From Ranitomeya imitator (Eukaryota): DNA of 64,000 bases. The DNA lies in contig NC_091283.1 of NCBI RefSeq assembly GCF_032444005.1, positions 311,364,001 to 311,428,000 of the forward strand, in the 5' to 3' direction. The translations under genes and the position numbers were made by a program. Below are positions 1-64,000 of this stretch, in pieces (position 1 is the stretch's first letter; each line of letters begins with the position of its first letter). The notes below the pieces were generated by a model, which was not told the origin of the DNA, made no database searches, and was given only the letters and a program-made list of their open reading frames with translations.

Positions 1-179
1 GAATGAGAGGAGTGAGGGAGAAAATGAGAGGTGTGAGGGAGAAAATGAGAGATGTGAGGGGGAAAATTAAAGATGTGATTGGGAAAATGAGAGGCGTGAT
101 GGGAAAATAAGAGAAGTGACGTGCTATAACTAACCACAGATATTTACTATGCCCAGGCAACGCCGGGCTCTTCAGCTAG
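1..179 (+). mobile_element. 3' end of a non-autonomous Helitron unit, truncated by the window start
   Basis: Ends in the hairpin gcccaggcaacgccgggc followed by tcttcagCTAG|T; same 3' sequence as the downstream units. Confidence 0.8.
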
Positions 180-187
180 TATATATA

Positions 188-2347
188 TCTAATATATAAA
201 GCTGAATGTGTGTGTGTATGTGTGTGTGTGTGTGTATGTGTGTATGTCCGGGATTGGCATCTGCACTGTCGCAGCTACAGCCACAAAATTTTGCACAGTC
301 ACACGTCTGGACCCCGAGAGCGTCATAGGCTATGTTGTGAGGTGAAATTTTAACCCCGCGCGTTCCAATTCACCAAACAATTTTGTCCCTATCTACATAA
401 TGGGGAAAAAAGTGAAAGGAAAAGTGTTGGAGGCGTCGCAGCTACAGCCACAAAATTTTGCACAGTCACATGTCTGGACCCTGAGAGCATTATAGGCTAT
501 GTTGTGAGGTGAAATTTTAACCCTGCGCTTTCCAATTCACCAAACAATTTTGTCCCTATCTACGTAATGGGGAAAAAGTGAAAGGAAAAGTGTTGGCGTC
601 GTCGCAGCTACAGCCACAAAATTTTGCACAGTCACACGTCTGGACCCCGAGAGTGTCATAGGCTATGTTGTGAGGTGAAATTTTAACCCCGCGCTTTCCA
701 ATTCACCAAACAATTTTGCCCCTATCTACATAATGGGGAAAATTGAAAGGAAAAGTGTTGGAGGCAAATTGACAGCTGCCAGATGTGAACAAGGGGGACT
801 TAAAGAATGAGAGCAATGGCGCCAAAGAGTATATACCGTACAGTTGCTAAGGTGGGGCCCCGACATGAGATACTCACCACACACGGGGATATGAACACAC
901 ACACAAAATGCACCACACACTACCACGTGCTTGAACACATATTACCCTCAGCACACATTTCACCACACATACACCAACCTCGCCACATAAAAGTCGAAAC
1001 ACAAAAGTCGCCGCTCAAAACTCGCCACATTCAAAAACTAGGCTCACGCAAAACTCGCTACAAGTGCAAAACTCACCTCATGGAAAACTCGCCACACGCA
1101 AAACTTGCACACGCGGAGAAATTGCCACATGCACAAAAGTTGCCTCACACAAAACTTGCACATACTCAAAAGGCACCACACATAAAACTCGCCACACGCA
1201 AAACTTGGCATGCGCAAAACTTGCTGCACACAACTTGCTACACTAACCTGTCACATGCAACTTGACACACAAAAAGTTGCTACACGCATGTTGCCACACA
1301 AAACTCATCTCACAAAAGTCGCTACATGCGTGTCGCCACACGCAACTCAACACACACAACTTGACAAACGAAACTCGCCCTAAAACACACACAAGTCTGG
1401 TATTATCCTTCAAAAATAAAAATCTGATTAATAAGCAGACAAACTACAAGAGCAACAAATGTACCATATAGGAAATATGGCAGCTGTCAGTCACATGACC
1501 TGTCTATTATGTGTATGTGTGAGCTAATATATACAGCCAGGGGGAGGGCTTCCTGTTGGCTGGGGATTTATCAAGCTGCCAATTTAGCTTACAAATACTG
1601 AGGTAAAAATACTGAGCAAATAACGTGTGAACGATATATACTATATACAGGAGAGATGACACACAGGTATATACTATATACAGGAGGAGATGACATACAG
1701 GTATATGTTATATATAAAAGATGACATACAGGTATATACTATATACAGGAGGAGATTACACACAGATATATACTATATACAGGGGAGATGACACACAGGT
1801 ATATACTATATACAGGAGGAGATGACATACAGGTATATACTATATATAGAAGGAGATGACATACAGGTATATACTATATATAGGAGATGATGACATACAG
1901 GTATATACTATATACAGGGGAGATGACACACAGCAGGTATATACTATATACAGGTGAGATTACATACAGGTATATACTATATACAGGAGATGACATACAG
2001 GTGTATACTATATATAAGGGAGATGACAAACATGTATATACTGAGGTGAAAATGAGAGGTGTGAGGTGAAAATGAAAAGGTGTGAGTGCAAAATGAGAGG
2101 AGTGAGGGAAAATAGTGTAGTGATCGGAAAATGACAGATGTGAGGTCAAAATGAGAAGTGTTAGGGGGGAATGAGAGGGGTGAGGGAGAAAATGAGAGGT
2201 GTGAGGGAGAAAATGAGAGATGTGAGGGGGAAAATGAAAGATGTGATTGGGAAAATGAGAGGCGTGATGGGAAAATAAGAGAAGTGAGGTGCTATAACTA
2301 ACCACAGATATTTACTATGCCTAGGCAACGCCGGGCTCTTCAGCTAG
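188..2347 (+). mobile_element. Non-autonomous Helitron, array unit 1 (2160 bp)
   Basis: 5' TCtaatatataaagctgaatg, then (TG)n, 3 copies of a 167-bp repeat and a ~34-bp minisatellite; 3' GC hairpin plus CTAG; no Rep/helicase ORF. Confidence 0.8.
268..765. repeat. 167-bp tandem repeat x3 inside Helitron unit 1
   Basis: Monomer starts gtcgcagctacag at 268, 435 and 601. Confidence 0.9.
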
Positions 2348-2425
2348 TCTACTATATAAAGCTGAATGTGTGTGTGTGTGTGTGTGTGTATGTGTGTGTG
2401 TATGTCCGGGATTGGCATCTGCACC

Positions 2426-3590
2426 GTCGCAGCTACAGCCACAAAATTTTGCACAGTCACACGTCTGGACCCCGAGAGCGTCATAGGCTATATTGTGAGG
2501 CGAAATTTTAACCCCGCGCGTTCCAATTCACCAAACAATTTTGCCCCTATCTACATAATGGGGAAAAAAGTGAATGGAAAAGTGTTGGAAGCGTCGCAGC
2601 TACAGCAACAAAATTTTGCACAGTCACACGTCTGGACCCTGAGAGCGTCATAGGCTACGTTGTGAGGTGAAATTTTAACCCCGCGCGTTCCAATTCACCA
2701 AACAATTTTGCCCCTATCTACATAATGGGGAAAAAGTGAAAGGAAAAGTGTTGGAGGCGTCGCAGCTACAACCACAAAATTTTGCACAGTCACATGTCTG
2801 GACCCCGAGAACGTCATAGGCTATATTGTGAGGCGAAATTTTAACCCCGCACGTTCCAATTCACGAAACAATTTTGCCCCTATCTACATAATGGGGAAAA
2901 AAGTGAAAGGAAAAGTGTTGGAGGCGTCGCAGCTACAGAAACAAAATTTTGCACAGTCACACGTCTGGACCCCGAGAGCGTCATAGGCTATATTGTGAGG
3001 CGATATTTTAACCCAGCGCGTTCCAATTCACCAAACAATTTTGCCCCTATCTACATAATGGGGAAAAAAGTGAAAGGAAAAGTGTTGGAAGCGTCGCAGC
3101 TACAGCAACAAAATTTTGCACAGTCACACGTCTGGACCCCGAAAGCGTCATAGGCTATGTTGTGAGGTGAAATATTAACCCCGCGCTTTCCAATTCACCA
3201 AACAATTTTGCCCCTATCTACATAATGGGGAAAAAAGTGAAAGGAAAAGTGTTGGAGGCGTCGCAGCTACAGAAACAAAATTTTGCACAGTCACATGTCG
3301 GGACCCTGAGAGCGTCATAGGCTTCGTTGTGAGGTGAAATTTTAACCCCGCGCGTTCCAATTCACCAAACAATTTTGCCCCTATCTACATAATGGGGAAA
3401 AAGTGAAAGGAAAAGTGTTGGAAGCGTCGCAGCTACAGCAACAAAATTTTGCACAGTCACACGTCTGGACCCCAAGAGCGTCATAGGCTATGTTGTGAGG
3501 TGAAATTTTAACCCCGCGCTTTCCAATTCACCAAACAATTTTGCCCCTATCTACATAATGGGAAAAAATGAAAGGAAAAGTGTAGGAGGC
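2426..3590. repeat. 167-bp tandem repeat x7 inside Helitron unit 2
   Basis: Monomer starts at 2426, 2593, 2759, 2926, 3093, 3260 and 3426. Confidence 0.9.
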
Positions 3591-4459
3591 AAATTGACAG
3601 CTGCCAGATGTGAACAAGGGGGACTTAAAGAATGAGAGCGATGGCGCCAAAGAGTATATACCGATCAGTTGCTAAGGTGGGGCCTCGACATGGGATACTC
3701 ACCACACACGGGGATATGAACACACACAAAATGCGCCACACACTACCACGTGCTTGAACACATATTACCCTCAGCACACATTTCACCACAAATACACCAA
3801 CCTCGCCACATAAAAGTCAAAACACAAAAGTCGCCACTCAAAACTCGCCACGTGCAGAACTCGCCACATGCAAAAACTAGGCTCTTGCAAAACTCGCCAC
3901 AAGTGCAAAATTCTCCTCATGAAAAACTCGCCACACGCAAAACTTGCACACGCGGAAAAATTGCCACATGCACAAAAGTTGCACATACTCAAAAGGCACC
4001 ACACATAATACTCGCAACGCGCAAAACTCGCCATGCGCAAAACTTGCTGCACACAACTTGCTACACTAACCTGTCACATGTAACTCGACACACAAATAGT
4101 TGCTACACGCATGTTGCTACACAAAACTCATCTCACAAAAGTCGCTACATGCATGTCGCCACACGCAACTCAACACACACAACTTGACAAACGAAACTCG
4201 CCCTAAAACACACACAAGTCTGGTATTTTCCTTCAAAAATAAAAATCTGATTAATAAGCAGACAAACTACAACAATTGCACCATATAGGAAATACGGCAG
4301 CTGTCAGTCACATGACCTGTCTATTATGTGTATGTGTGAGCTAATATATACTGCCAGGGGGAGGGCTTCCTGTTGGCTGGGGATTTATCAGACTGCTAAT
4401 TTAGCTTACAAATACTGAGGTAAAAATACTGAGCAAATAACGTGTGAACGAGGTCTAAT

Positions 4460-5085
4460 CCAGGAGGAGATGACACACAGGTATATACTATATACAGGGG
4501 AGATGACACACAGATATATACTATATACAGGAGAGATGACACACAGGTATATACTATATAGAGGAGGAGATGACATATAGGTACATATATATACAGGAGG
4601 AGATGAAATACAGGTATATACTATATACAGGAGGAGATGACATACAGGTATATGCTATATATAGAAGATGACATGCAGGTATATACTATATGCAGGAGGA
4701 GATGACACTCAGATATATACTATATACAGGGGAGATGACACACAGGTATATACTATATACAGGAGGAGATGACATACAGGTATATGCTATATATAGAAGA
4801 TGACATGCAGGTATATACTATATGCAGGAGGAGATGACACTCAGATATATACTATATACAGGGGAGATGACACACAGGTATATACTATATACAGGAGGAG
4901 ATGACATACAGGTATATACTATATATAGAAGGAGATGACATTCAGGTATATACTATATATAGGGGAGATGACACACAGCAGGTATATACTATATACAGAG
5001 GAGATGACATACAGGTATATACTATATACAGGAGATGACATACAGATGTATACTATATATAAGGGAGATGACAAACATGTATATA
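4460..5085. repeat. ~34-bp minisatellite (caggtatatactatatacaggaggagatgacata), present in every full-size Helitron copy
   Basis: Also at about 1645-2030, 7845-8470, 10440-11060 and 17750-18410; boundaries approximate. Confidence 0.85.
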
Positions 5086-5400
5086 CTGAGGTGATGAGGT
5101 GAAAATGAGAGGTGTGATGTGAAAATGAAAAGGTGTGAGTGCAAAATGAGAGGAGTGAGGGAAAATAGTGGAGTGATCAGAAAATGACAGATGTGAGGTT
5201 GAAATGACAAGTGTTAGGGGGGAATGAGAGGAGTGAGGGAGAAAATGAGAGGTGTGAGGGAGAAAATGAGAGATGTGAGGGGGAAAATGAAAGATGTGAT
5301 TGGGAAAATGAGAGGCGTGATGGGAAAATAAGAGAAGTTAGGTGCTATAACTAACCACAGATATTTACTATGCCCAGGCAACGCAGGGCTCTTCAGCTAA

Positions 5401-8400
5401 TCTACTATATAAAGCTGAATGTGTGTATGTGTGTGTGTATGTGTGTGTGTGTGTATGTCCGGGATTGGCATCTGCACCGTCGCAGCTACAGCCACAAAAT
5501 TTTGCACAGTCACACATCTGGACCCCGAGAGCGTCATAGGCTACGTTGTGAGGTGAAATTTTAACCCCGCGCGTTCCAATTCACCAAACAATTTTGCCCC
5601 ATCTACATAATGGGGAAAAAAGTGAAAGGAAAAGTGTTGGAGGCGTCGCAGCTACAGAAACAAAATTTTGCACAGTCACACATCTGGACCCCGAGAGCGT
5701 CATAGGCTATGTTGTGAGGAGAAATTTTAACCCTGCGCTTTCCAATTCACCAAACAATTTTGCCCCTATCTACATAATGGGGAAAAAGTGAAATGAAAAG
5801 TGTTGGAGGAGTCGCAGCTACAGCAACAAAATTTTGCACAGTCACACGTCTGGACCATGAGAGCGTCATAGGCTACGTTGTGAGGTGAAATTTTAACCCC
5901 GCGCTTTCCAATTCACCAAACAATTTTGCCCCTATCTACATAATGGGGAAAAAAGTGAATGGAAAAGTGTTGGAAGCGTCGCAGCTACAGCAACAAAATT
6001 TTGCACAGTCACACGTCTGGACCCTGAGAGCGTAACAGGCTACGTTGTGAGGTGAAATTTTAACCCCGCGCGTTCCAATTCACCAAACAATTTTGCCCCT
6101 ATCTACATAATGGGGAAAAAGTGAAAGGAAAAGTGTTGGAGGCGTCGCAGCTACAACCACAAAATTTTGCACAGTCACATGTCTGGACCCCGAGAACGTC
6201 ATAGGCTATATTGTGAGGCGAAATTTTAACCCCGCACGTTCCAATTCACGAAACAATTTTGCCCCTATCTACATAATGGGGAAAAAAGTGAAAGGAAAAG
6301 TGTTGGAGGCGTCGCAGCTACAGAAACAAAATTTTGCACAGTCACACGTCTGGACCCCGAGAGCGTCATAGGCTATATTGTGAGGCGATATTTTAACCCA
6401 GCGCGTTCCAATTCACCAAACAATTTTGCCCCTATCTACATAATGGGGAAAAAAGTGAAAGGAAAAGTGTTGGAAGCGTCGCAGCTACAGCAACAAAATT
6501 TTGCACAGTCACACGTCTGGACCCCGAAAGCGTCATAGGCTATGTTGTGAGGTGAAATATTAACCCCGCGCTTTCCAATTCACCAAACAATTTTGCCCCT
6601 ATCTACATAATGGGGAAAAAAGTGAAAGGAAAAGTGTTGGAGGCGTCGCAGCTACAGAAACAAAATTTTGCACAGTCACATGTCGGGACCCTGAGAGCGT
6701 CATAGGCTTCGTTGTGAGGTGAAATTTTAACCCCGCGCGTTCCAATTCACCAAACAATTTTGCCCCTATCTACATAATGGGGAAAAAGTGAAAGGAAAAG
6801 TGTTGGAAGCGTCGCAGCTACAGCAACAAAATTTTGCACAGTCACACGTCTGGACCCCGAGAGCGTCATAGGCTATGTTGTGAGGTGAAATTTTAACCCC
6901 GCGCTTTCCAATTCACCAAACAATTTTGCCCCTATCTACATAATGGGAAAAAATGAAAGGAAAAGTGTAGGAGGCAAATTGACAGCTGCCAGATGTGAAC
7001 AAGGGGGACTTAAAGAATGAGAGCGATGGCGCCAAAGAGTATATACCGATCAGTTGCTAAGGTGGGGCCTCGACATGGGATACTCACCACACACGGGGAT
7101 ATGAACACACACAAAATGCGCCACACACTACCACGTGCTTGAACACATATTACCCTCAGCACACATTTCACCACAAATACACCAACCTCGCCACATAAAA
7201 GTCAAAACACAAAAGTCGCCACTCAAAACTCGCCACGTGCAGAACTCGCCACATGCAAAAACTAGGCTCTTGCAAAACTCGCCACAAGTGCAAAATTCTC
7301 CTCATGAAAAACTCGCCACACGCAAAACTTGCACACGCGGAAAAATTGCCACATGCACAAAAGTTGCACATACTCAAAAGGCACCACACATAATACTCGC
7401 AACGCGCAAAACTCGCCATGCGCAAAACTTGCTGCACACAACTTGCTACACTAACCTGTCACATGTAACTCGACACACAAATAGTTGCTACACGCATGTT
7501 GCTACACAAAACTCATCTCACAAAAGTCGCTACATGCATGTCGCCACACGCAACTCAACACACACAACTTGACAAACGAAACTCGCCCTAAAACACACAC
7601 AAGTCTGGTATTATCCTTCAAAAATAAAAATCTGATTAATAAGCAGACAAACTACAACAATTGCACCATATAGGAAATACGGCAGCTGTCAGTCACATGA
7701 CCTGTCTATTATGTGTATGTGTGAGCTAATATATACTGCCAGGGGGAGGGCTTCCTGTTGGCTGGGGATTTATCAGACTGCTAATTTAGCTTACAAATAC
7801 TGAGGTAAAAATACTGAGCAAATAACGTGTGAACGAGGTCTAATCCAGGAGGAGATGACACACAGGTATATACTATATACAGGGGAGATGACACACAGAT
7901 ATATACTATATACAGGAGAGATGACACACAGGTATATACTATATAGAGGAGGAGATGACATATAGGTACATATATATACAGGAGGAGATGAAATACAGGT
8001 ATATACTATATACAGGAGGAGATGACATACAGGTATATGCTATATATAGAAGATGACATGCAGGTATATACTATATGCAGGAGGAGATGACACTCAGATA
8101 TATACTATATACAGGGGAGATGACACACAGGTATATACTATATACAGGAGGAGATGACATACAGGTATATGCTATATATAGAAGATGACATGCAGGTATA
8201 TACTATATGCAGGAGATGACACTCAGATATATACTATATACAGGGGAGATGACACACAGGTATATACTATATACAGGAGGAGATGACATACAGGTATATA
8301 CTATATATAGAAGGAGATGACATTCAGGTATATACTATATATAGGGGAGATGACACACAGCAGGTATATACTATATACAGAGGAGATGACATACAGGTAT

Positions 8401-8782
8401 ATACTATATACAGGAGATGACATACAGATGTATACTATATATAAGGGAGATGACAAACATGTATATACTGAGGTGATGAGGTGAAAATGAGAGGTGTGAT
8501 GTGAAAATGAAAAGGTGTGAGTGCAAAATGAGAGGAGTGAGGGAAAATAGTGGAGTGATCAGAAAATGACAGATGTGAGGTTGAAATGACAAGTGTTAGG
8601 GGGGAATGAGAGGAGTGAGGGAGAAAATGAGAGGTGTGAGGGAGAAAATGAGAGATGTGAGGGGGAAAATGAAAGATGTGATTGGGAAAATGAGAGGCGT
8701 GATGGGAAAATAAGAGAAGTTAGGTGCTATAACTAACCACAGATATTTACTATGCCCAGGCAACGCAGGGCTCTTCAGCTAA
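5401..8782 (+). mobile_element. Non-autonomous Helitron, array unit 3 (3382 bp)
   Basis: TC start directly after CTAA; 9 copies of the 167-bp repeat; ends in CTAA like unit 2. Confidence 0.8.
5479..6975. repeat. 167-bp tandem repeat x9 inside Helitron unit 3
   Basis: Monomer starts at 5479, 5645, 5811, 5978, 6144, 6311, 6478, 6645 and 6811. Confidence 0.9.
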
Positions 8783-11368
8783 TCTACTATATAAAGCTGA
8801 ATGTGTGTATGTGTGTGTGTATGTGTGTGTGTGTGTATGTCCGGGATTGGCATCTGCACCGTCGCAGCTACAGCCACAAAATTTTGCACAGTCACACGTC
8901 TGGACCCCGAGAGCGTCATAGGCTACGTTGTGAGGTGAAATTTTAACCCCGCGCGTTCCAATTCACCAAACAATTTTGCCCCATCTACATAATGGGGAAA
9001 AAAGTGAAAGGAAAAGTGTTGGAGGCGTCGCAGCTACAGAAACAAAATTTTGCACAGTCACACGTCTGGACCCTGAGAGCGTCATAGGCTACGTTGTGAG
9101 GAGAAATTTTAACCCCGCGCTTTCCAATTCACCAAAGAATTTTGCCCCTATCTACATAATGGGGAAAAAGTGAAATGAAAAGTGTTGGAGGAGTCGCAGC
9201 TACAGCAACAAAATTTTGCACAGTCACACGTCTGGACCATGAGAGCGTCATAGGCTACGTTGTGAGGTGAAATTTTAACCCCGCGCTTTCCAATTCACCA
9301 AACAATTTTGCCCCTATCTACATGATGGGGAAAAAAGTGAAAGGAAAAGTGTTGGAGGCGTCGCAGCTACAGAAACAAAATTTTGCACAGTCACACGTCT
9401 GGACCCTGAGAGCGTCATAGGCTACGTTGTGAGGTGAAATTTTAACCCCGCGCTTTCCAATTCACCAAACTATTTTTCCCCTATCTACATAATGGGGAAA
9501 AGTGAAAGGAAAAGTGTTGGAGGCAAATTGACAGCTGCCAGATGTGAACAAGGGGGACTTAAAGAATGAGAGCGATGGCGCCAAAGAGTATATACCGATC
9601 AGTTGCTACGGTGGGGCCCCGACATGAGATACTCACCACACATGGGGATATGAACACACACACAAAATGCGCCACACACTACCACGTGCTTGAACACATA
9701 TACCACCCTCAGCACACATTTCACCACACATACACCAACCTCGCCACATAAAAGTCGAAACACAAAAGTCGCCGCTCCAAACTCACCACGCGCAAAACTC
9801 GCCACATGCAAAAACTAGGCTCACGCAAAACTCGCCACAAGTGCAAAACTCACCTCATGGAAAACTCGCCACACGCAAAACTTGCACACGCGGAAAAATT
9901 GCCACATGCACAAAATTTGCAACACATGCAAAAGTTGCCTCACACAAAACTTGCACATACTCAAAAGGCACCAGACATAAAACTCACCACGTGCAAAACT
10001 CGCCATGCACAAAACTTGCTGCACACAACTTGCTACACTAACCTGTCACATGCAACTCGACACACAAAAAGTTGCTACACGCATGTTGCCACACAAAACT
10101 CATCTCACAAAAGTCGCTACATGCATGTCGCCACACGCAACTCAACACACACAACTTGACAGACGAAACTCGCCCTAAAACACACACAAGTCTGGTATTA
10201 GCCTTCAAAAATAAAAATCCGATTAATAAGCAGACAAACTACAAGAGCAACAAATGTACCATATAGGAAATACAGCAGCTGTCAGTCACATGACCTGTCT
10301 ATTATGTGTATGTGTGAGCTAATATATACTGCCAGGGGGAGGGCTTCCTGTTGGCTGGGGATTTATCAGGCTGCCAATTTATCTTACAAATACTGAGGTA
10401 AAAATACTGAGCAAATAACGTGTTAACGAGGTCTAATACAGGAGATCACACAGGTATATACTATATACAGGGGAGATGACACACAGATATATACTATATA
10501 GAGGAGAGATGACACACAGGTATATACTATATAGAGGAGGAGATGACATACAGGTACATACTATATACAGGAGGAGATGACATACAGGTATATACTATAT
10601 ACAGGAGGAGATGACACAAAGGTATATACTATATACAGGAGCAGATGACCTACAGGTATATACTATATACAGGAGGAGATGACATACAGGTATATGGTAT
10701 ATATAGAAGATGACATACAGGTATATACTATATACAGGAGGAGATGACACACAGATATATACTATATACAGGGGAGATGACACACAGGTATATACTATAT
10801 ACAGGAGGAGATGACATACAGGTATATACTATATATAGAAGGAGATGACATACAGGTATATACTATATATAGGAGGAGAGGACATACAGGTATTTACTAT
10901 ATATAGGAGGAGATGACATACAGGTATATACTATATACAGGGGAGATGACACACAGCAGGTATATACTATATACAGGGGAGATGACATACAGGTATATAC
11001 TATATACAGGAGATGACATACAGGTGTATACTATATATAAGGGAGATGACAAACATGTATATACTGAGGTGAAAATGAGAGGTGTGAGGTGAAAATGAAA
11101 AGGTGTGAGTGCATAATGAGAGGAGTGAGGGAAAATAGTGTAGTGATCGGAAAATGACAGATGTGAGGTCGAAATGACAAGTGTTAGGCGGGAATGAGGA
11201 GTGAGGGAGAAAATGAGAGGTGTGAGGGAGAAAATGAGAGATGTGAGGGGGAAAGTTAAAGATGTGATTGGGAAAATGAGAGGAGTGATGGGAAAATAAG
11301 AGAAGTGACGTGCTATAACTAACCACAGATATTTACTATGCCCAGGCAACGCCGGGCTCTTCAGCTAG
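8783..11368 (+). mobile_element. Non-autonomous Helitron, array unit 4 (2586 bp)
   Basis: TC start; 4 copies of the 167-bp repeat; 3' hairpin plus CTAG|T, ending the array. Confidence 0.8.
8861..9524. repeat. 167-bp tandem repeat x4 inside Helitron unit 4
   Basis: Monomer starts at 8861, 9027, 9193 and 9360. Confidence 0.9.
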
Positions 11369-11379
11369 TCTTAAATAAA

Positions 11380-13824
11380 AAAGAAAAATGATTTTTGACA
11401 AATAAACACCTGAATATTTTACCACCTACCAAAAGTTCATAAAGACCCATTTAATCCAACAGGGCGCCCGATTATATCAGGCATAGGGTCATTGACTTGC
11501 TACCTGTCACACTACATAGATCTGTGTTGTGAATTCCGCTCTTGGGCTCCCTCCGGTGGTTGTAAGTGGCACTTTTGTGAGTTCTGCTCTTGGGCTCCCT
11601 CCGGTGGTTTTAAGTGGTATGGCTGCTCCTTGGATTTAGCAGTCAGCAGCTGCTTCCACTAATTGTCTTTCTGCTCGGCTATTTAGCCTGGCTCTTCCCT
11701 TTAGCTGGTGCCACTTGTCTATGGTTCCTGGTTGGATTCACATCTCTGCTTGGATTTCCCTGATATCCTGACCAGTTCAGCAAAGATAAGTCCTTGCTTT
11801 GCTCTTCTCTGTCCACTTGTTGTGGACTTGATTGTTCGGTACATTCTATGTTTTTGTCCAGCTTGTCAGTATGGATTATTTCAGTTAAGTTGTAAGCTCT
11901 GGGAAGCAGATTTACCCTCCACACCTTTAGTCAGGTGTGGAGATTTTTGTAGATTTTTCTAGTTTTTAATACTGACCGCACAGTATTCCGTCCTGTTCTA
12001 TCTATCTAGCTAGACTGGCCTCCTATGCTACATCCTGGTTTCATTCTACGTATGTCTTTTCCCTCTCCACTCACAGTCATTATTTGTGGGGGGCTATCTA
12101 TTCTTTGGGGATTTTCTCTGAGGCAAGATAGCTTTCCTGTTTCTATCTTTAGGGGTAGTTAATTCTCAGGCTGTGACGAGGTGTCTAGGGAGTGATAGGA
12201 ACATCCCACGGCTGCTTCTAGTGTGGTGTTGAGCTTAGGAACTGCGGTCAGTACAGGTACCACCTCCTTCAGAGCTTGTCCCATGTTGCTCCTAAACCAC
12301 CAGTTTATAACAGAACTGTTCTTAGAAGAACAGGTCAAGAAATTACCATCTTTCTAGCTACGTTCTAGTCAACTCATGGGAGGAAGACTGCATATTTATA
12401 ACCATGGATATTACTGCACTCTACTCTAATATAGAACATGATTTTTGGTATATAATCATCTGCACATTATTTAACAAAATAACTGATATGCCAGAAAAAC
12501 AAAAGGAGTTTTTGTTGGATGGTCTAAAGTTTATTTTAGAGCATAACTTGTTCACTTTTCAAGAACATCAGTATTTACAGCGGCTTGTAACAGCGATGGG
12601 GACTGGGGTGGTACCAAGTTTCGCAAATCTTTTTATGGGGCACTTCGAGTCCTCATTGTCAATTTGCCAGCCACCATATTGCCATCACATAATATATTAT
12701 TGTCGCTATATAGATGATTTGTTCTTTTTTTGGAAGGGTGAAGTGAAGGAGGCACAAGAATTCATTAGAGCAATGAACATGAACACCTGAGGGATCTTCT
12801 TCTCCGCAGAGTTAAACAAGGAAAAAATAAACTTTTTGTACCTAGAAATCAGCCATCAAAACAAAAAAATCACTGCTAAAACCTTTTTTTAAAAAAAAAA
12901 CTGATACTAACGGCTTTCTGGACTATCGCAGTTCACATTATCCAAAATGGAAACAAAATATTCCTTTTAGTCAGTTTCGCCATTTTAGAAGGAACAATAC
13001 TAGAGACAAAGATTATATAGAACAATCTAAAATATTGTACAATAGATTTATGGACAAAAAATCACTAAAAAACTTGCTATTGGGGCATACAAATCTAATT
13101 TGAAAAAAAGTCAGGATGAATGTCTCAGCAGGAAAGAGGCTAATGGACATCAAGAAATAGATAGTAAAGGGGAGGAAAATAGTAGAAAGTGGCGATATAA
13201 TACTGCCTTCAATAGTCACAACATCCAAATAAGAAATATTTTAAACAAATTTTGGTATTTGCTAAAAGGAAGATCCATTTTAAAAAAATTATATACCAGA
13301 AAAGCCCGGGATCACCTTTCGTAGGGTCCGTACAGTTAAGAGCATTATATCACCAAGTAACCTTAGAAAAACATTGAATGAAGGACAAAAAACAATAAAG
13401 AGAAAAAATTATCTAAAAGGCATATAGATGTAAAACCAGGGGTGTATAAATGTGATTTTAGAAAATACGGTTGTTGTAAGATCATTGGAAGTAATAGCAG
13501 ATCTATCACATCCTACAGCACAAAGTCTTTGTGATACATGTGATTACTTGTGCCTGTGGCCTACAATATGTGGGCCACACAACACAATCCTTGCGGGCCC
13601 GCATGAATGGCCACAGGCACAATGCAAAAAACTGAATTCTAGAACACAATCTATCCAGACACCTATGTGTAAAACATAATAAACAATTCAATGTTATTGT
13701 CACCCCAGTTGCTAACATCCAAATAGTTTAAACAGAATACAAACGCTTAACCAGAAAGAATCCTTTTGGATCTTTCGATTAAGGGCACTATATCCTGATG
13801 GGCTAAATTATGTGGAAGAAGGGT
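11380..13824 (+). mobile_element. Degraded Penelope-like retroelement (RT + GIY-YIG), interrupted by a solo LTR
   Basis: LPKVHKD...GRPIISGIGS at ~11425-11500; MDITALYSNI, AMGT..PSFANLFMG and RYIDDLFFFW in ORF 12404-12790; VITCACGLQYVGHTTQSLRARM at ~13530-13610; frameshifts and stops throughout. Confidence 0.8.
11525..12312 (+). mobile_element. Solo LTR of a Gypsy family (TGttgtgaattc...tataaCA, 788 bp)
   Basis: TG...CA ends; homologous to the LTR at 55292-61272 and the reverse copy at 49406-50217; removing it restores PLE RT continuity (YIDL|FLEEQVKK); flanks gatctg / gaactg. Confidence 0.8.
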
Positions 13825-13828
13825 TTAA

Positions 13829-15971
13829 CCCTTTTCAGACCTCAGACGGGATAGTACGTCCGAGGTTAGATCCCCTGCTTTGATGTGGGCTCCGGCGATG
13901 AGCCCACATTAAAGCCACGACATGTCAGCTCTTTTGACAATAGAGGCGAGTGGAATCGCGATCCACCCGCCACATTTAACTACCGCTTCCGGCCGCGCGG
14001 CCGGAAATGCACACATCGCCAACCCCTGTCACATGATCGGGGGTCAGCAATGCGTCAGGACAGTAACCATAGAGGTCCTTGAGACCGGTTTGCTGTGAGC
14101 GCCACCCTGTGGTCGGCACTCATAGCAAGCCTGCAATTCAGCTATATTGCAGCGATCTGATGATCGCTACTCTGTAGCCAGTTGTGCCAGCTTCTAGCCT
14201 CCCATGAAGGCTATTGAAGCGTGGTAAAAGTAAAAACAAAATGTTTAAAAAAATGTGAAATAAATTAAAAAAATGTAAAAGTTTAAATCACCCCCCTTTC
14301 ATAGTAACATACATAGTAACATAGTAACATAGTTAGTGAGGCCGAAAAAAGACATTTGTCCATCCAGTTCAGCCTATATTCCATCATAATAAATCTCCAG
14401 ATCTACGTCCTTCTACAGAACCTAATAATTGTATGATACAATATTGTTCTGCTCCAGGAAGACATCCAGGCCTCTCTTGAACCCCTCAATTGAGTTCGCC
14501 ATCACGTCCTCCTCAGGCAAGCAATTCCAGATTCTCACTGCCCTAACAGTAAAGAATCCTCTTCTATGTTGGTGGAAAAACCTTCTCTCCTCCAGACGCA
14601 AAGAATGCCCCCTTGTGCCCGTCACCTTCCTTGGTATAAACAGATCCTCAGCGAGATATTTGTATTGTCCCCTTATATACTTATACATGGTTATTAGATC
14701 GCCCCTCAGTCGTCTTTTTTCTAGACTAAATAATCCTAATTTCGCTAATCTATCTGGGTACTGTAGTTCTCCCATCCCCTTTATTAATTTTGTTGCCCTC
14801 CTTTGTACTCTCTCTAGTTCCATTATATCCTTCCTGAGCACCGGTGCCCAAAACTGGACACAGTACTCCATGTGCAGTCTAACTAGGGATTTGTACAGAG
14901 GCAGTATAATGCTCTCATCATGTGTATCCAGACCTCTCTTAATGCACCCCATGATCCTGTTTGCCTTGGAGGCTGCTGCCTGGCACTGGCTGCTCCAGGT
15001 AAGTTTATCATTAACTAGGATCCCCAAGTCCTTCTCCCTGTCAGATTTACCCAGTGGTTTCCCGTTCAGTGTGTAATGGTGATATTGATTCCTTCTTCCC
15101 ATGTGTATAACCTTACATTTATCATTGTTAAACCTCATCTGCCACCTTTCAGCCCAAGTTTCCAACTTATCCAGATCCATCTGTAGCAGAATACTATCTT
15201 CTCTTGTATTAACTGCTTTATCTCTTGTATTAACTGCTTTAATACATTCGCCCCATTCAAAATAAAACAATCAAAATAAAATCAAATATACACATATTTG
15301 GTATCGCCGCATTCAGAATCACCCAATCTATCAATAACATAAAAGCATTAACCTGATCGCAAAATGACATAACGAGAAAAAAATTTGAAACACCAAAATT
15401 ACGTTTTTTTGGTCGCTGTGACATTGCATTAAAACGCAATAACTGGCGATCAAAAGAACGTAGCTGCACCAAAATAGTATCACTAAAAATGTCAGCTTGG
15501 CACGCAAAAAATAAGCCCTCACCCGACCCCAGATCACGAAAAATGGAGACGCTACGGGTATCGGAAAATGACACAATTTTTTTTTTTTTTAGCAAAGTTT
15601 GGATCTTATATTTACCACTTAGATAAAAAATAACCTAGACATGTTTGGTGTCTATGAACTCGTAATTACCTGGAGAATCATAATGGCCAGTCCATTTTAG
15701 CATTTAGTGAACCTAGCAAGAAAGCCAAACAAAAAACAAGTGTGGGATTGCACTTTTTTTTTGCAATTTCACCGCACTTGGAATTTTTTTCCCCATTTTC
15801 TAGTATACGTCATGGTAAAACCAATGATATTGTTCAAAAGTACAACTCAACCCCCCAAAATAAGCCCTCACATGGCCATAATGATGGAAAAATAAAAAAG
15901 TTATTGCTCTAGGAAGGAGGGGAGTGAAAAACGAACACGGAAAAACAGAAAATCCCAAGGTCATGAAGGGG
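13829..15971. mobile_element. Non-autonomous piggyBac-like DNA transposon carrying a CR1 insertion
   Basis: TTAA at 13825-13828 and 15972-15975; imperfect TIRs cccttttcagacc / ggtcatgaagggg. Confidence 0.6.
14301..15241 (-). mobile_element. 5'-truncated CR1 LINE (ORF2 C-terminus and 3' tail)
   Basis: ORF 14422-15270 reads LQMDLDKLETWAERWQMRFNNDKCKVIHMG...LERVQRRATKLI...RIWNCLP; 3' tail is a (CTATGTTA)n-type repeat at 14301-14331. Confidence 0.85.
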
Positions 15972-16144
15972 TTAATAAAGAGAATAAGAAGGGAAAAGGG
16001 AAAAGGAAAAAAAAGAGAAATTCAAACATTTTTTTTTCTCCATCTCCCAAATAAGAAATAAATAATAAAGAGGTAATAACGATTTTGTATAGGACTTTAG
16101 ATCCCTTTTAGAAAATATCTCCTTTTAGAAAATATTTATATTCA

Positions 16145-18737
16145 TCTACTATATAAAGCTGAATGTGTGTGTGTGTGTATGTGTGTGTGTATGTCCGGGA
16201 TTGGCATCTGCACCATCGCAGCTACAGCCACAAAATTTTGCACAGTCACACGTCTGGACCCCGAGAGCGTCATAGGCTATGTTGTGAGGCGAAATTTTAA
16301 CCCCGCGCGTTCCAATTCACCAAACAATTTTGCCCCTATCTACATAATGGGGAAAAAAGTGAAAGGAAAAGTGTTGGAAGCGTCACAGCTACAGCAACGA
16401 AATTTTGCACAGTCACACGTCTGGACCCTGAGAGCGTCATAGGCTACGTTGTGAGGTGAAATTTTAACCCCGCGCTTTCCAATTCACCAAACAATTTTGC
16501 CCCTATCTACATAATGGGGAAAAAAGTGAAAGGAAAAGTGTTGGAGGCGTCGCAGCTACAGAAACAAAATTTTGCACATTCACACGTCTGGACCCTGAGA
16601 GCGTCATAGCCTACGTTGTGAGGTGAAATTTTAACCCCGCGCTTTCCAATTCCCCAAACAATTTTGCCCCTATCTACATAATGGGGAAAAAAGTGAAAGG
16701 AAAAGTGTTGGAGGCGTCGCAGCTACAGCCACAAAATTTTGCACAGTCACACGTCTGGACCCTGAGAGCGTCATAGGCTACGTTGTGAGGTGAAATTTTA
16801 ATTCCGCGCTTTCCAATTCACCAAACAATTTTTCCCCTATCTACATAATGGGGAAAAGTGAAAGGAAAAGTGTTGGAGGCAAATTGACAGCTGCCAAATG
16901 TGAACAAGGGGGACTTAAAGAAAGAGAGCGATGGCGCAAAAGAGTATATACCGATCAGTTGCTAAGGTGGGGCCCCGACATGGGATACTCACCACACACG
17001 GGGATATGAACACACACACAAAATGCGCCACACACTACCACGTGCTTGAACACATATACCACCCTCAGCACACATTTCACCACACATACACCAACCTCAC
17101 CACATAAAAGTCAAAACACAAAAGTCGCCGCTCAAAACTCGCCACGCGCAAAACTCGCCACATGCAAAAACTAGGCTCACGCAAAACTCGCCACAAGTGC
17201 AAAACTAACCTCATGGAAAACTCGCCACACGCAAAACTTGCACACGCGGAAAAATTGCCACATGCACAAAAGTTGCAACACATGCAAAAGTTGCCTCACA
17301 CAAACTTGCACATACTCAAAAGGCACCAGACATAAAACTCACCACGTGCAAAACTCGCCATGCGCAAAACTTGCTGCACACAACTTGCTACACTAACCTG
17401 TCACATGCAACTCGACACACAAAAAGTTGCTACACGCATGTTGCCACACAAAACTCAACACACACAACTTGACAAACGAAACTCGCCCTAAAACACACAC
17501 AAGTCTGGTATTAGCCTTCAAAAATAAAAATCTGATTAATAAGCAGACAAACTACAAGAGCAACAAATGTACCATATAGGAAATACAGCAGCTGTCAGTC
17601 ACATGACCTGTCTATTATGTGTATGTGTGAGCTAATATATACTGCCAGGGGGAGGGCTTCCTGTTGGCTGGGGATTTATCAGGCTGCCAATTTATCTTAC
17701 AAATACTGAGGTAAAAATACTGAGCAAATAACATGTTAACGAGGTTTAATACAGGAGATCACACAGGTATATACTATATACAGGGGAGATGACACACAGA
17801 TATATACTATATACAGGAGAGATGACACACAGGTATATACTATATAGAGGAGGAGATGACATACAGGTGCATACTATATACAGGAGGAGATGACATACAG
17901 GTATATACTATATACAGGAGGAGATGACACACAGGTATATACTATATACAGGAGCAGATTACATAAAGGTATATACTATATACAGGAGGAGATGACATAC
18001 AGGTATATGGTATATATAGAAGATGACATACAGGTATATACTATATACAGGAGGAGATGACACACAGATATATACTATATACAGGGGAGATGACACACAG
18101 GTATATACTATATACAGGAGGAGATGACATACAGGTATATACTATATATAGAAGGAGATGACATACAGGTATATACTATATATAGGAGGAGATGACATAC
18201 ACGTATATACTATATATAGGAGGAGATGACATACAGGTATATACTATATATAGGAGGAGATGACATACAGGTATATACTATATACAGGGGAGATGACACA
18301 CAGCAGGTATATACTATATACAGGGGAGATGACATACAGGTATATACTATATACAGGAGATGACATACAGGTGTATACTATATATAAGGGAGATGACAAA
18401 CATGTATATACTGAGGTGAAAATGAGAAGTGTGAGGTGAAAATGAAAAGGTGTGAGTGCAAAATGAGAGGAGTGAGGGAAAATAGTGTAGTGATCGGAAA
18501 ATGACAGATGTGAGGTCGAAATGACAAGTGTTAGGGGGGAATGAGAGGAGTGAGGGGGAAATGAGAGGAGTGAGGGAGAAAATGAGAGGTGTGAGGGAGA
18601 AAATGAGAGATGTGAGGGGGAAAATTAAAGATGTGATTGGGAAAATGAGAGGCGTGATGGGAAAATAAGAGAAGTGACGTGCTATAACTAACCACAGATA
18701 TTTACTATGCCCAGGCAACGCCGGGCTCTTCAGCTAG
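16145..18737 (+). mobile_element. Single non-autonomous Helitron of the same family as the array (2593 bp)
   Basis: A|TC...hairpin-CTAG|T, i.e. insertion between A and T with no TSD; 4 copies of the 167-bp repeat (16215-16880). Confidence 0.85.
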
Positions 18738-18743
18738 TACTTC

Positions 18744-18764
18744 ATATATATGTATATGTATATG

Positions 18765-18805
<41 letters not shown>
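18744..18805. repeat. (TA)n/(TATG)n microsatellite
   Basis: Direct reading of the sequence. Confidence 0.9.
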
Positions 18806-19113
18806 GGCCTTATAAATCTTTAGATATTTTTGTATTTAAAAAAAGAAAATAGTTATTATTGATATGAAATATTTTCTTTATGAATTTCGTATATGCCATG
18901 AGAAAAATGTTTTAAAAAGGTTTTTAAAATAGGATTTTATTTGGATTACTTTTCTAATGTTTATGTGTTTATTCGTGTAAAACTCTGGATAAAGCTGGAG
19001 TGATATGGGTGTGTCTAGAAAGGGTTAATCCCTGTTATGGCACCTGCCCAAAAATGATATGCACTGACTTTTTTTTTATATAAAATGCACAAAGCTGTAA
19101 TAGCTTATATATA

Positions 19114-19153
19114 ATACCTGAAAAAGACTCACAAGAGTTGAAACACGTTGTAT
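19114..19153 (+). ncRNA. Decayed minimal type I hammerhead ribozyme motif
   Basis: atac CTGAAAA a gactc-acaa-gagtt GAAAC ac GTT gtat; stems I and II pair, the core has a C3/A8 mismatch; AATAAA follows at ~19162. Confidence 0.55.
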
Positions 19154-19210
19154 GCTGTACTAATAAACCTTGGAGAAGAACTACACATGCGGATATAACA
19201 TCAGGTAGAG

Positions 19211-19394
19211 CAGGGGTGTCAAACTGAATTCCTCGAGGGCCGCAAACCATGCGTGTTTTCAAGATTTCCTTAGCTTTGCACAAGGTGCTGCAATCATTAT
19301 GTGTAGGTGATTAAATTATCATCTGTGCAGTACAAGGAAATCCTGAAAACATGACCTGTTTGCAGCCCTCGAGGAATGCAGTTTGACACCCCTG
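19211..19394. mobile_element. hAT-type MITE (184 bp)
   Basis: TIR caggggtgtcaaactg / cagtttgacacccctg; 8-bp TSD aggtagag at 19203-19210 and 19395-19402. Confidence 0.9.
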
Positions 19395-19529
19395 AGGTAG
19401 AGGTCTGAAACTGACTGCTCAGCTAAGTAGCTGAGAAATCACCTGGAATAGGGAAGACCTGAAAGAAGCTCAGCATCAGACTGGACAACTGAGCTGTCAG
19501 TCAATGCATTAAAGACACACTTAGGAAAT

Positions 19530-19831
<302 letters not shown>

Positions 19832-21201
19832 TCATTCTGAACAGAAATATGGCTTCTCCAATGTGTGACTTCTCTGGTGCTTAACTAATTCTGATTTCCG
19901 TGTAAAACATTTCCCACATTCTGAACAAGAAAAAGGCTTCTCCCCTGTGTGAGTTCTCTGGTGCACAACAAAATGTGATTTTCGTGTAAAACATTTCCCA
20001 CATTCTGAACAGGAAAAAGGCTTCTCCCCTGTGTGAGTTCTCTGGTGCATAACAAAATGTGATTTTCGTGCAAAACATTTCCCACATTCTGAACAGGAAA
20101 AAGGCTTCTCCCCTGTGTGAGTTCTCTGGTGCATAGCAAAATGTGATTTTCGTGTAAAACATTTCCCACATTCTGAACAGGAGAAAGGCTTCTCCCCTGT
20201 GTGAGTTCTCTGGTGCTTACCTAAATCTGATTTCTGTATAAAACATTTCCCACATTCTGAACATGAAAAAGGCTTCTCCCCTGTGTGACTTCTCTGGTGC
20301 ATAACAAAATGTGATTTCAGTGTAAAACATTTCCCACATTCTGAACAGGAGAAAGGCTTCTCCCCTGTGTGAGTTTTCTGGTGCTTAACTAAACCTGATT
20401 TCTGTGTAAAACATTTCCCACATTCTGAACATGAAAAAGGCTTCTCCCCTGTGTGTGTTCTTTGGTGCATAACAAAATATGATTTCTGGTTAAAACATTT
20501 ATCACATTCTGAACATGAAAAAGGCTTCTCCCCTGTGTGTTTCCTTTGGTGTATAACAAGATATGATTTCTGATTAAAATATTTCCCACATTCTGAACAG
20601 GAAAAAGGCTTCTCCCCTGTGTGAGTTCTCTGGTGCATAACAAAAAGTGATTTTCGTGTAAAACATTTCCCACATTCTGAACATGAAAAAGGCTTCTCCC
20701 CTGTGTGAGTTCTCTGGTGCATAACAAAATGTGATTTTCTTGTAAAACATTTCCCACATTCTGAACATGAAAAAGGCTTCTCCCCTGTGTGAGTTCTCTG
20801 GTGCATAACAAAATGTGATTTCAGTGTAAAACATTTCCCACATTCTGAACAGGAAAAAGGCTTCTCCCCTGTGTGAGTTCTCTGGTGCTTAACTAAACCT
20901 GACTTCTTTGTAAAACATTTCCCACATTCTGAACATGAAAAAGGCTTCTCCCCTGTGTGTGTTCTTTGGTGCATAACAAAATATGATTTCTGGTTAAAAC
21001 ATTTATCACATTCTGAACATGAAAAACGCTTCTCCCCTGTGTGTTTCCTTTGGTGTCTAACAAGATATGATTTCTGATTAAAATATTTGCCACATTCTGA
21101 ACAGTAAAAAGGCTCCTCCCATGTGTGAGTTCTTTGGTGCTTAACCAAATCTGATTTCTGTGAAGATGTCAGCTGTGCCTCTGATCTCCTCGTGCAGTCA
21201 C
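19832..21201 (-). CDS. KRAB-like C2H2 zinc-finger gene, coding exon 6 (15 complete fingers)
   Basis: Acceptor tcttggtag|GT at 21201, phase 1; 15 CSECxKxF...HQRxH fingers with TGEKPF linkers; TGA at 19834-19832. Confidence 0.8.
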
Positions 21202-21657
21202 CTACCAAGAATATAACAAATTATTATTTTTTAATAAAATATTCTTGAAGTTTGTTTTTAAATATTTCTACTGAAACTGTCCATAAAAATGGCAAGTTAT
21301 GTAAAAATATTGAATTAGCCACCAAGACAATGTCAATTCAATTTAATAAACACCTACAAAGGATGAATCAGTGGAGCGTGGTGTTCAACTGTTTGTTCAT
21401 TCTGCCTCCCAAATATAGAATAAAAAGCCATCAAACAATGTTAGGTAGGTGAAAATAATACCAATAAAAACATCTACTCATCTCACAAAAAACAACAACT
21501 CCCCACTTGGGTCCATCATCTGTCAATGGAAAAACAGAGGCTTCACATTATTAGTGTCTCAAAGGCTCTTGAAAAGCCACATGGCTTCCTTAAATCAATC
21601 CAGCAATATCTGCCCTCCCAAAGTCAAATTGGGTTTCTTCAAATATTTTGTTATACC

Positions 21658-21696
21658 AGCCTGATGAAGAGACGTAAGCAGTCTCAAAAGCTTGCT
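21658..21696 (+). ncRNA. Hammerhead ribozyme motif with G12A change
   Basis: agc CTGATGA a gagac-gtaagca-gtctc aAAAG CTT gct; stem I agc/gct, 5-bp stem II, palindromic AAGCTT stem III. Confidence 0.6.
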
Positions 21697-21699
21697 TTG

Positions 21700-22225
21700 T
21701 AACATCATTCCATAACCTGTATCCTCCATATATCTCTGAACTAATCTCCCGATATATGTTCCCTCACGTAATCTCCGGTCCTCCCAAGACCTCCTTCTCT
21801 CCTCCACACTTATCCGCTCCTCACCCAACTGCCTCCAAGACTTCTCCAGAATATCCCCCATCCTCTGGAATTCTTTGCCCCAACACATCTGACTATCAAC
21901 CACATTCGGATCCTTCAGACGGAACCTGAAAACCCACCTCTTCAGGAAAGCCTACAGCCTGCACTGACCCCGCTGCCTCCTCACCACTACTGAAGCTACT
22001 GCCTCACCAACACTGGTGCTCCTACAACCCTCAAACTATTGTTTCCATCCCCACCATCCTGTAGAATGTAAGCCCGCAAGGGCAGGGTCCTTGCTCCTCT
22101 ATATCAGTCTGTCATTGTTAGTTTGCTTACTGTAAGTGATATCTGTAATTTGCATGTAACCCCTTCTCATGTACAGCACCATGGAATCAATGGTGCTATA
22201 TAAATAAATAAATAATAATAATAAT
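21700..22225 (+). mobile_element. L2-type LINE 3' fragment
   Basis: ...QDFSRISPILWNSLP...SFRRNLKTHLFRKAY followed by a stop, a 3' UTR and an (AAT)n tail at 22200-22225. Confidence 0.75.
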
Positions 22226-22499
22226 CATTCACTATATTTTGTTAGCCATTAAAAGGTATCACACCCACAAGATTCCTATTTTGTTTCTCCCACTGAGAAC
22301 ACTCTATATCTTAAAACCACATTTAGCATCCATGTATTTGGCATTACTATAGTGAGAAGAACCAACTTAATTTGCTGTGTGTGTGTCTCCTGGAGCACAA
22401 TCTCGGCACTATGTGCTGGGCAATAAAATGGCAAATGTGCAATTTTCAACATCCGCTGCATACTAATTTCCATAAAGTAGCTGGTGAGTGAAACAGTCA

Positions 22500-24260
22500 C
22501 TACTCCTATACTATACTATACTACTACTATAATTTCCAAAATGGAGACACTTTATGTCCACATGACATATGATTAATGTACAGGAGTTGAAAGATGAATG
22601 TTAAGGCAATCTCTTGGATCTGGAAAATGTTCCTGGCGGCCATCTTTTGAGCTGCCAGGTGACCATGAACAGTGCCCCAGTACATTGCGCCTGCAAACTA
22701 TACCAGCAAGATCTGCATTCAAATAGCTAAATGGCACTCCTTCAATTTTTAACTCTGCCATGTGCTCAGACAGTAGTGTACAACTGCATGTAGGGTATTG
22801 TCAGATTCAAGAGAAGTTGGAAAATAACTTTTAAGTTCAATTTATTTCTTATTATCATTTGTGAAGAATTCCAAAGTTATCACCACATAGTGATACATGT
22901 CAGATGTGAAAAATGGCCCCTGATTAGGAACACAAATCTGTCTGCGTGAAATAAGCAAACTCAACAGTCTTCTTCGGAGAAAAAAATGAGTAGTGATAAA
23001 ACCTCTCTGGAGTAATTAGAGTATGGGGATCAATGGATCTTGTCAATCTAAACTATCGTAAGGACCAATATTTTCTGTCAGATGAGTTTTTTGAAGAAAT
23101 ACTACACATTTAAAGAAAACTTTTTAAAATACTACAGAGCTGAGGTGTTTTAAATTGAGATCTTGGACATTTAGATGAGGCAATGGTAGCCTTTTTTATG
23201 GACTACAGGGAATTATTGATTCACATAAGTGAGGCAGGCCGATCCCAACACAATCAGACTATCATACAGAATGAAACTGTAAAAAAGGCATAGAATGAAA
23301 AAAGTAACACCACCAAAACAATGTATGCATGAGTGGAGAAGTCCAACACTACACCAAAGTTACGCTCATATAAGGTGGACTATTGAGGCAACTATGAGTC
23401 CTGACCAGAAGAGTAGAGATAGTATAAGTGCCCCCATTTCAGGAGAGATTTTGCAGTAATCTGAATCCCTTATGATAGAGAATATATTCTAATTTATGAA
23501 GTGAATCCATGAAACCAGGGCTCGAGCCATGCCAACACATCTCCTGCAGTCGTGAATTATTATTATTTATTTTTATAACACCATTTATTCCATGGCGCTT
23601 TACATGTGAGGAGGGGTGTACATAAGAAAAACAAGTACACTTATCTTAAACGATACAAGTCACGACTGGTACAGGAGGAGAGAGGACCCTGCCCATGAGG
23701 GCTCACAATCTACAAATGAATAAATATATATTACAGCCATCAGCCACGCACAGCTTAGAGATATATCATGGCACAGGTGTAATTTTTTATGTAGTTTATA
23801 ACAATCCTGTGTGAAATTAGTCGGTTTTAAAAGAAACTGAAAAGTAAGGATGAAGGGAAACTCTGTTGTTATTGTACAGAAATTCACACTTGGCCCTCAC
23901 TGCACATTTAATGTAGTTGATCATAAAAGTGAAGTTTGGCCAGAAAGGCTGGATCTGGTCTTGTAGGGACCATATGAGCACATTCATCAGAACAGAAGAA
24001 AAAGAAGATAGATTCAACCAATAAAATATCAGGGTTCTAGGAATCCAACAGCATCATTAACCTCTGCTTTCTCTTACAGGACCATCATTATATTTTTCTT
24101 GAAGTGATTTTCTAACTTGTCAGGACATTTTACGTACGCTGTCATTTGGCTTTGTAGTTTACAGATCTGGGTAGGTAACGGTCAGCATCTCCTAATCCCA
24201 GGGAGTAGGTGGATCTTCCTGGTTGTAAGTTCTATAGAAAAGGGCTTTCAATCCCCAAAG
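22500..24260 (-). pseudogene. Possible very old L1 remnant (ORF1 and endonuclease traces) in the zinc-finger intron
   Basis: Weak motifs only: VVFLQKTHLTE at ~23050-23090 resembles the L1 endonuclease VFLQETHL motif; many stops and frameshifts. Confidence 0.3.
23553..23712 (-). mobile_element. L2-family 3' UTR/tail fragment
   Basis: Reverse complement resembles 22060-22225 (tgtag...agggcagggtcc...atggaataaatggtg...aataataa). Confidence 0.65.
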
Positions 24261-24419
24261 TAATTAGAACAGTTTTGGGTGGAGGAAAATGTTGTGATCT
24301 AGAGACATAATGGTGATCACATGATTGTTATACAGCCGGACTACACCACAGATAAAGAGGCCACAGCCGGTGACTGAGAAGAATCTGTGACTTTCCTGCA
24401 TTTAGTGGTTACTACTCAC

Positions 24420-24510
24420 CTGGGTAGTCATATGTAGGAGTCTCCTCTTTACACCACTCATCACCCATCACATCTGTCTCTGTAGTATTAATATGGGTCA
24501 CATCTTCATC
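24420..24510 (-). CDS. Zinc-finger gene coding exon 5 (DEDVTHINTT...PTYDYP)
   Basis: 91 bp; tttcag| acceptor and |gtgagt donor; phase 0 to 1 matches exon 6. Confidence 0.8.
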
Positions 24511-24687
24511 CTGAAACAAATATTGTAAAAGTCACAGACAGATTGAGAAGTCACATCTATGATCAGCTCTAATCCTGCCATCTCCACCGTTCTCATTACA
24601 TAAGTACAAAACATATAATACTGGTGAATAAAACACAGCCGTCTACACATCATAGGGGAGATCTCATGACACCTTCTCTCCATCTAC

Positions 24688-24785
24688 CTGATGATCCTGA
24701 GAGACATTGGGATCTTCTTGTTTACAGTCCTGTGGAAGAAGAGGACGGGGACATCTCTCTGGTGTTGTCCTCTTACTGGATAGAT
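24688..24785 (-). CDS. Zinc-finger gene coding exon 4 (LSSKRTTPERCPRPLLPQDC...DHQ)
   Basis: 98 bp; ctccag| acceptor and |gtagat donor; phase 1 to 0. Confidence 0.8.
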
Positions 24786-24868
24786 CTGGAGGAAACACAT
24801 ACAGGAACTGAATTCATTATTTACATACAGATAATTATAGGCCGTGTGTATTTAGTCCTGTCTATTAC

Positions 24869-24992
24869 CTGGTGATATGAGGGGCTGGGGAACATCCATC
24901 ATGACGTCCTTGTACAGATCTTTGTGTCCTTCTAAATACTCCCATTCCTCCATGGAGAAATAGACGGCGACATCCTGACACTTTATAGGAAC
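24869..24992 (-). CDS. Zinc-finger gene coding exon 3, KRAB-A-like ([32 protein letters not shown])
   Basis: 124 bp; gttag| acceptor and |gtaata donor; DVAVYFSxEEWxxL...LYKDVM is the KRAB-A signature. Confidence 0.85.
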
Positions 24993-25075
24993 CTAACACA
25001 TAGAATGATACAGTCATCCCCTCGATCTCTTCATAGCATTACTGTATAATGTCCCAGCATTCCCAGCAGTGTCAC

Positions 25076-25255
25076 CTCTCCAGTCAGCAGCTCAATCATC
25101 TTGTAGGTGAGTTCTAGGATCTTCTGGTCATTGATGTCCTCATGTATCAGGGGGTGAGGTGGAGGCTCCGTGATTGGGCTCCGGAGTCTTCCCCATCCCT
25201 CAGACACTGGGTCGTGACAGCGCTCGCTAGAGGTCTTCTTCACCACTTTGTAATC
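25076..25255 (-). CDS. Zinc-finger gene coding exon 2 (DYKVVKKTS...IELLTGE)
   Basis: 180 bp, phase 0-0; accag| acceptor and |gtgaca donor. Confidence 0.8.
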
Positions 25256-25384
25256 CTGGTTATGGAGAGACACATTATTAAATCTCGCTACAGACATTTC
25301 CAGAGTCCTCACCTCTCCAGTTCTGTCCATCTGTTATTCCCATTGATAAGAATGACGTAATGTGACGTCATCAGAATCTCTCAC

Positions 25385-25462
25385 CTCTCCAGTAAGCCGG
25401 AAGAGGATCTCTAGGGTGAGGTGTAACATCATCTCAGCCATCTGGTCCCTGTTCATATCCAT
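25385..25462 (-). CDS. Zinc-finger gene coding exon 1 (MDMNRDQMAEMMLHLTLEILFRLTGE)
   Basis: ATG at 25462; donor |gtgaga; acceptor ttcag| at 25535 suggests an upstream non-coding exon. The six exons total 1941 bp = 646 aa plus stop, in one frame. Confidence 0.75.
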
Positions 25463-26303
25463 CCTTGATGGGTAAATCAGGAAAATTCTCTTATATAGGA
25501 AGATCTTCACTGAGAGGATCCGATATTGTAGGAACCTGAATGAGAAGATGAGCCGATGTAACATCATAAAAATCATGAAAAAAAAGCCGATGTAACATCA
25601 TTGTATTTTGGGTGATCTTGACCACTTAATACATATTTCTTTTCTTGCATGGTTCTTATTGGTCTTCTTCAATGTGTGGCCACTGGTCATCATAATAATT
25701 TGAAGTACCTTCAAGCTTTCTTCTCAGATATTCATTACACGTGACATGAAAAATAACTACTTCATGATGAGGATGACATCTTCATCTTATACCACGGCTC
25801 TAGAAACATATTTGGCCAGAGACCGTCACTGACTCCATCACCACCGGCCGTCTATATGAATGTTTCCCATCTTCCCCGGACTGTAATCTTCTATCACGTT
25901 AGATCTCATGTCTGATTTACACACAGAAGTTTTAGGCTTTTATAAAAGATTTTTGGAAGAACAGCAAGACAGGAGTTATTTGATGCCAATGTCTCCATGT
26001 ACATTTTTTTTTCTTTCCTCTGGATATGATGTTTTTTAGGAAAATGTTTTCCTTCCTTAGACTTTCATGCATTACTTGAAAAATACCCCCCAAAAAGTTA
26101 AAAGGTTACAAAATAAACTTGATGATGGAGGTAAGAGGGAAAATTATACTTTGTGTGTGAACCAAGAAAGGGGAACCGTATGGCATCAAGAAGTAAGGAA
26201 TCATTGTCTAGTGCTTTGGGTGCTAGCATATTGTGTGGGACATATTGTGTTATTATCATGATATGTTTGAAGGTTGGCAGTACTGTGGGAACATTATACT
26301 GTG

Positions 26304-27010
26304 CAAAAAAAGGGGAGAAGCCAGCGCAGCCTAAGGTTAAGACGCAATACATGAAGTGCAAATGCACATATTAATTTCTAACTGTATTTTCAAAATGAGA
26401 CATTTAGCAAACAATTGATCAATTCTTTGAGCCACCCGGCCTCTTCACGGCAATCTCATATTGGGGCAGTCCTACACTACGTTTTTTATATTCGCTGTGC
26501 CATAAAGGCCTCCTAAATGAACTAAATGCAAGACCACATTAAAAACATGCTGTACCTGGAGCATATACTGAGTCACCCCCTGCCCTGCCTCAGGCTTTGT
26601 TTAATTATGCACCTGTGCCTCAGCCTGTTTCACTCTTCATCTGTGGCTCTGGATGGGCAGTGTGGAGGTTGGATCCGAAATGTCTGTCAGGACCTGGTCA
26701 ACCTTTATCCTCGCTTGCCTACTCTGGCGCCATGGGGGTGACTCAGTATATGCTCCAGGTACAGCATGTTTTTAATGTGGTCTTGCATTTAGTTCATTTA
26801 GGAGGCCTTTATGGCACAGCGAATATAAAAAACGTAGTGTAGGACTGCCCCAATATGAGATTGCCGTGAAGAGGCGGGGTGGCTCAAAGAATTGATCAAT
26901 TGTTTGCTAAATGTCTCATTTTGAAAATACAGTTAGAAATTAATATGTGCATATGCACTTTATGTATTGCGTCTTAACCTTAGGCTGCGCTGGCTTCTCC
27001 CCTTTTTTGC
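26304..27010. mobile_element. Fold-back insertion A (~277-bp inverted arms, 154-bp spacer, 14-bp TSD)
   Basis: Arms 26302-26579 and 26734-27011; aacattatactgtg duplicated at 26290-26303 and 27011-27024. Confidence 0.75.
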
Positions 27011-28025
27011 AACATTATACTGTGTGTGGAGGAGATGGAGGTACTGTGGGAACATTATATTGTGTGGGGGGATGGTGATACTGTATGAACATTATACTTT
27101 GTGGTGGGGATGGTGGTACTGTGGGAACATTATACTGTGTGGGGAGATGGAGGTACTGTGGGAACATTATACTGTGTGGAGGAGCTGGTGGTACTGTGGG
27201 AACATTATATTGTGTGGGGGGATGGTGGTACTGTGGGAACATTATACTATGTGGTGGGGATGGTGGTACTGTGGGAACATTATACTGTGTGGGGAGGATG
27301 GTGGTACAGTGGGAACATTATACCATGTGGGGGGGATGGTGGTACTGTGGGAACATTATACTGTGTGGAGGAGATGGTGGTACTGTGGGAACATTATACT
27401 GTGTGGAGGAGATGGTGATACTGTGGGAACATTATACTGTGTGGTGGGGATGGTGGTACTGTGGGAACATTATACTGTGTGGGGAGGATGGTGGTACAGT
27501 GGGAACATTATACTGTGTGATGGGGATGGTGGTACAGTTGGAGCATTATACTTTGTGGGGGGGGATGGTGTTACTGTGGGAACATTATACTGTGTGGAGG
27601 AGATGGTGGTACTGTGGGAACATTATACTGTGTGGAGGAGATGGTGGTACAGTGGGAACATTATACTGTGTGGGGGGTGGTGGTACTGTGGGAACATTAT
27701 ACTGTGTGGGGAGGACGGTGGTACAGTGGGAACATTATACTGTGTGGTGGGGATGGTGGTACTGTGGGAACATTATATTGTGTGGAGGAGATGGTGGTAC
27801 TGTGGGAACATTATACTGTGTGGAGGAGATGGTGGTACAGTGGGAACATTATACTGTGTGGGGGGAATGGTGGTACTGTGGGAACATTATACTGTGTGGG
27901 GAGGATGGTGGTACAGTGGGAACATTATACTGTGTGGAGGAGATGGTGGTACTGTGGGAACATTATACTGTGTGGAGAAGATGGTGGTACTGTGGGAACA
28001 TTATACTATGTGGGGAGGATGGTGT
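27011..28025. repeat. 38-bp minisatellite (gatggtggtactgtgggaacattatactgtgtggagga)n, about 26 copies
   Basis: Direct reading; a partial first monomer lies at 26280-26303, on the other side of insertion A. Confidence 0.9.
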
Positions 28026-28933
28026 GTGGGGGCCAAGAAAGATGCACCATACTATGAGAGTAATACATGTTTCCTTGGTTCCCGTCTTTCATAGTTGGGT
28101 CATTTGTATCTATTAGCGGAAAAGGATCAAAACCATTGATTCTTATAATGCGGCAGCACAAAACCCCCTAAATACATTTTTTTATAACAACCCCACAATC
28201 TGTGACTCTTCAGGGTAAATCGCTATCTCACCATTGGATTAGAGCTGACCCATCACTTTTGGCTATTATGGCATGCTCCTACTTATGGTCCCCTGATGAG
28301 CCCCGATAACAGGAGGGACCAGGGACTACTGGCTACTCTGGCTATTTCAACCAGATAAATGATCTACTATGATCTTTTTCTGCAATATGACAAATGAACA
28401 ATCTATGATCTCTAAATTAAGGCTTGGTTATTAGTGTAAGCTACACCACTGGAATTCTATATGAATGGTGTTCAATGAATTCTCTATTACCTTTTAGAAA
28501 TTTTGCATGCACCCTAGCTCTTTTTGGAGGGTGCATGATGCACTGTCTCTGAAGTATAATTTGTATGCAACCCTGTGCAGGGTACCTAATGCATTGTCTA
28601 GGATATAAAAAGTAATCTTGTTTTTTTGTTTTTGGTACCTATTTTTAGGGTGCTTTATGCATTGTTAATTATAAGAAATCTTGTCCTAAAGGGAGGGTGT
28701 ATATAGTGGTGGAGATCTATTGTAGACATTGAATCACTTCTGCACTTTACTGAACATCTTGCCATGGTTCAAAGGTGAAGACAACTATCTTTATTTGGAA
28801 AGGGTTTATATACTTACATTATCACATGTTAAAAAAAACCCTTGAGTACTATAAGAGGTAGTGCATGTAAAGGAGTGGAGCTCTATTGTTTACATTAAAT
28901 CACCTATGCACTTTACTATTTGGATATGCTTTA

Positions 28934-29663
28934 GGGTACCGTCACATTAAGCGACGCTGCAGCGATATAGGCAACGATGCCGATCGCTGCAGCATCGCTG
29001 TTTCGTCGTTGTGTGGTTGCTGGAGAGCTGTCACACAGACAGCTCTCCAGCGACCAACGATCCCGAAATCCCCTGGTAACCAGGGTAAACATCGGGTTAC
29101 TAAGCGCAGGGCCGCGCTTAGTAACCCAATGTTTACCCTGGTTACCATTGTAAATGTAAAAAAAAACAAACAGTACATACTTACATTCCGGTGTCTGTCC
29201 CCCTGCCTCAGCTTCCCGCAGTGTGTCAGCGCCGGCCGTAAAGCAGAGCGGTGACGTCACCGCTGTGCTTTACGACCGGCGCTCACAGTCAGTTCAGGAA
29301 GCTGACGGCGAGGGGACAGACACCGGAATGTAAGTATGTAGTGTTTGGTTTTTTTTACATTTAAAATGGTAACCAGGGTAAACATCGGGTTACTAAGCAC
29401 GGCCATGCGCTTAGTAACCCAATGTTTACCCTGGTTACCAGTGAAGACATCGCTGAATCAGCGTCACACACGACGATTCAGCGATGTCTGCGGGAGATCC
29501 AGCGACAAAATAAAGTTCTGGCCTTTCTGCTCCGACCAACGATGTCCCAGCAGGATCCAGATCGCTGCTGCGTGTCAAACACAACGATATCGCTATCCAG
29601 GATGCTGCAACGTCACGGATCGCTAGCGATATCATTGTTAAGTTGTTCAGTGTGAAGGTACCT
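28934..29663. mobile_element. PIF/Harbinger-type MITE, copy 1 (730 bp)
   Basis: TIR gggtaccgtcaca / tgtgaaggtacct; 3-bp TTA at 28931-28933 and 29664-29666; internal palindromes. Confidence 0.7.
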
Positions 29664-29666
29664 TTA

Positions 29667-30381
29667 AGGTACCGTCACACTGGACGATATCGCTAGCGAT
29701 CCGTGACGTTGCAGCGTCCTGGCTAGCGATATCGTTCAGTTTGACACGCAGCAGCGATCAGAATCCTGCTGTGATGTCGTTGGTCGCTGCAGAAAGTCCA
29801 GAACTTTATTTCGTCGCTGGACTCCCTGCAGACATCGCTGAATCGGCATGTGTGACACCGATTCAGCGATGTCTTCGCTGGTAACCAGGGTAAACATCGG
29901 GTTACTAAGCGCAGGGCCGCGCTTAGTAACCCGATGTTTACCCTGGTTACCAGCGTAAAAGTAAAAAAAAAAAAAACACTACATACTTACATTCCGCTGT
30001 CTGTCCCTCGGCGCTCTGCTTCTCTGCCCTGTGTAAGCACAGCGGCCGGAAAGCAGAGCGGTGACGTCACCGCTCTGCTTTCCGGCCGCTGTGCTCACAG
30101 TCAGTACAGGAAAGTACAGCACCGGGGACAGACAGCAGAAGGTAAGTATGCAGTGTTTGTTTTTTTTTTACTTTTACGCTGGTAACCAGGGTAAACATCG
30201 GGTTACTAAGCGCGGCCCTGCGCTTAGTAACCCGATGTTTACCCTGGTTACCGGGGACCTCGGGATCGTTGGTCGCTGGAGAGCTGTCTGTGTGACAGCT
30301 CTCCAGCGACCAAACAGCGACGCTGCAGCGATCCGGATCGTTGTCGGTATCGCTGCAGCGTCGCTTAGTGTGACGGTACCT
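29667..30381. mobile_element. PIF/Harbinger-type MITE, copy 2 (715 bp), inverted relative to copy 1
   Basis: TIR aggtaccgtcacact / agtgtgacggtacct; TTA at 29664-29666 and 30382-30384. Confidence 0.7.
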
Positions 30382-31611
30382 TTAGAGGTGAAGATAACTA
30401 TCCTTATCTTGAAAGGGTTTACATAGTTACATTATTATATGTAAAAAAAAAAACTTCAGTACTATAAAAGAGTCTAGAGACTATCAGCGAGATTATATTT
30501 TGTTTCATTTGTGTGCATGTTGCGTAATATTGGTACGGGTTTAGTAATAGGGGCCTGCAGGGATTTCAAGGGACAGCCGATGTGGAGTGGGGGCGCCACA
30601 TCGAATTTTATAGTGCCAACCTCCGCTGTTAGGCAGGCTGTCAGCTTATTAGGGCATGTATAGGGTCAGTGTGAGGACTGTATCATTACACTGTCCACTA
30701 TTTCCTGGCAATATTCCCTTGATCTAAACCTTTGGGAGGTGCGATTTGCTTTTGTTAAGAATTGAGAATTTTTCTAAGAAATGTTTTAATCCTAAACTAA
30801 AGTGACTAAACAGACTTTCTGTCACCTCCATAAAGGGGCACTTTTCCGTGTTTATCAGAACTTTCTGAGGATTATTAGAGGTGATAGTTTTCCCCCCAAT
30901 TAGAAGGGACACCGGTGGATATTGGGGTCTTTACCTGCTACAGCTCTCGTGGGATTTACTTGGTAAAGTGCTGAAATAACTTTCTCCCATAGGGTTAAAT
31001 GGCGTCTGTAACTTCAATGTCTTTCTATGAAGCTTTTTCTCTGAACTTTCTTCCTCTGTTTTCTGCCGTATTTCTATTACTCTCCGGAATCAAGAATTAT
31101 TAAGTCCTATAGAAACTGCGGAGAAAGAATCATTTCTAATTCCGTGCTTCCAGGATTCTTCTTGTGGGAATTGGCTGCGATATCCCCTGTGCAATATATT
31201 TCTAGTATTAATCCTGTCACTCTATGGAGGTGCAGTGGTTGTATGTTATTTCCCCTTTGTTGTTTCTTGTGTCATTTATTATCTTTATGTCACATTTGTG
31301 TATTGGTTCTGACATTTGGTATCCTCTTGTCATGTGACAATCCCTATATAAGGAACACCCAAGGTACATGACACGTGCTTAAAAAAGGCGTCCGACCCCA
31401 GAACGTGGTAACAGGTGCGTTTTCACACTTTAACTCCCTTTTCATGATGTCTCCATAAAACGCTATTTATGCCGACAGTTGATGGATCTCTCATCACGGT
31501 TCTGACAAGATCTTCTCCTGGATTGTTTAATAGGACTTACAGGTGGAGCCGATCCAGAAAGCAGAAGATCCAGAGAGTATTCGCCACATATTGCTGCAAA
31601 TTCCCTGAAGT

Positions 31612-33148
31612 ATATCAACATATTACTCAACTAAGCCGGTAAATTAAACCGAATGCTGAGTAAAAAAGTGTCTTGTACTTATTTTATATAAAAAAAATAC
31701 AACTTTATTGAAAGACATATTACACATAGAAGAATGATTAAAACAATACCTCTGAACCACAATAAACAGAATAGCTGACAGGTAGACGTATTAAACAAAT
31801 TTTGCTAAACAGATAACCCGTAACTAAAACAACTGATTTTAAATAGAATAATGTCCATATAAAAAGACCAAAATTGGGTTGTTTTATCATGTGAACATGT
31901 CACCTGCTGTAAGTAAGTAACATAATACTTGGTAACCCTAATGTCATAGCCATAGTGCTTCTATATATAAACAATGAGCTAGTCAGCCGTATAACAATAG
32001 CAATCAAGAGACCGACTCCGGTATATAAATAACAATAGGTGACCGCTAAATAAGTCTAATATTACAACAAAAGACACTAAGTCTATGAGGGATACAAAGC
32101 ACAGATCCTTTTGTACATAAACGGGGCTCAATTACCATGCAGCACACACTGAATTCACCTGCTGCTCACATATATATATACCTACGGATCAAGCTTGCAT
32201 ATGATTAACAGGTGACCCTTCAATGGAACCAAATATAACCGGCAACAGATGCCTACAGGATGACAACGCTAAATAAATCGGTAAGATGCATATTACCTCA
32301 ATATAGGGAACACGCCCCCAGGAGGAAGCTGTCGCGAAACGCGCGTCGGGGTCTGACAAGGAGTAGCGTGCCACGCGGCTGCTAACAGAGATTCCCTATA
32401 TTGAGGTAATATGCATCTTACCGATTTATTTAGCGTTGTCATCCTGTAGGCATCTGTTGCCGGTTATATTTGGTTCCATTGAAGGGTCACCTGTTAGATC
32501 ATATGCAAGCTTGATCCGTAGGTATATATATACGTGAGCAGCAGGTGAATTCAGTGTGTGCTGCATGGTAATTGAGCCCCGTTTATGTACAAAAGGATCT
32601 GTGCTTTGTATCCCTCATAGACTTAGTGTCTTTTGTTGTAATATTAGACTTATTTAGCGGTCACCTATTGTTATTTATATACCGGAGTCGGTCTCTTGAT
32701 TGCTATTGTTATACGGCTGACTAGCTCATTGTTTATATATAGAAGCACTATGGCTATGACATTAGAGTTACCAAGTATTATGTTACTTACTTACAGCAGG
32801 TGACATGTTCACATGATAAAACAACCCAATTTTGGTCTTTTTATATGGACATTATTCTATTTAAAATCAGTTGTTTTAGTCACGGGTTATCTGTTTAGCA
32901 AAATTTGTTTAATACGTCTACCTGTCAGCTATTCTGTTTATTGTGGTTCAGAGGTATTGTTTTAATCATTCTTCTATGTGTAATATGTCTTTCAATAAAG
33001 TTGTATTTTTTTATATAAAATAAGTACAAGACACTTTTTTACTCAGCATTCGGTTTAATTTACCGGCTTAGTTGAGTAATATGTTGATATACTTAGTTAA
33101 GTGTCGCCCGCCCCATATGTGAAGGTATGGGCTTGGGTTATATGTTTA
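31612..33148 (+). mobile_element. Fold-back insertion B, PLE-derived (~703-bp arms, 81-bp spacer, 54-bp tail, 15-bp TSD)
   Basis: Arms 31608-32310 and 32392-33094; caaattccctgaagt at 31597-31611 and 33149-33163; hammerhead-like motif in the spacer. Confidence 0.75.
32315..32351 (+). ncRNA. Decayed hammerhead ribozyme motif
   Basis: cccc CAGGAGGA a gc-tgtc-gc GAAAC gcgc GTC gggg; the 3' half is identical to the intact motif at 60176-60191, the core is altered. Confidence 0.5.
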
Positions 33149-33661
33149 CAAATTCCCTGAAGTGTTGTCAATTGTATCCACTAGTGATGAGCGAGAACTA
33201 AAATGCTTGAGTGCGCGTTATTCGAATCAAGCAGGTTGGACGCATGGACTCGAGTACTGAGTATAGTGAAAGTCAATGGGAAAGCATTTTACCAGAAGAC
33301 CCCAGCAGGAGGGCTAGGGGGGCTGGAAAATCCTGAAATGTTTGAAATCACTGTTCAAATGGAATGGGAACAGCATGGTGAAGACGCCTGAACACACATC
33401 AGACTGGTTACTAAATAAATAAATAATGTAAAAAATCACATGGGGTCCTTTCCCATTTTTGATAACTACACAGCTGACATCTACCCTCCAAAATATTACC
33501 CTGATTGCCCGTGCACCCGGAAAAAAGCCAGGCAAAATGCCAGGATTGATACATCTAATGTAATGCGCCAATTTTGGGGCTGATGTGGGCTGGTATTTTT
33601 AGGCTCGAAAGGGGCTTTTTTTTTACTAATTATATAATAGGTTTAAAAAAGTTAACCCCTT

Positions 33662-34623
33662 TGTGAGGAGTCGAGTTTCCTCTGCTGCACAGGGGGAATC
33701 TCGATCCGTCTCCGCTGCGGTCTCCCATTCTCCTCCAGCCGCAGTGGAGCCTGCTCAGCAGGGACATCGATCCCAGCGTCTCGCTCAGTCTGACTCTGTG
33801 AGAAGAGTTACTGCTGCTTCTCCAGCTTCTGCCTTTAAAGCCAATACTGGTCAGCAGCGAGTGGACTTCTCTGGGACTAAGTCCTTGTCTGCGCACACTG
33901 AGCATGCCCAGGGCAAGATCTCCCGTTGGAGATCAAGGGTCATGTGCTCAGACTCTGCAGCGCATTCTATTGGTCCTCTTGGCAGGTCTTGGAAGGGCAA
34001 AGTTTCTGTGGCCGCTTCCTGTCCTGCAGCTATATAAACTGCGCATGACCGCACGGCCATGCGCTAGTGTACAACTTTATACGTGTGTTTGTTGTGAGTG
34101 CAAGTCGTCCTTTAAATACCCCTACCCTACTGTATGATTGTTCGCGTATGGTGTATGGCTGCTATCTAGCGCCCGACTTAACACTCAACGTGTCACACAC
34201 GTGTCAGCGTCCTCTGCTGTGACCGCCAGTGCGGCGCCACGCGCCTGTGTGCGCTTCCTGACCCATGTCTGGGTACTTAGTGGTGCCTGCCAGCACGGCA
34301 CAGTTTGCACTTCGGTGCCTCTATTGTATATACTTTTCACACCCAGTTGTGGTGTAGTGCCAGCAAGGGTCTAATCGGACTACTATCCCTGTTGGGGTCT
34401 AGTTCGCTGACCACTTGCTCGCGCTCTATGTGCGGTACCGCGATCCTGTGATGCAACAGGATCGCTTTCTTCACGCTGGGTGAGGTTTAACCCACGCGTG
34501 TATACTTATGAGTACCGCCATATCGTCTGTCATGTCCTAGCAGCAGGTTTCACCTGCACGGTGGACCCCGGACTGCGAACGCATCCATTACATCTCTCTT
34601 GGTGCGTTCCGCCAGTCCTAACA
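33662..34623 (+). repeat. 5' LTR (962 bp)
   Basis: About 6 differences from the 3' LTR by eye (4 substitutions and two 1-bp indels). Confidence 0.95.
34031..34038 (+). promoter_or_regulatory. TATA box of the LTR promoter
   Basis: TATATAAA, 30 nt upstream of the 11-mer complementary to the primer-binding site. Confidence 0.7.
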
Positions 34624-34624
34624 T

Positions 34625-34635
34625 TACACTAGCGC
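34625..34635 (+). promoter_or_regulatory. Self-priming primer-binding site (no tRNA complement)
   Basis: tacactagcgc is the exact reverse complement of gcgctagtgta at 34061-34071. Confidence 0.8.
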
Positions 34636-34651
34636 CAGGGTCTGGCTAGTG

Positions 34652-37600
34652 ATGACAGACATACAGCAATCTCTGTGGCATATCCAGCAGCTGGAGGGTA
34701 GGTTGGCGGCTCTCGAGAGCGCGACCTCAGCTGTGGATGTTACTGCAGTAGCTGTACAGGCTGCCAGCGTGGCTGCAGCTACTATGTCCATTGCCACCCC
34801 TGTTCCGACATTATCTCACCTCCCGCTGCCAGAAAAATTTTCTGGTGATAGCAAGTTTTGTAGGGGATTTGTGAGTCAGTGCTCTATTCATCTCGAGCTC
34901 CTGGCTACACGTTTTCCCACAGAGCGGGCTAAGGTGGGATTTATTTTGTCTCTATTGTCGGACAGGGCGTTGGAATGGGCTACGCCGCTGTGGGAGCGTG
35001 GCGATCATGTGGTGCAGAGTGCTCCGCTGTTTCTGAGCGCTCTGAAACAGGTCTTTTTAGGACCTCAAGTCACCCATGATACTGCGCTCCAATTGCTGGC
35101 ATTAACTCAGGGTGAGTCCTTGGTCAGTCATTTTGCCGTCCAATTCCGCACCTTAGCATCTGAGCTGGATTGGTCGGATAAAGCTCTTATCCCCATATTT
35201 TGGAGGGGCTTGGCTGACCACGTAAAGGACGCTCTGGCCACTAGGGAGATTCCTGCCACACTGGAGGAGTTAATAACTGTCTCCACTCGAATTGACCTCC
35301 GTTTTAACGAGCGGAGGTTAGAGCGAGCCCAGTGTAGGCAGAGGTTTCGGCTGGCTCCTACTTTTGCCAAACCTCTTGAATTTCCAGTCCTGGTTCCTGA
35401 GTCACATGAGGCCAGGGAGGTGTCACAAGCAGGATCTAAGTCCCGGACCGCTTGTGCACTCAGGGTCTGTCATGTTTGCCAGCAGTCAGGACATCTAGCC
35501 ACCAGATGTCCTCAGCGGTCGAGGAAACGTCAGCGTCTAGTGGTAGTTGGTGGAGGTACACTAGACATGGCGACGTTTGCCTCTAAGTTGTCCTTTAAGG
35601 GAACAATTACTATTGGCTCATTTTCCCACTCGGTAGAGCTCTGCGTGGATTCTGGGGCGGAGGGCAACTTTATGTCTTCTGCCTTCGCCCAACGTCACGC
35701 AATACCCTTGGTTATGCTTGCTCAACCAGTAACGGTGCGAGTGGTGAATGGGTCGACATTGCCCTCACAGATAACACACCAGACCATCCCTTTTACTCTG
35801 TCCATGTCGCCATCTCATCAGGAGATAATTTCTCTGCTCGTCATTCCGGAAGGAATTGATGAGATCCTGTTGGGAATACCTTGGCTACGGTACCACTCTC
35901 CTCATATCGAGTGGTCCTCAGGCAGAATTCTGGGTTGGGGTGAATCTTGTGGGGGTAGGTGTCAGAGGGAGTGCGTTCAGGTTGCTACTACTGAGGTATC
36001 CGCAGATCTATCCTCTCTCCCCAAGCAGTATTGGTCATATGCAGACGTATTCTCCAAAAAGGTGGCGGAGACCCTTCCGCCCCATCGCCCCTATGACTGT
36101 CCTATTGACCTCTTGCCTGGTGCTGAGCCTCCCCGGGGTCGAGTCTATCCGCTATCTCTCCCGGAGACGGAGGCAATGTCACAGTACATACAGGAAAATC
36201 TGGCAAGAGGGTTCATCAGGAAGTCAGTGTCACCTGCTGGGGCAGGGTTCTTCTTCGTGCAGAAGAAGAGTGGGGAATTGCGTCCATGCATAGACTACAG
36301 GGGTCTTAACGCCATCACCGTTAAGAATAAATACCCTTTGCCTTTGATATCTGAACTGTTCGATAGGCTTCGGGGAGCAAGGGTATTTACTAAATTAGAT
36401 CTGCGGGGTGCTTACAACCTGATTCGCATCCGTGAGGGGGACGAATGGAAGACGGCTTTTAACACCAGGGATGGGCACTATGAATATCTGGTGATGCCCT
36501 TTGGGCTCTGTAATGCCCCAGCCGTTTTCCAAGACTTTGTGAACGATATCTTCCGGGATATGCTTTCCACCTCGGTCGTAGTCTATCTGGATGATATTCT
36601 CATCTACTCTCCAGATATTGACTCCCACCGGAGAGATGTTTGCAAAGTCTTCGACCTCCTACGGGCAAACTCCCTCTATGCCAAGTTGGAGAAGTGCATG
36701 TTTGAGCAGGAGTCCTTACCTTTCCTAGGCTACATCATCTCTGCCCAGGGATTGGCTATGGATCCTGCCAAACTACAGGCTGTGATGGACTGGCAGGAAC
36801 CTCATTCTCTTAAAGCGGTGCAGCGCTTTATGGGGTTCATCAATTATTATCGCCAGTTCATCCCGCATTTCTCAACTTTGGTAGCTCCCTTGGTTGCCCT
36901 CACCAAGAAGGGGGCAAATCCTAAATTGTGGTCTGAGGAGGTCTCCAAGGCCTTTATCTCTATAAAGTCACACTTCGCTAGCGCTCCCATACTTCATCGC
37001 CCCGATGTTGATAAGCCATTTATCATGGAGGTGGATGCCTCTTCTGTTGGTGCTGGAGCAGTCCTCTTCCAAAAGGATGCTCAAGGTCGGAAGCATCCTT
37101 GCTTCTTTTTCTCCAAGACCTTCGCACCAGCAGAGAGGAATTATTCCATCGGGGACAGGGAGTTGCTAGCCATGAAGTTGGCTTTCTCGGAGTGGAGACA
37201 TCTCTTGGAGGGAGCACGTTTTCCCTTCCAAGTCTTCACAGATCACAAAAATTTGGTGCATCTGCAGACAGCTCAGCGGTTGAATTCTCGCCAGGCCAGA
37301 TGGTCCTTGTTCTTCTCCCGGTTTCATTTCACCCTCCATTTCCTTTCTGGGGAGAAGAACATTCGGGCCGATGCTCTCTCTCGCTCCGTTGTGTCATCTG
37401 CGGAGGAGGAGGAGGAGCCTCGGCTTATTGTCCCCACCGAGAGTTTGAGAACCGTGGCCCCGGTTTCGCTGGAGTCTGTGCCCCCGGGCAAGACTTTTGT
37501 TCCATCTAGTTTGCAGCCGGAGGTTCTCTCTTGGGCGCACTCATCCAGGGTGGGTGGACATTTTGGTACTAAAAGGACATCTGAGTTACTGGCGAGGACA

Positions 37601-38926
37601 TACTGGTGGCCGCATATGGCTCATGATGTCGCGGAGTACGTTCGGGCGTGTGTCTCTTGCGCCAGGAACAAGACTCCTCGGCAACGGCCAGCTGGTTTGC
37701 TTTACCCTCTGCCCGTGGCTGACAGGCCCTGGGAGATGGTCGGGATGGACTTTGTGGTGGGCTTACCCAAGTCTCGTAATTGCACCATTATCTGGGTGAT
37801 CACCGACCATTTCTCCAAAATGGTGCATTTGGTGCCTCTTCCACGGCTACCATCTGCACGGGCGTTGGCTGTCTTGTTTATCAAGCATATCTTACACGGT
37901 ATGCCAGACAAAATTGTTAGTGACCGGGGTCCCCAGTTTGCGTCTCGATTCTGGAGGGAGCTATGTCGTTTACTCAGTATTGAGTTAAATCTCTCTTCGG
38001 CATATCATCCCGAGACGAATGGGTTGGTAGAAAGGGCCAACCAGACCTTGGTCACATATCTGCGACATTTTGTTTCTGCCAGACAGGATGACTGGGCATC
38101 CTTGCTACCGTGGGCAGAGTTTGCACTTAACAATGCCGTAGCCGACTCCACCGGTCAGACTCCATTCCTCTTAAATTACGGCCAGCATCACCGTGTTTCA
38201 GTGCCCATGCCTGTGTCTTCCGCTGATCCCAGGGTGGCAGACTGGGCTGTGGAGGCACGGGACATTTGGGATCGCACGCAGGATGCCATTCGGGCCTCCA
38301 AGGAGAGAATGAGGTCCTCCGCCGATGTTCATCGGCGCCCTGCTCCGACTTTTGTCCCTGGCGACTTGGTGTGGCTCTCCGCCCGTAACATCAGGCTGCG
38401 AGTTGAGTCCACTAAGTTTGCTCCTCGCTACTTGGGTCCCTTCAAGGTTCTCGAACAGGTTAATCCTGTGGTCTACCGCCTGGCTCTTCCTCCACGCTTG
38501 GGTATCACCGACACCTTTCATGTGTCCCTCTTGAAACCCGTATACATGTCCCGGTTTTCCGAGTCATCTGCCGGGACATCGGGTTCGTCTACGGACGATT
38601 ACGAGGTGAACGCTATTTTGGGGTGTAAGGTGGTACGCGGCAAAAAGTTCTATCTGGTGGATTGGAAGGGTTATGGTCCAGAGAACAGGTCATGGGAGCC
38701 TGCTGAAAACATTCGGGCCCCACAGCTCATTGCTGCCTTCGAACGTAGCGAGGTCCAAGGAGGGGGGGCCCTAGGAGGGGGGGTAATGTTAGGAGTCGAG
38801 TTTCCTCTGCTGCACAGGGGGAATCTCGATCCGTCTCCGCTGCGGTCTCCCATTCTCCTCCAGCCGCAGTGGAGCCTGCTCAGCAGGGACGTCGATCCCA
38901 GCGTCTCGCTCAGTCTGACTCTGTGA
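34652..38926 (+). CDS. gag-pol: Gag-Pol polyprotein: gag, CCHC knuckle, protease, RT, RNase H, integrase, chromodomain
   Basis: LPEKFSGD (gag), CHVCQQSGHLATRC, VDSGAEGNF, YLDDILIY, EVDASSVGAGAVL, GHFG...CVSC, MDFVVGLP...SDRGPQF, YEVNAIL...YLVDWKGYGPENRSWEP; no internal stop. Confidence 0.95.
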   Translation: MTDIQQSLWHIQQLEGRLAALESATSAVDVTAVAVQAASVAAATMSIATPVPTLSHLPLPEKFSGDSKFCRGFVSQCSIHLELLATRFPTERAKVGFILSLLSDRALEWATPLWERGDHVVQSAPLFLSALKQVFLGPQVTHDTALQLLALTQGESLVSHFAVQFRTLASELDWSDKALIPIFWRGLADHVKDALATREIPATLEELITVSTRIDLRFNERRLERAQCRQRFRLAPTFAKPLEFPVLVPESHEAREVSQAGSKSRTACALRVCHVCQQSGHLATRCPQRSRKRQRLVVVGGGTLDMATFASKLSFKGTITIGSFSHSVELCVDSGAEGNFMSSAFAQRHAIPLVMLAQPVTVRVVNGSTLPSQITHQTIPFTLSMSPSHQEIISLLVIPEGIDEILLGIPWLRYHSPHIEWSSGRILGWGESCGGRCQRECVQVATTEVSADLSSLPKQYWSYADVFSKKVAETLPPHRPYDCPIDLLPGAEPPRGRVYPLSLPETEAMSQYIQENLARGFIRKSVSPAGAGFFFVQKKSGELRPCIDYRGLNAITVKNKYPLPLISELFDRLRGARVFTKLDLRGAYNLIRIREGDEWKTAFNTRDGHYEYLVMPFGLCNAPAVFQDFVNDIFRDMLSTSVVVYLDDILIYSPDIDSHRRDVCKVFDLLRANSLYAKLEKCMFEQESLPFLGYIISAQGLAMDPAKLQAVMDWQEPHSLKAVQRFMGFINYYRQFIPHFSTLVAPLVALTKKGANPKLWSEEVSKAFISIKSHFASAPILHRPDVDKPFIMEVDASSVGAGAVLFQKDAQGRKHPCFFFSKTFAPAERNYSIGDRELLAMKLAFSEWRHLLEGARFPFQVFTDHKNLVHLQTAQRLNSRQARWSLFFSRFHFTLHFLSGEKNIRADALSRSVVSSAEEEEEPRLIVPTESLRTVAPVSLESVPPGKTFVPSSLQPEVLSWAHSSRVGGHFGTKRTSELLARTYWWPHMAHDVAEYVRACVSCARNKTPRQRPAGLLYPLPVADRPWEMVGMDFVVGLPKSRNCTIIWVITDHFSKMVHLVPLPRLPSARALAVLFIKHILHGMPDKIVSDRGPQFASRFWRELCRLLSIELNLSSAYHPETNGLVERANQTLVTYLRHFVSARQDDWASLLPWAEFALNNAVADSTGQTPFLLNYGQHHRVSVPMPVSSADPRVADWAVEARDIWDRTQDAIRASKERMRSSADVHRRPAPTFVPGDLVWLSARNIRLRVESTKFAPRYLGPFKVLEQVNPVVYRLALPPRLGITDTFHVSLLKPVYMSRFSESSAGTSGSSTDDYEVNAILGCKVVRGKKFYLVDWKGYGPENRSWEPAENIRAPQLIAAFERSEVQGGGALGGGVMLGVEFPLLHRGNLDPSPLRSPILLQPQWSLLSRDVDPSVSLSLTL
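38775..38783 (+). promoter_or_regulatory. Polypurine tract
   Basis: G-rich run ending 3 nt before the TG of the 3' LTR. Confidence 0.7.
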
Positions 38927-39746
38927 GAAGAGTTACTGCTGCTTCTCCAGCTTCTGCCTTTAAAGCCAATACTGGTCAGCAGCGAGTGGACTTCTCTGGG
39001 ACTAAGTCCTTGTCTGCGCACACTGAGCATGCCCAGGGCAAGATCTCCCGTTGGAGATCGAGGGTCATGTGCTCAGACTCTGCAGCGCATTCTATTGGTC
39101 CTCTTGGCAGGTCTTGGAAGGGCAAAGTTTCTGTGGCCGCTTCCTGTCCTGCAGCTATATAAACTGCGCATGACCGCACGGCCATGCGCTAGTGTACAAC
39201 TTTATACGTGTGTTTGTTGTGAGTGCAAGTCGTCCTTTAAATACCCCTACCCTACTGTATGATTGTTCGCGTATGGTGTATGGCTGCTATCTAGCGCCCG
39301 ACTTAACACTCAACGTGTCACACACGTGTCAGCGTCCTCTGCTGTGACCGCCAGTGCGGCGCCACGCGCCTGTGTGCGCTTCCTGACCCATGTCTGGGTA
39401 CTTAGTGGTGCCTGCCAGCACGCACAGTTTGCACTTCGGTGCCTCTATTGTATATACTTTTCACACCCAGTTGTGGTGTAGTGCCAGCAAGGGTCTAATC
39501 GGACTACTATCCCTGTTGGGGTCTAGTTCGCTGACCACTTGCTCGCGCTCTATGTGCGGTCCGCGATCCTGTGACGCAACAGGATCGCTTTCTTCACGCT
39601 GGGTGAGGTTTAACCCACGCGTGTATACTTATGAGTACCGCCATATCGTCTGTCATGTCCTAGCAGCAGGTTTCACCTGCACGGTGGACCCCGGACTGCG
39701 AACGCATCCATTACATCTCTCTTGGTGCGTTCCGCCAGTCCTAACA
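38787..39746 (+). repeat. 3' LTR (960 bp)
   Basis: TGttaggagtcg...cctaaCA, a direct repeat of 33662-34623. Confidence 0.95.
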
Positions 39747-39964
39747 CCCTTAACATGCGCCGTATGTATACTGCTCTTCGGGAGCTGGTTCCCGCGAAGC
39801 GAAGTATATATACGGTGCCGCTATTTCTGAGCACAGCGCTGCATCGTGCGTTGACCAGGTTAAGATGGGACAGCAGACCATCCATGCACGTTGTCCAAAA
39901 GAAGATGAACAGCGCTCCAGCCGGGTGTCGTAGTATCAAAAGAAATCTTTATTGATCCATGAAG

Positions 39965-40004
39965 ACGCAACGTTTCGACCAGTATCCTGGTCTTTTTCAA
40001 GCAT
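39965..40004 (-). ncRNA. Minimal hammerhead ribozyme (U3-A8 variant), inverted-arm copy
   Basis: Reverse complement of 44427-44466. Confidence 0.7.
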
Positions 40005-41982
40005 ACAGCAAGGTACAAAGTGTCGGCTTAAATGGTGTGGATACCACACAGGGCACCAATCACCAACCAGCCACTAATTACATACACAAATATAACAAAT
40101 AACATCAATCAGACAACACATAATTCTTTAAAATGGATACCAACAATGTCTATAGCATAGGAGAAAAGAAAATCAAAACAAAAAGCATATAACATATGCC
40201 ACTACTTCAATGTTTATTTTCCGTCCAGCCAGTTAGGGTCCGGCATAATCGTAACCATGTTTACAAAGCTCCAATAGAATTGTCACTACAGCGATCCTCA
40301 TATCCAATCCGGATCCTTTCTGTGATTGGCGCCAAAATTCAACCAGCCTATCCAGCCTCATCATGCTTCCAGTAAAGGACCTGAATAACAAATCAGGCAA
40401 CCGCTTACAGCATATATCGTACCTGCATCATAATCCTGCGTCACACCTCCGGCAGACCACAGGACCGCAGAAAACCCAGAAGCACCCTGATGAGTATAGC
40501 TGCGCGTCATGGCAGCCGCACGCCCACATCACATGACCGCAGAGTGGGGCCCGCCCTGCTGCGACGTAACCATCCATACCCCATGCGGAGGAGAAGCCAC
40601 AGACGTGCGCAAGCGCGACACTGCCGGGAACTGCAGCATCGATACAAGCAGGCCCAGCGGTGACACGAACGCCACACCTCCCCGACTCCTCCCACACAAA
40701 GGAGACGTAGGCGCGTCACAGCCAGAGCGTCCCAGATGCGAAGTAACAGTGCGGGCGAGCCAGGTGCCAGTACGCAAGCGCCCAAAACACCAATGGATCT
40801 GCATAACCACGGCCACAATAAGTTGCCATGGTGACCTGAAAAACATAACTAGGTAATTTAACCATCTACGGATAGTGCAGCTCAAGTATAATAAATGGGA
40901 ATGTCCACAATAACCATATGGATCTTAGAGCTACACAAACAGAAGACGAAAAAAGACTCCAGACACTGTATATTTGATCCTTTGAATAATTAAAAACATT
41001 ATTGATAAAAAAAAGAAAACACTTTAAAAACAAAATACTGATGAAGATGCCATAGCTGAGGGGAGATAGAATTATTTAGGGATACAAACCTGCAAATTAA
41101 AGTCTAAATTAAGACCTCCAGGCTGTAAAGTCCCTAATGAGTAAATCCATCTCATTTCCTTCTTCCTAAGCAGTAATAATCTATCCCCTCCTCTCCTCAA
41201 AGCTGGAACACTATCTATTACCCTAAAGCGTAATTGGTTGACAGAATGTTTATTATCCAAAAAATGTTTGGGGATTGGCAAATCTGTAAGTCCTGTTCGT
41301 ATTGTGCTTTTATGCTTACTGATTGTGTCGGGGAGGGGCTCTCTATTTAATAAGACGGCTATTTTTTTGGATAAAGTATTGCGTACCTATGCCACATCAG
41401 CCAAATCCTACATTCGTGACACAAATGACTTTCTTAATAAACTTGAAGACATCACTGTATCTGAGACTACCGTGCTTGCGTCGTTCGACGTTGTATCATT
41501 ATACATGTCGATCGAGCATGACAAGGGGCTCGATGCGGTCTCTTGTGCGCTATCGGGCTCTGACGTGGCCCCAGAGAGTGCACGACTTGTCCTCACACTG
41601 TTAGAGCTCATCCTCAGGAGGAACTATTTTCTCTTTGGGGATGAGTTCTTTTTACAGTTGAGGGGTACCGCCATGGGATCCAATGTGGCCCCCACTTATG
41701 CCAACATCTATATGGCGGTATTCGAGGACAGGTTTGTGTACTGTTCCAACCTCTGGCGCCACGTCAGAGCTTGGTGGCGTTACATTGATGACATTTTTTT
41801 TATTTGGGACGGTAATGTGACAGAGCTTAATGAGTTTCATCAATATCTTAACGGAGTGTACGTGGAGCTACAGTTCACCCTGACATCCTCTACTTCTCAG
41901 CTCCAGTTTTTGGATACCCTTGTGTACAAGGAAGGAGATAAATTGAAGACAGACATCTTTGTGAAAGAGACGGATAGAAATG

Positions 41983-42428
41983 ACAGGGTAAAAGAAAGTT
42001 CTACTTCCACACTGCCCCGATAATCTGACCCCAATGTGCACAACAGCAAAAACCACATGCAAAGGGGCGTATATGGCTGATAATTTCCTTTTCATTACCA
42101 ACGGGGTGCTGCATCCAACAAAAGCATACAGAGTTCATAAAGGAAAAACGAGGAAAAAGATTGGAGAGCACTTACCCAGGTAAAATAGTCACCACTTTAT
42201 TAGGACTTTGTACAAAAAGCAGGGAAGGGAGTGGATAAAGATCGGACGACGGCCGTTTCGTGCAGAGTGGCACTTCAACGGGTCCTCCGTTGAAGTGCCA
42301 CTCTGCACGAAACGGCCGTCGTCCAATCTTTATCCACTCCCTTCCCTGCTTTTTGTACAAAGTCCTAATAAAGTGGTGACTATTTTACCTGGGTAAGTGC
42401 ACTCCAATCTTTTTCCTCGTTTTTCCTT
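41983..42428 (-). mobile_element. Fold-back mini-element D (289-bp palindrome plus 157-bp tail, 14-bp TSD)
   Basis: Palindrome 42140-42428 with a 5-nt loop at 42282-42286; gacggatagaaatg at 41969-41982 and 42429-42442. Confidence 0.85.
42244..42285 (-). ncRNA. Hammerhead-like motif with variant core
   Basis: Minus strand: ggac CCGTTGA a gtgc-cactct-gcac GAAAC ggcc GTC gtcc; all stems pair, the core differs from CUGANGA at two positions. Confidence 0.6.
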
Positions 42429-44426
42429 GACGGATAGAAATGGCCTGTTGCTTTTTGATAGCAACCATCCTCGGAGAATGGTTAACTCCCTACCGTGGAG
42501 CCAACTCCTGAGGGTGCGGAGGATAGTGTCGGATGACACTGTGGTTGACCGGAGGCTGGAGGAGATGTGTCTCAAGTTTTCCAACAGGGGTTATCCAAAG
42601 AAGGAGCTGTGTACATTTAGTCATAAGGCTCGTAGTTTATCACGGGAGTCAATTCGTAAATCAGGCTCCTCTAAGCAGCCTGGGGAGCGTATCCCTTTTG
42701 TATCTACTTACACTTCAGCTAGTAGTCAAATTGACAGGATTCTGAGAAAACATTGGTTGGGCTTACAACGCGGTTTACCGTCAATACCGGCTTTTAATAA
42801 TTATCCAATGATGTCATACAGAAGGGGACGCAATTTGGGTGATAGCCTAGTGAGATCGGATATTGGGTCATCTAAGAGCTCAATTCAAACAACCCTGAGC
42901 ACACCCAGACTTGGAAATTTTCCATGCCTGGGTTGTGCGAGTTGTAACAATATGCTTAAAGGGGAGTTCTTCTATCACCCGCATACGGGGAAGAAAATTT
43001 ACTTAAAGGAACGCTACACTTGTTCTTCGAGCTTTGTTGTTTACATGATTACGTGCCCGTGCGGGTTAGCTTATGTGGGGGAGACCACAATGGAGGTGCG
43101 GGCACGAATCAGTAAGCATAAAAGCACGATACGAACAGGACTTACAATCCCCAAACATTTTTTGGATAATAAGCATTCTGTCAACCAATTACGCTTTAGG
43201 GTAATAGATAGTGTTCCAGCTTTGAGGAGAGGAGGGGATAGAATATTACTGCTTAGGAAGAAGGAAATGAGATGGATTTACTCATTAGGGACTTTACAGC
43301 CTGGAGGTCTTAATTTAGACTTTAATTTGCAGGTTTGTATCCCTAAATAATTCTATCTCCCCTCAGCTATGGCATCTTCATCAGTATTTTGTTTTTAAAG
43401 TGTTTTCTTTTTTTTATCAATAATGTTTTTAATTATTCAAAGGATCAAATATACAGTGTCTGGAGTCTTTTTTCGTCTTCTGTTTGTGTAGCTCTAAGAT
43501 CCATATGGTTATTGTGGACATTCCCATTTATTATACTTGAGCTGCACTATTCTTAGATGGTTAAATTACCTATTTATGTTTTTCAGGTCACCGTGGCAAC
43601 CTATTGTGGCCGTGGTTACGCAGATCCATTGGTGTTTTGGGCGCTTGCGCACTGGCACCTGGCTCGCCCGCACTGTGACTTCGCATCTGGGACGCTCTGG
43701 CTGTGACGTGCCTACGTCTCCTTTGTGTGGGAGGAGTCGGGGAGGTGTGGCATTCGCGTCACCGCTGGGCCTGCTTGTATCGCGTTCTGCGATGCTGCAG
43801 TTCCCGGCAGTGTCGCGCTTGCGCACGTCTGTGGCTTCTCCTCCGCATGGGGTATGGATGGTTACGTCGCAGCAGGGCGGGCCCCACTCTGCGGTCATGT
43901 GATGTGGGCGGGCGGCTGCCATGACGCGCAGCTATACTCATCAGGGTGCTTCTGGTTTTTCTGCGGTCCTGTGGTCTGCAGGAGGTGTGACGCAGGATTA
44001 TGATGCAGGTACGATATATGCTGTAAGCGGTTGCCTGATTTGTTATTCAGGTCCTTTACTGGAAGCATGATGAGGCTGGATAGCCTGGTTGAATTTTGGC
44101 GCCAATCACAGAAAGGATCCGGATTGGATATGAGGATCGCTGTAGTGACAATTCTATTGGAGCTTTGTAACCATGGTTACGATTATGCCGGACCCTAACT
44201 GGCTGGACGGAAAATAGACATTGAAGTAGTGGCATATGTTATATGCTTTTTGTTTTGATTTTCTTTTCTCCTATGCTATAGACATTGTTGGTATCGATTT
44301 TAAAGAATTATGTGTTGTCTGATTGATGTTATTTGTTATATTTGTGTATGTAATTAGTGGCTGGTTGGTGATTGGTGCCCTGTGTGGTATCCACACCATT
44401 TAAGGCGACACTTTGTACCTTGCTGT

Positions 44427-44466
44427 ATGCTTGAAAAAGACCAGGATACTGGTCGAAACGTTGCGT
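44427..44466 (+). ncRNA. Minimal hammerhead ribozyme (U3-A8 variant) in the 3' pLTR
   Basis: atgc TTGAAAA a gaccag-gata-ctggtc GAAAC GTT gcgt; stem I atgc/gcgt, 6-bp stem II, palindromic AACGTT; AATAAA at ~44478. Confidence 0.7.
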
Positions 44467-47400
44467 CTTCATGGATCAATAAAGATTTCTTTTGATACTA
44501 CGAGACCCGGCTGGAGCGCTGTTCATCTTCTTTTGGACTATTTGGAATATCCAGGTTGGTTCCCTGGACAAGGAACGAGCGCCCTTTTGTGTGAGTGCTG
44601 TCAGCCCTACCTTTTCTTTACTACATCCATGCACGTTGTTCCGGGGTGGTCTGTACCCCCCACATCAGCAATGTGCCAATAAAGTTGAAAAAAAAAACAA
44701 GCCACATGGTGTTTCATTAGTGGCCAGTGTGATCCCCCTGCGATCTGTGCCTCCGGGTGCTGCGTCGTCCTATGTGAGATCCTCCTGTGATCTGATTGCT
44801 GTGCTGTGTGCTTGCTGATGTGACTCATCTGTGATCATAACAGCAGCAGCAACTCCCTCATCCCAGTCCACACTATCCCAGTTCCAGTCCCCACATCCCC
44901 TTTCTCCTCCAGATTGAATTTTTAGTGCACTTTTTTGCCCTTTTTTTGGTTTTCTGTGGCATCTTCTGGTGAGCATTCATGCTCTTCCCGCGTCTGCATC
45001 GCTCTAGTCAGTATCGCTACTGATCAGGGATTGCGCCAAGGGACTTTTATTAGTTACTTTTTTTTATCAATTAGTGTTTATTGAAGATTTCCAAAACAAT
45101 ACAGTGCAGTCAAACGGTAATAACAGTAACAGAGGTCAACTAAAAATGACCAGAAATAAGTAAGGAGAAAAACCAAACCAATCAGAAAGGAAGAAGTAGG
45201 GGAGAGAAGGGGGAGGGATAGGTACGGTAGGGGGAATAGGGGGGGAGGAAAGGAGAATAGGCATTCACAAGACATTATCTAGCAATTCAGTTATAGACAA
45301 GGGGTCCTGGCAAACTATGGCAGAATAAGAATATTACAAACACAAAAACAGACATGTCAATTATGCTTACTTATTCCCACTCAAGTAAACGATCAAACAA
45401 GGTGGTGCGGGTCAATAGAGGAATGACCCCTATGTAACCAAGGGTGCCAAATATTTTGTCTTTTGGTTTTGGCAGTCATGGAGTGAGCCAAGGTGAGTTC
45501 ATATTGGCAGTGGACATTAAGTTTATTAATTAATTCACTAATATTGGGAGAATTAGTGTCTTTCCATCTTGAGGCGACTAATAACCTGGCAGCTATTAGA
45601 ATATGTGATAGTGTACCTCGAAGTATGTGTGGAATGTCCTCCAGGCCGATGTGAAGAATTGCCTGCCTAGGTGACAGTCAGCTGGATCCCCAAGACCTGT
45701 GCAATTAAAAGGTCCATATCTCTCCACCAGGGCTGAAGAATTGGACAGGACCACCAGGTGTGTTCCAGAGTTCCCCTGTGACCGCACCCCCTCCAGCATT
45801 TGTCCGACCGGGCAGGGTCATAGTGAGCCACCTGACCCGGATATTGATACCATCTAAGGTGTACTTTTTTCAATTGTTCGAGATGATTGACACAGGCAGA
45901 TACCCGTAATACTTCACCCAGTCCCTCCTCCCAATCTATTGGGTCAGATAGGAAGTCCAGATCCTGTTCCCACTTTATCATATATGGCAGTTTAACATCT
46001 TCTGCTGGGTCGTTTAAGGCTTTATATAATATTGAAATTCCCTTCGGGCCAGAGTCAGGCAACAAGAAATAACCATTAACCCTGTTATTTAAATGGGAGT
46101 TGAAGAAAGGCGAGTCTGAGGAATTATGAAGTAGATGACGTATCTGCAAATATTGATAGAAATATCTCCGGACATTCGGGAAGCTGGAGGCCAAGCGGTC
46201 AAAGGGGACAAGGTCAGCGGCACCCAATATCTGCCGTAATGTTACAATTCTAGCATCAACCCAAGGCTGGAGATTAATAAATGGGATGTGTGTCTCAAGG
46301 GCTTTTAAGGATAGAGAGTCATGAGATAATTTAATCAAGGAAGGGACCAGTGTCCTCCAATAGTGGAGCGCGATTTTCATGGTTGGTAAGGTAGGGGAAT
46401 AATCAGTGATTGCAATATATTCAGCCTCAAGAATCGTGCGGGTAGATCTAGTTTTGGCATAGTAGTTTTCTATTTGGAGCCATCTATGGTCTTTGTCCGC
46501 CTGCCACCAGTCTCTAAGTCCAGTTAGTATGGCCGCTCTATGGTACAGCATGAAGTTCGGCATTCCCAGCCCTCTCCGTTTGTACGGATAGTACATCAAG
46601 GTCCTAGAGATTCTAGATTTTTTGTGTGACCAAATATAATCGTATGTCATAGTTTCTCATTTCAAAATCAAACGTTTGGGGATTTTTAATGGGATACACC
46701 TAAGGAGATACAGTATTTTAGGCAGGATCATCATTTTAAAAACATTAATCCTGGCAATCCAGGATGTCATAACTTTGTGAAAATGGTCAAGTTGTGCCCT
46801 AACCTGTGTGATCAATTTAGAGAAATTCTTCTCGACAATCTGTCAAGGATGTCTCCAAGTTGACACAGGATAGAATAACATCATCAGCATACAAGCCAAT
46901 TCTGTGCTCCATCTGTCCAACCCTGATGCCGGTGATATTAATAGAAGTTCTCATGCGTTCAGCGAGCGGCTCCATGCACAGTGCGAAAATAATAGGAGAG
47001 AGTGGGCAACCTTGACGAGTGCCATTCGTGATCTGAAACAGACCAGATAAAAAAACAGATGTCAAGACCCTGGCACAAGGAGTTGAGTACATAGCACAGA
47101 TTGCTGAGAATATTGGGCCCGACAGTCCAAACCTTTCCAATACTGCCCGAAGATACCCCCAGTGCACCCTGTCAAAAGCCTTCTCAGCATCAAGTGACAG
47201 GAATGCACTCAGTAGGCCAGACAGCTCGGCTATTTTAATCAGATTCAGCATGCGCCGCACCCCATCTTTCGTCTCACATCCGGCCACAAAACCCACTTGG
47301 TCTGGTGAAATTATGGTTGGGATAATAAGCTTTAGTCTGGACGCTATAATTTTAGTGAATATTTTGACATCCGAATTGAGCAGAGCAATGGGTCTAAAGT

Positions 47401-48438
47401 CACCAGGGTGTGTGAGGGGTTTCCCAGGCTTGGGAATGGTAGATATGGTAGCTTCCAAACCAGGAGCCGTCACAGTACCCGAGTCTCTCCACACCGAGAA
47501 TAATCTCTGCAAATATGGAGTCAGCAACAGATAAAAGGATTTATAATAGTCATTTGTCTGCCCGTCTGGGCCTGGGGCCTTATGAGATTTAGTTTGTTTA
47601 ATCGTCGACATCTGTGAAGGGAGAATTAAGGTATTTTAGCTGCTCAGATGTAACACGGGGTAATTTTATAGAGTCTAGATATTTATAAATAGATTGGTGA
47701 TCCGGATGGGGAGTAGAAGGGTCATCTTTTAAATTATACAAGCTGGTATAATATTCTGCAAAAGCTTGGACTATGTCCTGAGGGTTCCTGAGGGCCTTCC
47801 CATTTTTATCTAAGATATGTTCCACTCTTGATTTAGCTTCCCTCTTACGTACTCTGCGCACCAGGAGTGCACCTGCCCTATCACCTTAGGCATATAGATT
47901 AGTCTTGAATTTCTTCATGTTATGTGCATATCTGGCCAAGAGATTTTCTCTCAATTTAAACCTAATCTGATAGATCTCCTCGGAGATAGAAGGCGTGGGA
48001 GCAGACTTGTTGGTATTGTCTAAATATTGCAGGTGGGAAAGTAATACCTCTTTGCCACTCTCCCTCTTCCTTTTCAAGTAGGAAGCTTGTTGGAGAAGCA
48101 CACCTCTAATCACTACTTTATGAGCCAACCATAAGGACTCATCAGAAACCTCTCCATTATCATTTATCTGAAAGTAGTGTTCCAACTCCGAAGAGATTCT
48201 ATCTAACACCTCCCCATTCAACAGCAATGCGTCGTTTAATCGCCACCTAAAGGCTGGGTTGGTGTGCCAAAGTAAGAGTTAGGGTGATGGGAGCGTGATC
48301 AGACCACGTTATTAAGCCTATAGTTGCGGATCTACATCTGGACAAGGTTGCGCTGTCTGTTAGAAAATAATCAATACGGGAGTATGTGGAATGCCTGGAA
48401 GAGTAAAAGGTATAATCCCTCTCAGATGCATGCGAATA

Positions 48439-48819
48439 TCTATATATATAATTGTCTAAGGGTTTTTCTGTCTGTCTGTCTGTCCTGGAAATCCCGCATC
48501 TCTGATTGGTCGAGGCCTGGCGGCCTCGACCAATCAGCGATGGGCACAGCATGGCGACGATGATGTCATAAAGATTGCCTCAACCAATCAGCGACGGGCA
48601 CAGTCTGCCGCGAATTCGCCTCGACCAATCAGCGACGGGCACAGTATCGACGTAGATGTCATAATGGTTGCCATGGCGACGATGATGTCATAAAGGTTGC
48701 CTCGACCAATCAGCGACAGGCACAATCTGCCGCGAATTCTGGAATCATCATTGTCCATATACTACGGGGACATGCATATTCTAGAATACCCAATGCGTTA
48801 GAATAGGGCCACAATCTAG
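48439..48819 (+). mobile_element. Short non-autonomous Helitron of a second family (381 bp), inside the L1 endonuclease
   Basis: A|TCtatatatata...gggccacaatCTAG|T with no TSD; excision restores LHDYWR|YSHASERDYTFYS; internal gaccaatcagcgacgggcacag repeats. Confidence 0.8.
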
Positions 48820-49405
48820 TCTCCAATAATCATGCAGGTGAAATTCGCCTGTGAGGAGAGTCAAGTCCCCTCTAGGTCGTCTGCTACCAGAAGAGCAATC
48901 AAGGTCCACATGCATGGGGAGATTAAAGTCACCACATATTATATTGCTGCCCTTCACATTCTCAAAGACCTCATGAAGGGTTGTTCTCAGGAATTTATGT
49001 TGTCCCTCATTGGGAGCATAAAGATTTGTCAACGTGTGTAACTCACCATTCAATAAGCATGTGATAGTTAAGCACCTACCCGTGGGGTCATTGTTTTGCG
49101 CTATCAATTTAAAAACGATTGTATTTTTCATCATGATGCACACACCAGCCTTTTTGGTTGGGCCATTAGCAAATAGAATGTGTGGGAAGAGGGGATGATG
49201 AAGCCTAAAATTTTCCTCGACCAACAAATGGGTCTCCTGCAAGCAGATAATATCTGCCCTCGACCGTTTCACCTCTCTCCACATCATAGATTTCTTCTCA
49301 GGGGAGTTTAAACCCCTGACATTCAAAGAAAGAATTTGTAAAGTCATGGTACCATTGTACTAAAGAATATACTGCTGGTGTTACCCAGTGACCCCACTGG
49401 CAGTG

Positions 49406-50217
49406 TGTTATGATGAGGTAATTCGGTACCACAATGGACATAGAGGTCAGAGCACATACAGTGACCTGACAATAACCCAAAAACATTGAACGAGCTCTGA
49501 GACGTGGGAACTCTGCTGACCACAATCCCTAATCCTCTCCAACCACACTAGAGGCAGCCGTGGATTGCGCCTAACGCTCCCTATGCAACTCGGCACAGCC
49601 TGAGAAACTAGCTAGCCTGAAGATAGAAAATAAGCCTACCTTGCCTCAGAGAAATACCCCAAAGGAAAAGGCAGCCCCCACATATAATGACTGTGAGTTA
49701 AGATGAAAAGACAAACGTAGAGATGAAATAGATTTAGCAAAGTGAGGCCCGACTTTCTGAACAGAGCGAGGATAGGAAAGGTAACTTTGCGGTCAACACA
49801 AAACCCTACAAAAACCACGCAAAGGGGGCAAAAAGACCCTCCGTACCGAACTAACGGCACGGAGGTACACCCTCTGCGTCCCAGAGCTTCCAGCAAGCAG
49901 GAAAAAATAAATAGACAAGCTGGAAAGAAAAAACAGCAAACAAAATAGCAAAGTAGAACTTAGCTATGCAGAGCAGCAGGCCACAGGAACGATCCAGGAG
50001 GAAACAGGTCCAATACTAGAACATTGACTGGAGGCCAGGATCAAAGCACTAGGTGGAGTTAAATAGAGCAGCACCTAACGACTTCACCACATCACGTGAG
50101 AAAGGAAACTCAGAAGCCGCAGTACCACTCTCCTCCACTAACGGAAGCTCACAGAGAGAATCAGCCGAAGTACCACTTGTGACCACAGGAGGGAGCTCTG
50201 CCACAGAATTCACAACA
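49406..50217 (-). mobile_element. Solo LTR (812 bp) of the tgttgtgaattc family, between L1 ORF1 and ORF2
   Basis: Reverse complement starts TGttgtgaattctg and ends cataaCA; flanks gcagtg / acagtg. Confidence 0.8.
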
Positions 50218-51195
50218 ACAGTGTACCAAAACTTATATACAAATAACTGCCAGTTCCATAATAACAATCAAAAATCAATATAGACAGAGAATGCCCGGGG
50301 ATTTGGAGAGAAAAAACCTGCAGGGAAGAAAGGGGAAGGGCAAGTATGTAGTAAAAAGAACCAAAAAATAAAACAAAACATAGGTCAATATACGAGGAAT
50401 CCTCGTAGGAACGTCCGGAACAGTCCAGACAGTCCGCAGAACAGAATCTGCGTGGAGGGGTGGAAGTGAGAGGTTCACAATCCAAAGGCCCACTGAGGGG
50501 TGCAGTAGGAGAGCTCAGCAATCCAGACACCGTCCGTATGGCACTGTCAAACCGTAGACCAGTCTGAGGCTATTTTCTTTCCTGTATCCGCAGGTCTGGG
50601 AACAAAGGGTATTTTCCAGGCCATAAGCCTCTCCTCTGCATGTTTAGGCGAGGGGCAGGCGACCGTGCGTCCTTCATAAGTGATAATCAAACGCACAGGA
50701 TTAAACCCCCATCGGTAACGTATGTTGATGTCCCTCAATGCTTTACAGACATGGGCGTTGTTACAGAACCCCCCAGCAACAAGAATGTTATACAGTATAT
50801 ATATTATGTATAATAGGTTCCATGTGAAATGCATCAGTCCACAGGCTGCGCCCCTGAACAAGATATTCTCTTTCTGACCTCCCCCCACCTTTGTAATTCC
50901 CACAGTAAATAGCGGCAGGCTCCGGCCCCCTGCGGCTATTGTAATGTATGCCTGGCCTGCTGTTTTCCTATTGGCCGGCCCTGTGTATATGTGTTATATA
51001 TTCTGTGTGCTGTAAATAAAGGGTGTTCTTAGACTGGAAATACGTGGAGAAGCAGGCAGCTTTTATATGCTCTCATGTAATCAAGAGATTCCTGCCAGCG
51101 TCATTCATTCAAAATCTAGCAAAAGCCAGAGTGGACCTTCTGAAACACCGGGTGGTACTGAAAGAGGTATCCCAGCTTGGTAGACCCCGTTACAC

Positions 51196-51214
51196 TGGTG
51201 GCAGACAGTGGGAT
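51196..51214 (+). promoter_or_regulatory. tRNA-Leu-like primer-binding site
   Basis: tggtggcagacagtgggat versus TGGTGGCAGCGGTGGGAT, the complement of a tRNA-Leu 3' end (recalled, not searched). Confidence 0.6.
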
Positions 51215-51246
51215 GTGATTTCCCTTCTACAGGAGAAAAGGAATGA

Positions 51247-52074
51247 ATGGAAGCCCGAGGGTTAATCGCCAGCAACAAAACAAAAGCGGATTTGATAGCA
51301 GCCATCATGGAACACGACAGTGCAGCGCCCCCCAATGTGAACGTGGAGGAGACTGAATTCCAGAGGGAGGTAAAGAACAGACTGGCGTTCTATGGCCCAA
51401 ACCCTGCAGTAGAGATCATACGAGAGGTGATGGCTGATGTGTGTACTGATCTGAAGGAAGAGATGGCCGAGCGGACCAGGATAGAGCTAACCAAGATGGA
51501 GAAGGCAGAGCGGACCAAAGTGGAGCTGGCCAAGATGGAGATGGCAGAGCGGAGAGAGGAGAGTCAGCGAGCAAGGGGAGCTCTGGCCTCCGCCCAGGTA
51601 CCTTCAACCGTAAGCCACAAAAAGATCCAGTATAATGCCTTCCGACAGTTGTGGGAGGCAGAGGAAGACATTGATGACTTTCTGCAGGACTTTGAGCGGC
51701 AGTGTGCCCTTCATCAAGTGAAGCCGGAGGAACGGGTTCAGATTCTGGCCAGCAAGCTGACAGGCCGGGCAGCGGACGCCTATCGCACGGTACCCGATAA
51801 GGACTGTATGGACTATGAGCAGATCAAAGAAGTGATCTTGGCCCGGTATGCTCTGACACCAGAGTCATACCGCCAAAAGTTCCGCGGACTTATAAAACGA
51901 GTAACCGATACCCACGCTGAATGGGCCTGTAAATTACGGATTTCACTGCTACAGTGGGTACAAGGGAGCCAAGCAACCACTAAGGAGGACGTCCTCCAGC
52001 TCTTCTTGTTAGAACAATTCTTTAATGGACTAAACCCCGAGACACAGGATGGCTTCGGGACAGGCGGCCAATGA
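51247..52074 (+). CDS. gag: Gag fragment with a SCAN-like capsid region, frameshifted downstream
   Basis: FLQDFERQC...KLTGRAADAY...YEQIKEVILARYALTPESYRQKFR...LFLLEQF. Confidence 0.75.
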   Translation: MEARGLIASNKTKADLIAAIMEHDSAAPPNVNVEETEFQREVKNRLAFYGPNPAVEIIREVMADVCTDLKEEMAERTRIELTKMEKAERTKVELAKMEMAERREESQRARGALASAQVPSTVSHKKIQYNAFRQLWEAEEDIDDFLQDFERQCALHQVKPEERVQILASKLTGRAADAYRTVPDKDCMDYEQIKEVILARYALTPESYRQKFRGLIKRVTDTHAEWACKLRISLLQWVQGSQATTKEDVLQLFLLEQFFNGLNPETQDGFGTGGQ

Positions 52075-52519
52075 CTCTTGAGGAAGCCGCTCGTCTGGCC
52101 GATGAACATCATGACGCCAGGAGGCCTCAGTTGTCCGGATCAAAGATGGTCACTAGGGGTCCGCCCATGGACCTGGAGGGCCCCAAACCACCGTAAATTG
52201 TAGGGGGACCAGCTAGAAACCCGGCCTACCACAGTTCCCCTGGGGCGCGATGCCACACCTGCCATCAGCTGGGCCACCTGCAAAGACAATATCCCAACCG
52301 GACTCAGCATACCCAGTGGCCAAAGGCGGTAACAGCTACCTTCCGCCAGGCCGCTGTACACTGCTACCAAGGCGAAGCTGACCCGGCATTGGGGGCTACA
52401 ACTAACCAAGGGGTGGAAGACATGGAGGAAGTGCTGCATGAAGTAGACCCCATGCAGGCAGCCCGGGCAGATAATCGACAACAGCATCGACAGGTCATGT
52501 GGGTTAATGAGAGACACAG

Positions 52520-54280
52520 GGACTAAGAGATTCCGGAGCAACTTTGACCCTTGTGAAGCCTCACCTCGTCCGGGTCCAAGAGAAGACGGACTGGACAGTG
52601 GCAGTCCGTGTAGCAAAGGGAGCCATACATCGACTGCCCACTGCCAGGATTCACCTGAACTGGGGAGTTGGGGATGGCCTTGTTGAGGTCGGCTTGATGG
52701 AGGATTTGCCTGCAGACGTTTTGCTGGGAAATGACTTGGGGCCCATGTTGTCTGCCTTCTCAGTTGCCCCTCTGGCTGAGACATATCCTGTGACCACCCG
52801 GAGACAAGCTCGAGCTGCGGAGGCGGAATCACACTCAGAGGAGGCCCAGGTAAGACATCCCAGCCCTACACGTATTCCCATAGCCAGACACATTTCTTGG
52901 GCCACCCCAGATGAATTTAAGAGGGAGTTACTTGAGGATCCTTCATTGGAGGGATATCGTGGGAAGGCACAGGAGGGGAGAGGGGTACTGGAAGGGGAAC
53001 AGTTTATATGGAAGCAGGGACTCCTCTACCGGATCACAGAGCAGCACCACACAGGGACGAGCCCAACTATAAAACGACAGCTGGTAGTTCCCAAGAAGTA
53101 TAGGCAGGAGTTACTGCGAATTTCTCATGACATACACTTGGCCGGGCACTTCGGCGTCAGTCGCACCAGGCATCGTCTGACACAAAACTTCTTTTGGCCT
53201 TGGGTAACCTATGATGTTCGTCAATACTGCCAGACCTGTGACAGTTCCCAGCGCATTGGCAAGAGGGGAGATCGATGCAAGGCCAAATTACGCCCCCTCC
53301 CCATTGTGGAGGAACCATTTAGCCGAGTAGCGGTCGATCTGATAGGGCCGTTAGCCAAACCCAGTCCGTCAGGGAAAAGGTATATATTGACAGTGGTAGA
53401 TTATGCCACACGGTATCCAGAGGCGGTTGCGTTACCTAACATACTGGCAGAGACGGTGGCGGCTGCCTTGCTCCAGGTTTTCTCACGGGTTGGATTTCCC
53501 CGGGAGATTATCTCAGACCAGGGTATCCAGTTTACAGCAGAGGTGACCAACCAACTGTGGAAGCTGTGTGGCGTAAAGTCCATTAGAAGCGCCCCGTACC
53601 ACCCGCAAACCAATGGGTTGTGTGAACGCTTTAACGGGACGTTAAAACAACTCATTGGGACTTTTACCAGGACCTACAGGGACTGGGAGAAATTCTTGCC
53701 TCACCTCCTGTTTGCCTATCGAGAGGTGCCCCAAGAATCCACGGGGTTCTCCCCATTCGAACTGGTATACGGGAGACGGGTAAGGGGACCCCTAGACTTA
53801 GTGCTAGAACACTGGGAAGGGGAGGGCACCATAGAAGGGGTACCTATTGTACCCTATGTGCTAGAATTCCGGGACTGCCTACAGGAGCTGACCCAGGCAG
53901 TACGTGGGAACATGCAGGTGGGCCAGCGGTGCCAGCGCGTATGGTACGATCGGAGGGCCAGAGAGCGCACCTTGGAAATAGGGCAGAAGGTCCTGGTGTT
54001 AGAGCACACTAGGCAGAACAAGTTCCAAGCTGCATGGCAGGGGCCCTACCAGGTAGTGGGGAAAATAGCCGACACCACCTATAATGTCACCGATTGTGAC
54101 GACCCCAGGGTTATCCGCATGTTCCACGTGAATATGCTGAAGCCGTATCGGGAGCGCCCTGAAGAGGTAGTGGCCATCTGTGCACCTGAAGCAGAGGATT
54201 TAGCCGGACTTCCCTTGCCTGATGTCTTAGGGGAGAGGACTCTAAAACATGGGACCAGGTACACTGGGGTGAAGACTTAG
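52520..54280 (+). pseudogene. pol: Protease end plus integrase of the Gmr1-like pol
   Basis: LRDSGATLTLV; H...GHFG...C..C; PFSRVAVDLIGP, ISDQG, PQTNGLCERFN; frameshift before the RT. Confidence 0.85.
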
Positions 54281-54465
54281 TTTCCCGGGAGAGACAGCAG
54301 GCGGAGGAGTTGTTGAGGCAGCGACAGAGGATGTTTTCGGGGAAACCCGGGTACACTCACCTGGCACAACACAAGGTTGAGACCCAGGATCAGACCCCCC
54401 TGCGACAACCCCCCTTCCGAGTCACTGAGTCTGTACGAGAAGGGATGCGACAAGAGATATAAGAG

Positions 54466-55291
54466 ATGTTGCGTTTAGGGGTCATTGAAGAGTCAGATAG
54501 TCCCTGGGCATCCCCCGTAGTGTTAGTGCCCAAGAAGGATGGGACTACACGGTTTTGTGTAGACTATCGTAAGCTCAATGAGAAAACAGTGACGGATGCG
54601 TATCCCATGCCGCGTGTGGATGACTTGTTAGACCGGCTGGCAGGGGCAAAGTATTTGACCACCATCGATCTATGCAAAGGCTACTGGCAGATTCCCCTTA
54701 GTCCTGATGCTATTCCCAAGTCGGCATTTGTCACCCCGTTTGGCTTATTCCAGTTTCGAGTTATGCCATTCGGGATGAAGACTGCCCCGGTGACCTTCCA
54801 GAGGCTGGCTGACCGGCTTCTGGAAGTATTAGACAGGATCCACAAGGCCGGAATCACCCTGAACCCAAACAATTGTCACGTGGGTAAAGCAGAGGTTCTG
54901 TATTTAGGGCATTGGGTGGGAAGTGGGAAACAGAGACCAGAACCAGCCAAGATTGAGGCCATAGCCAAATGGCCCACCCCATGCACTAAAACCCAGGTCA
55001 TGGCGTTTCTAGGGACAGCGGGGTATTACAGGAAATTCGTTCCCAATTACAGCAGCGTAGCCAAGCCCCTCACTGATCTGACCCGTAAGAACAAACCCCG
55101 CCAGGTAACCTGGACCCCAGAGTGTGAGGAAGCCTTCCGCCAGCTAAAGGACGCCCTCACCAATACCCCTGTATTGGCTGCACCCGATCCAACTAAACGT
55201 TTCCTTGTCCACACAGACGCTTCTATGTTTGGATTGGGGGCAGTACTAAGCCAAGTCGGGCCGGACGGCCAAGAGCACCCGGTAGCTTACC
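54466..55291 (+). pseudogene. pol: RT and RNase H start of the Gmr1-like pol, lacking the YxDD motif
   Basis: SPWASPVVLVPKKDG, FCVDYRKLN, IDLCKGYWQI, MPFGMK; jumps from QRLADRLL to EVLDRI with no YxDD; ends at HTDASMFGLGAVLSQ...HPVAY. Confidence 0.85.
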
Positions 55292-57173
55292 TGTTGTGAA
55301 TTCTGCTCTTGGGCTCCTTCCGGTGGTTATGAGTGGTAGTGCTGCTGTCTGTGGATCGCAGCATCTATCAGGTGTGTTCACTTTTTGCAATTTGAACTCA
55401 GCTATTTAGTCCTGCTTGATCCTTTAGTCAGTGCCAGTTGTCCATTGTTTTTGGAGGATTCACATCCCTTTCTGGTCTCTCCTGTTTGCTGTGCTTTTCT
55501 TCAAAGATAAGTCCTGGCTTTGTTTCTGCTGTCCACATGCTGTGGGCCTTATAGTTCTGTGCATTTTCATGTATTGTCTTGTCCAGCTTGTCTGTGAAAG
55601 GGTTTTTTGCAGCCAAGCGGTATCTCTGGAGATGCAGATATACCCTCCATGTCTTTAGTCAGATGTGGAGTTTTGTATTTTCTGTGGTGGATATTTTCTA
55701 GTGTTTTAATACTGAACGCATAGTTCTCTGTACTATACTTTCTATTTAGCTAGAATGGCCTCCTCTGCTAAATTCTGATTTCAGTCTGCGTATGTCATTT
55801 CCCTCTCCTCTCACAGTCAATATTTGTGGGGGGCTGTCTTTCCTTTGGGGATTTTCTCTGAGGCAAGATAGTTTTCCGTTTCTATCTTTAGGGGTATTTA
55901 GTCCTCAGGCTGTGTCGAGGTGTCTAGGGAGCGTTAGGTACATCCCACGGCTACATCTAGTTGTGTTGTTAAGTTCAGGGTCTGCGTTAAGTACAGGTAC
56001 CACCTTCTCCAGAGTACTTTATAACACAGAAGTTACCACGGAATATCACAGAATCTATGTCTATGCCATATATATATGTGACAAATTGTTTAAAATAGTG
56101 ATTCCAGGTACTCTTGTGAAAAGATGTGTGTTTACCACCACCACACGAAGTAAAGAAAACACTCCTACCCCGCGACTATAGACCTTCCAGAGATTACCAC
56201 CACACCAAGATCTTAATCATTAAAATAAATTTTATTATACAGTTCAAGAATAGCAACACTACAACAACATATAAAAGTAAAAACAATTACCAGTACGCAC
56301 CACAGGACAATAATATAATACCAATATAATATACAATATAATAGCAGCAATACCCAGAGCAATATAGATCCCTACCAATGTACTATGCAGTATCCAAATT
56401 TACTATATAGCAAGAAGAGCAATTTATACAGAAAATATTAATATGAACCAATAAAAAAAGGGAAACTACATGTAAAAATTAAAGTGTTTGGTAAAAAAAT
56501 ATATATATACGAAAATCCGTGAAAAAAACATAAAAATATATACATAAATATATAATATCTATATATAAGGAAATTGTGCCTATAAAACGGTCAATATATA
56601 TTCTGCCACACACTAGTGTAATAAAAAGGATATAAAAACAATAATCAATATGTTATGGTGCTATAAATCAAAGAAGAATATATTACATGCAAAATTATGT
56701 AAACCCAACTAATGACTATAACCAACTATCGCTTCCTTACTAAATGAGTAAAGATCACCTAAAAGGTGACTCAGCTGTAGGTGATACACTGAATCACTAA
56801 ACCGCTTGTGACAATAGAGTGCCCACTAAAAGTGCTATGTGCTGTGCATATAAGAAAACTATATATGTGCCGCAGAAGTATTGCTAGATCTAGTGCTAAA
56901 AAAGCTACGAGGGTTGCACGGGACACAATAGAGCACCGTGATAACTGGCGCACATAAAAAGTGCTATGTGCTAAGTGTATAAAGAATCTATGTGTGCCAC
57001 AAAAGGTTCTGCTATATATAGTGCTCAGCTGCAAGGGATACACATGATACTCTAGATCGCTGTGCTACCCGGATTACAATGAGGTACTTATATACTTATA
57101 ACAAATGCCAAGGGGGGATCTGAAAATATATTGCCAATGTATACCTTAGGGTCGCTGAGTCCTGTGGAAAACG

Positions 57174-57216
57174 CACCCCGACGCGCGTTTCGGATGATTT
57201 CCTTCGTCAGGGGGTG
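57174..57216 (-). ncRNA. Minimal hammerhead ribozyme, left-arm copy
   Basis: Reverse complement of 60151-60193. Confidence 0.8.
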
Positions 57217-58540
57217 TTCAGTCTTAAGTCTGAAGGGGGTTATATATCAGCGTTCAATCTATTCCTGGCGCCACTAGTGCCGGCGGCGCATGCGCGGTCA
57301 GGAGGATCCAGTGAGCCGACGTCACGCCCCACGTGACCGGACGCACGGGCCAGAGTACCCGGCGTTACCAAGGACACGGGGACGCCACAATTAGCGCACG
57401 GAACACAGACCTCACATGCGCTCCACCAGGGGCGCAGTATAGTAGGTAACGCTTTACCTTAGGTGTCCAAAGACATCTGGGTAAGTAAGTGTTCACACCA
57501 CTGAGCCATAAAGGGAAGGATTTATATATGTGCACTCATGGAAACTATTGCTGCAATAGAATAATTGCAGAGTATTTATAAAGTTTAAGTAGCAAATCTA
57601 ATTGGGTATACTTGATTACATAAACAGGGCATATAGGTACAATATGTGTCAAAATAAACGCCATATAGGGGGTAAAACCCACTACCATTATGATATTTTG
57701 AAAATATTATTTGTTGTTAACATGTGATCATATAGGAATTAACCAATATTAAAGTGTCCAATATGCCACGTATCCCTTACTTCTACCCAACTGAAAATTA
57801 TCCAATATCAATATTATTTGTGAAAATGTGTGAGCATAATAGCATATGTGTGGCAGAAATATATAAGTATATATACCTCGGATAACCTCCTATATAACAT
57901 AATCATCGGGCACAAAGACATGTGAATGGCATATATACATAATGTCAAGAAACAATTTATTCTTTTTGCTATCATAAAATATAAATATATACAAAACAAA
58001 ATAACATAAGTGTATATATCAAGGATATATCTCAATACCCTATATGATATCATATATGACCAATCAAGATGTATATAACAATACCTATATATATTGCTCA
58101 TAAAAATACAAAATGTCACAAAAAACTACTTTATACATAATCTGTCTGATGTTTTTGGATAAATATATGACTCTTTATTGTATCCAAATCTTCCCACTAA
58201 AGATGAATGACTTTCCACGGATCCACACCGTAGAAGAGGCGACCAGACGTCCTACAACACTCCATACAGGACACAAGGTAAGCAACAATCTAAAAAAGTA
58301 TAAAATGAATAAAAGTTAGATATTAAAACACAGACTACAACAAGATAAAAAAGACCTTCTTGATAAAAATTCTTGGTGTTTGTTTTAAAACCTACATTAA
58401 AGGAAAGGGGCAAAACTCAAATTTTCATTTAAGCCGATTGGTGCTACTGTATTCAGAACTGTATTCAGAAGGAGTCACAATTGTGATGGACCTTAAAATG
58501 CTTCGGAATGGTTTTCAAAAGTGTGAGATCACCCACATCT

Positions 58541-58971
58541 GCCCTAATATATCAAGAGAGCAGACATTTTGTAGTTCAGATGGAACCAATATTTTTCAAA
58601 TCAGACATAGTATAACTTGCACGTCTAAGGCAGTTATTTACTATGCGACATGTCCCTGCTCCTTGACATACGTGGGCATGACCACAAGGCAGCTCAAGAT
58701 ACGGGTCCGTGAACACGTTTTGGGTATTGAAGCGGCAAAAGATGTGGGTGATCTCACACTTTTGAAAACCATTCCGAAGCATTTTAAGGTCCATCACAAT
58801 TGTGACTCCTCGTTGTTCAAAGTGATTGGCATAGATATGATTGAAAATGGGGAACGTGGTGGACCTATCACAATACCATTATTGAAAAAAGAAACAAGAT
58901 GGATTTGGGTTCTGAATACAGTAGCACCAATCGGCTTAAATGAAAATTTGAGTTTTGCCCCTTTCCTTTAA
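58541..58971 (+). pseudogene. PLE GIY-YIG endonuclease C-terminal fragment
   Basis: ITCTSKAVIYYATCPCSLTYVGMTTRQLKIRVREH...KKETRWIWVLNTVAPIGLNE. Confidence 0.85.
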
Positions 58972-60150
58972 TGTAGGTTTTAAAACAAACACCAAGAATT
59001 TTTATCAAGAAGGTCTTTTTTATCTTGTTGTAGTCTGTGTTTTAATATCTAACTTTTATTCATTTTATACTTTTTTAGATTGTTGCTTACCTTGTGTCCT
59101 GTATGGAGTGTTGTAGGACGTCTGGTCGCCTCTTCTACGGTGTGGATCCGTGGAAAGTCATTCATCTTTAGTGGGAAGATTTGGATACAATAAAGAGTCA
59201 TATATTTATCCAAAAACATCAGACAGATTATGTATAAAGTAGTTTTTTGTGACATTTTGTATTTTATGAGCAATATATATAGGTATTGTTATATACATCT
59301 TGATTGGTCATATATGATGTCATATAGGGTATTGAGATATATCCTTGATATATACACTTATGTTATTTTGTTTTGTATATATTTATATTTTATGATAGCA
59401 AAAAGAATAAATTGTTTCTTGACATCATGTATATATGCCATTCACATGTCTTTGTGCCCGATGATTATGTTATATAGGAGGTTATCCGAGGTATATATAC
59501 TTATATATTTCTGCCACACATATGCTATTATGCTCACACATTTTCACAAATAATATTGATATTGGATAATTTTCAGTTGGGTAGAAGTAAGGGATACGTG
59601 GCATATTGGACACTTTAATATTGGTTAATTCCTATATGATCACATGTTAACAACAAATAATATTTTCAAAATATCATAATGGTAGTGGGTTTTACCCCCT
59701 ATATGGCGTTTATTTTGACACATATTGTACCTATATGCCTTGTTTATGTAATCAAGTATATCCAATTAGATTTGCTACTTAAACTTTATAAATACTCTGC
59801 AATTATTCTATTGCAGCAATAGTTTCCATGAGTGCACATATATAAATCCTTCCCTTTATGGCTCAGTGGTGTGAACACTTACTTACCCAGATGTCTTTGG
59901 ACACCTAAGGTAAAGCGTTACCTACTATACTGCGCCCCTGGTGGAGCGCATGTGAGGTCTGTGTTCCGTGCACTGATTGTGGCGTCCCCGTGTCCTTGGT
60001 AACGCCGGGTACTCTGGCCCGTGCGTCCGGTCACGTGGGGCGTGACGTCGGCTCACTGGATCCTCCTGACCGCGCATGCGCCGCCGGCACTAGTGGCGCC
60101 AGGAATAGATTGAACGCTGATATATAACCCCCTTCAGACTTAAGACTGAA

Positions 60151-60193
60151 CACCCCCTGACGAAGGAAATCATCCGAAACGCGCGTCGGGGTG
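60151..60193 (+). ncRNA. Minimal type I hammerhead ribozyme with intact core
   Basis: cacccc CTGACGA a gga-aatca-tcc GAAAC gcgc GTC ggggtg; 6-bp stem I; predicted cleavage after 60187. Confidence 0.8.
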
Positions 60194-61272
60194 CGTTTTC
60201 CACAGGACTCACCGACCCTAAGGTATACATTGGCAATATATTTTCAGATCCCCCCTTGGCATTTGTTATAAGTATATAAGTACCTCATTGTAATCCGGGT
60301 AGCACAGCGATCTAGAGTATCATGTGTATCCCTTGCAGCTGAGCACTATATATAGCAGAACCTTTTGTGGCACACATAGATTCTTTATACACTTAGCACA
60401 TAGCACTTTTTATGTGCGCCAGTTATCACGGTGCTCTATTGTGTCCCGTGCAACCCTCGTAGCTTTTTTAGCACTAGATCTAGCAATACTTCTGCGGCAC
60501 ATATATAGTTTTCTTATATGCACAGCACATAGCACTTTTAGTGGGCACTCTATTGTCACAACTCACAAGCGGTTTAGTGATTCAGTGTATCACCTACAGC
60601 TGAGTCACCTTTTAGGTGATCTTTACTCATTTAGTAAGGAAGCGATAGTTGGTTATAGTCATTAGTTGGGTTTACATAATTTTGCATGTAATATATTCTT
60701 CTTTGATTTATAGCACCATAACATATTGATTATTGTTTTTATATCCTTTTTATTACACTAGTGTGTGGCAGAATATATATTGACCGTTTTATAGGCACAA
60801 TTTCCTTATATATAGATATTATATATTTATGTATATATTTTTATGTTTTTTTCACGGATTTTCGTATATATATATTTTTTTACCAAACACTTTAATTTTT
60901 ACATGTAGTTTCCCTTTTTTTATTGGTTCATATTAATATTTTCTGTATAAATTGCTCTTCTTGCTATATAGTAAATTTGGATACTGCATAGTACATTGGT
61001 AGGGATCTATATTGCTCTGGGTATTGCTGCTATTATATTGTATATTATATTGGTATTATATTATTGTCCTGTGGTGCGTACTGGTAATTGTTTTTACTTT
61101 TATATGTTATTGTAGTGTTGCTATTCTTGAACTGTATAATAAAATTTATTTTAATGATTAAGATCTTGGTGTGGTGGTAATCTCTGGTAGGTCTATAGTC
61201 GCGGGGTAGGAGTGTTTTCTTTACTTCTCCAGAGTACGTGTCATGCTGCTCCTAGGCCACCAGATCATAACA

Positions 61273-61283
61273 GTACAACTGGC
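61273..61283 (+). promoter_or_regulatory. Putative self-priming primer-binding site of the second Gypsy
   Basis: gtacaactggc is complementary (10 of 11) to gccagttgtcc at 55433-55443, 30 nt after TATTTA at 55403. Confidence 0.65.
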
Positions 61284-62949
61284 CAACAATGAGTTAATTG
61301 CATCTTAGAAGAAGGGAGGACAGGTTTTGAGCCATTTTTTTTTCCTTAGCCTGTTTTTTCTTTTCCTCCCTCTTAATCTCTGGGTGGCTGCGGAACCTAG
61401 TAATAACATAAATGTTCAGGAGTTAGTTTCTCGTGTGGATCAGCTTGCTGCTAGGGTACAGGGTATTTCAGATTATATTGTTCAGACTCCTGCCTTAGAA
61501 CCTAAGATTCCCACTCCTGATTTATTCTTTGGTGACAGATCCAAATTTTTGAGTTTCAAAAATAACTGTTTTTTGCATTGAGACCCCGGTCCTCTGGTGA
61601 TCCCATTCAACAGGTTAAGATCATCATATCCCTGCTGCGTGGTGACCCACAGGATTGAGCATTTTCCCTGGAAACTGGCAATCCTGCTTTGCTTAATGTT
61701 GACTCTTTCTTTCAAGCATTGGGGTTATTGTATGATGAGACTAATTCTGTGGATCAAGCTGAGAAGATCTTGTTGGCCCTGTGTCAGGGTCAAGAAGCGA
61801 CAGAATCGTATTGCCAGAAATTTAGAAAATGGTCTGTACTGACTAAATGGAATGAGGATGCCGTGGCGGCAAATTTCAGAAAGGGTCTTTCTGAATCCGT
61901 TAAAGATGTTATGGTGGGATTCCCCACGCCTGCTGGTCTGAGTGATTCTATGTCTCTGGCCATTCAGATTGATCGGCGCTTGCGCGAGCGCAGAGTTTTG
62001 CACACTGTGGCGTTGTCCTCTGAGCGGAGTCCTGAGCCTATGCAGTGTGATAGGATTTTCTCTAGAGCTGAACGTTAAGGATTCAGGCGTCAGAATGGGT
62101 TGTGTTTTTACTGCGGCGATTCTGCTCATGTTATTTCTGATTGCCCTAAGCGTACTAAGAGAATCGCTAGTTCTGTTACCATCAGTACTGTACAACCTAA
62201 ATTTCTGTTATCTGTGACCTTGATCTGCTCATTATCATCATTTTCTGTCATGGTATTTGTGGATTCAGGCGCCGCTCTGAACTTAATGGACTTAGAATTT
62301 GCCAGACGTTGTGGTTTCCCCTTGCAACCTTTGAAGAACCCTATTCCTTTAAGGGGCATTGATGCTACACCGTTGGCTATAAATAAACCTCAGTTTTGGA
62401 CACAGCTGACCATGCGCATGGCGCCAGCCCATCAGGAAGATTGTCGTTTTCTGGTGTTGAATAATTTGCATGATGATATTGTGCTGGGTTTTCCATGGTT
62501 ACAGGTACATAATCCGGTGTTGGATTGGAGATCTATGTCTGTGACTAGTTGGGGTTCTCAGGGGGTTCATGGTCACGTTCCTTTGATGTCAATTTCCTCT
62601 TCCCCCTATTCAATGAGCCCAAATCCAGTTCCCTTCCACCGCATAGGGACTGTGATTGTGCTATTGACTTGATTTCAGGTTGTAAGTTCCCTAAGGGCCG
62701 ACTTTTCAACCTGTCTGTGCCAGAACATGCCACTATGCGGAGCTATATTAAGGAGTCTTTGGAGAAGGGGCATATTCGGCCATCTTCTTCACCATTGGGA
62801 GCAGGTTTTTTTTTTTGTTGCCAAGAAGGATGGCTCCTTGAGACCCTGTATTGATTATCGCCTCCTGAATAAGAGCACGGTCAAATTTTAATACCCTTTG
62901 CCTTTGCTTACTGATTTGTTTGCTAGGATTAAGGGGGCTAGCTGGTTTA

Positions 62950-63405
62950 AAATCAACACCACTTGGAGCTGTCTTAGCAGCTACTTAAAGGTCAACGACA
63001 ATCTATATTATACCAATAGGAACCCTTTATGTACTAAAGATAACACAGATAAAATATAGCTTTTAATTAATATACCTATTAAAACCATGCCACAAATACA
63101 ACCAGATAAACGCATAAAACACACAACTGTGCACTCTGGGATAACCCTGCCAAACAATACCTCTTAGTACTGCCTACAGCAAGTGCTGGTCTTTATGTGA
63201 CACCTATATTAGGATCCATACTAGGAGACATAGGGACAGCCGACGGTGAGTGGGGGCGCCAATCTCGTATCTGTGTTTAGGGTGCCAACCTCCACTGATA
63301 GGTAGGCAGTTGTACTTGTAGCATGGTTTTAATTGGTATATTAATTAAAAGCTATATTTTATCTTTGTTATCTTTAGTACATAAAGGGTTCCTATTGGTA
63401 TAATA
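62950..63405. mobile_element. Fold-back insertion F (~96-bp arms, 56-bp tail, 14-bp TSD) inside the Gypsy RT
   Basis: Arms ~63006-63101 and ~63310-63405; ggctagctggttta at 62936-62949 and 63406-63419; removal restores IKGASWF|TKIDLR. Confidence 0.8.
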
Positions 63406-64000
63406 GGCTAGCTGGTTTACTAAGATTGACCTTCGAGGTGCATAAAATCTTATTCGTATTAAGCAGGGTGACGAATGGAAAACTACATTTAATACGCCCG
63501 AAGGCCATTTTGAATACCTTGTGATGCCATTCGGACTCTCTAATGCCCCATCTGTGTTCCAGTCCTACATGCATGATATCTTTCGGAGTTATCTTGATAA
63601 ATTCATGGTTGTATATTTGGATGATATTTTGATTTTTTCAGATGATTGGGAGTCTCATGTGAAGCAGGTCAGGATGGTATTTCAGATCCTCCGTGATAAT
63701 GCTTTATTTGTGAAGGGGTCGAAGTGCCTCTTTGGAGTGCAGAAGGTTTCTTTTTTGGGCTTCATTTTTTCTCCCTCATCTGTAGAAATGGACCCGGTTA
63801 AGGTTCAGGCCATTCATGATTGGATTCAACCCACATCTGTGAAGAGCCTTCAGAAATTCTTAGGCTTTGCTAATTTTTCTCGTCGTTTCATTGCCAACTT
63901 CTCCAGTGTGGTTAAGCCTCTGACCGATTTGACGAAGAAAGGCGCTGATATGACGAATTGGTCCTCCGCGGCTGTTTCTGCCTTTCAGGAGCTTAAACGC

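Follow-up and report, generated by a model that had tools for sequence, protein, structure and literature searches.

Through analysis of a 64,000-nt window of the Ranitomeya imitator genome (GCF_032444005.1 NC_091283.1:311364001-311428000, positions counted from its first nucleotide), six young fold-back insertions, named A to F, have been characterized. Their architecture is the published architecture of Penelope-like element (PLE) insertions, and no new class of mobile elements is needed to account for it. The six elements are probably independent, fairly recent products of PLE retrotransposition, in which both 3' ends of the target served as primers and two alternative start sites were used. 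The single integration signature that the original prediction had proposed for all six is supported, and elements C and E link it to the RT/GIY-YIG machinery of PLEs. It is not, however, unrecognised, as had been supposed: the inverted 5'-truncated copy, the optional one-sided tail and the TSD have already been described for PLE insertions (PMC8557442, PMC3846280).

The anatomy of the elements was observed directly. Each of the six is flanked by an exact direct repeat, of 14, 15, 16, 14, 14 and 14 nt for A to F, respectively, and all these TSDs lie where they had been predicted. When 3000 randomly placed pseudo-elements were scored for a repeat of at least 14 nt, 27 were positive, which corresponds to about 0.9% false positives per element. 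In an unbiased scan of the window each long near-identical inverted repeat was flanked by a repeat of 14-16 nt, the sole exception being an older complex palindrome (28935-30380). The predicted arms, arm/TSD overlaps of 0-4 nt and one-sided tails were reproduced by two methods, almost to the base. The overlap is 4 nt in B (left arm), 2 nt in C, 0 nt in D, 4 nt in E (right arm) and 0 nt in F; the tail measures 54 nt in B and 85 nt in C, both on the right, and 157 nt in D, 129 nt in E and 56 nt in F, all on the left. Tails are present in five of the six elements, A having none, and a direct pLTR is missing from all six, each being a pure hairpin. The arms, 97-2300 nt long, are 96-99.6% identical to one another within each of the six unrelated elements (divergence 0.4-4.1%). 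Such near-identity (0.4-4%) fits arms made at each insertion, not inherited TIRs. The outward strand is T-rich at both kinds of terminus in the window (P 0.003 and 0.009; about 0.003 for the arm ends). Among the window elements no poly(A) was found at the termini, no N-terminal coding at the termini and no significant fold in the tails, and the likeness of the two start sites inside one element was not significant (P 0.13). Several hairpins gave sub-threshold miRNA matches in Rfam.

The PLE coding content of C and E was likewise directly observed. Element C is a 5'-truncated PLE on the plus strand, occupying 39879-44639 together with its 16-nt TSDs (39879-39894 and 44624-44639). It is formed from a long sense copy (41325-44623) and a short inverted copy (39895-41324), which pairs with 43107-44536/8 and leaves a tail of 85 nt (44539-44623). 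The RT piece (41238-42023) matches RVT_1 with an E value of 3e-05, below the Pfam cut-off, and is 43-65% identical to frog RT+GIY-YIG proteins, and for the RT-thumb/EN piece (42397-43350) the identity to a Ranitomeya imitator protein is 71%; homologues are named GIY-YIG domain-containing. Element E, also a 5'-truncated PLE on the plus strand, spans 56004-61237 with its 14-nt TSDs (56004-56017 and 61224-61237) and consists of a long sense copy (58541-61223) and an inverted copy (56018-58540), the outer 129 nt of which (56018-56146) are the tail. The inverted copy of E carries a 98-nt deletion and a 10-nt duplication, and either copy contains sequence that is missing from the other. The GIY-YIG ORF of E (58541-58971) is 51-58% identical to P0071 at full length, and the similarity ends upstream of 58541. 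Coding sequence was found for the GIY-YIG domains predicted in C and E, and for the RT predicted in C, which is the only one of the six elements with a PLE-type RT, E being truncated inside the EN. Neither EN gave a direct Pfam match to GIY-YIG; the motifs were seen by alignment, in which the V-Y...Y-V-G, R, H, E and N positions of both align with homologues carrying PF01541. The head-to-head inverted copies of C and E comprise ORF and 3' UTR sequence (the 3' UTR being 1.3 kb in C and 2.25 kb in E), both fold points fall within the ORF, and the other four elements show the same geometry.

No RT or EN coding signal was found in A, B, D and F. Element A (26304-27010, no strand assigned; 26290-27024 with its repeats at 26290-26303 and 27011-27024) has arms at 26306-26580 and 26734-27008, a loop of 153 nt and no tail, and gave no RT, EN or hammerhead signal in Rfam and the coding search. 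Its insertion point is the first unit of a satellite with a 38-bp period (27011-28024), and the 14-mer of A is the start of a satellite unit, so that the repeat fits either a 14-nt TSD or a 24-nt target deletion and the TSD is ambiguous. Element B (31612-33148, plus strand; 31597-33163 with its 15-nt TSDs at 31597-31611 and 33149-33163) has arms at 31612-32310 and 32392-33094 that differ by 0.43%, a loop of 81 nt (32311-32391) and a tail at 33095-33148. Element D (41983-42428, minus strand; 41969-42442 with its 14-nt TSDs at 41969-41982 and 42429-42442) starts with its tail (41983-42139), followed by arms at 42140-42281 and 42287-42428 around a loop of 5 nt. It is nested inside the RT ORF of C; TDRN is present in both halves of the ORF split by D, and the homologue P0026 has a single TDSN. 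The empty-site check, made for D, gave a paralogous empty site via P0026, which confirms the TSD of this element. Element F (62950-63405, minus strand; 62936-63419 with its 14-nt TSDs at 62936-62949 and 63406-63419) has a tail at 62950-63005, arms at 63006-63102 and 63309-63405 and a loop of 206 nt; Rfam and the coding search gave no coding or hammerhead signal.

Hammerheads had been predicted in B, C, D and E, which holds only in part; a complete core is present in E. This type I minimal hammerhead (60151-60193, plus strand; mirror copy 57174-57216 on the minus strand) folds, reads ACCCC CTGACGA A GGA..TCC GAAAC GCGC GTC GGGGT, and is the only one in the window elements matched by Rfam, under the gathering score (29.3 bits, E 0.0023, against 34 bits). 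B, C and D share a GAAAC-short palindrome-GTC half with a non-canonical 5' core. The motif of C (44425-44470, plus strand; mirror copy near 39963-40005, minus strand) comprises TTGAAAA, a bulged A, a 6-bp helix II and GAAAC GTTGC GTC. It is homologous to a motif of a Xenopus laevis hairpin described below; helix II covaries between the two (GACCAG/CTGGTC vs GGGC/GCCC), and the U3/A8 core variant is conserved. In B and D only the 3' half stands: the loop of B contains a degenerate hammerhead (plus strand, about 32311-32352; CCCC...GAAAC GCGC GTC GGGG), and D retains the GAAAC GGCC GTC half alone. Rfam found no hammerhead in B, C and D, which is weak evidence, since a canonical minimal motif in a Pelobates hairpin was also missed. 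That the tail follows the ribozyme-sense arm, as predicted, is true, but trivially so, because both arms read outward in the ribozyme sense.

The same signature was directly observed in three other frog species. A hairpin of Xenopus laevis (L006) has a 16-nt TSD and a 95-nt tail; a non-coding hairpin of about 1 kb in Pelobates cultripes (L009) has a 14-nt TSD, a 105-nt tail and a canonical minimal hammerhead in its loop; and an inverted-plus-tandem array of Eleutherodactylus coqui has a 14-nt TSD, a tail of about 135 nt and a junction loop of 13 nt. C and the Xenopus hairpin are homologous at their 3' ends: the tail ends lie about 105-107 nt past a conserved GCTGGAG, and the arm ends 9 and 22 nt past it. 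This one cross-species pair suggests that start sites may be fixed within a family. A seventh, older PLE copy (11380-16143, plus strand), absent from the original prediction, carries RT and EN fragments (11414-13808, tblastn) and has no inverted copy; paralogous empty sites in the surrounding tandem array indicate a target duplication of only about 3 nt. At another X. laevis locus (L007, 16674-19430) a genuine DNA-type fold-back element has an 8-9 nt TSD and no tail.

According to the preferred reading, each insertion would consist of two 5'-truncated DNA copies that derive from the 3' part of a PLE-type RNA and stand head to head, their 3' ends outward. The GIY-YIG nickase would nick the target strands at a distance of 14-16 nt, so that 3' overhangs remain; each of the two target 3' ends would act as a primer, with reverse transcription beginning at one or the other of two alternative internal start sites that are separated by 54-157 nt, and a template switch would join the two cDNAs near their 3' ends. 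The one-sided tail would be the stretch between the two start sites, found on one copy only. Cleavage and extension of both target strands, and two internal RT starts that bracket the tail, are known from in vitro work on PAc (PMC11167929), by analogy with which they may have occurred at these loci. Independent priming predicts a mix of tails on the longer or the shorter copy. In B and C it is the longer, loop-contiguous copy that bears the tail, in E and the hairpins from Xenopus and Pelobates the shorter one, and in the E. coqui array the shorter side; a tail on either copy favours two independently primed cDNAs and speaks against a single snap-back cDNA. Several observations count against the preferred reading. 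One-sided tails in five of six elements somewhat exceed what two independent choices would give (at most 50%; binomial P about 0.11), the similarity of the start sites is not significant, and the termini in the other frog species are less T-rich (36/84 bases). The older PLE copy lacks both hairpin and long TSD, and A and F, the former with its ambiguous TSD, contain no PLE-specific sequence.

The original prediction had instead proposed a single target-primed cDNA that starts at the tail end; the RT would fold back onto this cDNA, halt 50-160 nt before reaching its start and link up with the target through microhomology. This course of events is unlikely. If the fold-back stops short, the tail must be on the copy that continues into the loop. 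Loop and tail do lie on one copy in B and C, but in E and in the Xenopus and Pelobates hairpins the loop is contiguous in sense with the tailless copy, and neither copy can be contained in the other. After insertion, recombination of one arm with the other could flip the loop, which would rescue the single cDNA for these three; such flips would be needed in about half of the cases, one of which has arms of only 226-234 nt. The 0-4 nt of microhomology at the non-tail junctions speaks for folding back, and so do the very small loops of D and of the E. coqui junction, which resemble intramolecular snap-back and thereby count against two primers; self-priming has also been proposed for rotifer PLEs, given the palindromes at their inverted junctions (PMC3846280). 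On the other hand, both strands are extended in vitro (PMC11167929), and the arm ends do not behave as random stops, being T-rich like the tail ends and near homologous positions in C and its Xenopus relative.

Whichever mechanism applies, A, B, D and F could be dedicated non-coding hairpin families (retro-MITEs) mobilised in trans by PLE enzymes, a possibility that we regard as somewhat doubtful. They have no coding signal, and apart from the half hammerhead no similarity was detected among the four or between them and C or E. In B and D alike the long copy starts about 37 nt upstream of the hammerhead cleavage site, which could mark a defined RNA 5' end, and Pelobates has a similar 1-kb non-coding hairpin. 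X. tropicalis contains about 9000 minimal hammerheads, few of them within full PLEs (PMC4209133), and retrozymes are known as non-coding PLE derivatives (PMC7229834; bioRxiv 10.64898/2026.07.22.740005). Against this, heavy 5' truncation is typical of PLE insertions (PMC8557442), and with the 3' UTR lengths of C and E truncated copies of 0.25-0.85 kb would be non-coding anyway; given the many divergent PLE families of frogs, it means little that the four do not resemble C and E, and each of the four occurs once in the 64-kb window. They are more simply read as short 5'-truncated, or pLTR-derived, PLE copies, rather than as a new MITE-like class. Retrotransposition of each hairpin as a whole from a transcribed master hairpin, with inherited fold-back points, would account for recurring non-coding hairpins, has no direct support and is very improbable: inherited arms should show family-age divergence, whereas the arms are near-identical in six unrelated elements, an RT copies a long perfect hairpin RNA poorly, and fold points within the ORF of C and E are as expected of accidental truncation. 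Scarcely credible is that A to F are fold-back DNA transposons or MITEs moved by a transposase. Like these small, non-coding elements with mostly two long inverted arms, each has long inverted repeats and flanking direct repeats, the arms of A extend to both ends, and the X. laevis element with the 8-9 nt TSD is a genuine example. However, only A is symmetric, the true termini of B to F differing by the 54-157 nt tail and not being mutual inverted repeats; the arms vary widely in length, are seemingly new at each insertion and, in C and E, consist of retrotransposon ORF and 3' UTR sequence in inverted orientation. The TSDs vary by 2 nt, in contrast to the fixed, superfamily-specific 2-11 bp, and at 14-16 nt they are, to our knowledge, longer than those of every known DNA-transposon superfamily.

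Among known systems, EN+ PLEs (Penelope/Poseidon, Neptune type) have, like C, one ORF in which a C-terminal GIY-YIG comes after the RT; E keeps the EN. They share with the frog elements heavy 5' truncation, a head-to-head inverted 5'-truncated copy, an optional tail at one end, a TSD and occasional insertion into simple or tandem repeats. The minimal type I hammerhead that PLEs carry in their terminal non-coding part is complete in E, a variant in C, reduced to its 3' half in B and D and missing from A and F. There are also differences: the tails of 54-157 nt compare with the 30-40 nt usually quoted, the TSD band of 14-16 nt with 8-10 nt in rotifer PLEs, the window copies lack direct pLTRs, in E and B a distance of 0.8-1.1 kb separates the hammerhead from the end, and in C and its Xenopus relative the core is the U3/A8 variant. 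PAc (Poseidon of Anolis carolinensis; Frangieh et al. 2024, PMC11167929) predicts head-to-head copies with the tail on either copy, and its genomic tail is the stretch between its two internal start sites. In PAc, however, the starts are found in a stem-loop, AC-rich and located 111-118 nt into the ORF, and the tail is 30-40 nt, whereas the frog elements, known from sequence alone, have termini that are T-rich outward and without N-terminal coding, and tails without significant fold. Metazoan non-LTR retrozymes are likewise non-coding and related to the pLTRs of PLEs; they carry type I hammerheads, abound in amphibians and are flanked by TSDs of more than 4 bp. They are described as direct tandem repeats or monomers spreading via circular RNA, and were rejected on layout, as B and D are inverted dimers with degenerate cores, and A and F lack a hammerhead. 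LINE-1 twin priming also uses the second target 3' end as a second primer, inverts part of the element and gives TSDs of similar length, but it produces an inversion without duplication that ends in poly(A); it was rejected because here the copies overlap almost fully, the arms duplicating 97-2300 nt, and poly(A) is missing.

The insertion architecture of PLEs was already known, and what is new here are clues to how PLEs integrate. The literature ascribes the tandem and inverted structures and the tail to features of the transposition cycle that it leaves undefined. The insertions from four frog species are clean natural products of this process, with the two nicks closely spaced at 14-16 nt, tails of 54-157 nt whose boundaries are family-specific, and a tail placed now on the longer copy, now on the shorter. 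In annotation, hairpins of this kind can easily be mistaken for MITEs, fold-back transposons or microRNA precursors, and they also break short-read assemblies. As a tentative and rather speculative extension, the anuran dimeric PLE enzyme might act as a molecular ruler, nicking 14-16 nt apart and priming both ends, so that each two-ended event, even on a very short or non-coding RNA, would leave a perfect hairpin, giving rise to a large unannotated retro-MITE population with families of its own. If this were true, long double-stranded RNA, small-RNA loci and palindrome instability would readily arise from these hairpins in the giant genomes of frogs.

The window is free of gaps, has a G+C content of about 42% and is dense in eukaryotic transposons. 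Six fold-back elements have been delimited in it, their arms by two methods, and each is enclosed by exact direct repeats: A (26304-27010; repeats of 14 nt; arms 26306-26580 / 26734-27008), B (31612-33148; 15 nt; 31612-32310 / 32392-33094), C (39895-44623; 16 nt; 39895-41324 / 43107-44538), D, nested within C (41983-42428; 14 nt; 42140-42281 / 42287-42428), E (56018-61223; 14 nt; 56147-58459 / 58909-61227, with an inner inverted pair at 58470-58540 / 58740-58810) and F (62950-63405; 14 nt; 63006-63102 / 63309-63405). The two arms of an element diverge by 0.4-4.1%. An automated rule, which searches around each inverted repeat for exact direct repeats of which one adjoins an arm, recovers B, C, D, E and F with overlaps between arm and target-site duplication (TSD) of 4, 2, 0, 4 and 0 nt and unpaired tails of 54, 85, 157, 129 and 56 nt, respectively; under the same rule, direct repeats of 14 nt or more arise in 0.9% of 3000 random placements. 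Every value of the original prediction for repeats, arms, overlaps and tails was reproduced, and the single signature it ascribed to A-F is real, with exact TSDs, arms and tails recovered. An assembly artefact was rejected, because exact TSDs surround six separate elements, one of them nested within another. Comparison of the six units revealed no common sequence except a hammerhead fragment of B and E, and no target-site consensus was found at the six insertion sites.

The 38-bp satellite at 27011-28024 harbours element A in its first unit, and the 14-mer flanking A is the start of a satellite unit. This flanking repeat is most simply read as a 14-nt TSD; a 24-nt target deletion would look identical. 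The satellite is G-rich, comprises 26.7 copies and starts at about 26268; the position of A agrees with the reported preference of Penelope-like elements (PLEs) for simple repeats. An apparently intact Ty3/Gypsy chromovirus-type element (33675-39746; LTRs 33675-34623 and 38800-39746, 99.5% identical), with a 1425-aa ORF (34649-38926) for gag, protease, reverse transcriptase (RT), RNase H, integrase and chromodomain, has C inserted 133 nt downstream and B about 500 nt upstream. E is inserted 36 nt past the right end of a second, Gypsy-like element (49540-55968) with a SCAN-like gag (51247-52074), an integrase (52544-54280) upstream of RT/RNase H (54466-55299), and mutually inverted ends of 75-80% similarity. 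Two minus-strand ORFs lie at 45667-47611, of which one matches RVT_1 strongly (46817-47611) and probably represents a LINE fragment. An older complex palindrome (28935-30380; 85% overall), with sub-palindromes nested at 29073-29441 and 29880-30252, lies between direct repeats of 85 nt (28773-28857 / 30386-30470; 85%); a 14-16 nt TSD was sought there and not found, and its several sub-threshold Rfam miRNA matches are mere hairpins.

The sense strand of C is the plus strand. One piece of its ORF (41238-42023) encodes RT, and the other (42397-43350, ending at 43350) the RT thumb and the GIY-YIG endonuclease (EN); the closest relatives are proteins of Ranitomeya, Eleutherodactylus, Xenopus and Pelobates, with identity up to 71-89%, which identifies the window as anuran DNA. 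This ORF is split by D. C is a PLE truncated within RT (41325-44623), and its last 1.43 kb is repeated in inverted orientation in front of it. TDRN occurs in both pieces of the ORF, compared with a single TDSN in the homologous protein P0026, which represents a paralogous empty site for the 14-nt TSD of D. The two arms of C are each missing 9 nt present in the other (window 43145, 43781; 41278-41324): the short inverted copy retains the ancestral DLP codons (TGLTDLPIPKHF), and the long copy reads TGLTIPKHF. These indels do not decide the order of the two copies. GIY-YIG is the sole domain retained by E, in a natural ORF (58541-58971) 51-58% identical to the homologous protein P0071, and similarity disappears upstream of 58541. 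The ORF of E is followed by a 3' UTR of 2.25 kb; the 3' UTR of C measures 1.3 kb. The EN domain was not directly recognised in Pfam and PDB sequence searches, no N-terminal PLE coding was found in the terminal regions of the window elements, and no coding signal was detected in A, B, D or F.

Hammerhead motifs had been predicted in B, C, D and E. This holds for E, in which each arm carries a complete minimal hammerhead of the PLE type (60151-60193 plus, 57174-57216 minus), scoring 29.3 bits against an Rfam gathering score of 34. For B, C and D it is borne out only in part: the loop of B, on the plus strand, and the two arms of C and of D carry a half motif of GAAAC, a short palindrome and GTC, with a 5' core that differs from CUGANGA. 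At gathering thresholds Rfam gave no match across the window, and it gave no hammerhead in B, C or D even in small permissive searches of C/D and B. Since Rfam likewise overlooked a canonical minimal hammerhead in a Pelobates hairpin, its silence is weak evidence; strict pattern scans missed even the motif of E, because a bulged base precedes helix II. One metagenome scan with the pattern of the E/B hammerhead yielded nothing but a chance match, in a bacterial contig of 68% GC (L004). The motif of C (44425-44470) is homologous to that of an X. laevis PLE (locus L006, 11600-11650); both have a UUGAwAA core, with U3/A8 replacing the C3-G8 pair, and their helix II sequences are different yet complementary, i.e. 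they covary. This core is probably a real natural variant rather than a product of decay, the pattern of substitutions suggesting conservation. In B (from 32311) and D (42285-42287), the predicted hammerhead cleavage site lies about 37 nt downstream of the start of the long copy; such an offset may reflect a defined 5' end of the RNA, not random truncation.

The features of A-F match published properties of EN-bearing PLEs, and the shared signature is therefore that of PLEs. For these elements the following have been described (PMC8557442, PMC3846280, PMC8969392, PMC4209133): (i) heavy 5' truncation; (ii) an inverted 5'-truncated copy adjoining the element; (iii) an optional one-ended tail of 30-40 bp, compared with 54-157 nt in the window; (iv) TSDs; (v) terminal-repeat hammerheads; (vi) palindromes at inverted junctions; and (vii) mobilisation of foreign sequence in trans. 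Outside the window, the X. laevis PLE (RT/EN plus strand 9563-11158; arms 9208-9435 / 11461-11694) lies within an exact 16-nt TSD, with its 95-nt tail at the left end. A 1-kb non-coding hairpin of Pelobates cultripes (L009, 7840-8855) is enclosed by an exact 14-nt TSD and bears a 105-nt tail at its right end; its loop contains the canonical hammerhead, on the minus strand. In E. coqui (CM069418.1; L010-L012, with L012 and L010 merged, 3062-17966), a 14.9-kb PLE insertion consists of 1.4 inverted and 3.4 tandem units, 99.9% identical and repeating every 3130 bp. Its TSD measures 14 nt; one end shows an overlap of 5 nt and the opposite end about 135 extra nt, and the head-to-head junction contains a 13-nt loop. 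As a negative control, a 2.8-kb X. laevis hairpin with 947-nt arms (L007, 16674-19430) shows a TSD of 8-9 nt (ATATATGTA) and no tail, and is a DNA-transposon-type element.

The signature is absent from some PLE copies. An older copy in the window (about 11380-16143, plus; RT/EN fragments 11414-13808) lies inside a tandem array, has neither an inverted partner nor a hammerhead match, and duplicated only about 3 nt (TCT), judged from paralogous empty array units; L013 holds only a plain truncated EN fragment. A large, nested tandem array occupies 1-21200, with periods of about 167 bp and 3.4 kb, units 89-99% identical and a strong AT skew; a second array (19540-21160) has a period of about 84 bp. 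A further E. coqui contig (L005) is gapped at its PLE, L008 also has gaps, and the short Logan contigs of another species (L001-L003) contain no inverted repeats. Near-perfect palindromes also occur within (TA)n tracts (L009 2091-2375, L007 11639-11954), where the microsatellite context makes TSDs unreadable.

According to the original prediction, the signature arises when a single cDNA, begun at the tail, is folded back and copied from itself to a point short of its start. The inverted copy would then be a subset of the primary one, and the loop and tail would therefore belong to the same copy. B and C agree: the ORF of C passes via the loop into the tail-bearing arm, and in B the hammerhead-like motif of the loop is oriented like the arm with the tail. 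The very small loops of D and of the E. coqui junction also resemble snap-back. In E, however, the long sense copy (58541-61223) is tailless, and the 129-nt tail is on the inverted copy, which lacks 199 nt of the loop and has a 98-nt deletion and a 10-nt duplication, so that neither copy was templated by the other. The prediction fails likewise in L006 and L009, and the tail of the E. coqui array is also on the shorter side; arm-arm recombination after insertion might have flipped loops. Moreover, site-specific starts fit the T-rich arm ends and the end positions of C and L006 better than random stops do. The T content of the last 14 nt of arm and tail ends in the window is 52-53%, against a background of 32-38% (P 0.003, 0.009), and C and L006, which are homologous at their 3' ends, have tail ends about 105-107 nt, and arm ends 9 and 22 nt, past a conserved GCTGGAG. 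Insertion by a single fold-back cDNA is accordingly considered improbable.

Tail placement in E, L006 and L009, the T-rich arm ends and the C/L006 end positions favour two-ended priming at alternative sites with a cDNA switch. A staggered target break of 14-16 nt would leave two 3' overhangs, both of which would prime, at two alternative sites, after which the two cDNAs would be joined by a switch. A purified Anolis PLE protein was reported in 2024 to cleave and extend both target strands and to start reverse transcription at two internal RNA sites, the tail being the stretch between them (PMC11167929). Against an independent choice of sites counts the one-sided tail in five of the six elements, somewhat more than such choice allows. 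The T-richness of termini is weaker in other species than in the window, the two start sites of any one element are not significantly similar (P 0.13), and no significant RNA structure was found in the tails (z -1.6 to +1.5).

That six unrelated elements have arms 96-99.6% identical argues, as had been proposed, for arms made anew at each insertion and not inherited, and rules out ordinary TIR transposons. The further proposal of an unrecognised class of hairpins was not supported, the signature (inverted truncated copy, one-ended tail, TSD) being already the published PLE signature. Given 3' UTRs of 1.3 and 2.25 kb in C and E, copies of 0.25-0.85 kb, left by the strong 5' truncation that is typical among PLEs, would lack coding sequence simply by accident, and it is doubtful that A, B, D and F possess families of their own. 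B and D retain the hammerhead region of the PLE terminal repeat (pLTR). Non-LTR retrozymes, non-coding PLE derivatives with hammerheads that are abundant in amphibians, have been described as monomers and direct tandems (PMC7229834; bioRxiv 10.64898/2026.07.22.740005). The original observation is confirmed and its interpretation partly supported: A-F add new families to a kind of element already known, and they show a known insertion architecture. Their value lies in (i) the narrow TSD band of 14-16 nt across four anurans, (ii) the long tails and (iii) the evidence that the tail may be on either copy.

What the first reader, a model, noticed from the sequence alone, without database searches (positions are those of the whole stretch)
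34031..34635. tRNA-independent self-priming signature in a vertebrate chromovirus: perfect 11-nt match at TATA+30
Seen: no TGG tRNA-type PBS follows the 5' LTR. Instead tacactagcgc (34625-34635) is the exact complement of gcgctagtgta (34061-34071), which begins 30 nt after TATATAAA, where a Pol II start is expected. A short hairpin (ctagcgccag-ggt-ctggctag) overlaps the PBS just before the ATG. Established: fission yeast Tf1 primes minus-strand synthesis with the first 11 nt of its own transcript, and this has been proposed for Tf1/sushi-group elements. Inference: this near-intact frog element uses the same mechanism and is a tractable vertebrate model for it.
Basis: partly seen in the sequence, partly recalled or inferred. 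Interest (0 to 1): 0.7.

Follow-up and report, generated by a model that had tools for sequence, protein, structure and literature searches.

The report
Self-priming frog retrotransposon, 10-base primer
This frog jumping gene has no tRNA docking site; instead the bases after its left repeat pair with the predicted first bases of its own RNA, a pairing kept with changed letters across related families, so it likely starts DNA copying with about ten bases of its own transcript, as shown in yeast Tf1 and already proposed for this group.

Summary
This young chromovirus (5' LTR 33662-34623, 5-bp target duplication, one gag-pol frame with a chromodomain) has no TGG site; its PBS is the exact complement of the 11-mer at TATA+30 (6 of 5000 shuffles). 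The family has 12,378 such junctions in this genome. In 67 of 71 sampled copies, all keep 10-11 pairs, and position 9 changes on both sides together. Two flanking duplexes also covary, completing the Tf1 'pretzel'. Eleven other LTR families here, plus three sequence types from metagenome contigs, show different 9-11-mers in the same geometry. Two corrections. The 11th pair is dispensable: natural recombinants show PBS position 9 following the primer while position 11 follows its flanks, which points to a primer of about 10 nt plus a 2-nt spacer. The start site and the cut are untested. Self-priming was already proposed for vertebrate Tf1/sushi elements, and this scan noted similar signatures in other genomes. 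Verdict: new member of a known kind, with unusually good population evidence.

The parts
33657..33661 (+). 5-bp target-site duplication, left copy (right copy 39747-39751)
   Evidence: identical 5-mers on both sides
33662..34623 (+). 5' LTR, 962 bp, TG...CA
   Evidence: 4 substitutions and 2 one-base indels against the 3' LTR
34031..34038 (+). TATA box
   Evidence: only hit of the TATA[AT]A[AT] scan in the LTR; 0.93 conserved against 0.75-0.78 in neighbouring LTR stretches
34061..34071 (+). predicted transcript start and self-primer; nt 1-10 (34061-34070) are the required core, nt 11 pairs in this subfamily only
   Evidence: TATA+30, T|G start; covariation with the PBS; start site inferred, not measured
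34562..34568 (+). U5 arm of the U5-leader duplex (pairs with 34638-34644)
   Evidence: 34568:34638 is C:G in 50, T:A in 19, T:G in 1, A:G in 1 of 71 copies
34570..34618 (+). U5 end stem-loop (34570-34583 with 34603-34618)
   Evidence: 34572:34616 is A:T in 36, G:C in 27, unscored in 8 of 71; loop variable (0.70), arms 0.94-0.95 conserved
34624..34625 (+). inferred 2-nt spacer between the LTR-terminal CA and the PBS core
   Evidence: varies TT/TA/GA/GT with the flanking sequence, not with the primer
34626..34635 (+). primer-binding site core, complement of 34061-34070
34652..38926 (+). single gag-pol frame, 1424 aa: capsid, CCHC, protease, RT, RNase H, integrase, SH3, chromodomain; runs into the 3' LTR; 6-nt in-frame gap near 37893 relative to sister copies
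38773..38786 (+). polypurine tract and 3 bases before the 3' LTR
   Evidence: sequence
38787..39746 (+). 3' LTR, 960 bp; second copy of the primer sequence at 39186-39196

Best explanation
This is a young Ty3/gypsy chromovirus whose PBS is complementary to the LTR segment 30 nt behind the TATA box, and it likely primes minus-strand DNA synthesis with about the first 10 nt of its own transcript instead of a tRNA. Steps: (1) Pol II is inferred to start at G34061. (2) The 5' end folds onto 34626-34635, held by two flanking duplexes (U5 stem and U5-leader stem); the pairing is shown by covariation, the fold itself is predicted. (3) By analogy with Tf1, the element's RNase H would cut the RNA after nt 10 (or 9) to free a 3' OH; untested. 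(4) Minus-strand DNA starts 2 nt outside the LTR-terminal CA, which would give 2-nt cDNA extensions that mirror the two bases before the TG at the PPT end; inferred. (5) Plus-strand synthesis would copy the still-attached primer and so rewrite the PBS from the primer, which explains why the PBS follows the primer in recombinants; inferred.
For: Match and chance test. Position-defined test: the segment at TATA+30 was found in 67 of 71 copies; 52 pair 11/11, 15 pair 10/11, none fewer; position 9 is A:T in 43 and G:C in 24 with no cross type; position 12 pairs in 5 of 67. Flanking duplexes covary. Across families: 22 of 26 complete elements have a 9-11-nt match, every one of 11 LTR clusters has at least one such copy, RT identity down to 62%; foreign-LTR control 14 of 584, two flank controls 0 of 26 each; a twelfth type and 8 of 8 further complete elements. 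These matches start at a G 29-31 nt behind a TATA-like box (spacing read by eye). Five metagenome contigs at 59-60% RT-RNase H identity show three more primer sequences at TATA+30 to 32. Length: 27 of 27 scored GAAC copies (344 in the genome) and 18 of 19 scored GTAT copies lack pair 11. GAAC copies have R from the TTAC type (25 of 27) but U5 (25 of 27) and leader+gag (26 of 27) from the ATT-primer types, with PBS position 9 matching the primer and position 11 matching the flanks; L118 is the reverse case. The product expected from copying an 11-nt primer was seen in 0 of 25 scored GTAC copies (95 in the genome). About half of Tf1 cDNA carries a PBS reverse-transcribed as single-stranded DNA (PMC11042837, passages).
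Against: No start site, cut or primer RNA was observed; only assembled contigs were available. The minimum-energy fold of 34061-34660 forms the local hairpin, not the primer duplex; the duplex has probability 0.37 and costs 0.6 kcal/mol more. Within-family covariation rests on few events: independent pairs 4 of 4 (position 9), 4.7 of 5 (U5-leader), 3 of 5 (position 11), none significant, and 75 of 682 tightly linked column pairs (11%) are complementary in both states by descent alone. Three of 138 copies are A:C at position 9 and one is T:C (probably mis-anchored). Pair 11 is kept with both letters changed in 63 of 67 unselected copies, so it may be favoured. The U5-leader duplex was clear in only 4 other families of 11 tested and was not significant against shuffles for the window copy (53 of 200). 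One family has a 4-nt spacer. Four of 26 elements have matches of only 5-8 nt, read as decayed copies.
Confidence: 0.8

Rival explanations
1. Self-priming exactly as in Tf1, with an 11-nt primer and a cut between nt 11 and 12, leaving a 1-nt spacer.
For: The window copy pairs 11/11, and pair 11 is T:A in 38 and A:T in 25 of 67 copies; 4 of 12 families have a match beginning 1 nt after the LTR.
Against: Subfamilies with hundreds of copies have A:A or C:T at position 11, which would be a mismatched 3' end, and it is not corrected; 7 of 12 families match from 2 nt after the LTR with 9-10 pairs counted from TATA+30. The cut could still differ between subfamilies.
Confidence: 0.12
2. The primer is the same sequence but comes from the 3' copy of R or from the second RNA in the particle (trans priming).
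For: The same 11-mer is present at 39186-39196; DNA copies cannot tell cis from trans; an earlier unchecked scan note (e1-7857552) reads another lineage this way.
Against: The match starts at TATA+29 to 31 in all 12 families, which only a 5'-end primer needs; the flanking duplexes are local to the 5' leader; L133 has a primer change shared by both LTRs but not by its PBS (one case).
Confidence: 0.05
3. A host RNA (internal tRNA fragment or other small RNA) is the primer and the duplex is only a structural or packaging element.
For: The host's tRNA set was not screened for internal complements; no priming event was observed.
Against: Twelve families have twelve different PBS sequences, each matching its own LTR; PBS position 9 follows the element's own R region in recombinants; no TGG start in any of 26 elements.
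Confidence: 0.02
4. Chance complementarity inherited by descent.
For: 11% of linked column pairs are complementary in both states.
Against: 6 of 5000 shuffles; 22 of 26 own against 14 of 584 foreign matches; fixed TATA spacing with different letters.
Confidence: 0.01

Closest known systems
Tf1/Tf2 of Schizosaccharomyces pombe (self-primed; shown by experiment)
   Same: Chromodomain Ty3/gypsy element, single ORF, PBS complementary to the transcript's 5' end, three-duplex 'pretzel' (bioRxiv 10.1101/2022.12.06.519325, passages; PMC7175516, passages).
   Different: Tf1 uses 11 nt cut between bases 11 and 12, and its PBS begins right at the LTR end as read from PMC11042837 (passages). Here the core is 10 bp with an inferred 2-nt spacer, Gag has a CCHC motif (absent from the fission-yeast elements), and nothing has been tested at the bench.
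Vertebrate Tf1/sushi group (GyDB V-clade: sushi-ichi, Amn-ichi/ni/san)
   Same: Vertebrate chromovirus for which self-priming and the pretzel were proposed (Butler et al. 2001, seen only as cited; the paper itself was not read). Nearest proteins are amphibian and fish chromodomain polyproteins.
   Different: Non-fission-yeast members are said to use mostly a -1 frameshift, whereas this family has one frame (many copies with open frames of about 1500 aa). Whether Butler et al. already drew 10 bp plus a 2-nt spacer could not be checked.
Tcn1-clade chromoviruses of fungi and mosses
   Same: No tRNA PBS; self-priming predicted from sequence (PMC6317226, passages).
   Different: Different hosts; in the passages read, predicted rather than tested.

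Membership tests
Chromovirus (Ty3/gypsy) | Gag-PR-RT-RH-IN order with a C-terminal chromodomain | tested here: met
   Pfam hits in this order, Chromo E 7e-13 at aa 1317-1365; best solved relative is Ty3 Gag-Pol
Chromovirus (Ty3/gypsy) | TG...CA LTRs, PPT, 5-bp target duplication | tested here: met
Tf1/sushi group | RT-IN phylogeny inside the Tf1/sushi clade | tested here: inconclusive
   No tree with named references was built. Best single-copy hits are amphibian and fish chromodomain polyproteins at 60-98%, some auto-named Tf2
Tf1/sushi group | No PBS for a tRNA 3' end | tested here: met
   no TGG start in the window or in 26 of 26 elements
Tf1/sushi group | No complement to an internal tRNA segment | not tested
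   host tRNA set not screened; the Rfam scan of 33600-34800 (+ and - strands) gave 0 hits but is too coarse for 10 nt
Tf1/sushi group | PBS complementary to the predicted 5' end of the transcript | tested here: met
Tf1/sushi group | Three-duplex pretzel around the PBS | tested here: met
   both flanking duplexes covary in this family; mixed in other families
Tf1/sushi group | Transcript begins at the first primer base | not testable with these tools
   only contigs were available
Tf1/sushi group | RNase H cut that releases the primer | not testable with these tools
   RNase H domain present; activity not testable
Tf1 itself (exact geometry) | 11-nt primer with the PBS abutting the LTR | tested here: not met
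   1-2-nt spacer in 11 of 12 families, 4 nt in one; pair 11 dispensable

The most novel reading that the evidence does not exclude
Natural recombinants among some 12,000 genomic copies record primer-to-PBS copying in vivo and map the cut to just after nt 10. Vertebrate chromoviruses would then join Tf1-type self-priming to retrovirus-type 2-nt cDNA ends that need integrase processing, and this would be genetic evidence, not just a drawn structure, of self-priming in a vertebrate.
Probability: 0.55. Interest if true: 0.6.

Novelty: new member of a known kind. Interest (0 to 1): 0.4.

Why it matters
Self-priming has been shown by experiment in fission yeast; for vertebrates, the passages read call it proposed or implicated, and seven searches turned up no vertebrate test, though the library lacks most subscription papers and Butler 2001 was not read. 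A family with about 12,000 copies and natural haplotypes that differ at single primer positions gives exact predictions (start at one G, a capped 10-mer, 2-nt cDNA extensions) that RNA and cDNA-end sequencing can test without altering any element. It also suggests that one of the most abundant young elements of this large genome replicates without the tRNA step.

Tried and rejected
RNA evidence: 16 runs listed, none on record as RNA; four laid runs were contigs, which cover the stretch but cannot show a start or strand: no evidence either way. RT protein search of the own genome returned only 150 near-identical copies, so PPT patterns and a Pfam SH3 search were used to reach other families; two searches were close to their controls and gave few usable loci. 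A single pattern spanning primer and PBS was not accepted, so pairing was scored on fetched copies. One search had a faulty tblastn option, a faulty primer pattern (its position 9 and 11 tests are void; redone), and mis-oriented five loci (its 'F8' rows are artefacts; redone). The MAFFT columns for position 11 and for 34572:34616 were shifted by indels; anchored counts are used instead. Of 101 loci tried for the family survey, 87 were oriented and 26 kept as complete LTR pairs (33 no 5' LTR, 26 truncated or no ACA end, 2 short); 14 more were retried (8 complete, 1 wrong end, 5 no pair). Of 79 metagenome loci, 48 had enough upstream DNA; 10 were flagged, 5 accepted, L208 left open, L202 and L223-L225 rejected as weak-TATA or low-complexity; no chance rate was computed for that screen. 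Rfam: 0 hits. The original Levin papers and the Esnault review were not held. The local hairpin was rejected as the conserved structure, although it may compete with the primer duplex. No AATAAA or ATTAAA was found in the LTR, so the R/U5 border is unplaced.

Full report
Anatomy. The finding lies in the 5' LTR and leader of a complete LTR retrotransposon: 5' LTR 33662-34623, 3' LTR 38787-39746, 4 substitutions and 2 one-base indels between them, a 5-bp target duplication, and a PPT at 38773-38783. One frame of 1424 aa (34652-38926) holds capsid, protease, RT, RNase H, integrase, SH3 and chromodomain in Ty3/gypsy order. The closest named proteins are from Ranitomeya imitator (96-98% over RT-RNase H), then other amphibians and fish at about 60-74%, so a frog host is likely. 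The copy has a 6-nt in-frame gap near 37893 in the integrase core against 6 of 6 sisters that aligned. The family is very large: 12,378 LTR-PBS-leader junctions in the genome, control 0.

Observation. All coordinates are right. The 11-mer at TATA+30 is the longest complement of the post-LTR bases in the LTR; 6 of 5000 shuffles reach that length. Folding alone is equivocal: the primer duplex is -18.9 kcal/mol in isolation but has probability 0.37 in the 600-nt leader, and the lowest-energy fold prefers the local hairpin by 0.6 kcal/mol.

Within-family test. The first 70 listed junctions plus the window were examined. Defining the primer by position alone (TATA-like box +30), 67 of 71 could be scored: 52 pair 11/11 and 15 pair 10/11; position 9 is A:T in 43 and G:C in 24 with no cross type; position 11 is T:A 38, A:T 25, mismatched 4; position 12 pairs in 5. 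Two more duplexes flank the PBS. A U5 stem (34570-34583 with 34603-34618) has A:T in 36 and G:C in 27 at one pair. These three duplexes match the description of the Tf1 pretzel (10.1101/2022.12.06.519325, passages). Caution: copies are kin. Eleven percent (75 of 682) of tightly linked column pairs are complementary in both states anyway, and tree-based independent pairs are few and not significant (4 of 4, 4.7 of 5, 3 of 5, four long rows left out).

Across families. PPT patterns and a Pfam search gave 101 loci to try, of which 26 were complete LTR pairs in 11 LTR clusters, with RT identities of 62-100% to the window where RT was present. Twenty-two of 26 have a perfect 9-11-nt match to their own LTR, and every cluster has at least one; foreign LTRs give 14 of 584, and two flank controls 0 of 26 each. 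Eight of 8 further complete elements, including a twelfth type, agree. The letters differ between families, but the matches begin at a G 29-31 nt behind a TATA-like box, after a pyrimidine in 11 of 12 families (read by eye). Five of 48 scorable metagenome loci (three different primers) show the same layout. The U5-leader duplex is evident in four other families but weak or absent in six, and the fold test is not significant for the window copy.

Primer length. Here pair 11 is dispensable: 27 of 27 scored GAAC copies (30 fetched of 344) and 18 of 19 scored GTAT copies (from 30 fetched of 1,831 NTAT) lack it. The GAAC copies are recombinants: R is nearest to the TTAC type in 25 of 27, while U5 (25 of 27) and leader+gag (26 of 27) are nearest to the ATT-primer types. 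Inside this 3' block, PBS position 9 matches the distant primer and position 11 matches the flanks; L118 shows the reverse switch. That is what is expected if plus-strand synthesis copies the attached primer into the PBS over nt 1-9/10 only; about half of Tf1 cDNA carries such a single-stranded PBS copy (PMC11042837, passages). If 11 nt were copied, GTAC with ATT-type flanks and a GTA primer should be common; it was seen in 0 of 25 scored GTAC copies (30 fetched of 95). Against this: 3 of 138 copies are A:C at position 9, the recombinants may stem from only a few founders (the label needs 5 changes on a FastTree), selection after point mutation could mimic copying, and pair 11 is kept in most unselected copies. 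Seven of 12 families match from 2 nt after the LTR, four from 1 nt, one from 4 nt. The most economical model is a primer of about 10 nt and a 2-nt spacer, mirrored by the bases before the TG at the PPT end. That such extensions need integrase 3' processing is my inference from general retroviral knowledge (recalled).

What is not shown. No start site, cleavage or primer RNA: the public runs were contigs only. Placement in Tf1/sushi rests on domains, hosts and the priming signature, not on a tree with named references.

Comparison with what is known. Self-priming is established for Tf1 and described as shared by, or implicated in, the Tf1/sushi group from fungi to vertebrates (PMC6317226, PMC4600332 and the S. 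osmophilus preprint; passages only). PMC3601003, PMC5341516 and PMC4340606 were seen as passages and add nothing on vertebrate tests. Butler et al. 2001 was seen only as a citation, and the Levin originals asked for were not held. Seven searches showed no vertebrate experiment or primer-length mapping, a weak negative given the library's limits; no supplements were read. The scan's own notes list similar signatures in ray, shark, marine-animal and moss genomes (unchecked). The copying idea was noted before that look-up; note e1-7857552 added the trans or 3' R rival.

Verdict. Real feature, correct mechanism class, already proposed for this group: new member of a known kind. The added value is population-scale covariation of all three duplexes and a natural footprint that points to a 10-nt primer. 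Interest 0.4; the bolder reading has probability 0.55 and would deserve 0.6.

Noticed in passing
G000:C1:24014796-24148440; C1:1061183394-1061194138; L120/L121; L125/L126: Head-to-tail arrays: 18 PPT-LTR junctions mostly about 7.4 kb apart, and copies of this family 5131-5167 bp apart, a spacing that implies one shared LTR. Tf1 makes such tandems by an integrase-independent, PBS-guided route (PMC11042837, passages).
   Followed up: no
L015, L034, L235: Family whose 10-nt match lies 4 nt after the LTR end instead of 1-2, with near-normal 5-bp target duplications; unexplained.
   Followed up: partly
L251, L254, L255, L256, L268; L015, L034: One family has LTRs that begin TA instead of TG on both sides; in L015 and L034 the 5' LTR begins TA while the 3' LTR begins TG.
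   Followed up: no
L020, L021, L022, L028, L035, L230, L239, L246: Short elements without an RT match (internal 0.8-2.7 kb, most with a gag remnant) keep the primer:PBS match, so non-autonomous families seem to self-prime with borrowed enzymes.
   Followed up: partly
window 34652-38926: Gag and pol are in one frame with a CCHC motif, although non-yeast Tf1/sushi elements are said to use mostly a -1 frameshift; the frame reads through the PPT and stops inside the 3' LTR.
   Followed up: partly
window 41072-42023: Open frames that resemble a Penelope-like RT (+ strand) and a GIY-YIG nuclease piece (- strand); the resemblance is recalled, not tested.
   Followed up: no
window 34440-34465 and 34472-34500: Strong predicted hairpins inside the LTR downstream of the start; role unknown, conservation not checked.
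   Followed up: no
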